From Candidatus Methylomirabilis limnetica (GTDB lineage: Bacteria; Methylomirabilota; Methylomirabilia; Methylomirabilales; Methylomirabilaceae): a DNA stretch of 32,000 bases. The position numbers and the translations under genes were made by a program. The notes beneath the pieces were generated by a model, which saw only the letters and a list, made by a program, of their open reading frames with translations, did not search any database and was not told where the DNA came from. The stretch's first letter is position 1, and each line of letters begins with the position of its first letter. The stretch is taken from contig NZ_NVQC01000022.1 of the NCBI RefSeq assembly GCF_003044035.1, positions 270,001 through 302,000 on the forward strand, given 5' to 3'. This document shows, in pieces, positions 1-32,000 of this stretch.

Positions 1-84
1 CCGCCATGAATTGCTCTTTAGGCGCAATGCTGTTCTACGGGGGCAGTGCTGGGGTGTCACGCAGCCGAAAGCGCGCATCACCCC

Positions 85-117
85 CTACTCCCCGCAGCAC
101 CGTTTCGCCGGCAGGCG
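85..117. repeat. Direct repeat copy 1: a duplicate of the 3-prime end of the SEC-C motif ORF (core CCCCGCAGCACCGTTTCGCC)
   Basis: The 20-nt core is identical to 764-783. The shared flanks CCCTACTC and CAGGC are also present. It lies just downstream of the DUF4258 cassette on the minus strand. Confidence 0.7.
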
Positions 118-145
118 GCGACGAGGGCGAGGAAGTTTGGAAAGA

Positions 146-361
146 CTACGCCGCAACGGGGGTGAGACGAAAGACCCGAGCTAACTTGCTCGCCGTCGCG
201 AGATCGCATCGCCGTAATGCCTCCCGCACCTCATCCAATTTCCGGGCATCCTCCATGGATAAATATGGCGTCCATCCTTCTTCCGAATCGAGCAATTTCA
301 CCTCGACTTCAGCAACATACTCCCCTTCATGTACAAGCTTGGTATGACGTCGGATGGTCAT
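146..361 (-). CDS. Small putative antitoxin partner of the DUF4258 gene (71 aa, MTIRRHTKLVHEGEYVAEVEV...)
   Basis: The internal ATG at 359-361 overlaps the stop of the upstream ORF by 4 nt (ATGA). The track ORF 146..511 was trimmed to this start. The family was not recognised. Confidence 0.55.
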   Translation of the reverse strand: MTIRRHTKLVHEGEYVAEVEVKLLDSEEGWTPYLSMEDARKLDEVREALRRCDLATASKLARVFRLTPVAA

Positions 362-681
362 ACTGTCCTCCTCAGGAAATCGCTGGTCCATTGAGCCGGA
401 TCGGGTCGGTATGCAGTGACCACAACGGCAGGTGAGGAGGCATACCGAGGAATCCCCCAAACGACATGGATCGGCTGGCCCCGCTGATCTCGCTGTAAGA
501 CCAGCACACATGGCCCTCTGAAATAGTCCGGATAATCTTCAACCACCATTGCATCCTGCACACCGGCCAGAATATCTTTGATAAGGATGCCGTCAGCAGC
601 TAGCTCATCGTAGCCATGCGCCGAAACCTTGACCTCCTGACGGGCCACCAACTCCTGGACCAACTGTAAGGTGTGACTCAC
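358..681 (-). CDS. DUF4258-family toxin-like protein (107 aa)
   Basis: The pattern SAHGYDELAADGI...VVEDYPDYFRGPCVLVL...PIHVVWG...VVVTAYRPDPAQWTSDFLRR matches the DUF4258 layout. It is translationally coupled to the small downstream ORF. Confidence 0.7.
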   Translation of the reverse strand: MSHTLQLVQELVARQEVKVSAHGYDELAADGILIKDILAGVQDAMVVEDYPDYFRGPCVLVLQRDQRGQPIHVVWGIPRYASSPAVVVTAYRPDPAQWTSDFLRRTV

Positions 682-744
682 GAACTCATATTCTCATTCA
701 AAACCGTAACGATCAATAGAATTTCGAGAAGGCTTCATAAATCT

Positions 745-790
745 CCCTACTCGCCCCCTCACCCCCCGCAGCACCGTTTCGCCTTCAGGC
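745..790. repeat. Direct repeat copy 2 (the resident 3-prime end of the SEC-C motif ORF)
   Basis: Contains CCCTACTC...CCCCGCAGCACCGTTTCGCC..CAGGC. On the minus strand this encodes ..LKAKRCCGG stop. Confidence 0.7.
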
Positions 791-938
791 CACTGCCGCA
801 CGGGCAGGGGTCATTCCTCCGATCGATCCCCCCACAGTCTGAGGCTCGGGGCGGCCCCACACCAGGGCGATCGCCCCAAAGTAGAGCAGCAGTGCAAAGA
901 AGCCCCAGCCCATGAACTCGAGGAAGACGTAGTCCCAT
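759..938 (-). pseudogene. 59-codon ORF ending in a SEC-C metal-binding motif (RNDPCPCGSGLKAKRCCGG); probably a remnant or frameshifted gene
   Basis: My own minus-strand translation. The CPCGSG-x-K-x-K-x-CC signature is clear. A second frame over the same DNA encodes a TM-like segment (MGWGFFALLLYFGAIALVW), which suggests a frameshift. The ATG lies inside a REP flank. Confidence 0.35.
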
Positions 939-979
939 CTGAGATCGTCGGGTTACGCTGCGCTAACCCGACCTACGCC
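931..979. repeat. REP-like hairpin family A, copy 1 (GTCGGGTTA-cgctgcgc-TAACCCGAC plus a conserved flank CCATCTGAGATC)
   Basis: Perfect 9-bp stem. About 45 nt are shared with 9641-9688. An inverted relative lies at 25818-25847. Confidence 0.7.
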
Positions 980-1010
980 CTGGCTGGGACAAGTAATACG
1001 CGTGTTACAG

Positions 1011-1054
1011 AGGGGAAGACCAAGAAAGGATCTCAATAAATAGTGTCTGTCCCT
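1011..1054. repeat. Repeat family B, solo copy (GAAGACCA..CAATAAATAGTGTCTGTCCCT)
   Basis: About 36 of 44 nt are identical to 9549-9592, which is the right end of the RAYT remnant. The 21-nt core is identical. Confidence 0.65.
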
Positions 1055-1090
1055 ATTTAACGTCCTGAGGCTGGGCGACGCTCGTTTGAC

Positions 1091-1321
1091 ATGCAACTCA
1101 CCTCCCTCTCGCTCCCACCTGCCATGCTCCAAGAGGCTGAGCGTTTCGCAAAGAAGGAGGGGAGAACTAAGAGCGAGCTCTTCCGCGAAGCGCTCCGACG
1201 GTACCTCCAGGAACAGCGGTGGGCAGCGCTTCGCGGGTACGGCGCCCAACAGGCGCATAAGCTCGGCGCTAAAGAGACTGACGTTGAGCGTCTCATTGCG
1301 GAGTATCGGAAAGGCCGGTAG
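1091..1321 (+). CDS. Ribbon-helix-helix (CopG/Arc-like) antitoxin, 76 aa
   Basis: The N-terminus LSLPPAMLQEAERFAKKEGRTKSELFREALRRYL is a typical RHH motif. Its stop overlaps the GTG start of the PIN gene by 1 nt. Confidence 0.8.
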   Translation: MQLTSLSLPPAMLQEAERFAKKEGRTKSELFREALRRYLQEQRWAALRGYGAQQAHKLGAKETDVERLIAEYRKGR

Positions 1322-1737
1322 TGCGGGCGGTAGCCGACACCGATGTTTACATCTTTGCCCTCAACTTCGGCGGCACATCCGAGGAGATCTTAGGACTCGG
1401 GAGGGCCAGGACCATCCAGCTCTTCATTTCCCCTTCGATCCTCGAAGAGATCGAGGAGGTTCTGCTCCGGAAATTCTACTGGTCCGCCAGGAACATCCGC
1501 GAGGCCACTACCGCCATCCAGGAGCTTGCGCAGCTCATCCATCCTCGCGAGGCAATCCACCTCATCACCGAGGATGAACCGGACAACCGTATCCTGGAGT
1601 GCGCCGTAGAGGCTAACGCTGATTGTGTAATTACCGGCGATCGGCATCTCCGACAACTGAAGACGTTTCGGGGTATCCCCATCGTAAACTCTAGAGAATT
1701 TATAGGAGCCTACGGAGCCAGAGATCTCGGCGGTTGA
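1321..1737 (+). CDS. PIN-domain toxin (TIGR00305-like PIN family), 138 aa
   Basis: Carries ADTDVYI near the N-terminus, SPSILEEIEEVLLRKF, DEPDNRILECAVEANADCVITGDRHL and the PIN acidic residues. It is coupled to the RHH gene. Confidence 0.85.
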   Translation: MRAVADTDVYIFALNFGGTSEEILGLGRARTIQLFISPSILEEIEEVLLRKFYWSARNIREATTAIQELAQLIHPREAIHLITEDEPDNRILECAVEANADCVITGDRHLRQLKTFRGIPIVNSREFIGAYGARDLGG

Positions 1738-1964
1738 GTGAGATCCAAGGACAGAGGAGCGCCTCGTCCTGGCCCACCTCTTCGCCCCCGCCGGCTCCCC
1801 AGCCGCCCTAGCCTCCCACGATCCAGCGAGCAGTGGACCGTCGCATCGCTCTCCTGCTCCAGAATCTCCGCCACCGACATCGCCTCCTCGCTCTGCTTCC
1901 CCATCCGAAATGGCCCCCACCAGGGGGAAAGGAGAGTAGAAGCACTAACGGAAGCAGATGCGTC

Positions 1965-2105
1965 TCAGGGGAACTGGCGGAGGAAGCGCAGGTCGTTGCC
2001 GTGGAAGAGGCGGATATCGTCGATACTGTACTTGAGCATGGCGACGCGCCGGTATTGCGTCTCTAGAATTGACCGGAATTGAGAATTGGATGGTCCCGCC
2101 AGAGA
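1965..2105 (-). pseudogene. Copy A of a thrice-repeated gene-end module (..VAMLKYSIDDIRLFHGNDLRFLRQFP stop); possibly the C-terminal remnant of a PIN-like toxin
   Basis: My own translation. The open frame begins right after the hicB stop and has no start codon. 1963-2018 is 54/56 nt identical to 6506-6561. The upstream part resembles 8881-8910. Confidence 0.4.
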
Positions 2106-2318
2106 CTAGGCGAAGATCAGTCGCCGTCCTTTCGGGACGGGAATAGGATCACCGAATTCTGTGGCCGTGTCAATCCAGAGGCAGATGGCGTCTTGAGCAT
2201 TGGCCAGTGCGGCCTCGTGCGTCGCCCCATGCGCCGAACAGCCCGGCAATTCGGGCACCTCTGCGACAAATACCTGATCCTCTTCACTCCAGTAGATGAT
2301 CACTTCGTACTTGTTCAT
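2106..2318 (-). CDS. hicB: HicB-family antitoxin (70 aa from MNKYEVIIYWSEED...)
   Basis: YEVIIYWSEEDQVFVAEVPELPGCSAHGATHEAALANAQDAI is the UPF0150/HicB N-domain pattern. The ATG at 2318 overlaps the hicA stop (ATGA). The track ORF was trimmed to this start. Confidence 0.85.
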   Translation of the reverse strand: MNKYEVIIYWSEEDQVFVAEVPELPGCSAHGATHEAALANAQDAICLWIDTATEFGDPIPVPKGRRLIFA

Positions 2319-2569
2319 GGCTCCTGCCCTCCAAGCCGATACTTCAGGATCACGGCCCGCACCTGACACACCTGGTATGGCTTTGCCTCACTTCCCTCCC
2401 GCTGGAGGTTGATCTTCTCCTCTACTCCTGCTTTGCGAAAGATGTGATGACCGCCGCGTACTCGCATCTCAAAACCGAGGCTCCTGAGCAACTGGCACAG
2501 ATCGTCAAACCGAATGTTCGCGTCGGAAGCTCGGCTGAGAACGCGCTCCAGCGCCTTTTCCATGCTCAT
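2315..2569 (-). CDS. hicA: HicA-family mRNA interferase toxin, 84 aa
   Basis: FDDLCQLLRSLGFEMRVRGGHHIFRK...KPYQVCQVRAVILKY matches the HicA/YcfA signature. The hicA-then-hicB gene order is canonical. Confidence 0.85.
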   Translation of the reverse strand: MSMEKALERVLSRASDANIRFDDLCQLLRSLGFEMRVRGGHHIFRKAGVEEKINLQREGSEAKPYQVCQVRAVILKYRLGGQEP

Positions 2570-2722
2570 GGAGGCATTCTACGCTGATCGCAATCTGTTG
2601 TCGATCCATATGACGACAGGGCTAAGCGGCGCACGAGCGGACACCAGCAAACGGCCCCTCAGCCAAAGAGCCCTACCACACGCTGACACTACGCAGAGGC
2701 CGAGATAGCTTTGATGACCTGA

Positions 2723-2945
2723 AATGAACTACCCCGCAGCAAGCCGCGGGGTATCGTCTTCTGTTCTGACCCGTCATTCCGTGCTTGACAAGCCTGCCCC
2801 GTACTTGATACGGGGGAATCTAGTCGGACCCTCTGGATACCGGCGCCTGCCCCGGACTCCGATCCGGGGTCCGCCGGGTATGACGAACTCGCGGCAAGCC
2901 ACGGGGAATAAACCCTCTGTGGATTCGCCTCCTTTCTCAGGTAAT
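2723..2945. repeat. REP-rich intergenic region. It includes the family D hairpin (AATGAACTACCCCGCAGCAAGCCGCGGGGTAT, 2723-2755).
   Basis: The CCCCGC/GCGGGG stem is present. About 30 of 33 nt match the reverse complement of 28607-28640. The rest consists of hairpin-prone GC-rich motifs of the kind that give spurious ORFs (track ORF 2724..2963). Confidence 0.6.
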
Positions 2946-2949
2946 CGCC

Positions 2950-5817
2950 CTACTTCATCTTGATTCGAATGTTCTTCTGATGACTGGAGCCGCCGCTCGA
3001 AGTCACCTGTGCAACAAAGTCGAAGGCACCGGCAGCCGCGGGTGTCCCGGAGACCTGTCCAGTACCCGGATCAAGGGTGAGGCCCGGTGGAAGCGCCCCA
3101 CCGACCACACTGAAGGCAAGGGGCGCGATCCCACCCTTCGTCTTCAGCGTGGATGAGTACGGTATCCCAACTGTACCCCCTCTCAGTTTTTTGGTCTTGA
3201 TCTTCACACTCTTGACGATCTGGAGAGAGAGATTCTTCGTCGCTAAGGCATATGTCGCATCCGTCACCTGGACGGTAAAGGTCGCGGTCTTGGCCTTCGT
3301 CGGAACCCCGGTGAGGATACCGTCCGAAGTCAGCGTGAGGCCCTGAGGCAGCTTGTTCTTCTTGCCCCCACCCAGGCTCCAGGTGTAAGGGGGCGTTCCG
3401 CCTTCCGCCAGCAACGCATACCCGTAGGCGGCTCCCTGCTCTCCTGCGGGCGGGGAGGTAGTCGAGATGGTCAGCGGTCCAATGACGGTGGCCGTGAAGG
3501 TGGCCGTACAGGTTTTGGCCGCATCCAGAGTGACGGTCCCATCGGCGGCGCAGTTCCCACCCCAGCCGACGAAGATGGAGAGGGGATCGGGGATCGCGGT
3601 GAGGCTGACCGGCGTGCCACTAGCGTAACTCTCACTGCAGTCCGCGCCGCAATCGATCCCTGCTGGGGCGCTGGTCACGGTGCCGGTCCCCGTGCCTGCC
3701 TTGGTCACGGTGAGGGTCGGGCTCACCGCCGCCCGCAGCCCCAGATCCACGTCGGTCAACTCTACCCCGTTGGCGCTGGCACCGAAGCCATCGAGGCGGA
3801 AGGTAATGCGGTGGGTCCCCGGTGGGAGGGGGCCCTCGACGCTGCCGATGTAGATCTCCTCCGTTTCCGGTGAGGACGGCGTCACGTAGCGCTGGTCGAT
3901 CTCGCGCACCAGGTTGCCGCCCACGAACACCCGGAGCAGCCCCTCGCCCCCAACGGCGAAGCTCCAGTTGAAGCGCAGGGTGTTGGCCGGTGTCGTAGTC
4001 GTGACGTCCACTATGAGATAATCGGTCGCAGTCCCGGAGGTGGCGCTCTCACGCACTGCGAGCGTCTGTTGCAGGACAAGGCCCGTGGCTAAGGACCACC
4101 CCATTTTGATCGAGCTGTACAGGGAGTTAGTCGCTCCCTTAACGGACTCTACGTAAAACGTTGCAACCTGTTGCGTAACTTCTACGTACGAAGGCACCAG
4201 AATCTGGGTGGACCACATGCCCGGCGGGAGAGCGTCTGGATAACAGATTCCGTCCTGCATTATGCATTGCGTGTTCAGCTGAAGGATATGATTCAAAGTG
4301 CCAGGGGCAGGGTTGTCATCGGTGCGCGGATAACTATCCAGAGTGTAACGGTTTTCCACGGATAGCGGGTAGCCCTTCCCGGCGGTACCGTTGATCGGAT
4401 CGTATGCTTTGCCAATGCCGTCCCCCAGGTATCCATCGCCAGAGATCGACTCCCCATAGAACCGGAACGGCCGATCGTGGCGGCAAACCGAAAACTCCCA
4501 CAATATTAGTAGGCTACCGCAGTCTTGGTTTTGGATTATCCTCGCATCGATCCCGCGTGGCGTGACATCGATGTTGTAGGCTTCCTTGAGAAATAGCTTG
4601 GTTCCATCTCCTATACCGAGCGGTGATGTATTGCGTGTATCAACATAGTTATCCGCCCAATTAGCCCAATGACCATACGACGACACCTCCCCCGCATCAT
4701 CGTACGCATCCAGGAACGTCTCGTGGATCGTCCGCGTCGGTCTGTACACCCTCATCCAACGTGATGCCTCCTCGATCAGGTTGGCCCCGGCGCTATGAGC
4801 GATAAAATGGATGTGTTGGTAAGCCCCCTTGTTTAGGGCGATGGCCAACTTCGAACCAAGCAACCCGGCGTTAGATTTGGCATAAGAAGGGAGTCTGATT
4901 CCTCCTCCCACAAACTCCCAGCCTAGCCAGGCCTCAGCGTTTAAACGCCAGTCATACACCCAGACATCCCAGCCGTTGACCTGACACACTATGGCTGAAT
5001 CGTTCTCCTTGACTGACCAGGTGGGGGGGTCGGCCAATCCGAGCTCCTTACAGATAGCCTCGGCCATTTCCTTCACCCAGCTAGAGGCATCCGAGTTCCA
5101 GCCGTGGGTGATCACGACGGCCTTGCCCTCTAGCGTGAGGGTGACCGGCGGGTCCACCGGGGGCTTCGGCTGTTGCGGCGGCGGCGTCAGCTCCTGCGAG
5201 GGCGTCAGACTGATGGATACCGGTGGCGTGTTCGCGATGACCGTCGCCGGGGCGTTGTTTGTCTGGTACTCTGCGAGGCTCGCCGTCACGATGTAGTTCC
5301 CGACCGCAAGGTTCGAGAAAGTCGTCGTCCCGTCCCCCCCGGTCGTCTGGGAGGGCGTGCTCGGCCCCCCGCTCAGCGTCACCGTGGCCCCGGAGAGCAG
5401 CGCGCTCGTGTCGCTACGCTTGACGGTAACAGCAAGGTTGCCGGTAGTCACCGTAGTGACGTAGGTGTAGCCGTTTGTTTTGGTCGCGGTGCCGCCCGGG
5501 GTGGTCACGCTGACATTGACGGCACCTGCTGCATGCGCGGGAGCGACGGGCTGTAATTTGCCGGTCATGCTGTTGTATCCAAAGGTCGCTGCCGTTCCCC
5601 CAAACGTCACCGACGTGGCAAACTGCAAATCTGTGCCGTCAATCGTCACGGTGTTCCCGCCGTCAGTCGAGCCGCTGGTGGGCGAGAGGGTGCTGATCGA
5701 TGGAGGCGTAGTAGCGGCTGCCAAGGATGGTCTTACGGTAGGACTAAGAAGAATCAAACCAAACAATAAAAGATGCAGAAATTTGCTTGTCTGCAGCTTC
5801 AGGTGTCCTCGGGTCAT
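2950..5817 (-). CDS. Large secreted multidomain protein (about 955 aa): signal peptide, IPT/TIG, CarboxypepD_reg-like, alpha/beta-hydrolase (lipase-like, AHSAG), InlB-B-repeat-like and two cadherin-like Ig domains
   Basis: The start was moved to the ATG at 5815-5817 (MTRGHLKLQTSKFLHLLLFGLILLSPTVRPSLAAA). It is preceded by GGGGAGG. Domain motifs: VVITHGWNSDASSW and HFIAHSAGANL (GxSxG), TLTVTKAGTGTGTVTS..CGADC..FVGWGG, and PPYTWSL..LPQGLTL repeats. Confidence 0.8.
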   Translation of the reverse strand: MTRGHLKLQTSKFLHLLLFGLILLSPTVRPSLAAATTPPSISTLSPTSGSTDGGNTVTIDGTDLQFATSVTFGGTAATFGYNSMTGKLQPVAPAHAAGAVNVSVTTPGGTATKTNGYTYVTTVTTGNLAVTVKRSDTSALLSGATVTLSGGPSTPSQTTGGDGTTTFSNLAVGNYIVTASLAEYQTNNAPATVIANTPPVSISLTPSQELTPPPQQPKPPVDPPVTLTLEGKAVVITHGWNSDASSWVKEMAEAICKELGLADPPTWSVKENDSAIVCQVNGWDVWVYDWRLNAEAWLGWEFVGGGIRLPSYAKSNAGLLGSKLAIALNKGAYQHIHFIAHSAGANLIEEASRWMRVYRPTRTIHETFLDAYDDAGEVSSYGHWANWADNYVDTRNTSPLGIGDGTKLFLKEAYNIDVTPRGIDARIIQNQDCGSLLILWEFSVCRHDRPFRFYGESISGDGYLGDGIGKAYDPINGTAGKGYPLSVENRYTLDSYPRTDDNPAPGTLNHILQLNTQCIMQDGICYPDALPPGMWSTQILVPSYVEVTQQVATFYVESVKGATNSLYSSIKMGWSLATGLVLQQTLAVRESATSGTATDYLIVDVTTTTPANTLRFNWSFAVGGEGLLRVFVGGNLVREIDQRYVTPSSPETEEIYIGSVEGPLPPGTHRITFRLDGFGASANGVELTDVDLGLRAAVSPTLTVTKAGTGTGTVTSAPAGIDCGADCSESYASGTPVSLTAIPDPLSIFVGWGGNCAADGTVTLDAAKTCTATFTATVIGPLTISTTSPPAGEQGAAYGYALLAEGGTPPYTWSLGGGKKNKLPQGLTLTSDGILTGVPTKAKTATFTVQVTDATYALATKNLSLQIVKSVKIKTKKLRGGTVGIPYSSTLKTKGGIAPLAFSVVGGALPPGLTLDPGTGQVSGTPAAAGAFDFVAQVTSSGGSSHQKNIRIKMK

Positions 5818-6208
5818 CGCTGGCCTCCCCTTTTTGACGTCTTCCGTTCGGTCGATTCCCCGCTTCCTTCCTAAAACGCGACTACAGTGTTCCCCCCCCC
5901 TGTCCGTCAAGGACAAAATGCTGAGGCTCACCGAATGTAGATGAACAAGCGAGATACGAAGGGAAATACATTCCATCTTGACCCCAGTAAAGCAGAAGTG
6001 CTCTGACCATGAACCATTACATAGGCTCTAGGCAAGCGTGACTGCCTGAGTGCCAGAATACTCTATACTTGCAGGGCTGGTGAGATAGCATCGGCGGCGT
6101 GCCCACCGTCTACGTGTGGGCACGCACAGGCAGATGGGTATGAAAGTTTGTACCGAGACCGTACAACTCACTGGCTCGTCATTGCTCCGAAAGTCCCCCG
6201 CCCTCAGC

Positions 6209-6412
6209 GTAGGAGCGACCCTTGTGGTCGCCCGATCTGGGCAGGCACAAGGCCTGCCCCTACAAGGGGAGGGTGAGGGAGAAGGTGAGGCCTTTCATGC
6301 CCATGAGCGTGCCGCCGGCGCATGGGGTATTGCGAGCGCCCAACGGGAGCGCGGCAATCCCACCGCACTTGCAGTGCGAGATTGCTTCGGTCGCTACGCT
6401 CCCTCGCAATGA
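6209..6412. repeat. Cluster of REP-like hairpins (GCGACCcttgtGGTCGC; GGGCAGGCacaaGCCTGCCCCTAC; CGAGATTGCTTCGGTCGCTACGCTCCCTCGCAATGAC)
   Basis: Perfect short stems are visible. The GGGCAGG..CCTGCCCCTAC motif recurs inverted at 17828-17851. The region gives only low-complexity spurious ORFs. Confidence 0.6.
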
Positions 6413-6507
6413 CGGCGTGAGGGGGACTTTCGATGCAATGACAAACGAGGACGAAGGGTGTACGCGGTTATCGCTGGGAGCGAAGAAAGAGGGAAAGCAG
6501 ATGATTC

Positions 6508-6600
6508 TCAGGGGAACTGGCGGAGGAAGCGCAGGTCGTTGGCGTGGAAGAGGCGGAGATCAGCCGGATATGCCATCAATTCGCGCATGGCTGAGCCGAT
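6508..6600 (-). pseudogene. Copy B of the repeated gene-end module (..AMRELMAYPADLRLFHANDLRFLRQFP stop)
   Basis: My own translation. It is out of frame with the PIN remnant just upstream. It is 54/56 nt identical to copy A. Confidence 0.4.
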
Positions 6601-6887
6601 CCAATCCATACGACTGTGAGATCGAGCCGACGTGCCGCATCTCGCTGTCGTATATCTGCTGTGATAAACGGGATCCGACTCCCGGTCACCGCCTGGAACG
6701 GACGCGCTGAGCCGAGATGAAGGGCGTCGAGCGTCTTTGCTCCACGCTTCTTGCAGACCACGCCCAGCGGCGACGCCCCTTCGGCAAGCTCATGGCAGGC
6801 TCTTACGCTTCTCCTCGCCTTCGGCTCCGCGAACACCTGGCACGGGGACTTGCGCCCCGTCAGTTCTGTGCCATGCCCGGCACACAC
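6576..6887 (-). pseudogene. PIN-domain (VapC-like) C-terminal remnant
   Basis: TLDALHLGSA....IPFITADIRQRDAARRLDLTVV resembles the C-terminal half of a PIN domain. The N-terminal half is replaced by Arg-rich REP-derived sequence and there is no DTN-type N-terminus. Confidence 0.4.
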
Positions 6888-7003
6888 GCCCGTACCACGC
6901 AGCGGGGACGAAACTACCCCAGGCCTACGCCTGCACCACAGGGCTGCAATGCTGCTCTGCCCCCTCCGTTTAGTGCGTTGTTAGGTCGAGCCGCGACGAG
7001 TCC

Positions 7004-7357
7004 TTATAGTCCCAGAACCGCACACAGCAGTCTGTCTACTTCCGCTTGTAACCGTGGGCCGAGGCGCCCCAGACGACGGACGACAACTGAACGTTCCACG
7101 GCAGCCAACTTGTGCATCCGTAAGACCGATGTCACACGCAGACCTGTAAGGGCAAATTCCGGGTGTGTGATATCAATGGAGTAATCGGTGGGCACAAGCG
7201 ACCCGCGCACGACGCTCGAAACCGCTACGAGCACTATGTCCTGGCCAACCTGGCCTTGAGACACAACGACGGCAGGTCGGAGTGAGGAGCCCATCAGATC
7301 GGTGAACGGAAATCGCGTCAGGACAACGTCACCACGAGAGAGGGTCAGGGGTATCAC
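7004..7357 (-). CDS. mazF: PemK/MazF-family toxin endoribonuclease, 117 aa
   Basis: RGDVVLTRFPFTD.....LRPAVVVS......DIVLVAVSS is the MazF signature. Its GTG start overlaps the upstream stop (GTGA). Confidence 0.85.
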   Translation of the reverse strand: MIPLTLSRGDVVLTRFPFTDLMGSSLRPAVVVSQGQVGQDIVLVAVSSVVRGSLVPTDYSIDITHPEFALTGLRVTSVLRMHKLAAVERSVVVRRLGRLGPRLQAEVDRLLCAVLGL

Positions 7358-7584
7358 ACTGGCTCACCGTCACCTGCCGAGTAGATCTCTTCTCCCTCCT
7401 CTTTCCAGAAGTCAAACGCTCTTCCCTGTTCCACTAGGCGCATGATGTCCACAGTCGGCACATCATCGTCTGGCGTCTGCACCATAATCTCCTCCCACCG
7501 CCGTGCGAGCTCAATCAGCCGGTTGAGCTCCTGCTGCGGTAACACCGCCTTGTCACCGATATGTTGGACATGGATCGTCGTCAT
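7354..7584 (-). CDS. Putative antitoxin of the MazF-like toxin, 76 aa (family not recognised)
   Basis: A small acidic ORF that overlaps the mazF-like start by 4 nt. The assignment rests on position only. Confidence 0.6.
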   Translation of the reverse strand: MTTIHVQHIGDKAVLPQQELNRLIELARRWEEIMVQTPDDDVPTVDIMRLVEQGRAFDFWKEEGEEIYSAGDGEPV

Positions 7585-7889
7585 GCTCGTCTCACTCTGC
7601 CTCTATGGCATGGTAAAGTCTAGAATTCGGTGCAGACATCTTCTCTACGATACCGCTTCCGTTGAGATGCCGTCAACAAATAGTCTTCCTTTCCCTTTGA
7701 CGGTCGCCTCTTCCGAAGCCTATCATTCGGCCCTGAGGAGGAGCCTCGATGTCCCAGGCACTGAACGCGGATGACGGTAACCAATTGATTTTACACTACT
7801 AACGTTGGGACAGTAGTGGCTCCCCGTCATAACTGAAAGCTCCCCATCGATGGGCGCTTTAGGCGGGCTCGCTTGGAGGTGATGGAGAT

Positions 7890-8447
7890 CTACGAGGAAT
7901 CTCTAGGCTGCCCGATCAGTCGCGCACAGAATATCTCGACTGTCTTGCGGAAGAGGAAGAGCGCTGTATCTTTCGGCGAAGCCATAAGAGCGGCCGCTGC
8001 AGCCGCCTGAACCGCTTCGGGGGTAAGGTCGAAGCGACGTACGACATATTCCGCGTCCTCCAGATCGAGCTCTGTTCCTCGCCGTAGCTTCGCGATGACA
8101 AAATCGGTCGGATGTAAGAGCCGCACGCGAAGGCCGGGCTGCTCATACATCACCGAGGTCCGATCACGGTATCCAGGAGGCATGGCGATAACCGACCACC
8201 CGGACATATTTTCTCCAAGGTCGGCTGGGATATTGTGCTGCCGGAGAAATTCAACCAAGGGCTCGAGATCGCCCGTCACCTCGCCGTCGACGTCCTGAGT
8301 CGCGCGATCGGCATAGCCGTATGCCTGCAGCGCAAGGCCGCCGACCAGCAAGAGATCGACAGACACGCCGGTCTGGCGTACGTACTCTTCGAGCAGCTTT
8401 GAAAGTCGCTCAGTCGTGAGTCGCGACAAATCGGATCGCCTCCGCAA
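7890..8447 (-). CDS. Minimal nucleotidyltransferase-fold protein (DUF6036/AbiEii-like), 185 aa
   Basis: LLLVGGLALQAYGYADRATQDVDGEV supplies the G[GS]-x9-13-DxD NTase motif. The C-terminus reads HPTDFVIAKLRRGTELDLEDAEYV. The start is TTG and remains uncertain (a second TTG lies 6 codons downstream). Confidence 0.6.
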   Translation of the reverse strand: MRRRSDLSRLTTERLSKLLEEYVRQTGVSVDLLLVGGLALQAYGYADRATQDVDGEVTGDLEPLVEFLRQHNIPADLGENMSGWSVIAMPPGYRDRTSVMYEQPGLRVRLLHPTDFVIAKLRRGTELDLEDAEYVVRRFDLTPEAVQAAAAAALMASPKDTALFLFRKTVEIFCARLIGQPRDSS

Positions 8448-8748
8448 ACAGACGGTACTCGCGGGGATCGACTGGGCCTGGATCAGCAGGGAGGGGTGAA
8501 CGGCTGAGCAAGGTCTCGATCAAGCTCCGGTAGGTGGTGTACCACCGACACGCTTTCTGGTATGCCTCTTGGACCTCGCGGCGTTCCAACCACGGCGTGA
8601 GGTCAAGACGGTCATTGACCAACACTTCGAGCCAGAGCAGGCGCACCCCCCGCTGATCTTGAAGCGCTTCATCAATTGAAGTCGCACCAGTATAGACCGG
8701 CAGTAATCTGAGAAGAGGCGTCGCGCGTGGAGCTGCTAATGGGCTCAT
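8410..8748 (-). CDS. Hypothetical 112-aa partner protein of the nucleotidyltransferase
   Basis: The track ORF 8410..8973 was trimmed to the ATG at 8746-8748 (MSPLAAPRATPLL...). It overlaps the NTase ORF by up to 38 nt. No family was recognised. It ends in RFVATHD (Rx4H). Confidence 0.45.
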   Translation of the reverse strand: MSPLAAPRATPLLRLLPVYTGATSIDEALQDQRGVRLLWLEVLVNDRLDLTPWLERREVQEAYQKACRWYTTYRSLIETLLSRSPLPADPGPVDPREYRLFAEAIRFVATHD

Positions 8749-8815
8749 GGACAATGAGTATAGAAGTCCTGCGGAGGTGTGGCAAGTTCTTTCACCAACT
8801 CGCCAGACGGAGTCG

Positions 8816-8975
8816 TCAGGATGGGTAGCAGGTGAACCGACAGAGGAAGCGGAGGTCGTCAGCGTGGAAGAGGCGGAGATCTTTGATGCCGTACTTGAGC
8901 ATGGCAACACGAGCTGAGTTCGTGGTAATCGAATCGAAAATACCCCGCGGCCAGCACGGGGCATACCGACCACGG
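8816..8975 (-). pseudogene. Copy C of the repeated gene-end module (..FDSITTNSARVAMLKYGIKDLRLFHADDLRFL..)
   Basis: This is the C-terminal part of track ORF 8816..9058. 8843-8881 and 8891-8914 align with copy A at the nucleotide level. The upstream part of the ORF is not protein-like and overlaps the ParE-like remnant. Confidence 0.4.
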
Positions 8976-9014
8976 TCAGCCATCACCTTTGGACGATTGG
9001 TCTGAAGCGCTGAG

Positions 9015-9215
9015 TTAGCTTTGTTGCTTGATGATTCGCTCGTACTCATCGTGAGCACCGATCCACACCCAGATGAAATCCGCGCCGTCCTCGACCGCCA
9101 GCGCCCGATGATGAGGACCAGCTCTCACGGACCACAGCTTACCAGCCTTTTTGAAGTGCAGCGAAGGATGTGCAGGATTTTCCTTCAGGAGCGCGACATG
9201 CCGTTGGGCTACGCT
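9015..9215 (-). pseudogene. N-terminally truncated RelE/ParE-superfamily toxin remnant (..LLKENPAHPSLHFKKAGKLWSVRAGPHHRALAVEDGADFIWVWIGAHDEYERIIKQQS stop)
   Basis: My own translation. The NP-HPSL-FKK...WSVR...RAL....WxWIG-H-EY signature is present. An in-frame TAG lies at 9216-9218 and no start codon follows it, so the region is absent from the ORF track. Confidence 0.55.
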
Positions 9216-9305
9216 CTAGACACCCTCCGGAAGAAGGGTAAAGCAAGCCCACAATCGGGCTATTGCGAGAGACCTCAGAGGTCTTTAAGGATCCCCGCGA
9301 AAAAT

Positions 9306-9321
9306 AGGGACAGACACTATT
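9306..9321. repeat. Family B core, inverted copy (AGGGACAGACACTATT), forming the left boundary of the RAYT remnant
   Basis: Reverse complement of AATAGTGTCTGTCCCT at 9577-9592 and 1039-1054. Confidence 0.65.
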
Positions 9322-9359
9322 ATCGTGACGATTCGTGATGCTCGCGGTCATGATCGTGC

Positions 9360-9581
9360 ATGCCACGGATTATCCGAACCGTTGCAGCCGGCCACCCGTA
9401 TCATGTGAGGCAACGCGGGAATGATCACCAGGCGGTCTTTCGAAACGACAGCGAATCGGAGGCACACGATGACAGGGCAGCGACTGCAAAGAGACGGGTT
9501 CATCTGGGAGGTGCGCAGGACACTGGACGAGTCATACACGTGGTGCAGAAGGGAAGACCACGAACGGAACCCAATAAATAG
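9360..9581 (+). pseudogene. Truncated REP-associated tyrosine transposase (RAYT, IS200/IS605 Y1-like) N-terminal remnant
   Basis: MPRIIRTVAAGHPYHVRQRGNDHQAVFRNDSE matches the RAYT N-terminus (MPR..R...G..YHV..RGN..Q.vF.dd.D). The degenerate RVHLGGAQDTGRVIHVVQ sits where the ..LM.NHVHL.. motif is expected. It stops after 73 aa. Confidence 0.55.
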
Positions 9582-9592
9582 TGTCTGTCCCT
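9549..9592. repeat. Family B repeat, forming the right boundary of the RAYT remnant
   Basis: Related to 1011-1054. It is inverted relative to 9306-9321. Confidence 0.65.
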
Positions 9593-9640
9593 CTATCCCA
9601 TGGCCTTAGTTTGAACCTTGAACGATCCCAGTCAGCGTCC

Positions 9641-9688
9641 AGTCCATCTGAGATCGTCGGGTTATGCGGCGCTAACCCGGCCTACGCT
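9641..9688. repeat. REP-like hairpin family A, copy 2
   Basis: AGTCCATCTGAGATCGTCGGGTTAtgcggcgcTAACCCGGCCTACGC is near-identical to 931-979. Confidence 0.7.
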
Positions 9689-9886
9689 GATGCCACTACA
9701 GGCGTCACGCCCGCGAGGGTATGGGCAGGGCTGGGGGTGGACGGCGGCGGGTGGCGATGCGTCGTCGCCGACAGGCAAAGCACGGACAGCGCAGCCTGTC
9801 AGTGCCGATTCGAGCCGTACAAGGACGTACGGCGAGATTAAGCGGAGTCACCCGCTGTCCACCCCATGGACCAGATGCCTCATATC

Positions 9887-9910
9887 GGGCGCAGCAAGCG
9901 GCGCCCCTAC
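9887..9910. repeat. REP family C hairpin (GGGCGCAGCAAGCGGCGCCCCTAC) overlapping the comEC stop codon
   Basis: 23 of 24 nt are identical to 17856-17879. Confidence 0.65.
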
Positions 9911-12450
9911 GGCTGCCGGCTACCCTGCCATAGCTGCCGACCGGGCTGTCGAAAGGTCGCCACTTCGACGGTGTTGCCATCACTCGTGACGGTGACGGCG
10001 CCATCCCGGTCGGTTCTGTACAGGTCGATGGCGGTTGCACGGTACCGGTCTAACGTCTCCTGATGCGGATGCCGGAAGCGGTTTCGGTAGCCGGCAGAAA
10101 CTATAGCGATCTTCGGTTGCACTCTCGCGAGGAACGGCTCACTGCTGCTCGTTCTGCCGCCGTGGTGCGGTACCTTCAGCACCTGGGCCTGCAGATCCGC
10201 TCCCTGCTCAAGCAGCAGGCCTTCCGCCTCCTGTTCAATATCACCGGGCAAGAGCAGCGTTGCCTTACCGTACCGTACGGTCAGGACCAGCGAGTTGCTG
10301 TTCACGTCAGAAAAATGGCCACGGGGCGAGTCGTGGGGCATCGGGTTAGCAGGATGCAGCACCGCGATCTGTACCGGAGCAAACTCAGACGTCCGGTACC
10401 CGTCGTGCAGGATCTTGTGGGGGATACGCCTGTAGCGTAGCGTCTCTTCGAGCCAGAGGTATGCCGGCATGGCCGCTCGCTGGCCGCTATCCCAGACCTG
10501 GCCGACCGGAAAACGGCGGAGGACGGCTTGCAGGCCGTTCAGGTGATCCGCATGTGGGTGGGTGAGGACCATGAGATCCACGCGGCCGATCCAACGGGAG
10601 AGCAGGAACGGGACCACCACCTGCTCCCCGATATCGAACCGATCGTCGAATAGACCACCGCCGTCGATCAGGATGGTTCGCTTCCCGGGAAGCTCCAGGA
10701 CAATGCCGTCGCCTTGCCCAACGTCGAGGACCGTCATTCGTACCTGGCCGTTCTGAAAAATGGGAAACATCCGTGCGCTGACCAGGATTGCGAGAGCGAG
10801 GGTCGCTACGCACGCCATCCACCGGAGCCACCGTCGCCATGCAACCGCAATCCATGCGCCCAGGGCCAGGTAGTAGCAGACGACCATCGGTACGGACGGG
10901 GGGAAGATCGTCACCGACGCGAACGGCACGCGCGCAAACCAGCCGGCGAGGTTGACCAGCAGATCGATCAGCAATCCTATGAGTGTGGCAAACCACCCGA
11001 TGGATCGTGGGATTACCGTCGCCAGCACGGCAAACAGCATTCCCGCCCCCGTGAGTAGCCCGCTCAGGGGCACGATCGGAAGGTTGGCCAGGATGCCGAC
11101 AGGTGAGATCCGATAGAAGGTCGAGGCGAGAATCGGGGCTGTCCCGAAGAAGGCCGCAACAGACAATACCACGGGGGTTACAGCCCATCGCCATGGCGGC
11201 GGCAGTGAAATCAACGGCACCCGATCGACCGCAACCAAGATCGCCCCGGTGGCGACAAAGGTGAGCTGAAACCCGACATCGAACAGGAACAGCGGTTGCC
11301 AAAGGAGAAGCCCTAGGGCGGAGAGGGCGAGGGTATTGAACGAATCAGCCTCCCGGTCAAGGACCAACCCTAGCAGGTAGACGTCAGCCATCACTGCCGC
11401 CCTGACCACAGATACGCTCCCGCCCGCCAGGGCAGCATAAAAGGTGATGAGACCCATTGAGAGCAACGCGCTCGGGCGCAGCGGGACACGGACGGCTTTC
11501 AAAAGAAAAAACAGCGCGCCGGCGAGGATACTCACGTTGAGGCCAGAGATGGCCAGGATGTGATACGTGCCGGATGCTTGGAACGCCTCGGTGGTCTGGC
11601 GCGGGATGTCGGAACGTGCGCCGAGGGTCAGGGCCACGAGCAGGGACGCCTGATCCGGCGGCAACAGGCCGTTCACCGCACGAATCATCCGGTTGCGGAG
11701 GGTATAGGCCCAGGTGAGCAGCGGGTTTCCCTCGCCTGTTCCTCGTCGCTCGATGGTGTCGCCTTTGCCCGCCCACCCTTCAAGCGTCACACCCTGACTT
11801 CTGAGATAGAGCGGGTAGTCGAACCCGCCGGGATTGCCGTATCCTCGCGGTTGGCGAAGCTTAAACTGCCCGCGAATGCGTTCCCCGTAGGCAGGAACGA
11901 ACTCGGGATGAAGCAGGGTCAGGCGCACGCGTCCGGTAACCTCGATCTCCCGCCCCGCCAACCAGATGGTCCGCAGATCGAGAAGGACCCGAACTCGCCC
12001 CGCTTCGCTCTCGATCTCCCTGTCGCCGCCGGCCAGGGGATCGTTTGGTGAGGCCACAACCCCCTCTATCAGAAGCGGTTGCTCCAGAACTTCTTCGGGC
12101 AGATGGTCGATGTGATGCGGAGGGAGAAGGTGGGACTCGACCCCGAGGCGACCCGCGCCAAGGGAGAAGAACAAGAGTAGAAGCAAGATGCCGGCAACGC
12201 GAAGGCGGTGATACGCGGCACTCAGCAGGGTAAGGCCGGCGGCTACGAGTCCGGCGAGAAACCAGACGAGCGTCGGAAGCTGCAGAAGGCGCGCCGCCAC
12301 GATCCCCAGGAGGAACGCAAGGATCAGCGGTACAAGCGGACGGCGTACGCCGTCAATCTCCTGTCGCCATTCGGCGTCTTGCGCCCTTAATGCGGTGCTC
12401 GGTCCCGTTTCACCCACGCTCCCCCTCAGCCTGGTCTTTCCTTCAGACAA
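9907..12450 (-). CDS. comEC: DNA internalization-related competence protein ComEC/Rec2 with a C-terminal metallo-beta-lactamase domain, 847 aa
   Basis: Has a polytopic competence domain (SGLNVSILAG..). The C-terminus reads MTVLDVGQGDGIVLE...DLMVLTHPHADHLNGL...VPHHG. The start is TTG and uncertain. Confidence 0.85.
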   Translation of the reverse strand: MSEGKTRLRGSVGETGPSTALRAQDAEWRQEIDGVRRPLVPLILAFLLGIVAARLLQLPTLVWFLAGLVAAGLTLLSAAYHRLRVAGILLLLLFFSLGAGRLGVESHLLPPHHIDHLPEEVLEQPLLIEGVVASPNDPLAGGDREIESEAGRVRVLLDLRTIWLAGREIEVTGRVRLTLLHPEFVPAYGERIRGQFKLRQPRGYGNPGGFDYPLYLRSQGVTLEGWAGKGDTIERRGTGEGNPLLTWAYTLRNRMIRAVNGLLPPDQASLLVALTLGARSDIPRQTTEAFQASGTYHILAISGLNVSILAGALFFLLKAVRVPLRPSALLSMGLITFYAALAGGSVSVVRAAVMADVYLLGLVLDREADSFNTLALSALGLLLWQPLFLFDVGFQLTFVATGAILVAVDRVPLISLPPPWRWAVTPVVLSVAAFFGTAPILASTFYRISPVGILANLPIVPLSGLLTGAGMLFAVLATVIPRSIGWFATLIGLLIDLLVNLAGWFARVPFASVTIFPPSVPMVVCYYLALGAWIAVAWRRWLRWMACVATLALAILVSARMFPIFQNGQVRMTVLDVGQGDGIVLELPGKRTILIDGGGLFDDRFDIGEQVVVPFLLSRWIGRVDLMVLTHPHADHLNGLQAVLRRFPVGQVWDSGQRAAMPAYLWLEETLRYRRIPHKILHDGYRTSEFAPVQIAVLHPANPMPHDSPRGHFSDVNSNSLVLTVRYGKATLLLPGDIEQEAEGLLLEQGADLQAQVLKVPHHGGRTSSSEPFLARVQPKIAIVSAGYRNRFRHPHQETLDRYRATAIDLYRTDRDGAVTVTSDGNTVEVATFRQPGRQLWQGSRQP

Positions 12451-12530
12451 CGACAGAAATGAGCGAGAGAAACAGTATCTTAGCGCACGACATGGCTATC
12501 AAGTAACAGGGAAGTCCGGACCCGGCGGAT

Positions 12531-12559
12531 TTGACTTCAAAATCCGAACGCATTAACCT
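12531..12559 (+). promoter_or_regulatory. Candidate sigma70-type promoter (TTGACT-17 nt-TAACCT) for the 12611 gene
   Basis: Hexamers read directly from the sequence. There is no experimental support. Confidence 0.3.
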
Positions 12560-12610
12560 TAGGAAAAGAAAGAGGGCTTGCACAACCGCGACGTCGAAGG
12601 GTCATGTAAA

Positions 12611-13051
12611 ATGATAGGACTTCTTCTTCTTGTAACGTTAGCCTCGACCGAGTTAACGATCGATCTGGATCGTCCCCTCCCGTCTGCTTTTCGTTGCATT
12701 CAGGCGGTCGTCACCGCTCAAGGGGAGTCGATCATCCGTGTTGACGAAGAACAGGGCGTGATTATGACACGGTTACGGCCGGTCGATCTGGAAATACTCC
12801 ACCGGATTGCCGTCACCGACCGTGCGGGAGCGGTAATCCGGTGGACGAAGGGCATTTACCAGCTCACCATTACTCTTTCCCCAGGCGAGCAAGGAGGAAC
12901 CCGGGTTCGAGCTGCAGCCAGAATCCTTGGATACGACGAGAGCGATCTGCGACTTATGCGGCCTTCACCATGGTGGCCGCTTGCCTCAACCGGCCACCTT
13001 GAAGCTGGTATCCTCGCGGCCGTCATCGCCTCCTGTCGAGCGAACTCCTAA
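12611..13051 (+). CDS. Hypothetical exported protein, 146 aa
   Basis: The track ORF was trimmed to the ATG at 12611 (MIGLLLLVTLAST.., signal-like). It is preceded by GAAGGG. No family was recognised. Confidence 0.5.
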   Translation: MIGLLLLVTLASTELTIDLDRPLPSAFRCIQAVVTAQGESIIRVDEEQGVIMTRLRPVDLEILHRIAVTDRAGAVIRWTKGIYQLTITLSPGEQGGTRVRAAARILGYDESDLRLMRPSPWWPLASTGHLEAGILAAVIASCRANS

Positions 13052-14733
13052 AACTTCCCAGCCTTAATATCGGGGTTACCGAGGGAGTTATCCCCCCAGG
13101 CACCGATAAAACCGCTGTTCGTTTTAGTAAAATCACTGGCCAGGCCGTCGTAGTCCCCCATGTATCTGGAATTCAGCAACAGATCCTGGCTCGGAACTGC
13201 CGGGAAATTGGTCTTTGTAATCTTCTTATTTTTCCAACTGATCCCAGCATTCTTGGATGAGGCGCATTCCCAGTCGATCAGAAAATTACTGGGGTCCCGA
13301 CGTCGATCATAGAAACAGACACCGATCTTCCCCGCTTTATCCACGGCGATCCCCGGCTGATACTGGTCGGTTCCCAGACCGGACGACAATGGTTCAGGGT
13401 TGTCATTGACCCGAACAGGAGGCAACCATGTAGCGCCGCCGTCCGTTGAGCGGCTGAACAGGATGTCGGTATACCCGTAAGCCCCTACCCAAAAATCTGG
13501 CACCGTTAGATTTCGACCATCATTCCAGGCGATATAGACATAGCCGTTCGTCGAGGTACCCGATCGGTCTACAGCCAGTGTGGGGAATTCAGATGAGCGA
13601 AAGTTACCCTGGAGACGCGCGCAGCTTCCCGCACAGATCATATCGTTCACCTTCACCAAAGGTCCGAACGTCGAACCATTATCCGTGGACTTCCGGATGT
13701 CGATCTCGCTCGCGCCTGAAGCCGCGAACGCTTCCCAGGCAACATAGACCTCGCCGCCGGGCCCGACCGCTACCTGTGAGCCCTGAACGCCAGCAAGATC
13801 GCAGACCTCACTGATTACCACAGGAGGGCCCCAGCTTACCCCTCCATCCACAGAGCGGACCAGTTCGATGGCGGTTCTCAAGATGGGGTCACCGGCGTTA
13901 AATCCGCACACCGCGCCCGAGAGGTCAAAGTCTGTATAGGTGACGAAGAGTCGGTTTGGGCTTGTGGGGTCTACAGCTATCCACTCTTTGTCCAGAAAAT
14001 GTGTGGCAATACTTTTACTGACCGCTGAAATCGGGTTACCGAAGATCGCCCCACCGTCAATCGACTTCGAGACCGAGATGTCACTTGTTGCCCCCCTGTC
14101 GAAGAGCGATGCATAGTAAAATGTGTTCGGATCGCTACACGCAACAACAGGGTCTCCCGCTAGAAAGTCGGTGACCACCGGCCCGGGGTTCAGGAAGCCC
14201 AAGTCGGTGAACGATCTTCCTTTGTTGGTCGAGCGGGCGACCCCATTGAAGCTCAATCCTGCGAGTGAAAAGTATGTCTCCAGATAACTCCCCGAGTCAT
14301 TAAAGCCGATCACCACATTGTTCCCGCACCATGCGGTCGAGGTCTCACTCTGGGTAAACCCTGCGAAGCGGGAGGATAATACATCAATAGCCGGGTTCGA
14401 GACCTGCTTGGGTGACAGGATCCGACCAGCCAGAGCCTCTTCCACGTCAGGCGGTACGGTCGGTCGATCCGAGGGACGGGACGCTGGCCGCATTTGCCGC
14501 AGGTACGGTTCGATCCGGTCCCACCGCTCCGCCAGATTAATCAGGTTGAGAGCGCCACTCGAGAGCATGCTTCGCGCAGATTCTGGCATGCGTTCTGCGA
14601 AGGCCTTAACTCGTTCCACCGTCTGCTTCATGGCTGCCGACCGTTCCGGGCCAACCTGGGCCCATGTAACCTTCTCGCTCAGGATAACGAGACTGCCCAC
14701 CAAAACGATGATCCCCATCCCTCGTCGATGCAT
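13048..14733 (-). CDS. Secreted BNR/Asp-box repeat protein (sialidase-like beta-propeller), 561 aa
   Basis: Asp-boxes SIDGGAIFG, SVDGGVSWG, STDNGSTFG and STDGGATWL. The start was moved to the ATG at 14733 (MHRRGMGIIVLVGSLV..) behind AAGGAG. Confidence 0.75.
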   Translation of the reverse strand: MHRRGMGIIVLVGSLVILSEKVTWAQVGPERSAAMKQTVERVKAFAERMPESARSMLSSGALNLINLAERWDRIEPYLRQMRPASRPSDRPTVPPDVEEALAGRILSPKQVSNPAIDVLSSRFAGFTQSETSTAWCGNNVVIGFNDSGSYLETYFSLAGLSFNGVARSTNKGRSFTDLGFLNPGPVVTDFLAGDPVVACSDPNTFYYASLFDRGATSDISVSKSIDGGAIFGNPISAVSKSIATHFLDKEWIAVDPTSPNRLFVTYTDFDLSGAVCGFNAGDPILRTAIELVRSVDGGVSWGPPVVISEVCDLAGVQGSQVAVGPGGEVYVAWEAFAASGASEIDIRKSTDNGSTFGPLVKVNDMICAGSCARLQGNFRSSEFPTLAVDRSGTSTNGYVYIAWNDGRNLTVPDFWVGAYGYTDILFSRSTDGGATWLPPVRVNDNPEPLSSGLGTDQYQPGIAVDKAGKIGVCFYDRRRDPSNFLIDWECASSKNAGISWKNKKITKTNFPAVPSQDLLLNSRYMGDYDGLASDFTKTNSGFIGAWGDNSLGNPDIKAGKF

Positions 14734-14871
14734 CACGTCAGACTCCTTTCCCTCTTCGATGTTCAGATCTACCACTGAACAATATTGGGAACCATCGATC
14801 ACTCGCCTTTTATTCTCTCGCGAATCACCCGCTCCACGGCAACCGCCTCGCTTCCTGCAAGCACCGGTTGC

Positions 14872-15837
14872 TCATTTACCACCCCTGAGAAAGAGGACCC
14901 ACATCGTGTCTACCATTGCGTGGAGCGTTGCAGATGCCATGATGGAGTTCGTCTTCCAAAACACAAACCCATATCCTAATCCGGCAATAGTGGCTACCCC
15001 GGCGTACGGCCAGTTCGGGACGTCAAACCCTAACGCCCTTTTATTCACATGCGCCAGTCCAAACACTACAGACGCAATAACCAGTGCCCCAATTGGATGA
15101 AGGCGATGCCGGAGAAGATTCTGAATCGCACCGCGAAACAGTATTTCTTCGACCACTCCGATGCTGACAAAGATCATCGGAACAGCTACTAATATCGCGA
15201 CTGGAATGGCCATGGCCATAGGTAAACCAAGAGGATTGGGGCTCACCACCTTGGCGATCCCCCATGTGGTCAGCCCGGTAGAGAGCGTAATCAACAACAG
15301 CGTGACGCTGAGAACTCCGAAGGTTGCTGCCGTCGGGAGCAGATCGGACTTTTTAAAAGATAGATCGCACTTCAGATCAAATCTTCTCCACCCCGACAGG
15401 GCAATGAGTGTATAAATGACAGCCGCGTACACGCCTAACGGCAGAGCGGTGGGCCGGGTGCTACCGATTTGCACCCGAAGCCAATTCGTGTCCACAATCT
15501 TCAACTCAATTAGCAACCAGATCCACAGCGCTACGGCAAAATTAATCACCAGGTCTCTTCCGGTGAATGTCTCGTCGGATTTTGGTCCGGTCAGGTAGAG
15601 CAGCAATGTCGGCACTCCAAAATATGCCGCCAACAGTGCGAATTGATTGAAGCCCCACTGATCGACCGCTATGCTCACTATGCTGTAGTACGCCAGCATG
15701 AGAAATGGGAGCCACCAGATGCGAAGAGGCTTTTCCGCAAGCCAAGCGCCTAGGCCTCCTCGAGTTGATTTTTTCATCATCGCGATGAGCGTCACTGCCA
15801 GCATGACGATGCCGATGATGACCACTGCGATCCCCAT
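14872..15837 (-). CDS. CPBP-family intramembrane glutamic endopeptidase (CAAX protease/Abi family), 321 aa
   Basis: Polytopic, with EEILFRG...FGLAHV....HAMVD motifs. A GGGAGG SD lies 7 nt upstream of the ATG. Confidence 0.8.
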   Translation of the reverse strand: MGIAVVIIGIVMLAVTLIAMMKKSTRGGLGAWLAEKPLRIWWLPFLMLAYYSIVSIAVDQWGFNQFALLAAYFGVPTLLLYLTGPKSDETFTGRDLVINFAVALWIWLLIELKIVDTNWLRVQIGSTRPTALPLGVYAAVIYTLIALSGWRRFDLKCDLSFKKSDLLPTAATFGVLSVTLLLITLSTGLTTWGIAKVVSPNPLGLPMAMAIPVAILVAVPMIFVSIGVVEEILFRGAIQNLLRHRLHPIGALVIASVVFGLAHVNKRALGFDVPNWPYAGVATIAGLGYGFVFWKTNSIMASATLHAMVDTMWVLFLRGGK

Positions 15838-15961
15838 TCAGGAACCTCCCATAGTCTCAGCGCTCTCTACATACGCGCCTTTATAACAGCCTCGCCGAGG
15901 CTCTTTCAAGCGAATTCTGTTTACTTGGCCAGGCCCCTTCACTACAATTCTTCTAATGCAG

Positions 15962-16125
15962 GTAACTACTCAAGGTGTTTAGGCTGAAGGCTGAAGGCTG
16001 AAGGTTCTAAATTATCTCGCAAGGCACGAGTCGAGCCATTCAAGATCTTTTCGGAGTTTTCTTTGATCACGCATGACTTACCCCTAAAAGCCTTCAGCCT
16101 TCAGCCTATCCACCTGAGTAGTTTC
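15962..16125 (-). mobile_element. IVS-like MITE, copy 1 (164 bp), with the ORF remnant on the minus strand
   Basis: Its termini are GTAACTACTCAAGGTG ... CACCTGAGTAGTTTC. Its arms are (GGCTGAA)3 and (TTCAGCC)2. It is flanked by the perfect 8-bp direct repeat TAATGCAG (15954-61 and 16126-33). The loop encodes MRDQRKLRKDLEWLDSCLAR stop. Confidence 0.75.
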
Positions 16126-16127
16126 TA

Positions 16128-16450
16128 ATGCAGGAAGAACTCCCCATGACTCACGACACATCACCGGCAGCTATCGCGATGGCTGAGCAGATTGCGGAAC
16201 TCCAGGAGCGGGTTCTGGATGATGCGCTAGGGCCTCGAGGGCACCCACGATCGTCTGAAGCGCCATGGGCCTGCCGCTGCGGAGCCCGAACGGGCTTCGC
16301 CCGGAGGGGGGGGCGCCATCAACTTCTTCGTACCGACTCCGGAGCGGTTTCGATCACGCTGTACGTAGTACGCTGCTCTAGTTGTCGCGCTGTTTTCTCG
16401 CCATTTCGCCAGCTTATCGAGTTGGCATCGCACGGCGATCGACCGGAGGA
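16128..16450 (+). pseudogene. Possible remnant of a transposase N-terminal zinc-ribbon region (ISKra4-like layout), read as an in-frame extension of the lptF ORF
   Basis: ..ELQERVLDDAL...CRCGARTGFARRGGRHQLLRTDSGAVSITLYVVRCSSCRAVFSP.. shows the C-x-C-G ... R..L.T..G ... C..C ...P architecture. This is a weak assignment made by eye. Confidence 0.3.
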
Positions 16451-16492
16451 GATCCTGAAGCATTTACGGTCGCTACCGCCTCTTCGACTCCA

Positions 16493-16527
16493 CTCAGGAC
16501 AGGCCCTTCGACCAGGCTCAGGACAGG
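16493..16527. repeat. Duplicated 11-mer CTCAGGACAGG (REP-like; gives the LRLHSGQALRPGSGQ pseudo-peptide)
   Basis: Identical 11-mers at 16493-16503 and 16517-16527. Confidence 0.5.
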
Positions 16528-16580
16528 TCTTGACTAAAGACCTCGATGACTCCAAGACCTCACCTCCACGTCGCGCCGAT

Positions 16581-17831
16581 GTGGCGATCGCTCTCACCAG
16601 ACGGCTGCGCCCCTTCTCCCTGATCGATCGATACCTGCTGAGAGAGATGGCAGCCTCCTTCGCACTCGGACTTGCGACCTTTACCTTCGTGCTGCTGATG
16701 GACCAGATGATGCGCTTAATGGATCTGATCATCAATAAGGGGGCTCCCGTTTGGGTCGTACTTCGTCTCATCTTCTACGTCCTCCCCTTTTCTCTCACGG
16801 TGACGATCCCAATGTCCGTGTTGTTAGCCGTCCTGGCCACGTATGGCCGCGTCTCGTCCGAGGGGGAGGCGATAGTACTTAAAACAAGCGGCCTCAGTTT
16901 GTACCGCCTTATGGCGCCAGCGGTTCTCTTCGGCATCGTTGCCACGCTCGCCACCCTTTGGATCAGTGCCCTTGTTCAGCCCGACAGTACAAGGGCCTCC
17001 AAGACGTTGATTCATCAACTCTACCAGACGAAGGCGCTCACGTCACTTGAGGAAGGGGTATTCAACACCGAGTACCAGGGGCTTGCGATCTACGTAGATC
17101 ACTTGAAGAAACAGGACGGGACGTTTCAAGGCATCCTGGTCATCGATCGCAGGAGCCAGACCGACCAGCATCTCATTATCGCTCAGGAAGGCAAACTGCT
17201 CACGAGGAATGGTGAGGCAGACACACTGATCGGGCTCCAAGTGTCGAATGGAAATCTCCATATCAGCTCCCGCGACGATCCAGGCCGGTATCGAAATCTC
17301 GATTTCGAAACCTACGATCTTCAGGTCCCGGCTAGCGACACCCTCGCTGAGGCGGCGGGGCGAGTAAAGCAAGGCAAAGAGATGAATCTCGGGGAGCTGC
17401 GAGCGCAGATTGCACGGCTCGAAAAGGACGGAGACAAGGCTGCTTGGCCGCTGCAGGTAGAGCTACACAAGAAATTCTCTCTCCCGATTGCCTGCCTCAT
17501 CCTAAGCGCGATAGGCGCCCCGCTCGCGATTCGCATCAAGAAGGCGAGCCGCGGCGTCAGCCTTGCCCTAAGCGTGGCTATTGCCGTGTTCTACTATATC
17601 TTGCTGGCAACCGGCGAGAGCCTTGGATCCCGGGGGCAGATCGAGCCCGCCCTCGGCGTATGGTTCCCGAACCTCACCATAGGCATCATCGCAATCAGCT
17701 TGGTTCTTGCGGAGGGCCGCGAGGCCTTTCTACCCGCCAGGCTTCGAACGGCTATTAGAACTCTGATGGTATTCCTTTCGCGGGCCATCTCACAGCAGAA
17801 GACCGCGAAACCGGATAGGTATCTAACGTAG
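16581..17831 (+). CDS. lptF: LPS export ABC transporter permease LptF (YjgP/YjgQ family)
   Basis: ..LIDRYLLREMAASFALGLATFTFVLLMDQMMRLMDLII.. is the canonical LptF N-terminus, so the track ORF start at 16128 is about 150 codons too early. The in-frame GTG at 16581 was chosen. The start is uncertain because no SD was seen. Confidence 0.8.
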   Translation: MAIALTRRLRPFSLIDRYLLREMAASFALGLATFTFVLLMDQMMRLMDLIINKGAPVWVVLRLIFYVLPFSLTVTIPMSVLLAVLATYGRVSSEGEAIVLKTSGLSLYRLMAPAVLFGIVATLATLWISALVQPDSTRASKTLIHQLYQTKALTSLEEGVFNTEYQGLAIYVDHLKKQDGTFQGILVIDRRSQTDQHLIIAQEGKLLTRNGEADTLIGLQVSNGNLHISSRDDPGRYRNLDFETYDLQVPASDTLAEAAGRVKQGKEMNLGELRAQIARLEKDGDKAAWPLQVELHKKFSLPIACLILSAIGAPLAIRIKKASRGVSLALSVAIAVFYYILLATGESLGSRGQIEPALGVWFPNLTIGIIAISLVLAEGREAFLPARLRTAIRTLMVFLSRAISQQKTAKPDRYLT

Positions 17832-17879
17832 GGGCAGGACTTGCCCTGCCCAGAAGGGCGCAGCAAGCAGCGCCCCTAC
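17828..17879. repeat. Two REP hairpins between lptF and lptG (GTAGGGGCAGGacttgCCCTGCCC; GGGCGCAGCAAGCAGCGCCCCTAC)
   Basis: Perfect short stems. Relatives lie at 6238-6262 and 9887-9910. Confidence 0.65.
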
Positions 17880-17898
17880 ATTGCCGCTGAATACTGCC

Positions 17899-18972
17899 AT
17901 GCGAATTCTGGATCGTTACCTTGTGAGAGAGTTTCTGGGGACGTTCGTCTTCTCGCTGGTAGTCCTCCTCGCGCTCTCCGCTATCGTTGACCTGTTCGAC
18001 CGCCTGTCCCGCTTCCTCGACGTTTCCGGTATGGTGGTTCTCCAGTACTACGTCCATAGGCTGCCATGGTTCGGATTCCAGGTCATGCCGGTGGCGGTGC
18101 TTCTCGCCGCCCTATTCAGCCTTGGGAGAATGGTTCGGCACAACGAATTACTCGCCATGAAGATGGGTCATCTAGGTTCCTTGCGCATCATAGCTCCGCT
18201 TTTGGTCCTCGGCCTCGTGGTGAGCCTTGCGGCACTGGTCCTAGGTGAGTCGATAATCCCTCAAATGAACGAACGCGCGCTGAACACGTATCGAGTCAAG
18301 GTGCAGAAGGTCTCCCCCTTTCAGCGGACCAGGGACAACGATATCTGGTACCGGGCCAAGGGTAACCGGTTTTTGCACATCTCGCTACTGGAGGTGGCAT
18401 CGGGTAACATCCATGGGCTGACCATCTTTGAACTCTCACCGGATTTCAGGCTACTGAGAAGGGTCGATGCAAAGGAGGCCCGATGGCAAGACGGGCGGTG
18501 GTGGCTTCGGGATGGCGAAATCTCCTGGACCAGGCCTGATGGGAGATATCAAGTCGATCCGTTTACGAACATTACGATTGATCTCGAAGAAACGCCCATG
18601 GATCTTGCCCAGGTCGTGCGGGAGCCTGAAGAGATGAGCTCTGCGGAGCTTCGGGAGTATATCGAGCGGCTCGCCAAAAGTGGGGTGAACTCTGTGCGGT
18701 ATCAGGTAGACCTGGCTGCAAAGAGCTCTACAGCATTCGTGAGTGTCGTGATGGCCCTCATCGGGATCGCATTCGCCCTCCGTACCGGCAAGCGAGGCGT
18801 GATGGCCTGGTCGGGCGCCTGCGTGGTGGTAGCCGTATGTTACTCGATCCTCAACTCCCTCAGTATTTCTCTCGGGCGAGGCGGCGTCCTGCCCCCGATA
18901 GTTGCGGCGTGGCTTCCCAACGCCCTCTTCACCGCTGCCGGTCTCAGCTCCGTACTCACGATCAAGAGCTAA
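17899..18972 (+). CDS. lptG: LPS export ABC transporter permease LptG, 357 aa
   Basis: MRILDRYLVREFLGTFVFSLVVLL.. is the canonical start (ATG at 17899; the track start at 17881 is an upstream TTG). It belongs to the YjgP/YjgQ family and is adjacent to lptF. Confidence 0.85.
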   Translation: MRILDRYLVREFLGTFVFSLVVLLALSAIVDLFDRLSRFLDVSGMVVLQYYVHRLPWFGFQVMPVAVLLAALFSLGRMVRHNELLAMKMGHLGSLRIIAPLLVLGLVVSLAALVLGESIIPQMNERALNTYRVKVQKVSPFQRTRDNDIWYRAKGNRFLHISLLEVASGNIHGLTIFELSPDFRLLRRVDAKEARWQDGRWWLRDGEISWTRPDGRYQVDPFTNITIDLEETPMDLAQVVREPEEMSSAELREYIERLAKSGVNSVRYQVDLAAKSSTAFVSVVMALIGIAFALRTGKRGVMAWSGACVVVAVCYSILNSLSISLGRGGVLPPIVAAWLPNALFTAAGLSSVLTIKS

Positions 18973-18973
18973 T

Positions 18974-19024
18974 AGCGATCAGCTCTCAGCTGCTGAAAGC
19001 TGATCGCTAACAGCTGAACGCTGC
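18974..19024 (+). repeat. Heptamer-periodic array (GCTGAnn type) containing an 11-bp perfect inverted repeat (AGCGATCAGCT / AGCTGATCGCT)
   Basis: 7-nt phasing of AGCT/CGCT across about 7 units, directly after the lptG stop. No T-run follows, so it is not a classical intrinsic terminator. Confidence 0.6.
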
Positions 19025-19046
19025 CCTTTATGTGGCCAATATTGCC

Positions 19047-19076
19047 TTGACCTGCAAGTCCTTTGCTGCTTATACT
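19047..19076 (+). promoter_or_regulatory. Candidate sigma70-type promoter of ahcY (TTGACC-18 nt-TATACT)
   Basis: Hexamers read directly from the sequence. It implies a roughly 105-nt leader. Confidence 0.45.
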
Positions 19077-19185
19077 TCCCCGTCAGAAGCAATACCTTAT
19101 CAAGCAAATGAAATTCCCCTCACCGCGTTCCGCGCGGCCGGTGAGGGCTAAAAAAGGGGCGCCTCGCACTCTTTATAAAAAGGAA

Positions 19186-20634
19186 ATGAACATGCCGACG
19201 TTAGCAGAAAAAAATCTATCCTCTTCGCCTGATTTCAAGGTGGCGGATTTGTCCTTGGCCGATTTTGGTCGCAAAGAAATTGACATTGCTGAAAAAGAAA
19301 TGCCCGGCCTGATGGCGGTGCGTGAGAAGTACGGGAAATTGAAATCTCTCAAAGGCGTCCGTGTAACCGGTTCGCTGCATATGACCATTCAAACAGCCGT
19401 GTTGATCGAAACCCTGGTCGACCTGGGTGCGGATGTTCGCTGGGCCTCTTGCAATATCTTTTCAACCCAAGACCATGCAGCGGCAGCCATTGCCGTGGCT
19501 GGAGTTCCCGTATTCGCCTGGAAAGGTGAAACCTTGGAAGAATATTGGGACTGTACTTTTAAAGCTCTGGTTCACCCTGGCAAAAACGGTGAGGTCCTGG
19601 GACCCCAGCTCATTGTAGATGATGGTGGCGATGCCACCTTACTCATTCATTGGGGAGTCAAGGCCGAAAAAGACGCGTCTTTCCTGGATCGAAAACCGGA
19701 GAACGAAGAGGAAGGCTGTATTCTCAACTTGTTGAAAAACACTTTGAAGTCCTATCCGGGTATTTGGACCCGCATAAGCAAAGACTGGAAAGGGGTTTCG
19801 GAGGAAACCACCACCGGCGTCCATCGTTTATACCAGATGATGGAAAAAGGGGAACTTTTGGTGCCGGCCATTAATGTGAACGACAGTGTCACCAAGAGCA
19901 AGTTCGATAATTTGTACGGATGCCGAGAATCATTGGCCGATGGCATCAAACGCGCCACCGATGTGATGATCGCAGGTAAAGTGGTGGTCGTGGCCGGCTA
20001 CGGAGATGTGGGCAAGGGTTGCGCGCATAGTATGCGCAGTTACGGGGCCCGCGTTATCGTCACTGAGATTGATCCCATCAACGCCCTACAAGCGGCGATG
20101 GAGGGCTTTGAAGTCACCGTTATGGAAGACGCCGCCAAGATGGGGAATATTTTTGTAACCGCTACCGGTAACGTGGATGTCATTACCGCGGCTCACATGG
20201 TGACGATGAAAGGGGAAAGTATCATTTGCAACATCGGGCATTTCGACAGCGAAATCGATGTGGCCGGGTTGAAATCCCTTCCGGGTGTGCAACACGTCAA
20301 CATCAAGCCCCAGGTGGATAAATATGTCCTTCCAAATGGGAATAACCTCTATCTTTTAGCAGAAGGACGTCTTGTCAATCTGGGTTGTGCCACGGGTCAT
20401 CCCAGTTTCGTCATGTCGAATTCATTTACTAACCAAACCTTGGCCCAAATCGACCTTTGGAGCAACCCGCGGCCCATAGGTGTTTACACCTTACCTAAAA
20501 AGCTGGATGAGGAAGTCGCTCGACTGCATTTGGAAAAACTGGGAATCAAACTAACCCGGTTGAGTCCCAAGCAGGCTAAATATATCGGAATCTCTCCGGA
20601 TGGTCCCTATAAGCCAGATCATTATCGTTATTAA
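19186..20634 (+). CDS. ahcY: Adenosylhomocysteinase (S-adenosyl-L-homocysteine hydrolase)
   Basis: ..[35 protein letters not shown].., the NAD site [12 protein letters not shown], and the C-terminus [12 protein letters not shown]. The track start at 19063 is too early. Real start is ATG 19186 (MNMPT) or ATG 19192 behind AGGAA. Confidence 0.9.
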
Positions 20635-20706
20635 GCGGCAATTGGATTGCCGCTAGGCTTCTAGCCCTTTGAATCCTATCTCTTTTCGGGGATAGGATTT
20701 TTTGTT
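20635..20706 (+). terminator. Tandem hairpins after ahcY; the second is a rho-independent terminator (AATCCTATC-loop-GATAGGATT followed by TTTTTGTT)
   Basis: GCGGCAATtggATTGCCGC at 20635-20653. A 9-bp stem at 20672-20699 is followed by a T-run. Confidence 0.7.
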
Positions 20707-21199
20707 GGTTTTAGATCAAGCCCTCGTGAGGGATTACAGATCGAAGCTATTCAAAAGTGAGCCGTCTGGCTCCCCTCGACCCGTCGCCGGCGTCCAAACT
20801 CTGTCCATGCTCGGTCCATACATGGTTCAGCAGTGCTTCTTTTGAGGATGCGTTCCGATCAAATCCACCACCCATTCCGATCGATGATCGCCGGTTGCCT
20901 CGCGAGCAGGATGCCGGTCCAAGACGCCTCGATTTAGGGTAGTGAACCAAGCGTGGGGGGAGACAGGGCACTGTGACCAATGCAGGAGACTCAAGATTAC
21001 GGGGGTGTAATCTACACCCTACACGGTGGCAGGCGCGGGGGATTCCCGCAAGCGCCGTTCACCTACGCTCTGGCGCCTAACGGCGTGATCTGCCGCGAGT
21101 GTAACGAGCTAGCGCGCCAAGTTGTTGGGCTGTAATTCTTGGTCTCATCCTATTCGTTCCCAGAGACCGCTGACGTCTGCACCGTTGCAATACAAATGG

Positions 21200-22429
21200 T
21201 TAGTTGATGAGAAACAGTTTAATGGTGTATTCATAAATAATTGCCGCAACGATAGAGGCACAGATGCCGAATATGAATTGCATCATGATCGATTTCTCTT
21301 TCTCTTGTTTCTCCATCTGCCTATTCCCTTTCGCTGTCAACGCGAGAATGCTTTGCATTCGAAACACTCTTAGGTACAGTGCGGTCAACATATAGGCAAC
21401 CAGATAGAGAAGTACGAACCTAAAGTATGAGTACGCCCAATGTATATTCTGCATTGCCTGTATCTGTTGAATCATCGCCTTCGTATTGTAGGTGAGCTTT
21501 TCTGATTTTTCGTCTCGGTCATAGTAGCCAGACACCCACTTGTCAATGACTCCATGGTACTTTGAATTAAAGCGTCCTGCTTCCTGGAGCCCCGAGATAA
21601 TGGCTCTCGGCTCATACTTCAAATCGCGAAGCAGAAAGAACTGAAGAAGGAGACTTGGATCTCGGTCACTCCTGTTGTCTATCAATACTTCTGCAACATC
21701 AAAAATAAACTCATCTCGCACTTTTAGCGGATTGAGCATGTCCTTTTTTTGGATAAGCATGTAAATGCCTCCAACAATAATAAATAGGATGCAGGCAACG
21801 GCAATAGTATCCAAGATGCCAAAACTCTTCAAAGATCGTAGGGTCTTGTACGCGAGTGAGTAGCGAATTACTATTTTGCCTATGTGCTCTTCAAACAGTC
21901 GCAATACTTCTGCGGCCCAGACCTGGTTTGTATGTTCAACTCTCACCGTAATAGAACCCACGCGCGAAAACAATCTAGCCGTTTCAAAAAAGACCGATAC
22001 TTTTTGTTGTTGAACAGTGTTCATGTCTGGCGTCTTAAACACAAAATTCCAGCACATGTCGAACGATTGCACCCCTATGTCCCTGTGCTCGCTATATTTT
22101 TCAATCGCTTCAAATGTATTGATTGTTCTGTTGGTGTTGTCATCATAACGTATGACAGCTGTTACTAACGACGTCATTATGAACTGTTCTTTAGCTATTT
22201 TTTGTTCCAGCAGATGGTGAAACTGCAGCAAGTCCTCGATTCGTACAATGAAATCATTATCGAATGTCTTACTCAAGGTTTCTCTGGCACCAAGAAACCC
22301 AAAAAGAAACTCCGCGAACTTCCCTTTTTTCAATATCAGCGTTACATCGCTATCCCCGTCTTGCCGTAATGTTGCTATCTCCGGATCGGTAGCCTCCCCT
22401 TTAGGCGTTATGCCGCTTTGTTGCGCCAT
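21200..22429 (-). CDS. Orphan low-GC membrane protein, 409 aa (about 200-aa soluble N-domain, one central TM, two C-terminal TMs)
   Basis: A clean ORF with a strong SD (GGAGGAActcATG). About 40-43% GC in sampled stretches against more than 60% in neighbouring genes. TM segments: ILDTIAVACILFIIVGGIYMLI, FRFVLLYLVAYMLTALYL and IMMQFIFGICASIVAAIIY. No family was recognised. Confidence 0.75.
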   Translation of the reverse strand: MAQQSGITPKGEATDPEIATLRQDGDSDVTLILKKGKFAEFLFGFLGARETLSKTFDNDFIVRIEDLLQFHHLLEQKIAKEQFIMTSLVTAVIRYDDNTNRTINTFEAIEKYSEHRDIGVQSFDMCWNFVFKTPDMNTVQQQKVSVFFETARLFSRVGSITVRVEHTNQVWAAEVLRLFEEHIGKIVIRYSLAYKTLRSLKSFGILDTIAVACILFIIVGGIYMLIQKKDMLNPLKVRDEFIFDVAEVLIDNRSDRDPSLLLQFFLLRDLKYEPRAIISGLQEAGRFNSKYHGVIDKWVSGYYDRDEKSEKLTYNTKAMIQQIQAMQNIHWAYSYFRFVLLYLVAYMLTALYLRVFRMQSILALTAKGNRQMEKQEKEKSIMMQFIFGICASIVAAIIYEYTIKLFLIN

Positions 22430-22448
22430 GAGTTCCTCCTAGTTAGAA

Positions 22449-22673
22449 CTACCTAATCCGGCGCAAGACTTGACCAGATTGCAATATAATCTGGCTCGCA
22501 TCCCGCCGGAAGAGCCCCCGTAACCTGTTCGCCACGCGGTCCAGAGAATTGGCGGACGTCTTCTGAAAACAGTATGGCCCTTCAGGAGTCATGATGCCCC
22601 AGAGGGCCATAGCGGTCTTCGCCTTCGGCGTGATGCCGGTTCCGGCTAGGCGCAGGTTCCCACCACTTGCCAT
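22449..22673 (-). CDS. Small hypothetical protein, 74 aa, 17 nt upstream of the orphan membrane-protein gene
   Basis: The ATG at 22673 is preceded by GAGGAG with 6-nt spacing. The track start (TTG at 22712) would lie at the predicted transcription start. The GC content is host-like. No family was recognised. Confidence 0.5.
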   Translation of the reverse strand: MASGGNLRLAGTGITPKAKTAMALWGIMTPEGPYCFQKTSANSLDRVANRLRGLFRRDASQIILQSGQVLRRIR

Positions 22674-22719
22674 GTCTGTCTCCTCACCCTTGACAAAAGA
22701 GGGTAGAACCAAGTAGCCA

Positions 22720-22749
22720 ACTGTAGCATGTAGCTTACTTGGGTGTCAA
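22720..22749 (-). promoter_or_regulatory. Candidate promoter of the two-gene module (TTGACA-18 nt-TACAGT on the minus strand)
   Basis: Hexamers read directly from the sequence (plus-strand ACTGTA 22720-25 and TGTCAA 22744-49). Confidence 0.4.
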
Positions 22750-23164
22750 AGGAAGCATGAGCCGTCTTGGGGGCCAACCCGCGGAGTTGGCAGTGCAGGT
22801 TACAACCACAAACCTACACCACGATCGGAACGCCTGGCCGAGCTCAATCGGAAGAGGTGGCCGGTTTACGACCGGAATGGGTGGCGCAGTGGGCGTACGC
22901 ATCTTGTCGAGGCAGAGGTTGACGAGCCGTACGAACTACATGGCCAGAACAGGAGATGCTTGCACGTATGGTAGCGCGTGCGGGCGCGGATGTCTGGCTC
23001 GGAAGGCGGGGTGAAGCGACTAGATTGACGCGGCTCACAGGCTCGAACGGAGGAAAGCCTTGGAACAGTGCAGGCACGCATCCTCGACCTCGACGCCGAG
23101 CGCGACCTTGGGGAGTTTGCCATGCACGGCCTGGCGGGCGGAGTCAGCGCAGCTCTCAGGTGCG

Positions 23165-23839
23165 TTACTTCACGATCTCCAGCAGTTCCACCTCGAAGAC
23201 CAGCGTGGCGCCCGGCTTGATTTTCGGGGGCGACCCCCGGACGCCGTAGGCCGCGTCGGCAGGGCAGACCAGCTTGGCCTTACCGCCGACCTTCATGGTG
23301 GCAACGCCTTCGGTCCAGCACTTGATCACGCCGTTGAGCGGGAAGGTGGCCGGTTGCCCACGCTGCACGGAGCTGTCGAAGACGGTGCCGTCGATCAGGG
23401 TGCCAGTGTAGTGCACCTTCACCGTGTCGCTGGCCGCGGGCGAGGGTCCGGTGCCAGGCTTGAGCGTGGTGACGATCACGCCCGAGGCCGTCTTGGTCAC
23501 CCCCTTCTCGGCGGCGGCCTTGTCGAGGAACGACTGGCCCTGCTTCTTCTCGACGGCAGCGGTGGCGGCCTGACGCGACGCCTGCAACTCCTGGACCTTG
23601 CTAGTGTACGCGAGCAGCTCGACCTTCCGCGTCCGATTCAGGACCCCGTCGGCGAGACCTGACTTCACCAACTCCAGCTCGGCCTCGCTGAGATTGAACG
23701 AGCCGAGACTCTGGCTGAGCGCGAGCCCTAGGGCGTAAAATGTCTTCTGCTCCTCAGTCTTCAGCTCCTGGCCCCTGACGACGCCGGCCGCGCCGACGGT
23801 CATCAGGAGGGCGACGATGCACGCGACGATTCGATGCAT
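23165..23839 (-). CDS. Periplasmic FKBP-type peptidyl-prolyl cis-trans isomerase (FkpA/FklB-like), 224 aa
   Basis: Signal peptide MHRIVACIVALLMTVGAAG. FKBP domain VKVHYTGTLIDGTVFDSS....FPLNGVIKCWTEG...MKVGGKAKLVCPADAAYG....IKPGATLVFEVELLEI. Confidence 0.85.
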   Translation of the reverse strand: MHRIVACIVALLMTVGAAGVVRGQELKTEEQKTFYALGLALSQSLGSFNLSEAELELVKSGLADGVLNRTRKVELLAYTSKVQELQASRQAATAAVEKKQGQSFLDKAAAEKGVTKTASGVIVTTLKPGTGPSPAASDTVKVHYTGTLIDGTVFDSSVQRGQPATFPLNGVIKCWTEGVATMKVGGKAKLVCPADAAYGVRGSPPKIKPGATLVFEVELLEIVK

Positions 23840-23846
23840 GAGGGAA

Positions 23847-25004
23847 TTATGCTCCCAGTCTGCCGGCCTCTTTTTTTAGATCCTCAGCCTTATCGGTCCG
23901 CTCCCACGTGAAATCAGGTTCTGTGCGACCGAAATGGCCATAGGCCGCAGTCTGCTTATAAATTGGGCGTCGAAGATCAAGAGCCTTGATCATCCCGGCC
24001 GGGGTCAACTCAAAGTGGGGACGGACCATTTTCATCAACTCTTCATCCGGGATCATCCCTGTCCCCTTGGTGTCCACCAACACCGACACTGGGTCGGCGA
24101 TGCCGATCGCGTAGGCCAGTTGAATCTCGCACTTTTGGGCCAAGCCGGCCGCTACGAAATTCTTCGCGATATACCTGGCATTGTACGACGCAGATCGATC
24201 CACCTTCGTCGGGTCCTTACCAGAGAAGGCGCCGCCTCCGTGACTCCCGACTCCGCCATAGGTGTCCGCGATCAGCTTCCGGCCGGTCAGCCCAGTATCG
24301 CCGTGGGGCCCGCCGATCACAAAGCGGCCGGTTGGATTGATGTGGTAGGTAATCAGGTCCAAGTCCACCAACTCCCTGGGGAGGACCGGGAGGATCACCT
24401 GCTCAATGACGTCTTCTCGGATCTGCTTTAACTGGACCTCCGCGCTATGCTGAGTGGAGATAACCACAGTATCGATGCGATGCGGCTTCCCATCGACGTA
24501 TTCGACCGTCACCTGCGATTTGCCATCCGGTCGAAGGTAATCCAAGATCCCCGTACGACGGACCTCTGCCAGGCGCCTGCAGAGCTTGTGGGCCATCATA
24601 ATCGGAATCGGCATCAACTCAGGGGTCTCATCGCTGGCATACCCGAACATCAATCCCTGATCGCCCGCCCCCTGGACGTCAACTCCCAGCGCGATATCGG
24701 GAGACTGCTCCTGAATTGCGCTGATGACGCCGCAGGTCTCGTAATCAAAGCCGTATTTAGCCCTCGTATAGCCAATGTCCCGGATCGTCTCGCGGACTAC
24801 CTTTGGGATGTCCACATAACACTTGGTGGAAATCTCCCCGGCCACAAAGGCCAAGCCAGTCGTGACCAGCGTTTCGCAGGCCACGCGGCCATAGGGGTCC
24901 TGCGCGAAGATGGCGTCAAGCACGGCATCAGAGATCTGGTCGGCAATTTTATCAGGGTGACCCTCAGTCACCGATTCCGACGTGAACAGATAGTGCTTGG
25001 GCAT
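23847..25004 (-). CDS. metK: S-adenosylmethionine synthetase, 385 aa
   Basis: [31 protein letters not shown].., [12 protein letters not shown] and [16 protein letters not shown]. The start was moved to the ATG at 25004 behind GGAGGAGG. The track start at 25061 reads through the heptamer array. Confidence 0.92.
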
Positions 25005-25028
25005 AAATCGACCCTCCTCCCCTTCCAA

Positions 25029-25056
25029 GTTTTGAGTTTTGAGTTTCGGGTTTTGA
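25029..25056. repeat. Heptamer array (GTTTTGA)x4, one unit degenerate, in the metK 5-prime leader
   Basis: GTTTTGA GTTTTGA GTTTCGG GTTTTGA read directly from the sequence. Confidence 0.7.
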
Positions 25057-25101
25057 GTCACATTCTACGGAGAACTCGAAGCATAGGTGTTCAGATCGGT
25101 C

Positions 25102-25129
25102 ACTGTAACACGCCTCTCCTGCTTGTCAA
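25102..25129 (-). promoter_or_regulatory. Candidate metK promoter (TTGACA-16 nt-TACAGT on the minus strand)
   Basis: Plus-strand ACTGTA at 25102-07 and TGTCAA at 25124-29. It lies about 95 nt upstream of the metK ATG. Confidence 0.35.
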
Positions 25130-25153
25130 GAAAAAGCCTCTGCCATGCCGCCC

Positions 25154-25696
25154 CTACTTCGGAGTCGACCCTCGCCTTTCGATGAACTCCTCCCATCGGC
25201 CCTGGGCCTTCAGGATCAGATCGATCACCTCCCGGACCGCGCCACGGCCACCGGCCTGCGTGGTCACATAGGCGACCCTTGCTCTCACCTCCAGGGCGGC
25301 ATCAGCCGGCGCCGCAGAGAGGCCGACCCGACCGAGCACGAGGAGGTCGTTCAGATCGTCACCGACGTATGCCGCCGCCTCATCGGTCAGACCGTACCGC
25401 TGAAGGAGCATCTCGTAGACTTCGAGCTTGTTCAGGATACCCTGGTGGATCTCAGGAATGCCCAACTCCTTCGCGCGGTGGGTAACCGCCCCAGACACAC
25501 GTCCCGTCAGGATCGCAGTCAGCAACCCCGCTCGTTGGGCCATGCGAAGACCCAGGCCGTCTCTCACGAAGAAAGCCTCGGTCTCCACCCCTGCCGCGTT
25601 GTAGAAGACCTGTCCGTCGGTAAGCACGCCATCGACATCCATGATAAGCAGACGAATCGCCTTTGCCTTTTCCTGGAGCCTCAGATCAATAGACAT
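25154..25696 (-). CDS. kdsC: 3-deoxy-D-manno-octulosonate 8-phosphate phosphatase KdsC (HAD-IIIA)
   Basis: LLIMDVDGVLTDG....RDGLG......G....ILTGR.......R..ELGI......K......GDDLND. The second ATG (25696) has better SD spacing (AAGGA-6 nt). The alternative start is 25702. Confidence 0.85.
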   Translation of the reverse strand: MSIDLRLQEKAKAIRLLIMDVDGVLTDGQVFYNAAGVETEAFFVRDGLGLRMAQRAGLLTAILTGRVSGAVTHRAKELGIPEIHQGILNKLEVYEMLLQRYGLTDEAAAYVGDDLNDLLVLGRVGLSAAPADAALEVRARVAYVTTQAGGRGAVREVIDLILKAQGRWEEFIERRGSTPK

Positions 25697-25715
25697 GGGC
25701 ATTCCTTAGAAAATA

Positions 25716-25750
25716 GCGTTCAGCTTTCAGCGGTCAGCTATCGGCTCTTC
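25716..25750. repeat. Heptamer array (GCnnTCA type, 5 units) immediately upstream of kdsC
   Basis: GCGTTCA GCTTTCA GCGGTCA GCTATCG GCTCTTC. On the coding strand it reads as GCTGAnn units. Confidence 0.65.
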
Positions 25751-25817
25751 TGGTACGTCCCCTGTTTTGTCTAAGCGTCATCGCATCTATTGCGTCTCTG
25801 GGTTCTGAGCCGTAGCC

Positions 25818-25847
25818 GTAGGTCGGGTTAGCGTAGCGTAACCCGAC
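25818..25847. repeat. REP-like hairpin family A, copy 3 (inverted orientation)
   Basis: GTAGGTCGGGTTAgcgtagcgTAACCCGAC. Confidence 0.7.
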
Positions 25848-25881
25848 AACGCTCGGCTGAGCGCCGATTGCCGATCGCTTC

Positions 25882-26049
25882 GTAACTACTCAGGTGTTTA
25901 GGCTGTAGGCTGAAGGCTGTTAGTCGTTGCGCACGGACTGAATCAAGGCGCACTTCATCGGCCAGTTCAAACGCTCTGAGCTTGGCATGATCTCGCATGG
26001 CGCGTTCCTACAGTCTAAAAGCCTACAGTCTATCTACCTGAGTAGTTAC
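25882..26049 (-). mobile_element. IVS-like MITE, copy 2 (168 bp), with the ORF remnant on the minus strand
   Basis: Perfect 14-nt termini GTAACTACTCAGGT / ACCTGAGTAGTTAC. Arms are GGCTGTAGGCTGAAGGCTG and CTACAGTCTAAAAGCCTACAGTC. It is flanked by the perfect 8-bp repeat ATCGCTTC (25874-81 and 26050-57). The loop encodes MRDHAKLRAFELADEV.., the canonical N-terminus of a four-helix-bundle protein. Confidence 0.8.
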
Positions 26050-26056
26050 ATCGCTT

Positions 26057-27016
26057 CTATACCACCCCGGCCCTCAGGAGGTCGTGCAGGTGGATGACCC
26101 CCTCTGGTCTCCCTTCGGGATCTACGATCAGCAGGGAGGTGATCGCGTGCCGCTCCATGACCTCCAGCGCCCTGGCCGCGAGGGCATCCTTGTCGATGGT
26201 CTTGGGGTGAGACGTCATGCAGTCTCTGACCTGCCGCTGCAACAGATCGATACCTTCCTGGAGCATCCGTCTTAGGTCGCCATCGGTGATGATTCCGGTG
26301 AGGATCCCGGCCTCGTCCACCACAGCGGTCATTCCGAACTGCTTTCGCGAAATCTCGGTAAGCGCGTCACGCATGAGCGTACCCTGCGCGATGACAGGAA
26401 GCTGCTCACCAACGTGCATGAGGTCCTGCACCCGCCATAACAGCCGCCGTCCCAAGCTACCGGCCGGATGCAAGAGCACAAAGTCTGCCTCGGTGAAACC
26501 GCGCTGCTCGAGCAGAACTACGGCAAGAGCATCGCCCATCGCCAGGGCTGCGGTGGTGCTAGCGGTTGGAGCCAAGGCCAGCGGGCAGGCTTCTTTCGCC
26601 ACGCTCACATCGATCGCAACGTCGCACTGTCCGGCAAGGGTGGAGGTGGAATCGCCAACCAGCGCGATCAGCATGAGGCCTAGCCGTTTGATCGCGGGGA
26701 GCAAACCTACGATTTCATCCGTCTCGCCGCTGTTCGAGATCGCGATGACAACATCGCCACGGACCAGCATCCCCAAGTCGCCATGCCCCCCCTCAGCGGG
26801 ATGGAGGAAGAACGCGGGGGTTCCGGTGCTGGCCATGGTGGAGGCAATCTTCTGAGCAATCGATCCGGACTTACCCATGCCGGTTAGTACGACCCGGCCC
26901 CGGCAGTCCCGGAGGATCTCGACAGCCCGGTCGAACCGCTCATCTAGCTTCGGGATCAAGGCCAGGATCGCCTCGGCCTCAATCTGCAGCACTTGTCGCC
27001 CTCGATCGGCAATCAT
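26057..27016 (-). CDS. kdsD: Arabinose-5-phosphate isomerase KdsD (KpsF/GutQ; SIS plus tandem CBS domains), 319 aa
   Basis: GRVVLTGMGKSG.IA.KIA.T..STGTPAFF.HP.E..HGDLG, with C-terminal CBS pairs. Confidence 0.9.
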   Translation of the reverse strand: MIADRGRQVLQIEAEAILALIPKLDERFDRAVEILRDCRGRVVLTGMGKSGSIAQKIASTMASTGTPAFFLHPAEGGHGDLGMLVRGDVVIAISNSGETDEIVGLLPAIKRLGLMLIALVGDSTSTLAGQCDVAIDVSVAKEACPLALAPTASTTAALAMGDALAVVLLEQRGFTEADFVLLHPAGSLGRRLLWRVQDLMHVGEQLPVIAQGTLMRDALTEISRKQFGMTAVVDEAGILTGIITDGDLRRMLQEGIDLLQRQVRDCMTSHPKTIDKDALAARALEVMERHAITSLLIVDPEGRPEGVIHLHDLLRAGVV

Positions 27017-27163
27017 GGAATTTCGGTCCGCTCTAACAGAGGTCCGAGCATCCGATCCACGACAGGGATCACCTCGTCAAGCCCGATCAACTGTATTGTG
27101 CTCACAAGGATCCTCCTCGGCTCCCCAATCCCCAAGGCAGCCGCCACCGCTCCCCGTCCGGTG

Positions 27164-28453
27164 TCATCCGGATATCCACGAGATCCAGCCACCATTCCCA
27201 GCCTTCTGCCTCTCTTGTTCCGCATCGACGCTCACCGCTAAGGCCATCAGCACCCAGAAAAGGTGGGCCATGCCTCCTGCGAAGATGTGATCAAACAGGT
27301 TGCTGACGATTACCCCTACAACGACCATCCCCAGGCCGAGTAGAACCGCCTGTCCGAATCCATCGGAAGCCTTGGCCATTCTCCCCATTGTTGCCCTGAG
27401 CGCGGCGGAAAAGATCCACAATAGCAGAATCAGACCCGGGAACCCGGTCCCAAGAGCAGCCTCAATATACAGATTATGAGGGTGGTTGGCTTCTTTTAAT
27501 TCCGGCGCATCCTCATAGACCATGGCCATAGCCTTTCCGCCGTATCCTATCCCCATCAGCGGATGCTTCGAAAGCTCCTGGACGGCCAGTCCAGAGGTCT
27601 TGAGTCGAGCCACCAAAGTGTAAGGATTCAGCGTATCAGCGCTCGGGCTCAACGAAAGAGTGCTACTTCTTGATGCGAGGAGCAGCAGGCCTACCAACCC
27701 CACGAGGATGGTCCCCCCAACCAGGATCAGGTATAGCCGCCTTCGCCCAGCCCACCCATATACAAACAGCTCGGCCAGGAGGGCCACCCATGCTCCCCTC
27801 GTGTACGTGAGAAAAAGCGCAACACATGAAAGCACACACGTCATGCGAAGGAACAGCCTGGCCCACCGATCTTGCTGCACCATTGTAAGGCACAGCAGAA
27901 TCGGAATGGTCAAAATCAGATAGGTGCTCAGCCAATGGAAATCCGGGGTCAACGAGTTGGCTCTCACTGCCCTGTGGGCTACACTCCCCTGCTGAATCAG
28001 GAAAAACTTGAGGATACCGTAGCTGCTGACCACGAACGTGGTGAGCACGATGGCAGAGAGCAGCCTTCGCACCGATTGCCTATCCCGCACCTGATTTACG
28101 ACGAGATAGAAAATGAGTACGCTCACTATGAGCTTCAGCAACTCTCCCAGGCTATACAACAGATGAGCGGCCGTGATGAGGGTAAAAGCGATCCAGGCGA
28201 TGTAGGCCGCGAGCGGCACATCCAGTGAGGTCCTCCGCAGGCTAAAATCCCTTGCAACGAGCATGTGTAAGACCCAGGCAACAGCCAGACCGGCGAGGAG
28301 GGCGCCCTTCAAGGGCCGCAGTAAGGCCGACGGCATCAGGAAGATCAGTAACACGAGGCCGTATCGAAGTGCGATCGCTGAGTACGCCAGATACCGATCC
28401 CTCCACTCGAAATGTTTTCCTCCCGATACCTCCCACATCTCTTCCTTGCTCAT
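27164..28453 (-). CDS. O-antigen ligase/polymerase family (Wzy_C) membrane protein, 429 aa
   Basis: About 10-12 TM segments, with the TYTRGAWVALLAE loop motif typical of the O-antigen ligase family. It lies within the KDO/LPS cluster. Confidence 0.78.
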   Translation of the reverse strand: MSKEEMWEVSGGKHFEWRDRYLAYSAIALRYGLVLLIFLMPSALLRPLKGALLAGLAVAWVLHMLVARDFSLRRTSLDVPLAAYIAWIAFTLITAAHLLYSLGELLKLIVSVLIFYLVVNQVRDRQSVRRLLSAIVLTTFVVSSYGILKFFLIQQGSVAHRAVRANSLTPDFHWLSTYLILTIPILLCLTMVQQDRWARLFLRMTCVLSCVALFLTYTRGAWVALLAELFVYGWAGRRRLYLILVGGTILVGLVGLLLLASRSSTLSLSPSADTLNPYTLVARLKTSGLAVQELSKHPLMGIGYGGKAMAMVYEDAPELKEANHPHNLYIEAALGTGFPGLILLLWIFSAALRATMGRMAKASDGFGQAVLLGLGMVVVGVIVSNLFDHIFAGGMAHLFWVLMALAVSVDAEQERQKAGNGGWISWISG

Positions 28454-28509
28454 ATAAGATCCGCCATCGTTACCTCAGGCCCGAGCAAGCTGAGTGTTGT
28501 ACAATCGAC

Positions 28510-28717
28510 GTAACTACTCAGGTAGATAGGCTGAAGGCTGAAGGCTTTTAGGGGTAAGTCATGCGTGATCATACAAAACTCCGAGAAGATCTTGAATCTA
28601 CTGGGGGTTCATTCCCCGCGGATTGCCGCGGGGTAGTTCATTGGCTCGATTCGTGCCTTGCGAGATAATTTAGAACCTTCAGTCTTCAGTCTTCAGCCTA
28701 AACACCTGAGTAGTTAC
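28510..28717 (+). mobile_element. IVS-like MITE, copy 3 (208 bp), with the ORF remnant on the plus strand and a nested 44-nt REP insertion
   Basis: Perfect termini GTAACTACTCAGGT / ACCTGAGTAGTTAC. Arms are (GGCTGAA)2 and (TTCAGTC)2TTCAGCC. It is flanked by the perfect 8-bp repeat CAATCGAC (28502-09 and 28718-25). The loop is collinear with copy 1 apart from the insertion. Confidence 0.8.
28607..28640. repeat. REP family D hairpin (CCCCGCGGattgCCGCGGGG) nested inside MITE copy 3
   Basis: Absent from the otherwise collinear copy 1. The reverse complement matches 2723-2755 at about 30 of 33 nt. GTTCATT appears on both sides of the insert. Confidence 0.65.
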
Positions 28718-30517
28718 CAATCGACAATAGACCCCACCCTGCGCCATCAGCTCCGCGTGCGTCCCTTGCTCGACACAGCACCCACCGTCCAGTACCAGAA
28801 TCTTGTCGGCTCGAATCACGGTAGAAAGCCGGTGCGCAATCACAAAGGTGGTCCGATTCTGCATCAGCCGATCCAGCGCCTCCTGGACCAGGCGCTCCGA
28901 CTCCGCATCAAGGGCCGACGTGGCTTCATCCAAGATCAGGATGGGCGGGTTCTTCAGGATGGCCCTCGCGATGGCGATCCGTTGTTTCTCTCCACCTGAT
29001 AGACGCACCCCCCGTTCGCCAATCCTGGTCTCGTACTGCGCCGGGAGCGCCTGAATGAACTCCTCAGCGTTGGCGATCCTGGCTGCCTCCACGACTAGAC
29101 CTGGATCCACGTCACGCTGCCCATAGGCGATATTATTAAAAATCGTGTCATCGAATAAGATCGTCTCCTGGGTTACGATCCCCATCTGCGCGCGCAACGA
29201 CGAAAGGGTCGCCAGTGTGATATCGACCCCATCGATGGCGATGAGCCCCTCTGTCGGATCGTAGAAGCGCGGGATGAGGTTGACCATGGTGCTCTTACCG
29301 GTCCCGCTGCTGCCGACGACCGCCACGATCTCACCAAGCTTGGCCCCGAAACTGATGCCGTGCAGTACAGTCCGGTCGGGGTCATAGGCGAAGGAGACGT
29401 TATGGAATCGAACCCCTTCCTGCATCCGTGGAAGCGTCACAGCATCGGATCGCTCCACCAGATCAGAACGGAGGTCCATGAGCTCGAAGACCCGTACGGC
29501 GCCTGCCATTCCGCGCTGAATGTTGTTATTGATCTGGCTGATTCGCTTGACGGGTTGATAGAGGGAGGTCAGTGCCCCAAGGAAAGCCATGAACGCTCCA
29601 GGGGTCAAGCTTTTGGAGAGCACGAGATAGCCGCCGACCCAGATCGCAACAACAATGCCCACGGATCCGAGGACCTCAAGAACCGGCGAGGTAAGCGCGT
29701 CAACCTTGACGATGCGTATGACGGCCTTGAAGACTCGCTCGCTGGCGTGCCGATACCGTCGCCGCTCATACTCTTCCATGCCAAAGGCCTTGACGATCCG
29801 AACCCCGGAAATAGTTTCCTGCAGGATCGTATTCAGCTCGGCGCGCCCCTCTTGGACCAGTGTGCCTCTGCGACGGATCTTGGAACCAAACTTTACAATC
29901 GGCAGGATCGCCACCGGTAAGACGAGCAACGAAAGGAGAGCGAGCTGCCACTTGATCAGAAACAGCAGCACGATGAGCCCGATAATGTTGAACGGCTCCC
30001 TGAGAGCGTTACGGAAGAGCTCGGTCGACGCGTCCCCAAGGCTTTCTACGTCAGAGTTGAGGCGGGACATAATCTCGCCTGTTGAGCGACGAGTGAAAAA
30101 GCCAAGGGACAGCACGTGCAGATGCGCATACAGACTGTTTCGAATGTCTCGCTGGATCCCTTCGGCCACGTATCGCAGTTGCAGTTGCTGGATGTAGAGA
30201 AGTACGCCTTTGGCCAAAAAGACGAGGAAGAGGGCCCCTCCGATAAAGGTGAGGATATTGATTCGATGAGCCTGCAGGAGCGTCTGAAGCTGGACCAGCC
30301 GCTGTCCAAGCACGGCCCTGATCGGATCCGGAAGGCTAATCCCTGCCACACCGCCCTCTGCGGCGAAAAGACCGTCGAAGATCGGCTGGAGTGAACCGAT
30401 GGAGACCGCATTGAGTATGGCGATGAGGACAAGGGAGGCGATAGCAAGGATGACCCGTGCCCGGTAGGGGTAGGCGTACCGGAGCACGCGAAGGAATTGT
30501 TGTAGGGGTGTTTGCAT
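28679..30517 (-). CDS. msbA: Lipid A export ABC transporter permease/ATPase, MsbA-like, 612 aa
   Basis: Six-TM domain followed by an NBD: Walker A GSSGTGKST, signature LSGGEKQR, Walker B ILILDEATSALD. The last 12 codons and the stop lie inside MITE copy 3. Confidence 0.88.
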   Translation of the reverse strand: MQTPLQQFLRVLRYAYPYRARVILAIASLVLIAILNAVSIGSLQPIFDGLFAAEGGVAGISLPDPIRAVLGQRLVQLQTLLQAHRINILTFIGGALFLVFLAKGVLLYIQQLQLRYVAEGIQRDIRNSLYAHLHVLSLGFFTRRSTGEIMSRLNSDVESLGDASTELFRNALREPFNIIGLIVLLFLIKWQLALLSLLVLPVAILPIVKFGSKIRRRGTLVQEGRAELNTILQETISGVRIVKAFGMEEYERRRYRHASERVFKAVIRIVKVDALTSPVLEVLGSVGIVVAIWVGGYLVLSKSLTPGAFMAFLGALTSLYQPVKRISQINNNIQRGMAGAVRVFELMDLRSDLVERSDAVTLPRMQEGVRFHNVSFAYDPDRTVLHGISFGAKLGEIVAVVGSSGTGKSTMVNLIPRFYDPTEGLIAIDGVDITLATLSSLRAQMGIVTQETILFDDTIFNNIAYGQRDVDPGLVVEAARIANAEEFIQALPAQYETRIGERGVRLSGGEKQRIAIARAILKNPPILILDEATSALDAESERLVQEALDRLMQNRTTFVIAHRLSTVIRADKILVLDGGCCVEQGTHAELMAQGGVYCRLVTTQVFRLKTED

Positions 30518-30525
30518 CTGGAGAA

Positions 30526-30567
30526 CAGCCTTCAGCTATCAGCGGTCAGCTTTTAGCTTCTGAACTG
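30526..30567. repeat. Heptamer array (CAGCnnT type, about 6 units) spanning the kdsA stop and the kdsA-msbA gap
   Basis: CAGCCTT CAGCTAT CAGCGGT CAGCTTT TAGCTTC TGAACTG. It encodes the KdsA tail ..VQKLKADR stop. Confidence 0.65.
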
Positions 30568-31408
30568 ATGGCTGGTTTATATACGGCGCTACTACCTGCT
30601 GAACCTCTAGCAACTGGGTTAGAAGTTCCGGAAGTGCGTCAAGTTGGAGCATGTTGGGGCCGTCGCTGGGCGCATTGGCAGGGTCGGGATGGACCTCCAT
30701 GAAGAGCCCGTCGACCCCTGCCGCTACAGCGGCTCGCGCAATGTAGGGAATAAATTGAGACTGCCCTGAAGAGGCATCGCCCGCACCGCCAGGTAGTTGC
30801 AAGCTGTGGGTGACATCGAACAGGACGGGGTAGCCGAAGCTGCGCATGACCGGGAGCGAACGGATGTCTACCACCAGGTTGTTATAGCCGAAGCTGCTTC
30901 CCCGTTCTGTCAGCACGATCGCCTCCGAGCCGGCCGATTTGAGCTTCTCGACGATATTACCTGCATCCCATGGTGACAGGAATTGTCCCTTCTTGACATT
31001 GACCGGCTTACCGGACCTCGCAGCAGCCAGGAGGAGGTCAGTCTGACGACACAAGAAGGCCGGGATCTGAAGAATATCCAGCACCTCCGCCGCAGCAGAT
31101 ACCTGATTCACGTCGTGGACATCGGAGATGACAGGGACGCCCAGCCTCGCCTTCACACGCTCCAGAATGCGAAGCCCCTCCTCCAAGCCCGGGCCGCGAA
31201 ATGAACGGCCTGACGACCGATTGGCCTTATCGTAGGAGGCCTTGAGGATGAAGGGAACCCGGCACGCTTCACATACTACCTTGATCGCCTCGCCAATCCT
31301 GAGCAGGTGATCCTCGCTCTCGATGACGCATGGACCAGCCACTAGGAGAAGCGGCGCTCCGCCACCAAGCGTAAGTTCGCCGATCCGTACCTGTTTTGTG
31401 AGTGCCAT
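30539..31408 (-). CDS. kdsA: 3-deoxy-8-phosphooctulonate synthase (KDO-8-P synthase), 289 aa
   Basis: ..[12 protein letters not shown]......I......C......[26 protein letters not shown]...G.PV.SDVH.. and ..[11 protein letters not shown]. Confidence 0.9.
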
Positions 31409-31409
31409 T

Positions 31410-31468
31410 GGGTTTAGGGTTTAGGGTTTAGGGTTTAGGGTTTAGGGTTTAGGGTTTAGGGTTTAGGG
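31410..31468. repeat. Perfect tandem array (GGGTTTA)x8 plus GGG, the plant-type telomere repeat unit, directly abutting the kdsA start codon
   Basis: Counted unit by unit (31410-31465 plus GGG). On the coding (minus) strand it reads (CCCTAAA)n. Confidence 0.9.
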
Positions 31469-31480
31469 AGATCCTTCTAG

Positions 31481-31515
31481 ACCCTTTACCCTCTACCCTT
31501 TACCCTAGACCCTGC
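31481..31515. repeat. Degenerate heptamer array (ACCCTnn)x5 overlapping the pyrG stop; a partial inverted partner of the GGGTTTA array
   Basis: ACCCTTT ACCCTCT ACCCTTT ACCCTAG ACCCTGC. On the coding strand it gives (AGGGTnn)5. Confidence 0.8.
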
Positions 31516-32000
31516 TCTCCTGTCGTACCAGCGAAGCCTTGATGAACTCACGAAATAGCGGGTGAGGTCGCTTGGGACGCGACTTGAACTCGGGGTGGAA
31601 TTGGCCGCCAACGAACCACGGGTGATCCGGGATCTCGATCATCTCCACCAGCATATCGTCTGGCGAAAACCCACACAGCCGCATTCCGTGGCGCTCCAGG
31701 ATGTCCCGGTAGTCGTTGTTGACCTCGTAGCGATGGCGGTGACGTTCGCTGATCTCCGTGGTCCCGTAGGCCTGGTAGGCGACAGACGGCACCACAATAC
31801 GGCACGGATACGCCCCCAGCCGCATCGTCCCCCCCAAGCTGGTGATCCCACGCTGCTCAGACATGAGATCAACGACCGGGTGGGGGGAGTTCAGATCGAA
31901 CTCGCGGCTATTAGCGCCCTGCAGGCCGCACACGTGCCTGGCAAATTCGACGACAGCGCACTGCATCCCCAGGCAGATCCCGAAGAACGGGATTCGCTCT
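31505..32000 (-). CDS. pyrG: CTP synthase, C-terminal glutamine amidotransferase part (the gene continues beyond the window)
   Basis: ..[12 protein letters not shown]......AY......[14 protein letters not shown]......G.......D..LVE.IE...[15 protein letters not shown]...HPLF..FI.A. The frame stays open to the window end. Confidence 0.9.

Follow-up and report, generated by a model that had tools for sequence, protein, structure and literature searches.

The 32,000-nucleotide stretch of the Candidatus Methylomirabilis limnetica genome analysed here (contig NZ_NVQC01000022.1, positions 270,001 to 302,000; hereafter the window) contains three short repeated elements, whose neighbours are lptF, kpsF-like, waaL-like and msbA-like genes. 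Copy 1 (164 bp, 15962-16125), copy 2 (168 bp, 25882-26049) and copy 3 (208 bp, 28510-28717) were found with the common architecture, the positions and the flanking repeats that a previous sequence-only reading of this DNA had described. The window is also rich in further hairpin and heptamer repeats. Its proteins include exact matches to Ca. M. limnetica, by which the host is identified. The features of the three copies are as follows.

15954-15961, no strand: left target-site duplication of copy 1, TAATGCAG, identical to 16126-16133
15962-16125, minus (strand of the ORF remnant): copy 1, 164-bp element, probably an ISBst12-type MITE, in the 5' leader of lptF
16012-16074, minus: ORF remnant of copy 1, MRDQRKLRKDLEWLDSCLAR followed by a stop, 20 codons
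16126-16133, no strand: right target-site duplication of copy 1, TAATGCAG, which includes the lptF start ATG of PTL35830.1
25828-25998, minus: ORF of copy 2, starting with MRDHAKLRAFELADEV, 56 codons
25874-25881, no strand: left target-site duplication of copy 2, ATCGCTTC
25882-26049, minus: copy 2, 168-bp MITE of another subfamily (GGCTGTA/GGCTGAA arms), adjoining the kpsF-like SIS/CBS gene downstream
26050-26057, no strand: right target-site duplication of copy 2, ATCGCTTC, overlapping the kpsF-like stop codon by 1 base
28502-28509, no strand: left target-site duplication of copy 3, CAATCGAC
28510-28717, plus: copy 3, 208-bp MITE within the final codons of the msbA-like ABC transporter gene
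28561-28668, plus: ORF remnant of copy 3, 35 codons, broken by the nested insert
28598-28641, no strand: nested insert of copy 3, ~44 nt, hairpin CCCCGCGGATTGCCGCGGGG plus GTAGTTCATT, not present in copy 1
28718-28725, no strand: right target-site duplication of copy 3, CAATCGAC

An inverted repeat, GTAACTACTCAGGT, is present at all six ends of the window copies with 0 to 2 differences, and each of the three copies is enclosed by a perfect 8-bp direct duplication. Copies 2 and 3 have perfect termini and are flanked on both sides by ATCGCTTC and CAATCGAC, respectively. Copy 1 is flanked on both sides by TAATGCAG and shows the two terminal irregularities that had been pointed out before, namely one extra A in GTAACTACTCAAGGT and one mismatch in ACCTGAGTAGTTTC. 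The terminal 14-mer, when up to 3 mismatches are allowed, occurs 7 times in the window compared to 1.15 expected occurrences, a number reached in 0 of 100 shuffles. Over their shared stretches copies 1 and 3 are 93-95% identical, and copy 3 is the longer of the two because of its nested insert of ~44 nt, which is a member of a separate small palindromic repeat family. Copy 2 has a near-twin in Methylomirabilis sp. bin48 (L063). The 164-208 bp elements contain no transposase gene, and their sole ORF content consists of remnants of 20-56 codons.

The long stem expected from complementary subterminal heptamers was recovered in the predicted folds. In each window copy a stem of GGCTGAA heptamers spans 34-37 bp, and the RNA is predicted to fold into a 14-bp terminal helix, a 3-nt internal loop and a heptamer helix of ~20 bp, with fold z-scores of -9.9 for copy 1, -5.6 for copy 2 and -10.6 for copy 3. 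No rRNA and no known RNA family was detected in the window at the Rfam gathering thresholds.

The ORFs in the loops had been described as truncated four-helix-bundle genes of about 20-35 codons. This length holds for copy 1 (20 codons) and copy 3 (35 codons), but the 56-codon ORF of copy 2 exits the element: the four-helix-bundle N-terminal MRDHAKLRAFELADEV is joined to C-terminal codons with the native stop out of frame, so that the ORF runs through the arm into the flanking DNA. In copy 1, the N-terminal ~11 codons of the four-helix-bundle gene are fused to its C-terminal ~9. The peptides of the window (20, 33 and 35 aa) gave no HMM match at E<=10, below the TIGR02436/PF05635 cut-off, because they are too short, and homology was therefore demonstrated by DNA alignment instead. 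The DNA of the elements aligns to both ends of intact four-helix-bundle genes, which score 107-115 bits against PF05635 (cut-off 33.8), so that the proposed relationship stood at the DNA level although the HMM check suggested along with it found no match. The copy 2 ORF also matched an ORF fragment of locus L113 at 1.3e-5 (local tblastn), and this fragment scores 62 bits against TIGR02436 (cut-off 24). To judge from these alignments, the window ORFs are remnants of a PF05635/TIGR02436 gene and not members of the family.

Full-length copies with an intact four-helix-bundle gene, the existence of which the earlier reading had suggested looking for, were found outside the window. They form a cassette of 446 bp in which a TIR, a heptamer stem, an intact PF05635/TIGR02436 gene of 118-119 aa, the complementary stem arm and a second TIR follow each other. 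Intact cassette ORFs are present in L145 (1450-1895), in Nitrospira (L143 and L144), in a member of the Brocadiaceae (L073) and in L076, and the two that were scored against PF05635 gave 1.8e-33 (L076) and 7.5e-31 (L073). The four-helix-bundle ORF is the only gene of the 446-bp cassette, which contains no transposase gene. In the alignment the window copies keep ~100 nt of the 5' end and ~80 nt of the 3' end of the cassette, and a deletion intermediate of 246 bp is found in L102. According to this deletion series, the window elements are internal-deletion derivatives of the 446-bp cassette. The cassette in L145 (1450-1895) is flanked by GTTTTTTC and CTTTTTTC, those in L143 and L144 share AGCTTGT, and L113 is flanked by TTAAATTC at each side; at these loci and in L073, all outside the window, the parent has the make-up of a mobile insertion cassette (MIC).

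The four-helix-bundle ORF of the cassette is 85-93% identical in more than 100 protein clusters. The 118-aa protein matches only PF05635 and bAvd, and no catalytic domain is detectable in it. Such extreme conservation (85-93% across phyla), together with its repeated occurrence among polysaccharide and LPS genes, suggests that the 119-aa protein is not a neutral passenger; in the model preferred here it is regarded as a passenger or possibly an accessory factor.

The empty site of copy 3 was searched in relatives with 92% amino acid identity. L122, L123 and L124 have a clean site with a single 8-mer and without the element: they read TATTGCCGATTGTACAAC, where the window reads TATTGTCGATTG, the 208 bp of the element and GTCGATTGTACAAC. 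Copy 3 is thereby demonstrated to be a genuine insertion. At the copy 1 locus, L161 is devoid of the element, but its right flank is rearranged and not collinear; the same insertion is also present in L160, with a perfect GTTAC end. Copy 2 lies in intergenic DNA that is not conserved in the relatives and was not alignable.

A family scan using one genome per species identified at least 120 loci in Desulfobacterota, Nitrospirota, Nitrospinota, NC10, Brocadiaceae, Elusimicrobiota, Peptococcaceae and others. The junction 8-mers were identical in 34 of 93 elements and had no more than one mismatch in 45 of the 93, compared to 0 of 92 controls, for which 8-mers were sampled 10 bp farther out from the junctions. 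The duplicated 8-mers have an A+T content of 74%. The expectation that every genomic copy carries an 8-bp duplication was borne out only in part, as in other genomes roughly one in two pairs of termini has no recognisable duplication, possibly as a result of decay or of mispairing of the ends. Among viral contigs the terminus was found in one locus only, and the cassette gave no blastn match to plasmids. Two loci with TIRs 3.4 kb apart (L077 and L092) were considered as autonomous elements and rejected, since each consists of two separate elements with host genes in between. The empty site of copy 3 and the family-wide duplications support the earlier view that the window copies are nonautonomous MITE-like transposable elements with 8-bp target-site duplications.

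The window termini begin with GTAA (GTAACTNCTCAG), as do those of the IS66/ISBst12 elements. Eight autonomous, single-ORF ISs of the IS66 family (ISBst12 group), from at least five phyla, have the termini GTAACT(A/G)(C/T)TCAG. Perfect 8-bp duplications flank those of Segatella copri (ends GTAACTACTCAGCA, duplication GAAGCGTT), Bacillus thuringiensis (GTAACTACTCAGCT, CTTTTTTC), Geobacillus (GTAACTATTCAGCC, AGCAATTT), Deinococcus grandis (GTAACTGCTCAGCA, CGTCGAAT) and Chlorohelix (GTAACAATTCAG, AATTATTT), and the metagenome ISs L157 and L158 have ISBst12-type termini and an 8-bp duplication too. L100, an IS of 1626 bp with the ends GTAACTACTCAGGTAGGTAGGG from a gut Muribaculaceae MAG, encodes a protein of 484 aa with PF03050 DDE_Tnp_IS66 (5.7e-30) and DUF6444; its own flanks are not duplicated, and among the ISs only its termini match those of the window through GGT and the subterminal TAGG. 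Over their first 12 nt the window termini show no difference from either end of the Segatella and B. thuringiensis ISs or from the left end of L100, and they are at most one base off the Deinococcus, Geobacillus and ISDge4 ends. ISDge4, a member of the ISBst12 group of the IS66 family with the TIRs GTGACTACTCAGCA and GTAACTGCTCAGCA and an 8-bp direct repeat, has been caught transposing experimentally (PMC12898284). Of the eight ISs recovered with these termini, all either encode PF03050 or were retrieved through their relationship to a PF03050 transposase, and none was of another family. Homologues of the L100 transposase were 87-100% identical among the 120 matches listed, and a profile search with the L100-type transposase retrieved diverse transposases.

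The sequence-only reading knew of no transposase or transposition mechanism for elements of this type. This has to be revised, since in their termini and in the length of their duplication the elements agree with the ISBst12 group of the IS66 family. The search for a transposase sharing these TIRs was successful in other taxa, where IS66-type ISs were found, but none is linked to the MITEs: no PF03050 transposase was detected in the window, in L001 or in the 8-kb loci of MITE-carrying genomes, and six transposases compared by local tblastn to all fetched loci gave no match in MITE-bearing loci. In the literature searched, the terminus sequence was absent except for unrelated human primers, no link of IVS-type cassettes to the IS66 family was found, and no description was found of an IS66/ISBst12-type MITE or MIC with a four-helix-bundle passenger.

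The elements resemble the ISBst12 group, which spans many phyla, in the termini GTAACT(A/G)(C/T)TCAG and the 8-bp direct repeats, but they are 164-208 bp long, are devoid of the PF03050 transposase ORF and contain within their TIRs heptamer stems and a four-helix-bundle remnant, which the inspected ISBst12 ISs do not. They are derivatives or hitch-hikers of this group, not ISs. Like MITEs and MICs they are small and multicopy, with TIRs, a fixed-length duplication, a deletion series and a polymorphic empty site; unlike in the usual MITEs and MICs, the parent is not a transposase-bearing IS but a 446-bp cassette with a highly conserved PF05635 gene.

It is very likely that the window elements are MITEs of the ISBst12 group of the IS66 family, derived by internal deletion from the 446-bp cassette and moved by a PF03050 transposase encoded elsewhere, and mobilisation in trans by an IS66/ISBst12 transposase is the most likely course in this genome as well. 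Internal deletion of the transposase-free cassette would have given rise to the window elements. The 12-14 bp termini would be bound by a DDE transposase that is encoded elsewhere in a single ORF (PF03050, with DUF6444 at the N-terminus) and that would insert the element via 8-bp staggered cuts, preferentially in AT-rich DNA, and the repair of these cuts would produce the 8-bp duplication. By analogy with the RNase III-cut rRNA intervening sequences (IVSs), the heptamer stem might act as a double-stranded RNA processing or tolerance device, which would permit insertions within transcription units.

Alternatively, insertion might be driven by the four-helix-bundle protein or by the hairpin, with RNA or hairpin DNA as a conceivable intermediate, the IS66-like termini being incidental. 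Such an IVS-specific mobility would be in line with the four-helix-bundle ORF (85-93% identical, more than 100 clusters) being the only cassette gene, with the TIR-less stem and ORF modules of cyanobacteria, Gemmatirosa and a real 23S IVS, and with the role in mobility that Ralph and McClelland proposed for the ORF (cited in PMC4990558). We consider it improbable, as the perfect 8-bp duplications persist in copies with hardly any of the ORF left, the terminal 12-14 bases are identical to both ends of eight ISs that encode a transposase and generate an 8-bp duplication too, short TIRs with a fixed-length duplication are the signature of DDE transposition, and the 118-aa protein is without a detectable catalytic domain.

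Duplications of 8 bp are made by several IS families (ISfinder family tables). The 8-bp duplication is thus not exclusive to IS66, and no transposase adjoins any MITE, so that MITEs of the ISL3, IS6, IS1595 or IS256 family might be envisaged. The chances of such an origin are slim, since all eight ISs recovered with these termini are IS66-type and the ends of ISDge4 agree (PMC12898284), and the four families were rejected as the source on the first of these grounds. The least credible reading is that of immobile REP- or terminator-type repeats, or relics of rRNA IVSs, next to 8-mers that are coincidental or made by recombination. The abundance of other hairpin and heptamer repeats in the window and the very stable folds of the elements would agree with it, but the chance of three perfect 8-mers is ~(1.5e-5)^3, identical 8-mers flank 34 of 93 junctions but none of the 92 controls, the empty site of copy 3 is exact and has the 8-mer once, and the window has no rRNA. 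The empty site and the duplication statistics refute it.

The elements have, as had been claimed, the IVS architecture of a stem with an ORF in the loop, here outside rRNA, and it could be matched to the IVSs of Coxiella and Azospirillum. According to PMC4990558, the Coxiella burnetii IVS is located in helix 45 and has 444 nt, with a heptamer stem and an ORF in the loop; its supplement gives no terminal sequences. The IVS of Azospirillum lipoferum 4B AZO_p2, of 473 nt, replaces the 19-nt tip of helix 45. The 446-bp cassette resembles the 23S IVSs in its tandem-heptamer terminal stem, the PF05635 ORF in the loop and the size of ~445-470 bp, whereas the heptamers differ, being GACAGAT in the Coxiella IVS, GGACAGA/GGACGGA in the Azospirillum IVS and GGCTGAA in the window elements. 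The latter lie between or within protein-coding genes, whereas S23p-type IVSs, which also occur in Leptospira, lie within 23S rRNA (helix 9, 25 or 45); no 23S motifs were found in 145 loci, and RNase III excision is documented for rRNA IVSs only. The Azospirillum IVS, the one genuine IVS examined, has no duplication and no complete termini, the outer GTAACT being missing; the sequences at its ends, ATTCAG and ACTCAG, are those of positions 7-12 in the ISBst12 terminus.

Cyanobacterial plasmids, Gemmatirosa and L071 contain four-helix-bundle genes that have heptamer stems but lack these termini. The TIGR02436 or 'S23 ribosomal protein' genes of the cyanobacterial plasmids have complementary heptamer brackets (AGTAGGG/CCCTACT and GGGAAAA/TTTTCCC, STRR-like) but neither the GTAACTACTCAG termini nor a recognisable duplication, and their proteins share 33-47% identity with that of the cassette. 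Since such modules exist, the ORF-in-hairpin module is independent of these TIRs, and TIR-less modules may possibly spread by other routes. The Avd/bAvd proteins of diversity-generating retroelements are distant four-helix-bundle homologues (weak PF22296 and NF033474 matches), but the scores are far under the cut-offs and no reverse transcriptase, template repeat or variable repeat is nearby. More speculatively, the S23p-type 23S IVSs (Coxiella, Leptospira, Azospirillum), the free-standing heptamer-bracketed four-helix-bundle genes and the ISBst12-bounded 446-bp mobile form might constitute one class of selfish cassette, the IVSs being end-trimmed, immobile copies delivered by IS66-family transposition, with a heptamer stem cleavable by RNase III that would render insertions in rRNA and operons tolerable; we view this as a tentative and rather doubtful proposal.

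These repeats break metagenome assemblies, contig NODE_11 ending within copy 2, and they alter gene ends, as the C-terminus of the msbA-like protein is read from copy 3 and the target-site duplication of copy 1 supplies the annotated start ATG of lptF. Now that family, termini and footprint are known, their annotation becomes possible in many phyla, among them Nitrospira, anammox bacteria, sulfate reducers and NC10. According to a 2016 study (PMC4990558), neither the origin nor the function of the 23S IVSs with an ORF is clear. An IVS-type ORF-in-heptamer-hairpin module has now been found with the ends and the footprint of an experimentally active transposase group, and the hypothesis that IVSs are relics of transposition thereby becomes directly testable. 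If true, the proposal of a single cassette class would answer the 30-year-old question of how ORF-bearing IVSs originated and spread.

Three small elements bounded by terminal inverted repeats (TIRs) were confirmed at the positions proposed by the sequence-only reading:

15962-16125: copy 1, 164 bp, TAATGCAG on either flank
25882-26049: copy 2, 168 bp, ATCGCTTC on either flank
28510-28717: copy 3, 208 bp, CAATCGAC on either flank

All six element ends match GTAACTACTCAGGT, copy 1 having an extra A inserted at one end and a single substitution at the other. Allowing up to three mismatches, the terminal 14-mer occurs seven times against 1.15 expected, a number reached by no shuffle. In the predicted fold of each element, a 14-bp terminal helix is followed by a 3-nt internal loop and then by a ~20-bp helix composed of GGCTGAA/GGCTGTA heptamers, with RNA fold z-scores of -9.9, -5.6 and -10.6 for copies 1, 2 and 3, respectively. 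The loop starts with ATGCG(T/A)GATCA, and its ORF reads MRDQRKLRKDLEWLDSCLAR and a stop in copy 1, begins with MRDHAKLRAFELADEV in copy 2, where a 56-codon frame crosses the arm and exits the element, and has 35 codons in copy 3. Copies 1 and 3 share 93-95% identity in opposite orientations; the extra length of copy 3 is due to a nested insert of ~44 nt (28598-28641; hairpin CCCCGCGGATTGCCGCGGGG followed by GTAGTTCATT) that copy 1 lacks. Related units are found at 2723-2754 (inverted) and 2887-2908, and similar small hairpins break the arms of two family members from elsewhere (L094 and L116). The insert seems to belong to a distinct family of very small palindromic repeats whose members insert themselves into other repeats.

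The window also contains two GC-rich intergenic hairpin repeat families, GTCGGGTTACGCTGCGCTAACCCGAC and GGGCGCAGCAAGCGGCGCCCCTAC (sites at 947-977, 9656-9686 and 25817-25847, and at 9887-9910 and 17856-17879), one copy lying 35 bp from copy 2. Tandem heptamer arrays of (GGGTTTA)n and CAGCTNT type, some forming inverted pairs, occur outside the elements at 31410-31470, 18967-19022, 25709-25746 and 30521-30558 and resemble in style the subterminal GGCTGAA arms and the cyanobacterial STRR repeats. Small paralogous genes in the first 10 kb are suggested by a 92-nt coding segment present three times (1957-2048, 6500-6591 and 8820-8911; 72-80% identity to the copy taken as reference) and by a ~120-nt block that occurs twice (935-1054 versus 9525-9687). 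These genes, some with DUF6036 in their neighbours, may be toxin-antitoxin-like and have no relation to the elements described here.

Three window proteins match the host, Candidatus Methylomirabilis limnetica (phylum NC10), exactly. All three insertions are in envelope and LPS genes, the copies lying among lptFG, kpsF, a waaL-like gene, msbA and kdsA (16128-31408). Copy 1 separates lptF from a promoter-like site (TTTACT-17-TACAAT, 15920-15948), and the lptFG leader would therefore include the 164-nt hairpin. Its right-hand duplication, TAATGCAG, provides the ATG at 16128 that is the annotated start in PTL35830.1; the 561-aa RefSeq version of lptF starts 18 nt downstream. Copy 2 immediately follows a kpsF-like SIS/CBS gene. 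Copy 3 has a Wzy_C (O-antigen ligase-type) gene on one side and an msbA-like ABC transporter gene on the other, and it lies inside the last codons of the transporter gene (28679-30517, minus strand). The transporter of the relatives ends in ...CRLYNTQLARA, whereas the window protein ends in ...CRLVTTQVFRLKTED, encoded by the element; its last 12 residues and stop (VTTQVFRLKTED) come from the copy 3 terminus (28679-28725).

The proposal of real transposition with 8-bp duplications was borne out at the copy 3 site. Querying metagenomes with the Wzy_C protein yielded four related loci, three of which (L122, L123 and L124; 92% aa identity) have an exact empty site. The relatives read ...GGGGTCTATTGCCGATTGTACAACACTCAG... 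where the window reads ...TATTGTCGATTG, the 208-bp element and GTCGATTGTACAAC... (minus strand); they thus lack the element and carry one 8-mer, matching the prediction for a target-site duplication. The copies are real transposable elements that duplicate 8 bp of target. At the copy 1 site, a conspecific contig (L160) shares the insertion with its GTTAC end intact, and a more distant relative (L161) lacks the element but is non-collinear downstream. At the copy 2 site the intergenic DNA of relatives is unalignable.

A scan of one genome per species with the exact pattern GTAACTACTCAGGTNNNTAG identified at least 120 loci, in Desulfobacterota, Nitrospirota, Nitrospinota, Methylomirabilis, Brocadiaceae, Elusimicrobiota, Peptococcaceae and others, and most matches have an inverted partner at 90-480 bp. 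Perfect 8-bp duplications, expected for other copies as well, were found in part of them: of 93 pairs, 34 have the same 8-mer on both flanks and 11 have 8-mers with a single mismatch, the remaining pairs differing further, against 0 of 92 within one mismatch for control 8-mers located 10 bp more distally. The A+T content of the duplicated 8-mers is 74%. A contig matching the window (L001; ENA ERZ4201063 NODE_11) stops inside copy 2 (window ~25938), and the protein of the longer family members is mostly on contigs below 3 kb; short-read assemblies are broken by this repeat family.

These long members carry a four-helix-bundle gene. A 483-bp element (L113, duplication TTAAATTC) holds a 66-codon ORF fragment scoring 62 bits against TIGR02436 (cut-off 24); its ORF is broken by a short nested hairpin of GGCTGAA-type heptamers (6257-6315). 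The search for intact genes yielded a 118-aa ORF in Nitrospira (L076; PF05635, 1.8e-33) and a 127-aa ORF in Brocadiaceae (L073; PF05635, 7.5e-31). The former has relatives in the thousands; identity is 85-93% for the best 120 clusters, most of which come from very short contigs. Where contigs are longer, the gene lies in a 446-bp unit that has a TIR at either end and near-perfect duplications (flanks GTTTTTTC/CTTTTTTC in L145; AGCTTGT shared in L143/L144, Nitrospira). Peptides from the window loops alone were too short to match the HMMs. The suspected decay of a four-helix-bundle ORF proved right by DNA alignment to both gene ends of intact cassettes: the window copies retain a 5' part (TIR, arm and first 10-17 codons) and a 3' part (last 8-10 codons, arm and TIR), and they derive from this cassette. 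Deletion is at an intermediate stage in a 246-bp element of Methylomirabilis sp. bin48 (L102), and copy 2 has a near-twin in L063. A second TIR-bounded lineage in Elusimicrobia has distinct arms (GAATTCAGGAGTCAGAAT) and remnants of another four-helix-bundle subtype (MNMPATRFDDLVVWQRSQQF), indicating that the association of TIR and gene is old rather than a single capture. The intact cassettes (L131-L145) are almost always within polysaccharide or LPS clusters, next to glycosyltransferase, Wzy_C, epimerase, DegT and SxtJ genes. Either a preference for AT-rich islands as targets or selection may account for this setting.

The sequence-only reading knew of no transposase for such elements, but insertion sequences (IS) of the ISBst12 group (IS66 family) share their ends and 8-bp footprint. 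A 1626-bp element from a Muribaculaceae MAG (L100; ends GTAACTACTCAGGTAGGTAGGG and CCTATATAGGTGAGTAGTTAC) has a sole ORF of 484 aa with PF03050 DDE_Tnp_IS66 (5.7e-30) and DUF6444. Its protein, used in tblastn against plasmids, retrieved annotated 'IS66 family transposase' genes, and all five plasmid ISs inspected, from five species and four phyla, share the terminus and are flanked by perfect 8-bp duplications:

Plasmid IS elements sharing the terminus
Segatella copri: terminus GTAACTACTCAGCA, duplication GAAGCGTT
Bacillus thuringiensis: terminus GTAACTACTCAGCT, duplication CTTTTTTC
Geobacillus lituanicus: terminus GTAACTATTCAGCC, duplication AGCAATTT
Deinococcus grandis: terminus GTAACTGCTCAGCA, duplication CGTCGAAT
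Ca. Chlorohelix: terminus GTAACAATTCAG, duplication AATTATTT

Two metagenomic ISs behave in the same way (L157, duplication AAGAAATA; L158, GTAACTATTCAGGTACC, duplication GAAAAATG). ISDge4 of Deinococcus geothermalis, an ISBst12-group member caught in the act of transposing, encodes a single 449-aa transposase and has TIRs GTGACTACTCAGCA and GTAACTGCTCAGCA and the 8-bp repeat CCTCGATG (PMC12898284, 2026). The window elements thus have ISBst12/IS66-type ends and footprint, and the simplest mechanism would be mobilisation in trans by an ISBst12-group transposase. Such a transposase was found in other taxa, but neither the window nor L001 (a 20-kb contig) nor the loci retrieved from genomes with MITEs contain one; in this genome, trans-mobilisation is nevertheless quite probable.

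The likeness to 23S rRNA intervening sequences (IVSs) holds for architecture and not for location. The Coxiella burnetii helix-45 IVS (444 nt) has a 28-bp terminal stem with RNase III sites and, upstream of its S23p ORF, two or three GACAGAT heptamers in tandem (PMC4990558), an architecture in common with the window elements. However, there is no rRNA in the window and 23S motifs are absent from the 145 loci examined, so the elements are not IVSs. A genuine IVS was found in a 23S gene (LSU rRNA confirmed by Rfam) on Azospirillum lipoferum 4B plasmid AZO_p2 (L168 1684-4882); among the plasmid-borne 23S genes of this strain that were examined, no other carries an S23p-type IVS. Its 473 bp contain a four-helix-bundle ORF flanked by GGACAGA/GGACGGA arms and, compared with an IVS-less copy of the same strain (L169), replace the 19-nt helix-45 tip GTGTGATCTTCGATCACGC without duplication. 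It ends in ATTCAGAGGACGG... and ...CCGTCTTCTGAGT, where ATTCAG/ACTCAG corresponds to the inner half (positions 7-12) of the ISBst12 terminus, whereas the outer GTAACT is absent. Complementary tandem heptamers (for example AGTAGGG/CCCTACT, GGGAAAA/TTTTCCC, GATTGAA/TTCAATC and GGCAGGA/TCCTGCC) also enclose four-helix-bundle genes of cyanobacterial plasmids, Gemmatirosa and locus L071, none of which has GTAAC termini. The ORF-in-heptamer-hairpin module is therefore widespread, with one large branch bounded by ISBst12 ends.

Full-text literature searches found no link of PF05635, S23p or four-helix-bundle genes to MITEs, IS66 or these termini. In the 2016 Coxiella study, an IVS origin as 'remnant of a transposition event' or as 'mobile element whose ORF serves mobility' was still an untested hypothesis (PMC4990558). 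The window elements are ISBst12-type MITEs, a known kind; their novelty is the unusual IVS-type cassette as parent. A role of the stem as dsRNA processing or tolerance device is speculative, as is that of the protein. IVSs may have arisen from the TIR-bounded form, or an older module may have been captured by it.

What the first reader, a model, noticed from the sequence alone, without database searches (positions are those of the whole stretch)
18974..31515. Tandem heptamer (STRR-like) arrays fill most intergenic gaps of the LPS/methyl-cycle genes, oriented with transcription
Separate arrays with strict 7-nt periodicity occur at these positions:
- 18974-19024, after lptG (GCTGAnn type).
- 25029-25056, in the metK leader (GTTTTGA x4).
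- 25716-25750, upstream of kdsC.
- 30526-30567, across the kdsA stop and the msbA start gap.
- 31410-31515, between pyrG and kdsA.
- The MITE arms themselves (GGCTGAA).
The GCTGAnn-type arrays read in the sense orientation of the adjacent genes on both strands. Some supply the C-terminal codons of genes (KdsA ..VQKLKADR, PyrG ..ESRV). They also lengthen spurious N-termini, such as the track start of metK ([14 protein letters not shown]). Heptameric tandem repeats are known as STRRs in heterocystous cyanobacteria. I am not aware of a described equivalent tied to IVS-type elements. The shared heptamer motif suggests the arrays are footprints, solo arms or seeds of the MITE family.
Basis: partly seen in the sequence, partly recalled or inferred. 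Interest (0 to 1): 0.65.

Follow-up and report, generated by a model that had tools for sequence, protein, structure and literature searches.

The report
Heptamer repeat arms of four-helix-bundle gene cassettes
The 7-base tandem repeats between these lipopolysaccharide and methyl-cycle genes are real and are mostly the paired hairpin arms left by small cassettes that in close relatives carry a four-helix-bundle ("23S rRNA intervening sequence") protein gene, a link that also holds in Nostoc, Xanthomonas and Treponema and may explain a long-known but unexplained repeat class.

Summary
Period 7 is the only non-coding tandem period enriched in the window: 13 arrays against 0.85 in shuffles. All five reported arrays and the MITE arms are recovered.

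The host is a Candidatus Methylomirabilis (NC10) bacterium. In 158 kb of this lineage there are 32 period-7 arrays against 0.2 expected, and at most 1 for any other period.

Most arrays are inverted pairs, (unit)n then (reverse-complement unit)n, and fold into long bulged hairpins.

- **kdsA-msbA gap.** A relative with 93% identical kdsA DNA (L129) holds an intact four-helix-bundle (4HB, PF05635, Avd-like) gene between the same arms. Its last codons, VQKLKADR, are the window's KdsA tail.
- **pyrG-kdsA gap.** Another relative (L131) has a 4HB gene between AGGGTnn and CCCCAAA arms.

The link is general. 46 of 80 metagenomic 4HB genes have adjacent heptamer arrays, and the arms were complementary in 22 of the 24 loci with arrays on both sides. 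All six Nostocales plasmid copies examined have them. The Xanthomonas XCC0516-type 4HB gene sits between GGGAATC-type arrays.

The arrays are not terminators and do not vary between strains. The "sense orientation" claim comes from reading half of a palindrome. Function remains inferred.

The parts
31477..31514 (-). Left (upstream) arm of the pyrG-kdsA hairpin. On the sense strand it reads AGGGTCT AGGGTAA AGGGTAG AGGGTAA AGGGTCT. It contains the pyrG stop codon (31505-31507).
   Evidence: TRF. Sequence. Fold of -47.6 kcal/mol with z -3.05. L131 has a 4HB gene between arms of the same type in this gap.
31409..31468 (-). Right (downstream) arm of the pyrG-kdsA hairpin. It is CCCTAAA x8.4 on the sense strand (GGGTTTA on +) and ends 1 nt before the kdsA ATG (31408). 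kdsA has no Shine-Dalgarno sequence.
   Evidence: TRF 100% matches.. A strain with identical KdsA (L005) has a CTAAACCT x3 version. The arms are absent in L126.
30523..30567 (-). Arm-only remnant of a 4HB cassette between kdsA and msbA. On the sense strand it reads CAGCCAT CAG | TTCAGAAGCTA AAAGCTG ACCGCTG ATAGCTG AAGGCTG. It encodes the KdsA tail VQKLKADR and its stop, and ends 5 nt before the msbA ATG.
   Evidence: L129 and L127 have the intact 4HB gene at this site, and the L129 protein ends in the identical VQKLKADR*. L115 and R119 of that tail are invariant in the 4HB alignment.
18974..19024 (+). Palindromic array directly after the lptG stop: CAGCnnT x3 then AnnGCTG x4. It is a hairpin without a U tract and lies upstream of an ahcY promoter-like site (19047-19076).
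   Evidence: Fold of -33.2 kcal/mol with z -4.8. No terminator call. In L129 the same hairpin is split at its apex by a 230-nt repeat.
25711..25749 (-). Right arm in the kdsC leader, sense GATAGCT GACCGCT GAAAGCT GAACGCT. It is 28/34 identical to the right arm of the kdsA-msbA cassette and ends about 20 nt before the kdsC ATG.
   Evidence: TRF. Sequence. It pairs with 25853-25878 in the predicted fold (z -3.89). It is absent from L128 and L129.
25853..25878 (-). Weak left arm (sense CGGCAAT CGGCGCT CAGCCGA) that pairs with 25711-25749. The two arms enclose about 100 nt of non-coding interior, which includes a GTCGGGTTA..TAACCCGAC palindrome.
   Evidence: The CAGCAAT CAGCGCT CAGCCGA version is conserved in L128 and L129.
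25026..25058 (-). metK leader array, sense CTCAAAA CCCGAAA CTCAAAA CTCAAAA. It lies between the metK promoter (25129-25102) and the Shine-Dalgarno sequence. It is probably a solo right arm, with at most 1.5 decayed left units at about 25075-25087.
   Evidence: TRF. It is unstructured (z +1.87). It is absent from L128 and L129. It is identical in six assemblies. The same unit type forms the right arm in L001:4248-4296 and in L041.
15962..16125 (-). MITE1: terminal repeat GTAACTACTCAAGGTG, GGCTGAA x3 arms, and an interior that fuses the first and last codons of a 4HB gene (MRDQRKL..KDLEWLDSCLAR*). The 8-bp target duplication TAATGCAG lies at 15954-15961 and 16126-16133.
25882..26046 (-). MITE2, with the same terminal repeat and GGCTGTA/GGCTGAA arms. 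Its interior starts MRDHAKLRAFELADEV, matching the L109 4HB protein. The target duplication ATCGCTTC lies at 25874-25881 and 26047-26054.
   Evidence: empty site in L128; empty site in L129. Fold z -4.57. It is 93% identical to copies in Methylomirabilis sp. bin48.
28510..28717 (+). MITE3, the same family, lying antisense to the operon. The target duplication CAATCGAC lies at 28502-28509 and 28718-28725. It carries an extra internal hairpin at 28593-28645. The msbA stop codon (28679) lies inside it.
   Evidence: site empty in L129.

Best explanation
The period-7 arrays are the stem-forming arms of small cassettes. A cassette is a tandem array of a 7-nt unit, an interior, and a tandem array of the reverse-complement unit.

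In close relatives the interior is a gene for a roughly 120-aa four-helix-bundle protein (4HB; PF05635, "23S rRNA intervening-sequence protein", Avd-like). In this window the gene has been lost from every copy. What remains is:
- arm-only hairpins at pyrG-kdsA, kdsA-msbA and after lptG;
- arms around a non-coding interior between kdsD and kdsC;
- one probable solo arm in the metK leader;
- three MITEs bounded by terminal inverted repeats that are internally deleted 4HB elements.

**Shown**
- The arrays exist and are far beyond chance.
- The arms are complementary.
- The cassette occupies orthologous sites in relatives.
- The last 4HB codons are identical to the KdsA tail.
- The 4HB-array association holds across phyla.

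**Inferred**
- The arms change in 7-nt steps by replication slippage and stay complementary through correction templated within the hairpin.
- In the polycistronic transcripts they fold into long bulged hairpins between cistrons.
- These hairpins can affect mRNA processing, 3'-end stability and access to the next start codon. kdsA starts 1 nt after its array and has no Shine-Dalgarno sequence.
- They are largely selfish or neutral remnants, not dedicated regulators.
For: 1. **Period-7 specificity.** 13 arrays against 0.85 in the window. 32 against 0.2 in 158 kb of Methylomirabilis-lineage DNA, with every other period at most 1.
2. **Hairpins.** z-scores of -3.05, -4.8, -3.85, -3.89 and -2.5. 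The full L129 cassette folds with its arms paired around the gene, z -4.6.
3. **kdsA-msbA gap.** L129 (kdsA 93% identical in DNA, KdsA 97% in protein) and L127 have the arms plus a PF05635 gene (E 1e-28). The L129 protein ends ..[10 protein letters not shown], identical to the window's KdsA tail. L115 and R119 of that tail are invariant among divergent 4HB proteins.
4. **pyrG-kdsA gap.** L131 has a 132-aa 4HB gene between AGGGTAT/AGGGCTT and CCCCAAA arrays.
5. **MITE interiors** keep the first 16 codons of an L109-type 4HB protein.
6. **Generality.**
   - In 80 metagenomic 4HB loci, period-7 arrays run at 2.5 per kb within 200 nt of the gene and 0.14 per kb elsewhere; 46 of 80 genes have one.
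   - In 22 of the 24 loci with arrays on both sides, the upstream unit equals the reverse complement of the downstream unit within one mismatch; the control rate is 5.8%.
   - All six 4HB genes examined on Nostocales plasmids have arrays.
   - The Xanthomonas XCC0516-type gene lies between GGGAATC and CCCATTC arrays.
7. **Turnover.** Arrays are present, absent or of a different unit at the same gaps in relatives whose flanking genes are 79-95% identical.
Against: - No 4HB coding remnant is detectable by HMM anywhere in the window. For the lptG, kdsC and metK arrays the link therefore rests on shared units and architecture, not on an orthologous cassette.
- The gene tree is ((window, L129), L126). 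The window and L126 share the arm-only junction while L129 and L127 have the gene. Either loss or gain needs two events, or recombination.
- In L129 the lptG hairpin holds an unrelated insert at its apex. Arrays outnumber 4HB genes everywhere sampled. Both facts fit arrays being primary and the gene a cargo.
- All RNA-level roles rest on predicted folds only. There are no expression data.
- The literature search covered only the held library.
Confidence: 0.72

Rival explanations
1. The arrays come first and the gene second. Inverted heptamer arrays would be self-propagating or host-kept intergenic hairpins, like REP/REPIN sequences. The 4HB gene would be either a cargo that lands in hairpin loops or the trans-acting factor that maintains the arrays, as a RAYT transposase gene sits between copies of its own REPINs. 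The window arrays would then be seeds or independent copies, not footprints.
For: - In L129 the lptG 3' hairpin is split exactly at its apex by an unrelated 230-nt repeat.
- The kdsD-kdsC arms enclose a non-4HB interior.
- Arm-only pairs outnumber 4HB genes: L131 has four pairs and one gene in 21 kb, and Nostoc plasmids show the same pattern.
- The unit that flanks the 4HB gene recurs elsewhere in the same replicon (L228 43209 and 48882/48934; L229 22341).
- In Xanthomonas that unit is the genome's abundant GGGAATC repeat (PMC4692102).
- The state distribution on the gene tree is equally parsimonious for gain.
Against: - The window's KdsA tail reuses codons of the conserved C-terminal helix of the 4HB protein. 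L115 and R119 are invariant. This is hard to explain unless a 4HB gene was once there.
- MITE interiors are plainly deletion derivatives.
- No catalytic activity is known for this protein family.
Confidence: 0.2
2. The arrays are ordinary long simple-sequence repeats made by polymerase slippage at 7-nt units (Mrazek-type LSSR), and any resemblance to the MITE or 4HB arms is coincidence.
For: - Heptanucleotide repeats are reported as the commonest long SSR class in many bacteria (cited in PMC4679880).
- The perfect GGGTTTA x8.4 array looks like a recent slippage expansion.
- L005 shows unit-level change within a strain-level relative.
Against: - Slippage alone does not give reverse-complementary arrays side by side.
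- It does not give an 18-fold concentration next to one gene family.
- It does not give identical 4HB codons in the remnant.
Confidence: 0.05
3. The arrays are dedicated regulatory elements of the LPS and methyl-cycle operon. Candidates are leader repeats that bind a translational regulator (as proposed for TAACTGA repeats), G-quadruplex switches, phase-variation tracts or terminators.
For: - Four arrays end 1-25 nt upstream of start codons (kdsA, msbA, kdsC, metK).
- kdsA lacks a Shine-Dalgarno sequence.
- The AGGGTnn x5 and GGGTTTA x8 arrays fit the G3N4 quadruplex pattern. They also follow the position rule reported for GGGNATC repeats: coding strand after a stop, non-coding strand before a start.
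- The metK array is unusually unstructured, z +1.87.
Against: - The arrays are not conserved at these genes. The metK and kdsC arrays are absent in L128 and L129, the pyrG-kdsA pair is absent in L126, and units differ between relatives.
- Six assemblies show no copy-number variation, which argues against phase variation.
- None passes a hairpin-plus-T-run terminator scan.
- There is no Rfam match.
Confidence: 0.1

Closest known systems
STRR (short tandemly repeated repetitive) heptamers of heterocystous cyanobacteria
   Same: - Both are tandem 7-nt units, dispersed, mostly intergenic, with several unit families per genome.
- 4HB genes on Nostoc, Calothrix and Trichormus plasmids are flanked by such arrays.
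- The STRR1 unit (CCCCAGT, equivalent to GGGGACT; from my own memory) forms the arms of the 4HB cassette L204.
   Different: - The host here is NC10 (Methylomirabilis), not a cyanobacterium.
- The units differ: CAGCnnT/AnnGCTG, AGGGTnn/CCCTAAA, CTCAAAA.
- As far as I know and could search, STRRs have not been described as inverted pairs or tied to a gene.
- Whether the canonical STRR1-3 arrays are 4HB arms was not tested.
GGGNATC / GGGGA(C/T)T quadruplex-forming heptamer repeats of Xanthomonas and Nostoc (Rehm et al. 2015, PMC4692102)
   Same: - Both are G3-tract heptamers, over-represented between co-oriented ORFs.
- Both lie on the coding strand within 50 bp after a stop and on the non-coding strand within 50 bp before a start. 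That is exactly the pyrG-kdsA arrangement.
- Both vary in length and sequence between close relatives, and inverted copies were noted.
- The Xanthomonas 4HB gene (XCC0516 type) lies between such arrays.
   Different: - That paper found no association with mobile elements and proposed no origin.
- Here the arrays are shown to flank, or to be left by, a 4HB gene.
- Only one flavour in the window is G-rich.
TAACTGA direct repeats of Beggiatoaceae, Cyanobacteria and Bacteroidetes (MacGregor 2015, PMC4679880)
   Same: - Both are heptamer direct repeats of 2-6 or more copies, mostly within a few nucleotides upstream of start codons.
[quoted passage not shown]
- Their phylogenetic distribution is patchy.
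   Different: - That case has one unit genome-wide and almost no inverted copies.
- No link to a gene family has been reported, and I did not test one.
23S rRNA intervening sequences carrying the PF05635 ORF
   Same: Both have the same protein family and the same overall plan: an ORF enclosed by inverted repeats that can form a long stem.
   Different: - The elements here are not in rRNA. The window has no Rfam hit, and none of 20 array-flanked cassettes lies in an rRNA gene.
- The window copies have lost the ORF.
- Heptamer periodicity of IVS stems is not something I can cite.
REP/REPIN elements and their RAYT genes
   Same: - Both are short dispersed intergenic palindromes inside operons.
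- The sequences are genome-specific.
- A small gene is flanked by inverted copies of the dispersed repeat.
   Different: - There is no tyrosine transposase here.
- The arms are tandem arrays of a 7-nt unit, not a fixed 20-40-nt palindrome.
- The relation of the 4HB protein to the arrays is untested.
MITEs
   Same: The three elements at 15962-16125, 25882-26046 and 28510-28717 have terminal inverted repeats, 8-bp target duplications, a size of 164-208 bp, no transposase and many copies across phyla.
   Different: - The free arrays have no terminal inverted repeat and no target duplication.
- No autonomous partner was found among 120 loci.

Membership tests
STRR (cyanobacterial short tandemly repeated repetitive sequences) | Tandem repeats of a heptanucleotide unit | tested here: met
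STRR (cyanobacterial short tandemly repeated repetitive sequences) | Dispersed in many copies, mainly outside genes | tested here: met
   There are 32 arrays in 158 kb of lineage DNA. This is a sample around one operon, not a whole genome.
STRR (cyanobacterial short tandemly repeated repetitive sequences) | Host is a heterocystous cyanobacterium and units are CCCCAGT, TTGGTCA or CAACAGT (units from my own memory) | tested here: not met
   The nearest named KdsA relatives (93-94% identical) are labelled Candidatus Methylomirabilis sp. by NCBI. The units are different.
Long simple sequence repeats with 5-11 nt units (Mrazek 2007, as cited in PMC4679880) | Tandem runs longer than expected from composition | tested here: met
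   13 against 0.85 and 32 against 0.2 in shuffles.
G-quadruplex-forming GGGNATC-type heptamers (PMC4692102) | At least four G3 tracts spaced 7 nt apart | tested here: met
   31410-31468 has 9 tracts on the + strand and 31477-31514 has 5 tracts on the - strand. The other arrays in the window lack G3 tracts.
G-quadruplex-forming GGGNATC-type heptamers (PMC4692102) | G-rich strand is the coding strand just after a stop, or the non-coding strand just before a start | tested here: met
   This holds in the pyrG-kdsA gap.
G-quadruplex-forming GGGNATC-type heptamers (PMC4692102) | Quadruplex actually forms | not testable with these tools
   It needs CD spectroscopy or chemical probing. The hairpin fold competes with it.
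TAACTGA-type leader repeats (PMC4679880) | Direct heptamer repeats within a few nt upstream of start codons | tested here: met
   The array ends 1 nt before the ATG at kdsA, 5 nt at msbA, about 20 nt at kdsC and about 25 nt at metK.
TAACTGA-type leader repeats (PMC4679880) | Unit TAACTGA, direct orientation only | tested here: not met
   The units are different and most arrays are inverted pairs.
MITE | Terminal inverted repeats and target-site duplication | tested here: met
   This holds for the three MITEs only, with 8-bp duplications and empty sites in relatives. The free arrays have neither feature.
23S rRNA intervening sequence | Inserted in a 23S rRNA gene | tested here: not met
   There is no rRNA or any Rfam family in the window. 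None of 20 cassettes lies in rRNA.
23S rRNA intervening sequence | Carries a PF05635 ORF between inverted repeats | tested here: not met
   The window has no detectable PF05635 ORF. Orthologous sites in L127, L129 and L131 do.
Intrinsic terminator | GC-rich hairpin followed by a T run | tested here: not met
   No array is among the 15 terminator-like sites.
REP/REPIN with RAYT | Associated Y1 (RAYT) transposase gene flanked by the repeats | not tested
   No such gene appeared among the 20 window ORFs scanned, but I made no targeted search.
Diversity-generating retroelement (Avd accessory protein context) | Reverse transcriptase with template and variable repeats next to the Avd-like gene | tested here: inconclusive
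   No reverse transcriptase appears in the gene lists of L127, L129, L131, L224 or L227. Template and variable repeats were not searched for.

The most novel reading that the evidence does not exclude
Inverted heptamer arrays would be the general signature of a widespread, so far undescribed class of minimal cassettes whose only gene is an Avd-like four-helix-bundle protein.

The classical unexplained heptamer repeats of bacteria would then be the arms or arm-only descendants of these cassettes. These include the STRRs of Nostocales, the GGGAATC repeats of Xanthomonas and perhaps the TAACTGA repeats of Beggiatoaceae.

The 4HB protein would act in trans on its own arrays, binding them or helping to copy, spread or homogenise them, much as a RAYT acts on REPINs. 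This would give the orphan "23S rRNA IVS protein" family a function.
Probability: 0.25. Interest if true: 0.9.

Novelty: new variant of a known kind. Interest (0 to 1): 0.72.

Why it matters
Heptamer tandem repeats have been catalogued in cyanobacteria, Xanthomonas, Beggiatoaceae and others since 1990. Their origin and role are still not agreed.

The four-helix-bundle "23S rRNA IVS protein" family is abundant and has solved structures, including one of the Xanthomonas protein XCC0516 (2GSC). Outside diversity-generating retroelements it has no known function.

This window, read against its relatives, connects the two. The repeats are the paired arms of cassettes that carry this gene, and they persist as hairpins after the gene is lost.

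This gives a concrete origin for one repeat class and explains several things:
- why such repeats sit on the last codons of one gene and the start region of the next;
- why annotated C-termini and N-termini near them are unreliable (KdsA tails vary from 0 to 20 residues in this genus);
- why the repeats can even sit in frame inside genes.

It also points to experiments in tractable hosts (Xanthomonas, Nostoc) on what the 4HB protein does.

Tried and rejected
- **TRF alone.** It missed two of the five arrays because of the phase shift at the palindrome centre, so I added a lag-p self-match scan.
- **Known RNA families.** The Rfam gathering scan of the window gave 0 hits.
- **Terminators.** No array fits the hairpin-plus-T-run pattern.
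- **Phase variation.** Six assemblies with identical MetK carry identical metK and kdsC leader arrays. Only the pyrG-kdsA pair differs, in one strain.
- **Transposase for the MITEs.**
  - The NCBIfam ISH6 hit in the ORF at 16128-16620 has no Pfam support.
  - The only pair of terminal repeats that lie far apart (L045, 3.5 kb) encloses PIN and HD-domain genes, not a transposase.
  - All 51 paired elements are 82-207 bp.
  - The GTAA terminus with an 8-bp duplication recalls IS66. That comes from memory only and is untested.
- **4HB remnants in the window.** An HMM built from 80 proteins, searched against all six-frame fragments, found none. The few MITE codons were matched by eye to L109.
- **Walking along the contig.** Look-ups accept only window proteins or search hits. 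The lptG look-up found nothing.
- **Reaching cyanobacteria through the L204 protein.** This returned Treponema, so I switched to tblastn against PLSDB plasmids.
- **Duplex energies.** The absolute values are implausibly large for the mismatched controls as well, so I use only the own-versus-mismatched contrast.
- **Enrichment caveat.** The near-versus-far enrichment partly reflects intergenic against coding sequence. The arm-complementarity test does not depend on that.

Full report

Tandem Repeats Finder reports period-7 arrays at these positions:
- 25028-25058
- 25715-25738
- 31410-31468 (GGGTTTA x8.4, no mismatch)
- 31477-31513
- the six arms of three MITE-like elements

It misses 18974-19024 and 30526-30567. 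A self-match scan at lag p finds both and shows why: each switches to the reverse-complement unit at its centre, which shifts the phase.

With a 21-nt window and at least 66% matches, period 7 gives 13 arrays against 0.85 in shuffles. Periods 4, 8, 10 and 13 give none. Multiples of three give 6-8, which is the codon signal. All arrays but one short run inside an ORF (3571-3604) lie between genes or on their terminal codons.

The codon claims hold:
- KdsA residues beyond profile position 273 are array-coded.
- The pyrG stop lies in the first unit of its array.
- The 404-aa metK ORF is a spurious extension; the real start is at 25004.

The same arrays are present in independent assemblies, so they are not assembly artefacts.

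**2. Whose genome is it, and is period 7 a property of the lineage?**

The nearest named KdsA homologues, 93-94% identical, are labelled Candidatus Methylomirabilis sp. by NCBI. More distant ones are labelled NC10 or Methylomirabilota.

I collected 158 kb of this lineage: the window, the 9.4 kb beyond its right end, five syntenic loci from relatives and five contigs of Methylomirabilis sp. bin48. It holds 32 period-7 arrays against 0.2 in shuffles, and at most one array of any other period from 4 to 12.

**3. Anatomy: inverted pairs, not one-way arrays**

Read on the sense strand of the operon:
- The pyrG-kdsA gap is AGGGTCT AGGGTAA AGGGTAG AGGGTAA AGGGTCT, a 10-nt loop, then CCCTAAA x8.
- The array after lptG is CAGCnnT x3 followed by AnnGCTG x4.
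- The kdsA-msbA array is CAGCCAT CAG followed by five AnnGCTG units.

All are predicted to fold into long hairpins with regularly spaced small internal loops:

| Array | Energy (kcal/mol) | z-score |
|---|---|---|
| pyrG-kdsA | -47.6 | -3.05 |
| after lptG | -33.2 | -4.8 |
| kdsA-msbA | -19.2 | -2.5 |

The kdsC-leader array pairs with a weaker CAGCnnT stretch next to MITE2, enclosing about 100 nt (z -3.89). Only the metK-leader array (CTCAAAA CCCGAAA CTCAAAA CTCAAAA) has no partner, and it is unusually unstructured (z +1.87).

The statement that "GCTGAnn arrays read in the sense orientation" therefore comes from noticing only the right arm of each pair.

None of the arrays fits a hairpin-plus-T-run terminator, and Rfam has nothing here.

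**4. What the arrays are: comparison of orthologous gaps**

I took KdsA homologues at 83-97% identity and fetched their contigs.

*kdsA-msbA gap*
- L129 (kdsA 93% identical in DNA, KdsA 97% in protein) holds CAGCCAT CAGCTGT TAGCGGT CAGCAGC, an intact 119-aa gene of Pfam family PF05635 ("23S rRNA intervening sequence protein", bAvd-like), then GAAGCTA AAAGCTG ACCGCTG ACAGCTG ACCGCTG and the msbA start.
- L127 has the same arrangement with a frameshifted gene (Pfam E 1e-28).
- The L129 protein ends ..[15 protein letters not shown]. The window's KdsA ends ..[12 protein letters not shown].
- The window sequence is the L129 sequence with everything between CCATCAG and TTCAGAAGC removed.
- L115 and R119 of that tail are invariant in an alignment of three 42-45% identical 4HB proteins. 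These codons therefore belong to the 4HB gene and are not an accidental reading of a hairpin.
- The full L129 cassette is predicted to fold with its two arrays paired around the gene (z -4.6).

*pyrG-kdsA gap*
- L131 (GCA_003104975.1) has GGGGTAT AGGGCTT AGGGTAT GGGGTAT AGGGCTT, a 132-aa PF05635 gene whose tail ..SPRSPNPKPQTPNPPK* is coded by CCCCAAA x4, and then the kdsA start.
- The window has the same two arm types with only a 10-nt loop.
- L127, L128, L129 and a strain-level relative (L005) have divergent AGGGTnn / nnACCCT pairs there.
- L126 has lost the pair together with the kdsA ATG.

*The MITEs*
- They carry GTAACTACTCAGGTG termini, GGCTGAA-type arms and 8-bp target duplications.
- Empty sites exist in L128 and L129.
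- Their interiors fuse the first and last codons of a 4HB gene. MITE2 codes MRDHAKLRAFELADEV, against VRDHTKLRAFGLADEV in the full-length 440-bp element L109.

*A deletion series*

Together these give a series: arms plus gene, then arms plus a few terminal codons, then arms only.

KdsA C-termini across the genus vary accordingly:
- none
- SEEGLG
- [11 protein letters not shown]
- [16 protein letters not shown]
- EQSAISNQPSAKGCRLTAES

**5. How general is the link?**

*The MITE terminus.* ACTACTCAGGTNNNTAGGCTG occurs in more than 120 contigs of Desulfobacterota, Nitrospirota, Methylomirabilota, Brocadiaceae, Elusimicrobia, Bacteroidales and others. It is always followed by 2-4 RRCTGWW heptamers. 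In those 835 kb, period 7 is again the dominant tandem period outside the MITEs, with 47 arrays against at most 12 for any other period.

*80 metagenomic loci.* A scan with a 4HB alignment returned 80 loci, 41-68% identical to the query.
- Within 200 nt of the gene there are 88 period-7 and 30 period-8 arrays in 34.6 kb. In the remaining 251 kb there are 36 and 20. Every other period gives at most 4 near the gene.
- 46 of the 80 genes have a period-7 array next to them.
- Where both sides have one (24 loci), the upstream unit is the reverse complement of the downstream unit within one mismatch in 22. Mismatched locus pairs do so in 5.8%.
- Units are locus-specific: GGAGACA/TGTCTCC, GAGTGGT/ACCACTC, GGGGACT/AGTCCCC, AACAGAG/CTCTGAT, CAGCCAT/GGCTGAT, AGGGTTT/AAACCCT.
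- Upstream arrays are purine-rich in 33 of 41 cases and downstream arrays pyrimidine-rich in 38 of 47.
- The gene is co-oriented with its neighbours in 40 of 50 upstream and 42 of 53 downstream cases.
- None of the 20 cassettes tested lies in an rRNA gene.

*Cyanobacterial plasmids.* A tblastn search of PLSDB found the gene on 32 plasmids, mostly of heterocystous cyanobacteria. All six regions I fetched have period-7 arrays at the gene. Four have complementary pairs:

| Host | Upstream / downstream unit |
|---|---|
| Nostoc punctiforme | CAGGAGT / ACTCCTG |
| Calothrix brevissima | AGGGTGT / ACACCCT |
| Nostoc edaphicum | GGGAGTA / CTCCCTA |
| Trichormus variabilis | TCAGAAT / TTCTGAA |

Arm-only pairs also occur on these plasmids.

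*Xanthomonas.* The closest solved structure is XCC0516, PDB 2GSC. Four-helix-bundle genes about 85% identical to XCC0516 lie between accB and accC in X. campestris and X. citri. They are preceded by GGGAATC GGGAGTG GAGAATC GGGAATC and followed by CCCATTC CCCATTC TCGACTC CCTATTC. GGGAATC is the abundant quadruplex-forming heptamer of Xanthomonas described by Rehm et al. (PMC4692102).

**6. Dynamics**

Arrays differ between relatives whose flanking genes are 79-95% identical:
- The metK and kdsC leader arrays are absent from L128 and L129.
- L129 has a new AGGGTnn/ACCCTnn pair after metK.
- L129 also has a 230-nt repeat inserted in the apex of the lptG hairpin.

One site inside a GT4 glycosyltransferase gene just outside the window carries in-frame array pairs with a different unit in each of four relatives.

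At strain level the arrays are stable. Six assemblies with identical MetK have identical arrays, and only the pyrG-kdsA pair differs, in one strain. This is not contingency-locus behaviour.

**7. Most likely mechanism, and what is not shown**

*Shown.* The arrays are arms of 4HB cassettes or of their deletion products. The arms are complementary. The arrangement is general.

*Inferred.*
- Arms grow, shrink and homogenise by slippage in 7-nt steps, and stay complementary by correction templated within the hairpin.
- In polycistronic transcripts they form intercistronic hairpins. These may be cut, may protect 3' ends, or may mask or expose the next start. kdsA starts 1 nt after its array and has no Shine-Dalgarno sequence.

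*Direction of change.* The direction of change at the kdsA-msbA gap is not settled by parsimony. The gene tree is ((window, L129), L126). The window and L126 share the arm-only junction, while L129 and L127 have the gene. The conserved 4HB codons in the remnant favour loss.

*Main rival.* The arrays could be primary and the gene a cargo or a trans-acting caretaker, like REPIN and RAYT. Several facts keep this alive: the apex insertion in L129, the excess of arrays over genes, and the recurrence of the gene's own unit elsewhere in the same replicon.

*Unexplained.*
- Why the unit is 7 nt, and sometimes 8.
- How cassettes without terminal repeats insert.
- Which transposase moves the MITEs.

**8. 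Comparison with what is known, and novelty**

Heptamer tandem repeats are known:
- STRRs in heterocystous cyanobacteria;
- long SSRs with 7-nt units in many genomes, and TAACTGA repeats before start codons (PMC4679880);
- GGGNATC repeats with the same placement rule as the pyrG-kdsA pair (PMC4692102).

The PF05635 ORF between inverted repeats is known from 23S rRNA intervening sequences.

I could not find any statement that the heptamer arrays are the arms of PF05635 cassettes. That search covered only the held library, and Rehm et al. explicitly saw no link to mobile elements.

I therefore rate this a new variant of known kinds. The window itself is one more genome with heptamer repeats, but it exposes their connection to an orphan gene family and makes the question testable.

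Noticed in passing
window 15954-16133, 25874-26054, 28502-28725: All three MITEs have 8-bp target-site duplications: TAATGCAG, ATCGCTTC and CAATCGAC. Their terminus, GTAACTACTCAGGT followed by GGCTGAA-type heptamers, occurs in more than 120 contigs from many phyla. All 51 paired copies are 82-207 bp, and no transposase-bearing copy was seen.
   Followed up: partly
window 28679-28717: The msbA stop codon lies inside MITE3, so about the last 12 codons of msbA come from the MITE. The protein is 612 aa here and 608 aa in relatives without the insertion.
   Followed up: partly
window 28593-28645; L129 about 11400-11560, 13180-13290 and 13480-13700: MITE3 contains an extra hairpin, GGGGGTTCATTCCCCGCGGATTGCCGCGGGGTAGTTCATTGG. 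It is a piece of a roughly 230-nt repeat present three times in L129. One of those copies sits exactly in the apex of the lptG 3' array hairpin.
   Followed up: no
window 25815-25848: The palindrome GTAGGTCGGGTTAGCGTAGCGTAACCCGAC is conserved at the same place in L128 and L129 and is also present in Methylomirabilis sp. bin48 (L072). It looks like a second dispersed repeat family.
   Followed up: no
window 16128-16620: The ORF running into lptF has a 164-aa N-terminal extension. Residues 18-111 hit the NCBIfam ISH6 transposase model (E 1.8e-11), but there is no Pfam support. It may be a transposase fragment or a zinc-ribbon domain.
   Followed up: partly
window 31410-31468: GGGTTTA x8.4, without a single mismatch, is the plant-type telomere repeat (TTTAGGG). 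Together with AGGGTnn x5 on the other strand it gives both strands quadruplex potential.
   Followed up: no
L001 4200-4299 (9 kb beyond the right end of the window); L126 4590-4690; L128 4460-4555; L131 4015-4061: A GT4 glycosyltransferase gene carries heptamer arrays inside its reading frame at one hot spot. The unit differs in each relative: GTTTCGA/CCCGAAA, GTTCAAT/CCTTCAG, GTTCAAT/TTGAACC, and CCCCTCA only. The protein is 407 aa with the pair and 371 aa without.
   Followed up: partly
L204 2870-3480: In a Treponema contig a 4HB cassette with GGGGACT/AGTCCCC arms sits inside what reads as the leucyl-tRNA synthetase coding sequence (..[24 protein letters not shown] | cassette | FTGDGYSINSG..). 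I did not check whether the frame stays open.
   Followed up: no
L224 1429-1872; L227 1488-1932: In Xanthomonas campestris and X. citri the 4HB gene (about 85% identical to XCC0516, PDB 2GSC) lies inside the accB-accC operon, between GGGAATC-type and CCCATTC-type heptamers.
   Followed up: yes
L153 1346-1704; L143 1540-1641: Two metagenomic 4HB cassettes with CAGCCAT/GGCTGAT arms lie directly next to tmRNA genes.
   Followed up: no
L126 9990-10010: In this relative pyrG and kdsA overlap by 4 nt, and the kdsA ATG is gone along with the array pair. The annotated start is not ATG, GTG or TTG.
   Followed up: no
window 25102-25129 and 24995-25101; L128 16880-17000; L129 9790-9890: The metK promoter (TTGACA, 16 nt, TACAGT) is conserved in relatives, but the 75-90-nt leader behind it is replaced. 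Relatives have a GC-rich structured leader where the window has the heptamer array. Rfam finds no riboswitch in the window.
   Followed up: no

Follow-up and report, generated by a model that had tools for sequence, protein, structure and literature searches.

How did a low-GC gene for a membrane protein come to lie close to ahcY and metK in Candidatus Methylomirabilis limnetica, and what might it do there? The gene, orf409, was analysed within a stretch of 32,000 nucleotides, hereafter the window, where an FKBP gene separates ahcY from metK, the latter two being encoded on different strands. A preliminary description had viewed it as a compositionally foreign single-gene insertion, accompanied by a small upstream ORF and a promoter of its own, and as a possible phage-defence effector.

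The orf409 gene and its host surroundings

The gene, its start signal and the left host boundary are located as follows:

orf409, 21200-22429, minus strand: cargo gene of 409 aa with an ATG start, from the ORF listing
Shine-Dalgarno sequence AGGAGG, 22435-22440, minus strand: 5 nt upstream of the orf409 ATG
Intrinsic terminator of ahcY, 20671-20700, plus strand: 13-bp stem followed by a T run, the left host boundary

Both the 409-aa reading frame and its strong Shine-Dalgarno sequence, the latter read directly from the sequence, were recovered as first described, and the low GC content was borne out (0.43 overall and 0.50 at third codon positions, GC3, with a window mean of 0.572). The accompanying claim that the flanks exceed 60% GC is on the other hand overstated, as it holds for the FKBP gene (0.66) but not for metK (0.57) or ahcY (0.50). 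The sharper contrast is provided by GC3, with 0.50 in orf409 versus 0.56-0.88 in the neighbour genes, as compared to an overall GC of 0.43 versus 0.50-0.66 in host genes. The low-GC tract comprises orf409 only; the bordering segments are host-like (0.55 and 0.63), and so is the short spacer that holds an annotated 74-aa ORF (0.55).

Searches recovered 16 full-length homologues of orf409 at 41-68% identity, and matches to the family profile outline an unnamed superfamily of approximately 730 clusters at 50% identity. A further search for homologues, started from a broad alignment, yielded almost no additions, because scoring was limited to the 8000 candidates sharing most words. Congruent with the foreign composition first proposed, which the low GC and GC3 support, the homologues are nearly always AT-richer than their hosts, the gene lying 7-17 GC points below its surroundings in six of seven loci. 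DNA similarity between orf409 and its homologues ends at the Shine-Dalgarno sequence and at the stop codon; for the closest ones (L099 and L100) it ceases upstream at 22445, so that the ORF and its Shine-Dalgarno sequence are covered and nothing further upstream. orf409 is an intact accessory gene, horizontally acquired and belonging to a large uncharacterised family.

We also considered orf409 as a vertically inherited housekeeping membrane protein, with a low GC content imposed by its amino-acid composition. Indeed, the abundance of Ile, Phe, Lys and Tyr in the protein brings GC2 down to a very low 0.31. GC3 is however depressed as well, the homologues are few and patchy, occurring in unrelated contexts and in hosts of 37-61% GC, and the slot occupied by orf409 holds other cargo elsewhere (see below). 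We give this reading next to no credence.

Elements A and B and their exchangeable cargo

Rather than a bare single-gene insertion, as first proposed, orf409 is the sole cargo of a module of approximately 1.9 kb with conserved ends, element A upstream and element B downstream. The two stretches on either side of the gene, described earlier as degenerate and noncoding, do lack a convincing gene (their ORFs gave nothing above Pfam cut-offs, chance-level hits only), but each includes conserved element sequence (22750-22893 and 20991-21081). The components are:

Element A, 22528-22893, minus strand: conserved 366-nt carrier end upstream of the cargo, delimited by blastn
Three direct repeats TTCCGATYG, 22822-22884, minus strand: candidate arm-type protein-binding sites
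Site A, 22793-22819, no strand: palindrome GTGTAGGTT-N9-AACCTGCAC, candidate tyrosine-recombinase core site
Promoter TTGACA-18-TACAGT, 22720-22749, minus strand: sigma-70-type with extended -10 TG, directed outward towards the cargo
A-body, 22528-22719, minus strand: conserved, presumably transcribed leader, 80-93% identical to sister copies over most of its length
74-aa ORF, 22449-22673, minus strand: 100% identical to the annotated CLG94_08765 of Candidatus Methylomirabilis limnetica
Diverged stretch, 22449-22527, minus strand: position of an integron-integrase 3' remnant in sister copies
Element B, 20991-21081, minus strand: 91-nt conserved distal module end, 77% identical to sister copies
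Site B, 20994-21017, no strand: palindrome GTGTAGATTAC-ACCCCC-GTAATCT at the outer edge of element B
Two TTCCGATCR motifs (TTCCGATCG), 20851-20883, plus strand: at 20853-20861 and 20875-20883, in opposite orientation to the three repeats of element A

In element A, a palindromic site of recombinase type thus occurs together with direct repeats, an outward promoter and its leader, and a second palindrome closes element B. By blastn, element A matches L103:9839-10204 at 82% identity (366 nt), L109:905-1263 at 76% (361 nt), and both L110:104-421 and L112:1854-2171 at 76% (320 nt), and the sequence beyond it is different in each of the loci compared. The cores of the direct repeats (22877-22869, 22853-22845 and 22830-22822, with a spacing of 24 and 23 nt) are partly kept in L103 and L109, and may represent arm-type sites. 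Site A is the sole such palindrome in the window, with 0.11 expected by chance, and is kept in all copies of element A; it is from this site onwards that L110 and L112 resemble the other copies. Moreover, in L109 the 30-nt site A (946-975) is repeated with 100% identity at 2557-2586, directly after element B, the two copies forming a direct repeat around the module.

Element B is present at L103:19607-19697, L109:2457-2543, L110:1615-1702 and L112:3365-3452 (nhmmer E-values of 1e-23 to 3e-29), always downstream of A, in the same orientation and with one copy per module. Its palindrome is complete in L110 and L112, reading GTGTAGATTAC-ACCCCC-GTAATCTGCAC, arranged as 11+6+11 nt like a dif or lox site. 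The arms of sites A and B display a weak likeness (nhmmer E of 0.06 in L110 and 8.6 in the window) and their spacers differ, the latter making simple A x B recombination unlikely. The TTCCGATCR motifs at 20853-20883 may constitute the outer module limit in the window genome; no equivalent was seen beyond element B in the other loci. A global inverted repeat between the flanks was rejected, as these are unalignable and have only short motifs in common.

The promoter-like sequence reported earlier is indeed present, scoring 10 of 12 with its extended -10 TG. Such sites are by count not enriched (3 found versus 2.5 expected); across five diverged copies of element A, however, neither hexamer changes although the spacer between them does, and the -35 is also retained in a diverged second copy in L103. 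No terminator-like site was found between the promoter and orf409, and the cargo genes of the sister modules are all co-oriented with it. We propose that orf409 would be transcribed from this element A promoter. In the A-body that follows, identity decreases to about 75% in the last ~60 nt. Its predicted RNA fold is non-significant (z = -1.05), and Rfam returned no match over the whole window at gathering thresholds, nor over 20600-23200 at E <= 10, hence the conserved A-body is not a known RNA; covariation analysis of three sequences gave nothing usable. The diverged second A-body copy was located by nhmmer at L103:3600-3782, directly before a 921-aa AAA gene. Neither element A nor element B was found in IMG/VR.

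The 74-aa ORF and the promoter had initially been paired with orf409. The ORF exists, with its stop 19 rather than 17 nt before the orf409 ATG, and this position downstream of the promoter is what a two-gene module, a regulator or antitoxin plus an effector with their own promoter, would display. An SD-like GGTGAGGA precedes the ORF, and in the diverged copy the frame is kept, with indels in multiples of 3, and overlaps the start of the next gene. However, ORF and promoter both belong to element A, which precedes unrelated cargo elsewhere, and a related upstream ORF was found in none of the approximately 12 independent orf409-family loci. The GC content of the ORF (0.59) is host-like, unlike that of orf409, and it has no match in Pfam, NCBIfam, PHROGs or PADLOC. 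Its first ~45 codons are conserved and the frames diverge thereafter. Substitutions by codon position amount to 3/7/8 between the window and L103 and to 0/4/0 between L103 and L109, a pattern that does not look like coding sequence. A functional pair is consequently very improbable, and CLG94_08765 is better annotated as a reading frame across a conserved DNA element than as a partner gene.

Different cargo occupies the A...B frame of related genomes. One example is a type IIG restriction-modification enzyme (E 7e-88), part of a 9.4-kb cargo of seven genes in L103. In another related metagenome locus elements A and B bracket a 192-aa protein, and for this and the other slot proteins, of 451 and 550 aa, PDB sequence searches were without match. 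Tyrosine recombinases or remnants thereof also adjoin the frame in related genomes. Sister copies hold a 3' remnant of an integron integrase directly after the A-body; in P0183 and P0186, the A-body reads into YDIRxVQELRGHxDVSTTMIYTHV...GVRSP, a C-terminal remnant of 44 codons with a best NCBIfam match to TIGR02249 (integron integrase, positions 272-315 of 315, E 7.8e-16) and a weaker match to XerC/XerD (E 5e-8). Weak residual similarity to this remnant is found at 22449-22527 in the window. A complete 179-aa FimB/FimE-like invertase adjoins element A in L103 (NF007370, E 5e-57), one of four contexts. It is absent from the window, which has no intact recombinase next to the module, no decayed integrase in the right flank (tblastn search, L103 recombinase as query), and no genes for tRNA or tmRNA.

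Aggregated, conserved ends, palindromes, variable cargo, different flanks and direct repeats are present, as in a generic site-specific-recombination cargo module, and the module would be mobile to judge from its dispersed copies. Cargo may be exchanged through site-specific recombination at the palindromic sites, and acquisition of orf409 horizontally as exchangeable cargo is well supported. A search for sister genomes via the FKBP neighbour returned best hits in Rokubacteria and Nitrospira (62-79% identity), without metK or ahcY nearby.

The truncated intI after the A-body in sister copies, which is in cassette orientation, raises the question of whether the module is a decayed chromosomal integron, with element A as attI/Pc platform, orf409 as cassette and element B as attC. 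In attI1, direct repeats are followed by a palindromic simple site, and the repeats and palindrome of element A recall this layout. Similarly, a Pc-like promoter, invariant in five copies, is directed outward into co-oriented promoterless cargo that is exchangeable and includes a restriction system, and element B starts with GTTAGGC, fitting the GTTRRRY core, with GCCCAAC 49 nt upstream. Defence genes are moreover stored in integron cassettes (bioRxiv 10.1101/2024.07.02.601686). However, intact intI is absent and nothing IntI-like is recognisable in the window, and element B is not predicted to form an attC-type hairpin through R''/R' pairing, nor are GCCCAAC and GTTAGGC predicted to pair. The other B copies read GTGAGGC, which is not GTTRRRY, and the L103 cargo, a 9.4-kb multigene block, has no internal B-like site and thus no repeated attC between its genes. 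Furthermore, site A is separated from the cargo by ~265 nt of promoter and leader, together with an intI remnant, and the complete recombinase next to A is FimB/FimE-like rather than IntI. An integron proper, with its attC hairpins and cassette array, is not supported, and we regard the decayed form as improbable. The question concerns the carrier, and either answer is compatible with any function of orf409.

Other platforms share some of these properties. fimS-type invertible promoter switches work with FimB/FimE recombinases, and in L103 the FimB/FimE-like invertase lies directly beside the promoter-bearing element A. A fim-type switch was nevertheless rejected, as no inverted-repeat pair surrounds the promoter alone and the invertase occurs in L103 only; the two palindromes enclose promoter and cargo jointly, so inversion would not switch expression. 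Xer-dependent dif modules serve as a further comparison system. Tycheposons and their satellites are integrative elements that carry cargo between conserved ends, their integrases being degraded or missing (bioRxiv 10.1101/2020.12.28.424599). To tycheposons and dif modules (for the latter, see PMC10132070) the A/B module is alike in its short conserved ends, variable cargo, implicated tyrosine recombinases, 11+6+11-type palindromes, direct repeats at one copy and presence at different genomic sites. It differs by having no tRNA target, and by ends of 366 and 91 nt, far longer than dif and including a promoter and leader. Group IIC-attC introns likewise are mobile sequences with outward promoters, located beside integron cassettes, that give a promoter to a downstream promoterless gene (PMC3001079), but no group II intron signature was matched in Rfam over 20600-23200 at E <= 10.

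Whatever orf409 does, the A/B frame provides a view of accessory-cargo exchange at a defined site in an uncultured NC10 methanotroph, the slot holding a restriction enzyme, a 192-aa protein or orf409 depending on the copy, and the carrier supplying the promoter. Together, elements A and B also represent a searchable DNA handle for finding candidate conflict genes in Methylomirabilota metagenomes.

Architecture of orf409 and its possible role

The AF2 model (mean pLDDT of 77) and hydropathy agree with the architecture first described, an N-domain of ~190 aa and three TM helices: TM1 (~206-228), a helical spacer of ~100 aa, TM2 (~331-354) and TM3 (~381-402). The positive-inside rule predicts that the N-terminus and the TM2-3 loop are inside, with net charges of +2.9 before TM1 and +4.5 in the loop, and that the spacer and the C-terminus are outside. 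The three-TM architecture is kept in most of 84 diverse family members scanned. In the family layout, an alpha+beta N-domain in the cytoplasm leads into TM1; the helical spacer that follows is extracytoplasmic, and TM2 and TM3 are joined by a conserved basic loop on the cytoplasmic side. All 46 invariant columns of alignment A2 (17 sequences) are kept in orf409, and a conserved polar cluster, comprising E114, Q142, H166-T167-N168-Q169 and W171, suggests a candidate binding site.

In line with the preliminary description, which recognised no known family motif, orf409 has no match in Pfam, NCBIfam, PHROGs or PADLOC. PADLOC-DB v2.0.0 gave no match at E <= 1 for orf409 or the 74-aa ORF, nor did PADLOC v2 at E <= 0.1 for ten distant relatives, and a sequence search of the PDB found nothing. 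Foldseek, run with the full-length model against the PDB and BFVD and with the N-domain model against the PDB only, returned weak matches, none of them confident. The likeness to the CorA Mg2+ channel (PDB 5jtg, 4i0u and 3jcf, E of 8e-4 to 5e-3 over ~385-400 columns) concerns an alpha/beta N-domain, long helices and C-terminal TM helices in the same order. However, the TM-scores are 0.11-0.15 with an rmsd of more than 40 A, the CorA GMN motif is absent from the sequence, and orf409 has three TM helices as compared to two in CorA, the extra one being positioned between the N-domain and the helical region. CorA sequence similarity was detected neither in Pfam nor in the PDB sequence search, and we rejected orf409 as a CorA metal-ion transporter. 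Analogously, the N-domain model weakly resembles CYTH/START-like folds (best E of 2.8e-3, TM-scores of 0.17-0.36); the conserved E50-x3-K54 does not fit the CYTH motif EXEXK, and the N-domain has no Pfam match to CYTH or SRPBCC (START/Bet v 1).

The gene neighbourhoods of the family were compared through 3-kb flanks of 13 family loci and the window. No gene was common to any pair, except for two loci on the same contig, so that about 12 contexts can be counted as independent; family members are solitary, without a conserved partner or operon. In approximately eight of ten informative contexts, a small sample that we read qualitatively, the homologue adjoins toxin-antitoxin, restriction-modification, TIR, integrase or primase genes. 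These include an integrase with PDC-S01 AAA_14, HEPN/MNT, PIN/RHH and an IS; PemK/MazE with Uma2; N6_Mtase with an integrase; two TIR proteins with a caspase-like protein; UPF0175/DUF3368 pairs on either side; and Mrr_cat with an excisionase-like HTH and an AEP primase. A set of 80 neighbouring proteins gave matches to 127 PADLOC models, of which the candidate models are permissive; a type IIG restriction-modification enzyme is represented, as are TIR/ThsB and several PDC candidates.

Being the sole cargo of a module that in relatives carries, among others, a restriction enzyme, orf409 is a reasonable anti-phage or conflict candidate, and by association a role in defence or abortive infection is plausible. 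The best explanation, which we hold tentatively and at somewhat below an even chance, is that orf409 is exchangeable module cargo and a stand-alone conflict effector. Under this view, a cue originating from a phage or MGE would be sensed by the cytoplasmic N-domain, upon which the TM helices, probably oligomeric, would compromise the membrane and bring about abortive-infection-type protection; that orf409 acts as a stand-alone conflict effector is the least certain step. Abortive-infection proteins, the TM effectors of CBASS, Pycsar and Thoeris, and the CorA-like type III CRISPR effectors form the comparison set. The likeness lies in a putative cytoplasmic sensing domain fused to few TM helices, and in the solitary, AT-rich and patchy occurrence in variable islands beside toxin-antitoxin, restriction-modification and TIR genes. 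On the other hand, orf409 has neither sequence nor confident structural homology to known membrane effectors and no associated signal-generating enzyme, and it differs through its three TM helices and the ~100-aa extracytoplasmic helical domain.

A membrane protein with three TM helices, carried by a small recombination module and with relatives among toxin-antitoxin pairs and in an element that also holds primase and excisionase-like genes, could also be a selfish stabilisation or exclusion factor, serving the carrier and not the host as a membrane toxin or in competition between MGEs. We consider this quite improbable: orf409 has no cognate antitoxin or conserved neighbour, it is intact and apparently tolerated as a single unit under a consensus-like promoter, and neither IMG/VR nor GenBank phages nor true plasmids yielded a family member.

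Alternatively, orf409 may be exchangeable cargo without an anti-phage role, such as an accessory membrane sensor, channel, transporter or envelope-stress protein. This is unlikely but carries appreciable weight, given that no defence family matches orf409, that the full-length model has its weak likeness to CorA and the N-domain to small-molecule-binding folds (CYTH, START/Bet v 1), that the slot also holds the 451-, 550- and 192-aa proteins without assigned function, and that a relative in Acinetobacter baumannii is widespread with annotated metabolic and regulatory neighbours. Conversely, a conserved partner or operon is absent from the family, which is persistently AT-rich and repeatedly located beside toxin-antitoxin, restriction-modification, TIR and integrase genes, and the CorA comparison suffers from the missing GMN motif and fold scores near noise.

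If the conflict-effector reading is right and orf409 is protective, an unannotated superfamily of ~730 clusters joins the single-gene defence systems, one that includes a very common A. baumannii gene and an N-domain without a confident structural relative. The most far-reaching version, in which an undescribed Methylomirabilota-like gene-capture platform with integron-like logic but no attC hairpins shuffles defence cargo, and orf409 founds a new membrane abortive-infection family with a new sensor fold, is doubtful. The A. baumannii relative occurs on at least 1000 contigs; with an NRPS-type adenylation-domain gene and a TetR regulator as annotated neighbours and no defence genes nearby, it looks more like a resident gene.

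Locus and composition of orf409

Orf409, a membrane-protein reading frame, is foreign, intact and solitary cargo among housekeeping genes. Its host is Candidatus Methylomirabilis limnetica (NC10/Methylomirabilota), the 74-aa ORF ahead of it being 100% identical to CLG94_08765 annotated in that organism. The locus comprises:

Left of orf409, plus strand: LptF, LptG and AhcY, housekeeping
20671-20700: ahcY terminator
21200-22429, minus strand: orf409, 409 aa, the sole long ORF between the ahcY terminator and the FKBP stop
22440-22435: Shine-Dalgarno AGGAGG, upstream of orf409
22673-22449, minus strand: 74-aa ORF, its stop 19 nt ahead of the orf409 ATG
Right of orf409, minus strand: FkpA-like FKBP, MetK, KdsC-like hydrolase, KdsD-like SIS/CBS protein and O-antigen ligase, housekeeping

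The span from the terminator (20671-20700) to the FKBP stop (23165) is ~2.46 kb. The 409-aa frame and its Shine-Dalgarno sequence were recovered as the preliminary description had it, and so was the small upstream ORF, albeit with a gap of 19 nt rather than 17. The low GC proposed for orf409 was likewise borne out (GC 0.43, GC3 0.50, against a window mean GC of 0.572). It is indeed poorer than its neighbours; these were however said to exceed 60% GC, and actually span GC 0.50-0.66 (GC3 0.56-0.88). The dip is limited to orf409, with DNA on either side at 0.55-0.63. A housekeeping role, as held by the genes on both sides, is scarcely credible for this compositionally deviant frame.

Noncoding DNA of ~270 nt (22894-23164, GC 0.63, on the FKBP side) and ~150 nt (20701-20850) separates the module from the host genes, and neither stretch matched any fetched locus. 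The FKBP gene (23165-23839) has a GC3 of 0.88, unusually high for the window, and its homologues in the genome collection never adjoin metK or ahcY. The GC of ahcY (19192-20634; GC 0.50, GC3 0.56) is unusually low for the window.

Carrier elements A and B

Two conserved DNA ends, element A (22893-22528) and element B (21081-20991), bracket orf409. Element A matches the metagenome loci L103 (82% over 366 nt), L109 (76% over 361 nt), and L110 and L112 (76% over 320 nt), and each of these loci holds, on the downstream side of A and in matching orientation, a stretch 77% identical to B. Beyond A and B the sequence is unlike in every locus, while the interval between them varies in content.

Cargo of the A-B interval
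Window: orf409 alone, ~1.45 kb
L103 and L105: 9.4 kb holding seven genes, one for a type IIG restriction-methyltransferase (PADLOC E 7e-88) and another for a DUF5677 protein
L109-L112: 1.2 kb, a 192-aa protein without assigned function (215 aa as called in L109)

Orf409 occupies the slot that elsewhere holds a restriction system, and all cargo genes match the orientation of the promoter in A. We consider it very probable that orf409 was acquired horizontally as exchangeable cargo; the frame itself, a Methylomirabilota arrangement with fixed promoter and swappable cargo, is new. The elements contain:

22884-22822, minus strand: three TTCCGATYG direct repeats, spacing 24 and 23 nt
22819-22793, minus strand: site A, palindrome GTGTAGGTT-N9-AACCTGCAC, a candidate recombinase site
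22749-22720, minus strand: promoter TTGACA-18-TACAGT
22719-22528, minus strand: leader, mostly 80-93% identical to sister copies, ~75% near its end
21017-20994, minus strand: end of B, GTGTAGATTAC-ACCCCC-GTAATCT

Site A is the sole such palindrome in the window (0.11 expected by chance), and the B-end site is complete in L110 and L112, with an 11+6+11 geometry. Moreover, site A of L109 (30 nt, 946-975) recurs at 100% identity directly after B (2557-2586), thus forming a direct repeat that encloses the whole module. This repeat and the dispersed copies suggest that the module is mobile, and cargo may be swapped through site-specific recombination at the palindromes.

The promoter-like site noted previously is present, and across five copies its hexamers are invariant and its spacer variable. 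It is the sole consensus-like promoter 5' of orf409, no terminator-like site was found between the two, and orf409 would be transcribed from it. The leader matched no known RNA and its fold is not unusually good (z = -1.05). A diverged second copy of promoter and leader (L103:3600-3782), sharing its contig with a full module, closely precedes a 921-aa AAA-ATPase gene, and no site A was detected beside it; the promoter-leader is therefore portable in itself.

The small ORF and promoter had been paired with orf409. This did not hold, as both lie in element A, which precedes other cargo elsewhere: they are parts of the carrier element, not of orf409. The apparent homologues of the 74-aa ORF agree over the first ~45 residues, after which the frames diverge, two of them continuing into YDIRxVQELRGHxDVSTTMIYTHV...GVRSP. 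Substitutions by codon position (3/7/8 and 0/4/0) are unlike those of coding sequence; the diverged copy stays in frame, its indels being multiples of three. Translated or not, the 74-aa ORF is no orf409-specific partner, and a two-gene module of both is very improbable.

In sister copies the leader is followed 3' by the C-terminal remnant of an integron integrase (TIGR02249 positions 272-315 of 315; E 7.8e-16 versus 5e-8 for XerC/XerD), of which the window retains a faint trace only. The module resembles an integron in its platform promoter, exchangeable co-oriented cargo and intI remnants. It differs, however, in that the candidate attC boxes are unpaired, the GTT core of B is not conserved and an intact IntI is lacking; nor was an internal B-like site found in the seven-gene cargo. 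An integron cassette platform as the carrier, a matter independent of orf409 function, is thus unlikely, and the carrier is best described as a recombinase-associated cargo module whose ends are conserved. A fim-type switch was excluded, the promoter alone being bracketed by no inverted-repeat pair. Just upstream of A, L103 carries a complete 179-aa FimB/FimE-like invertase that comprises the catalytic domain alone (L103:9099-9638, minus strand; NF007370 E 5e-57), and inversion or phase variation is a possibility at some copies.

The orf409 protein, its family and possible function

Congruent with the suggestion that no known family is represented, the protein yielded zero matches in Pfam, NCBIfam, PHROGs, PADLOC and PDB sequences, and ten distant members matched neither Pfam nor PADLOC. 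Sixteen full-length homologues (41-68% identity) are all hypothetical proteins from metagenomes or MAGs. Since orf409 retains all 46 of the 46 invariant alignment columns, it is regarded as intact. Searched with a profile, 1.84 billion representatives gave 730 clusters at E <= 1e-3, 470 of them at E <= 1e-10, and source names throughout read "hypothetical protein", including that of a 361-aa Acinetobacter baumannii relative. Island cargo of this kind, an orphan membrane protein that is a candidate single-gene defence, is already familiar, such candidates numbering in the thousands; the novelty lies in the family, which is large and unannotated and has no recognisable fold.

The predicted three-TM layout recurs in most of 84 diverse members scanned: an N-domain of ~190-210 aa, TM1, a spacer of a few tens to >200 aa, TM2, a ~30-50-aa loop and a C-terminal TM3. 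G47, F60, E114, W127, Q142, T167 and W171 are near-invariant superfamily-wide, and the motif IEHTNQxWxxEV falls among such positions. From the charge of orf409 (+2.9 ahead of TM1, -0.8 behind it and +4.5 in the loop between TM2 and TM3), the N-domain and this loop are assigned to the cytoplasmic side and the spacer to the outer one. AF2 models (mean pLDDT 77) display an alpha+beta N-domain and a helical remainder. Foldseek returned a weak CorA match for the full chain (E ~1e-3 but TM 0.12), and CYTH, START/Bet v 1 and TRPML-ELD folds for the N-domain (E >= 2.8e-3, TM <= 0.36); these weak matches justify no fold assignment. Two BFVD matches below E 1e-3 (best 7.2e-5) were not credible, with TM-scores of ~0.11 and rmsd >36 A.

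After masking of the gene itself, 3-kb flanks of family loci share zero genes between any pair, except two loci on the same contig, leaving ~12 independent contexts. DNA similarity to the closest relatives is bounded by the stop codon and a point 16 nt 5' of the ATG, and the gene lies 7-17 GC points under its surroundings in six of seven loci. The family gene is a solitary unit.

Contexts of family genes
Integrase 257 nt off, AAA_14/DUF4143 (PADLOC PDC-S01), HEPN/MNT, PIN/RHH, IS
PemK/MazE and Uma2
N6_Mtase protein (Pfam) and integrase
Small genes of Xre/HicA type
Two TIR proteins and a caspase-like protein
UPF0175/DUF3368 pairs to left and right
Mrr_cat, excisionase-like HTH, AEP primase
One uninformative locus
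A. baumannii: ordinary-looking chromosomal site

Neighbouring proteins (n=80) matched 127 PADLOC models, and the family was not found in 50,697 phage records, IMG/VR or true plasmids. This is the profile of an accessory gene of chromosomal islands, and, though not a statistical test, it is suggestive of conflict biology. We tentatively favor a function in defence or conflict, at somewhat below even probability. Orf409 could then act as a stand-alone sensor-effector, in which the cytoplasmic N-domain and the conserved basic loop would gate a membrane-perturbing TM assembly, with an abortive-infection outcome. An accessory membrane protein outside defence, as the ordinary-looking A. baumannii site might also accommodate, is rather doubtful, and a selfish toxin or exclusion factor is quite improbable.

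The A. baumannii relative (CP040041.1, 393004-394089) has a GC of 0.24 and GC3 of 0.15 in a locus averaging 0.39. Extremely AT-rich yet widespread in a clinical pathogen, on at least 1000 contigs, it is the family member easiest to test.

Other repeats in the window

Intergenic palindromic elements of ~170 nt are present at 15962-16129, 25875-26065 and 28494-28724, where heptamer runs (GGCTGAA / AGCCTTC) flank a core, CACCTGAGTAGTTAC; their 86-nt arms (16038-16123 versus 28512-28597) are 95% complementary. Their appearance is that of MITE- or REP-type repeats. Tandem heptamers occupy many intergenic spacers (31410-31470, 18967-19022, 25027-25054, 25709-25746 and 30521-30558), including GGGTTTA ~9 times and AGCTGAA/CAGCTTT-type runs, and resemble cyanobacterial short tandemly repeated heptamers; GAGTTTT runs occur within the 5' portion of the longest metK ORF.

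A 92-nt repeat in three copies (1957-2048, 6500-6591, 8820-8911; 72-80% identity) and repeats of 44 and 68 nt in two copies each (935-1054 versus 9525-9687) suggest that the first 10 kb holds paralogous small genes or elements. Finally, 9299-9599, 987-1056 and 1821-1875 are 86-90% identical to parts of A/B-bearing loci (L109:4399-4698, L110:3018-3229 and L103:8857-8911), so that several dispersed mobile sequences are common to the window and those organisms; the L109 counterpart overlaps the end of an IS3-type HTH_Tnp_1 gene.
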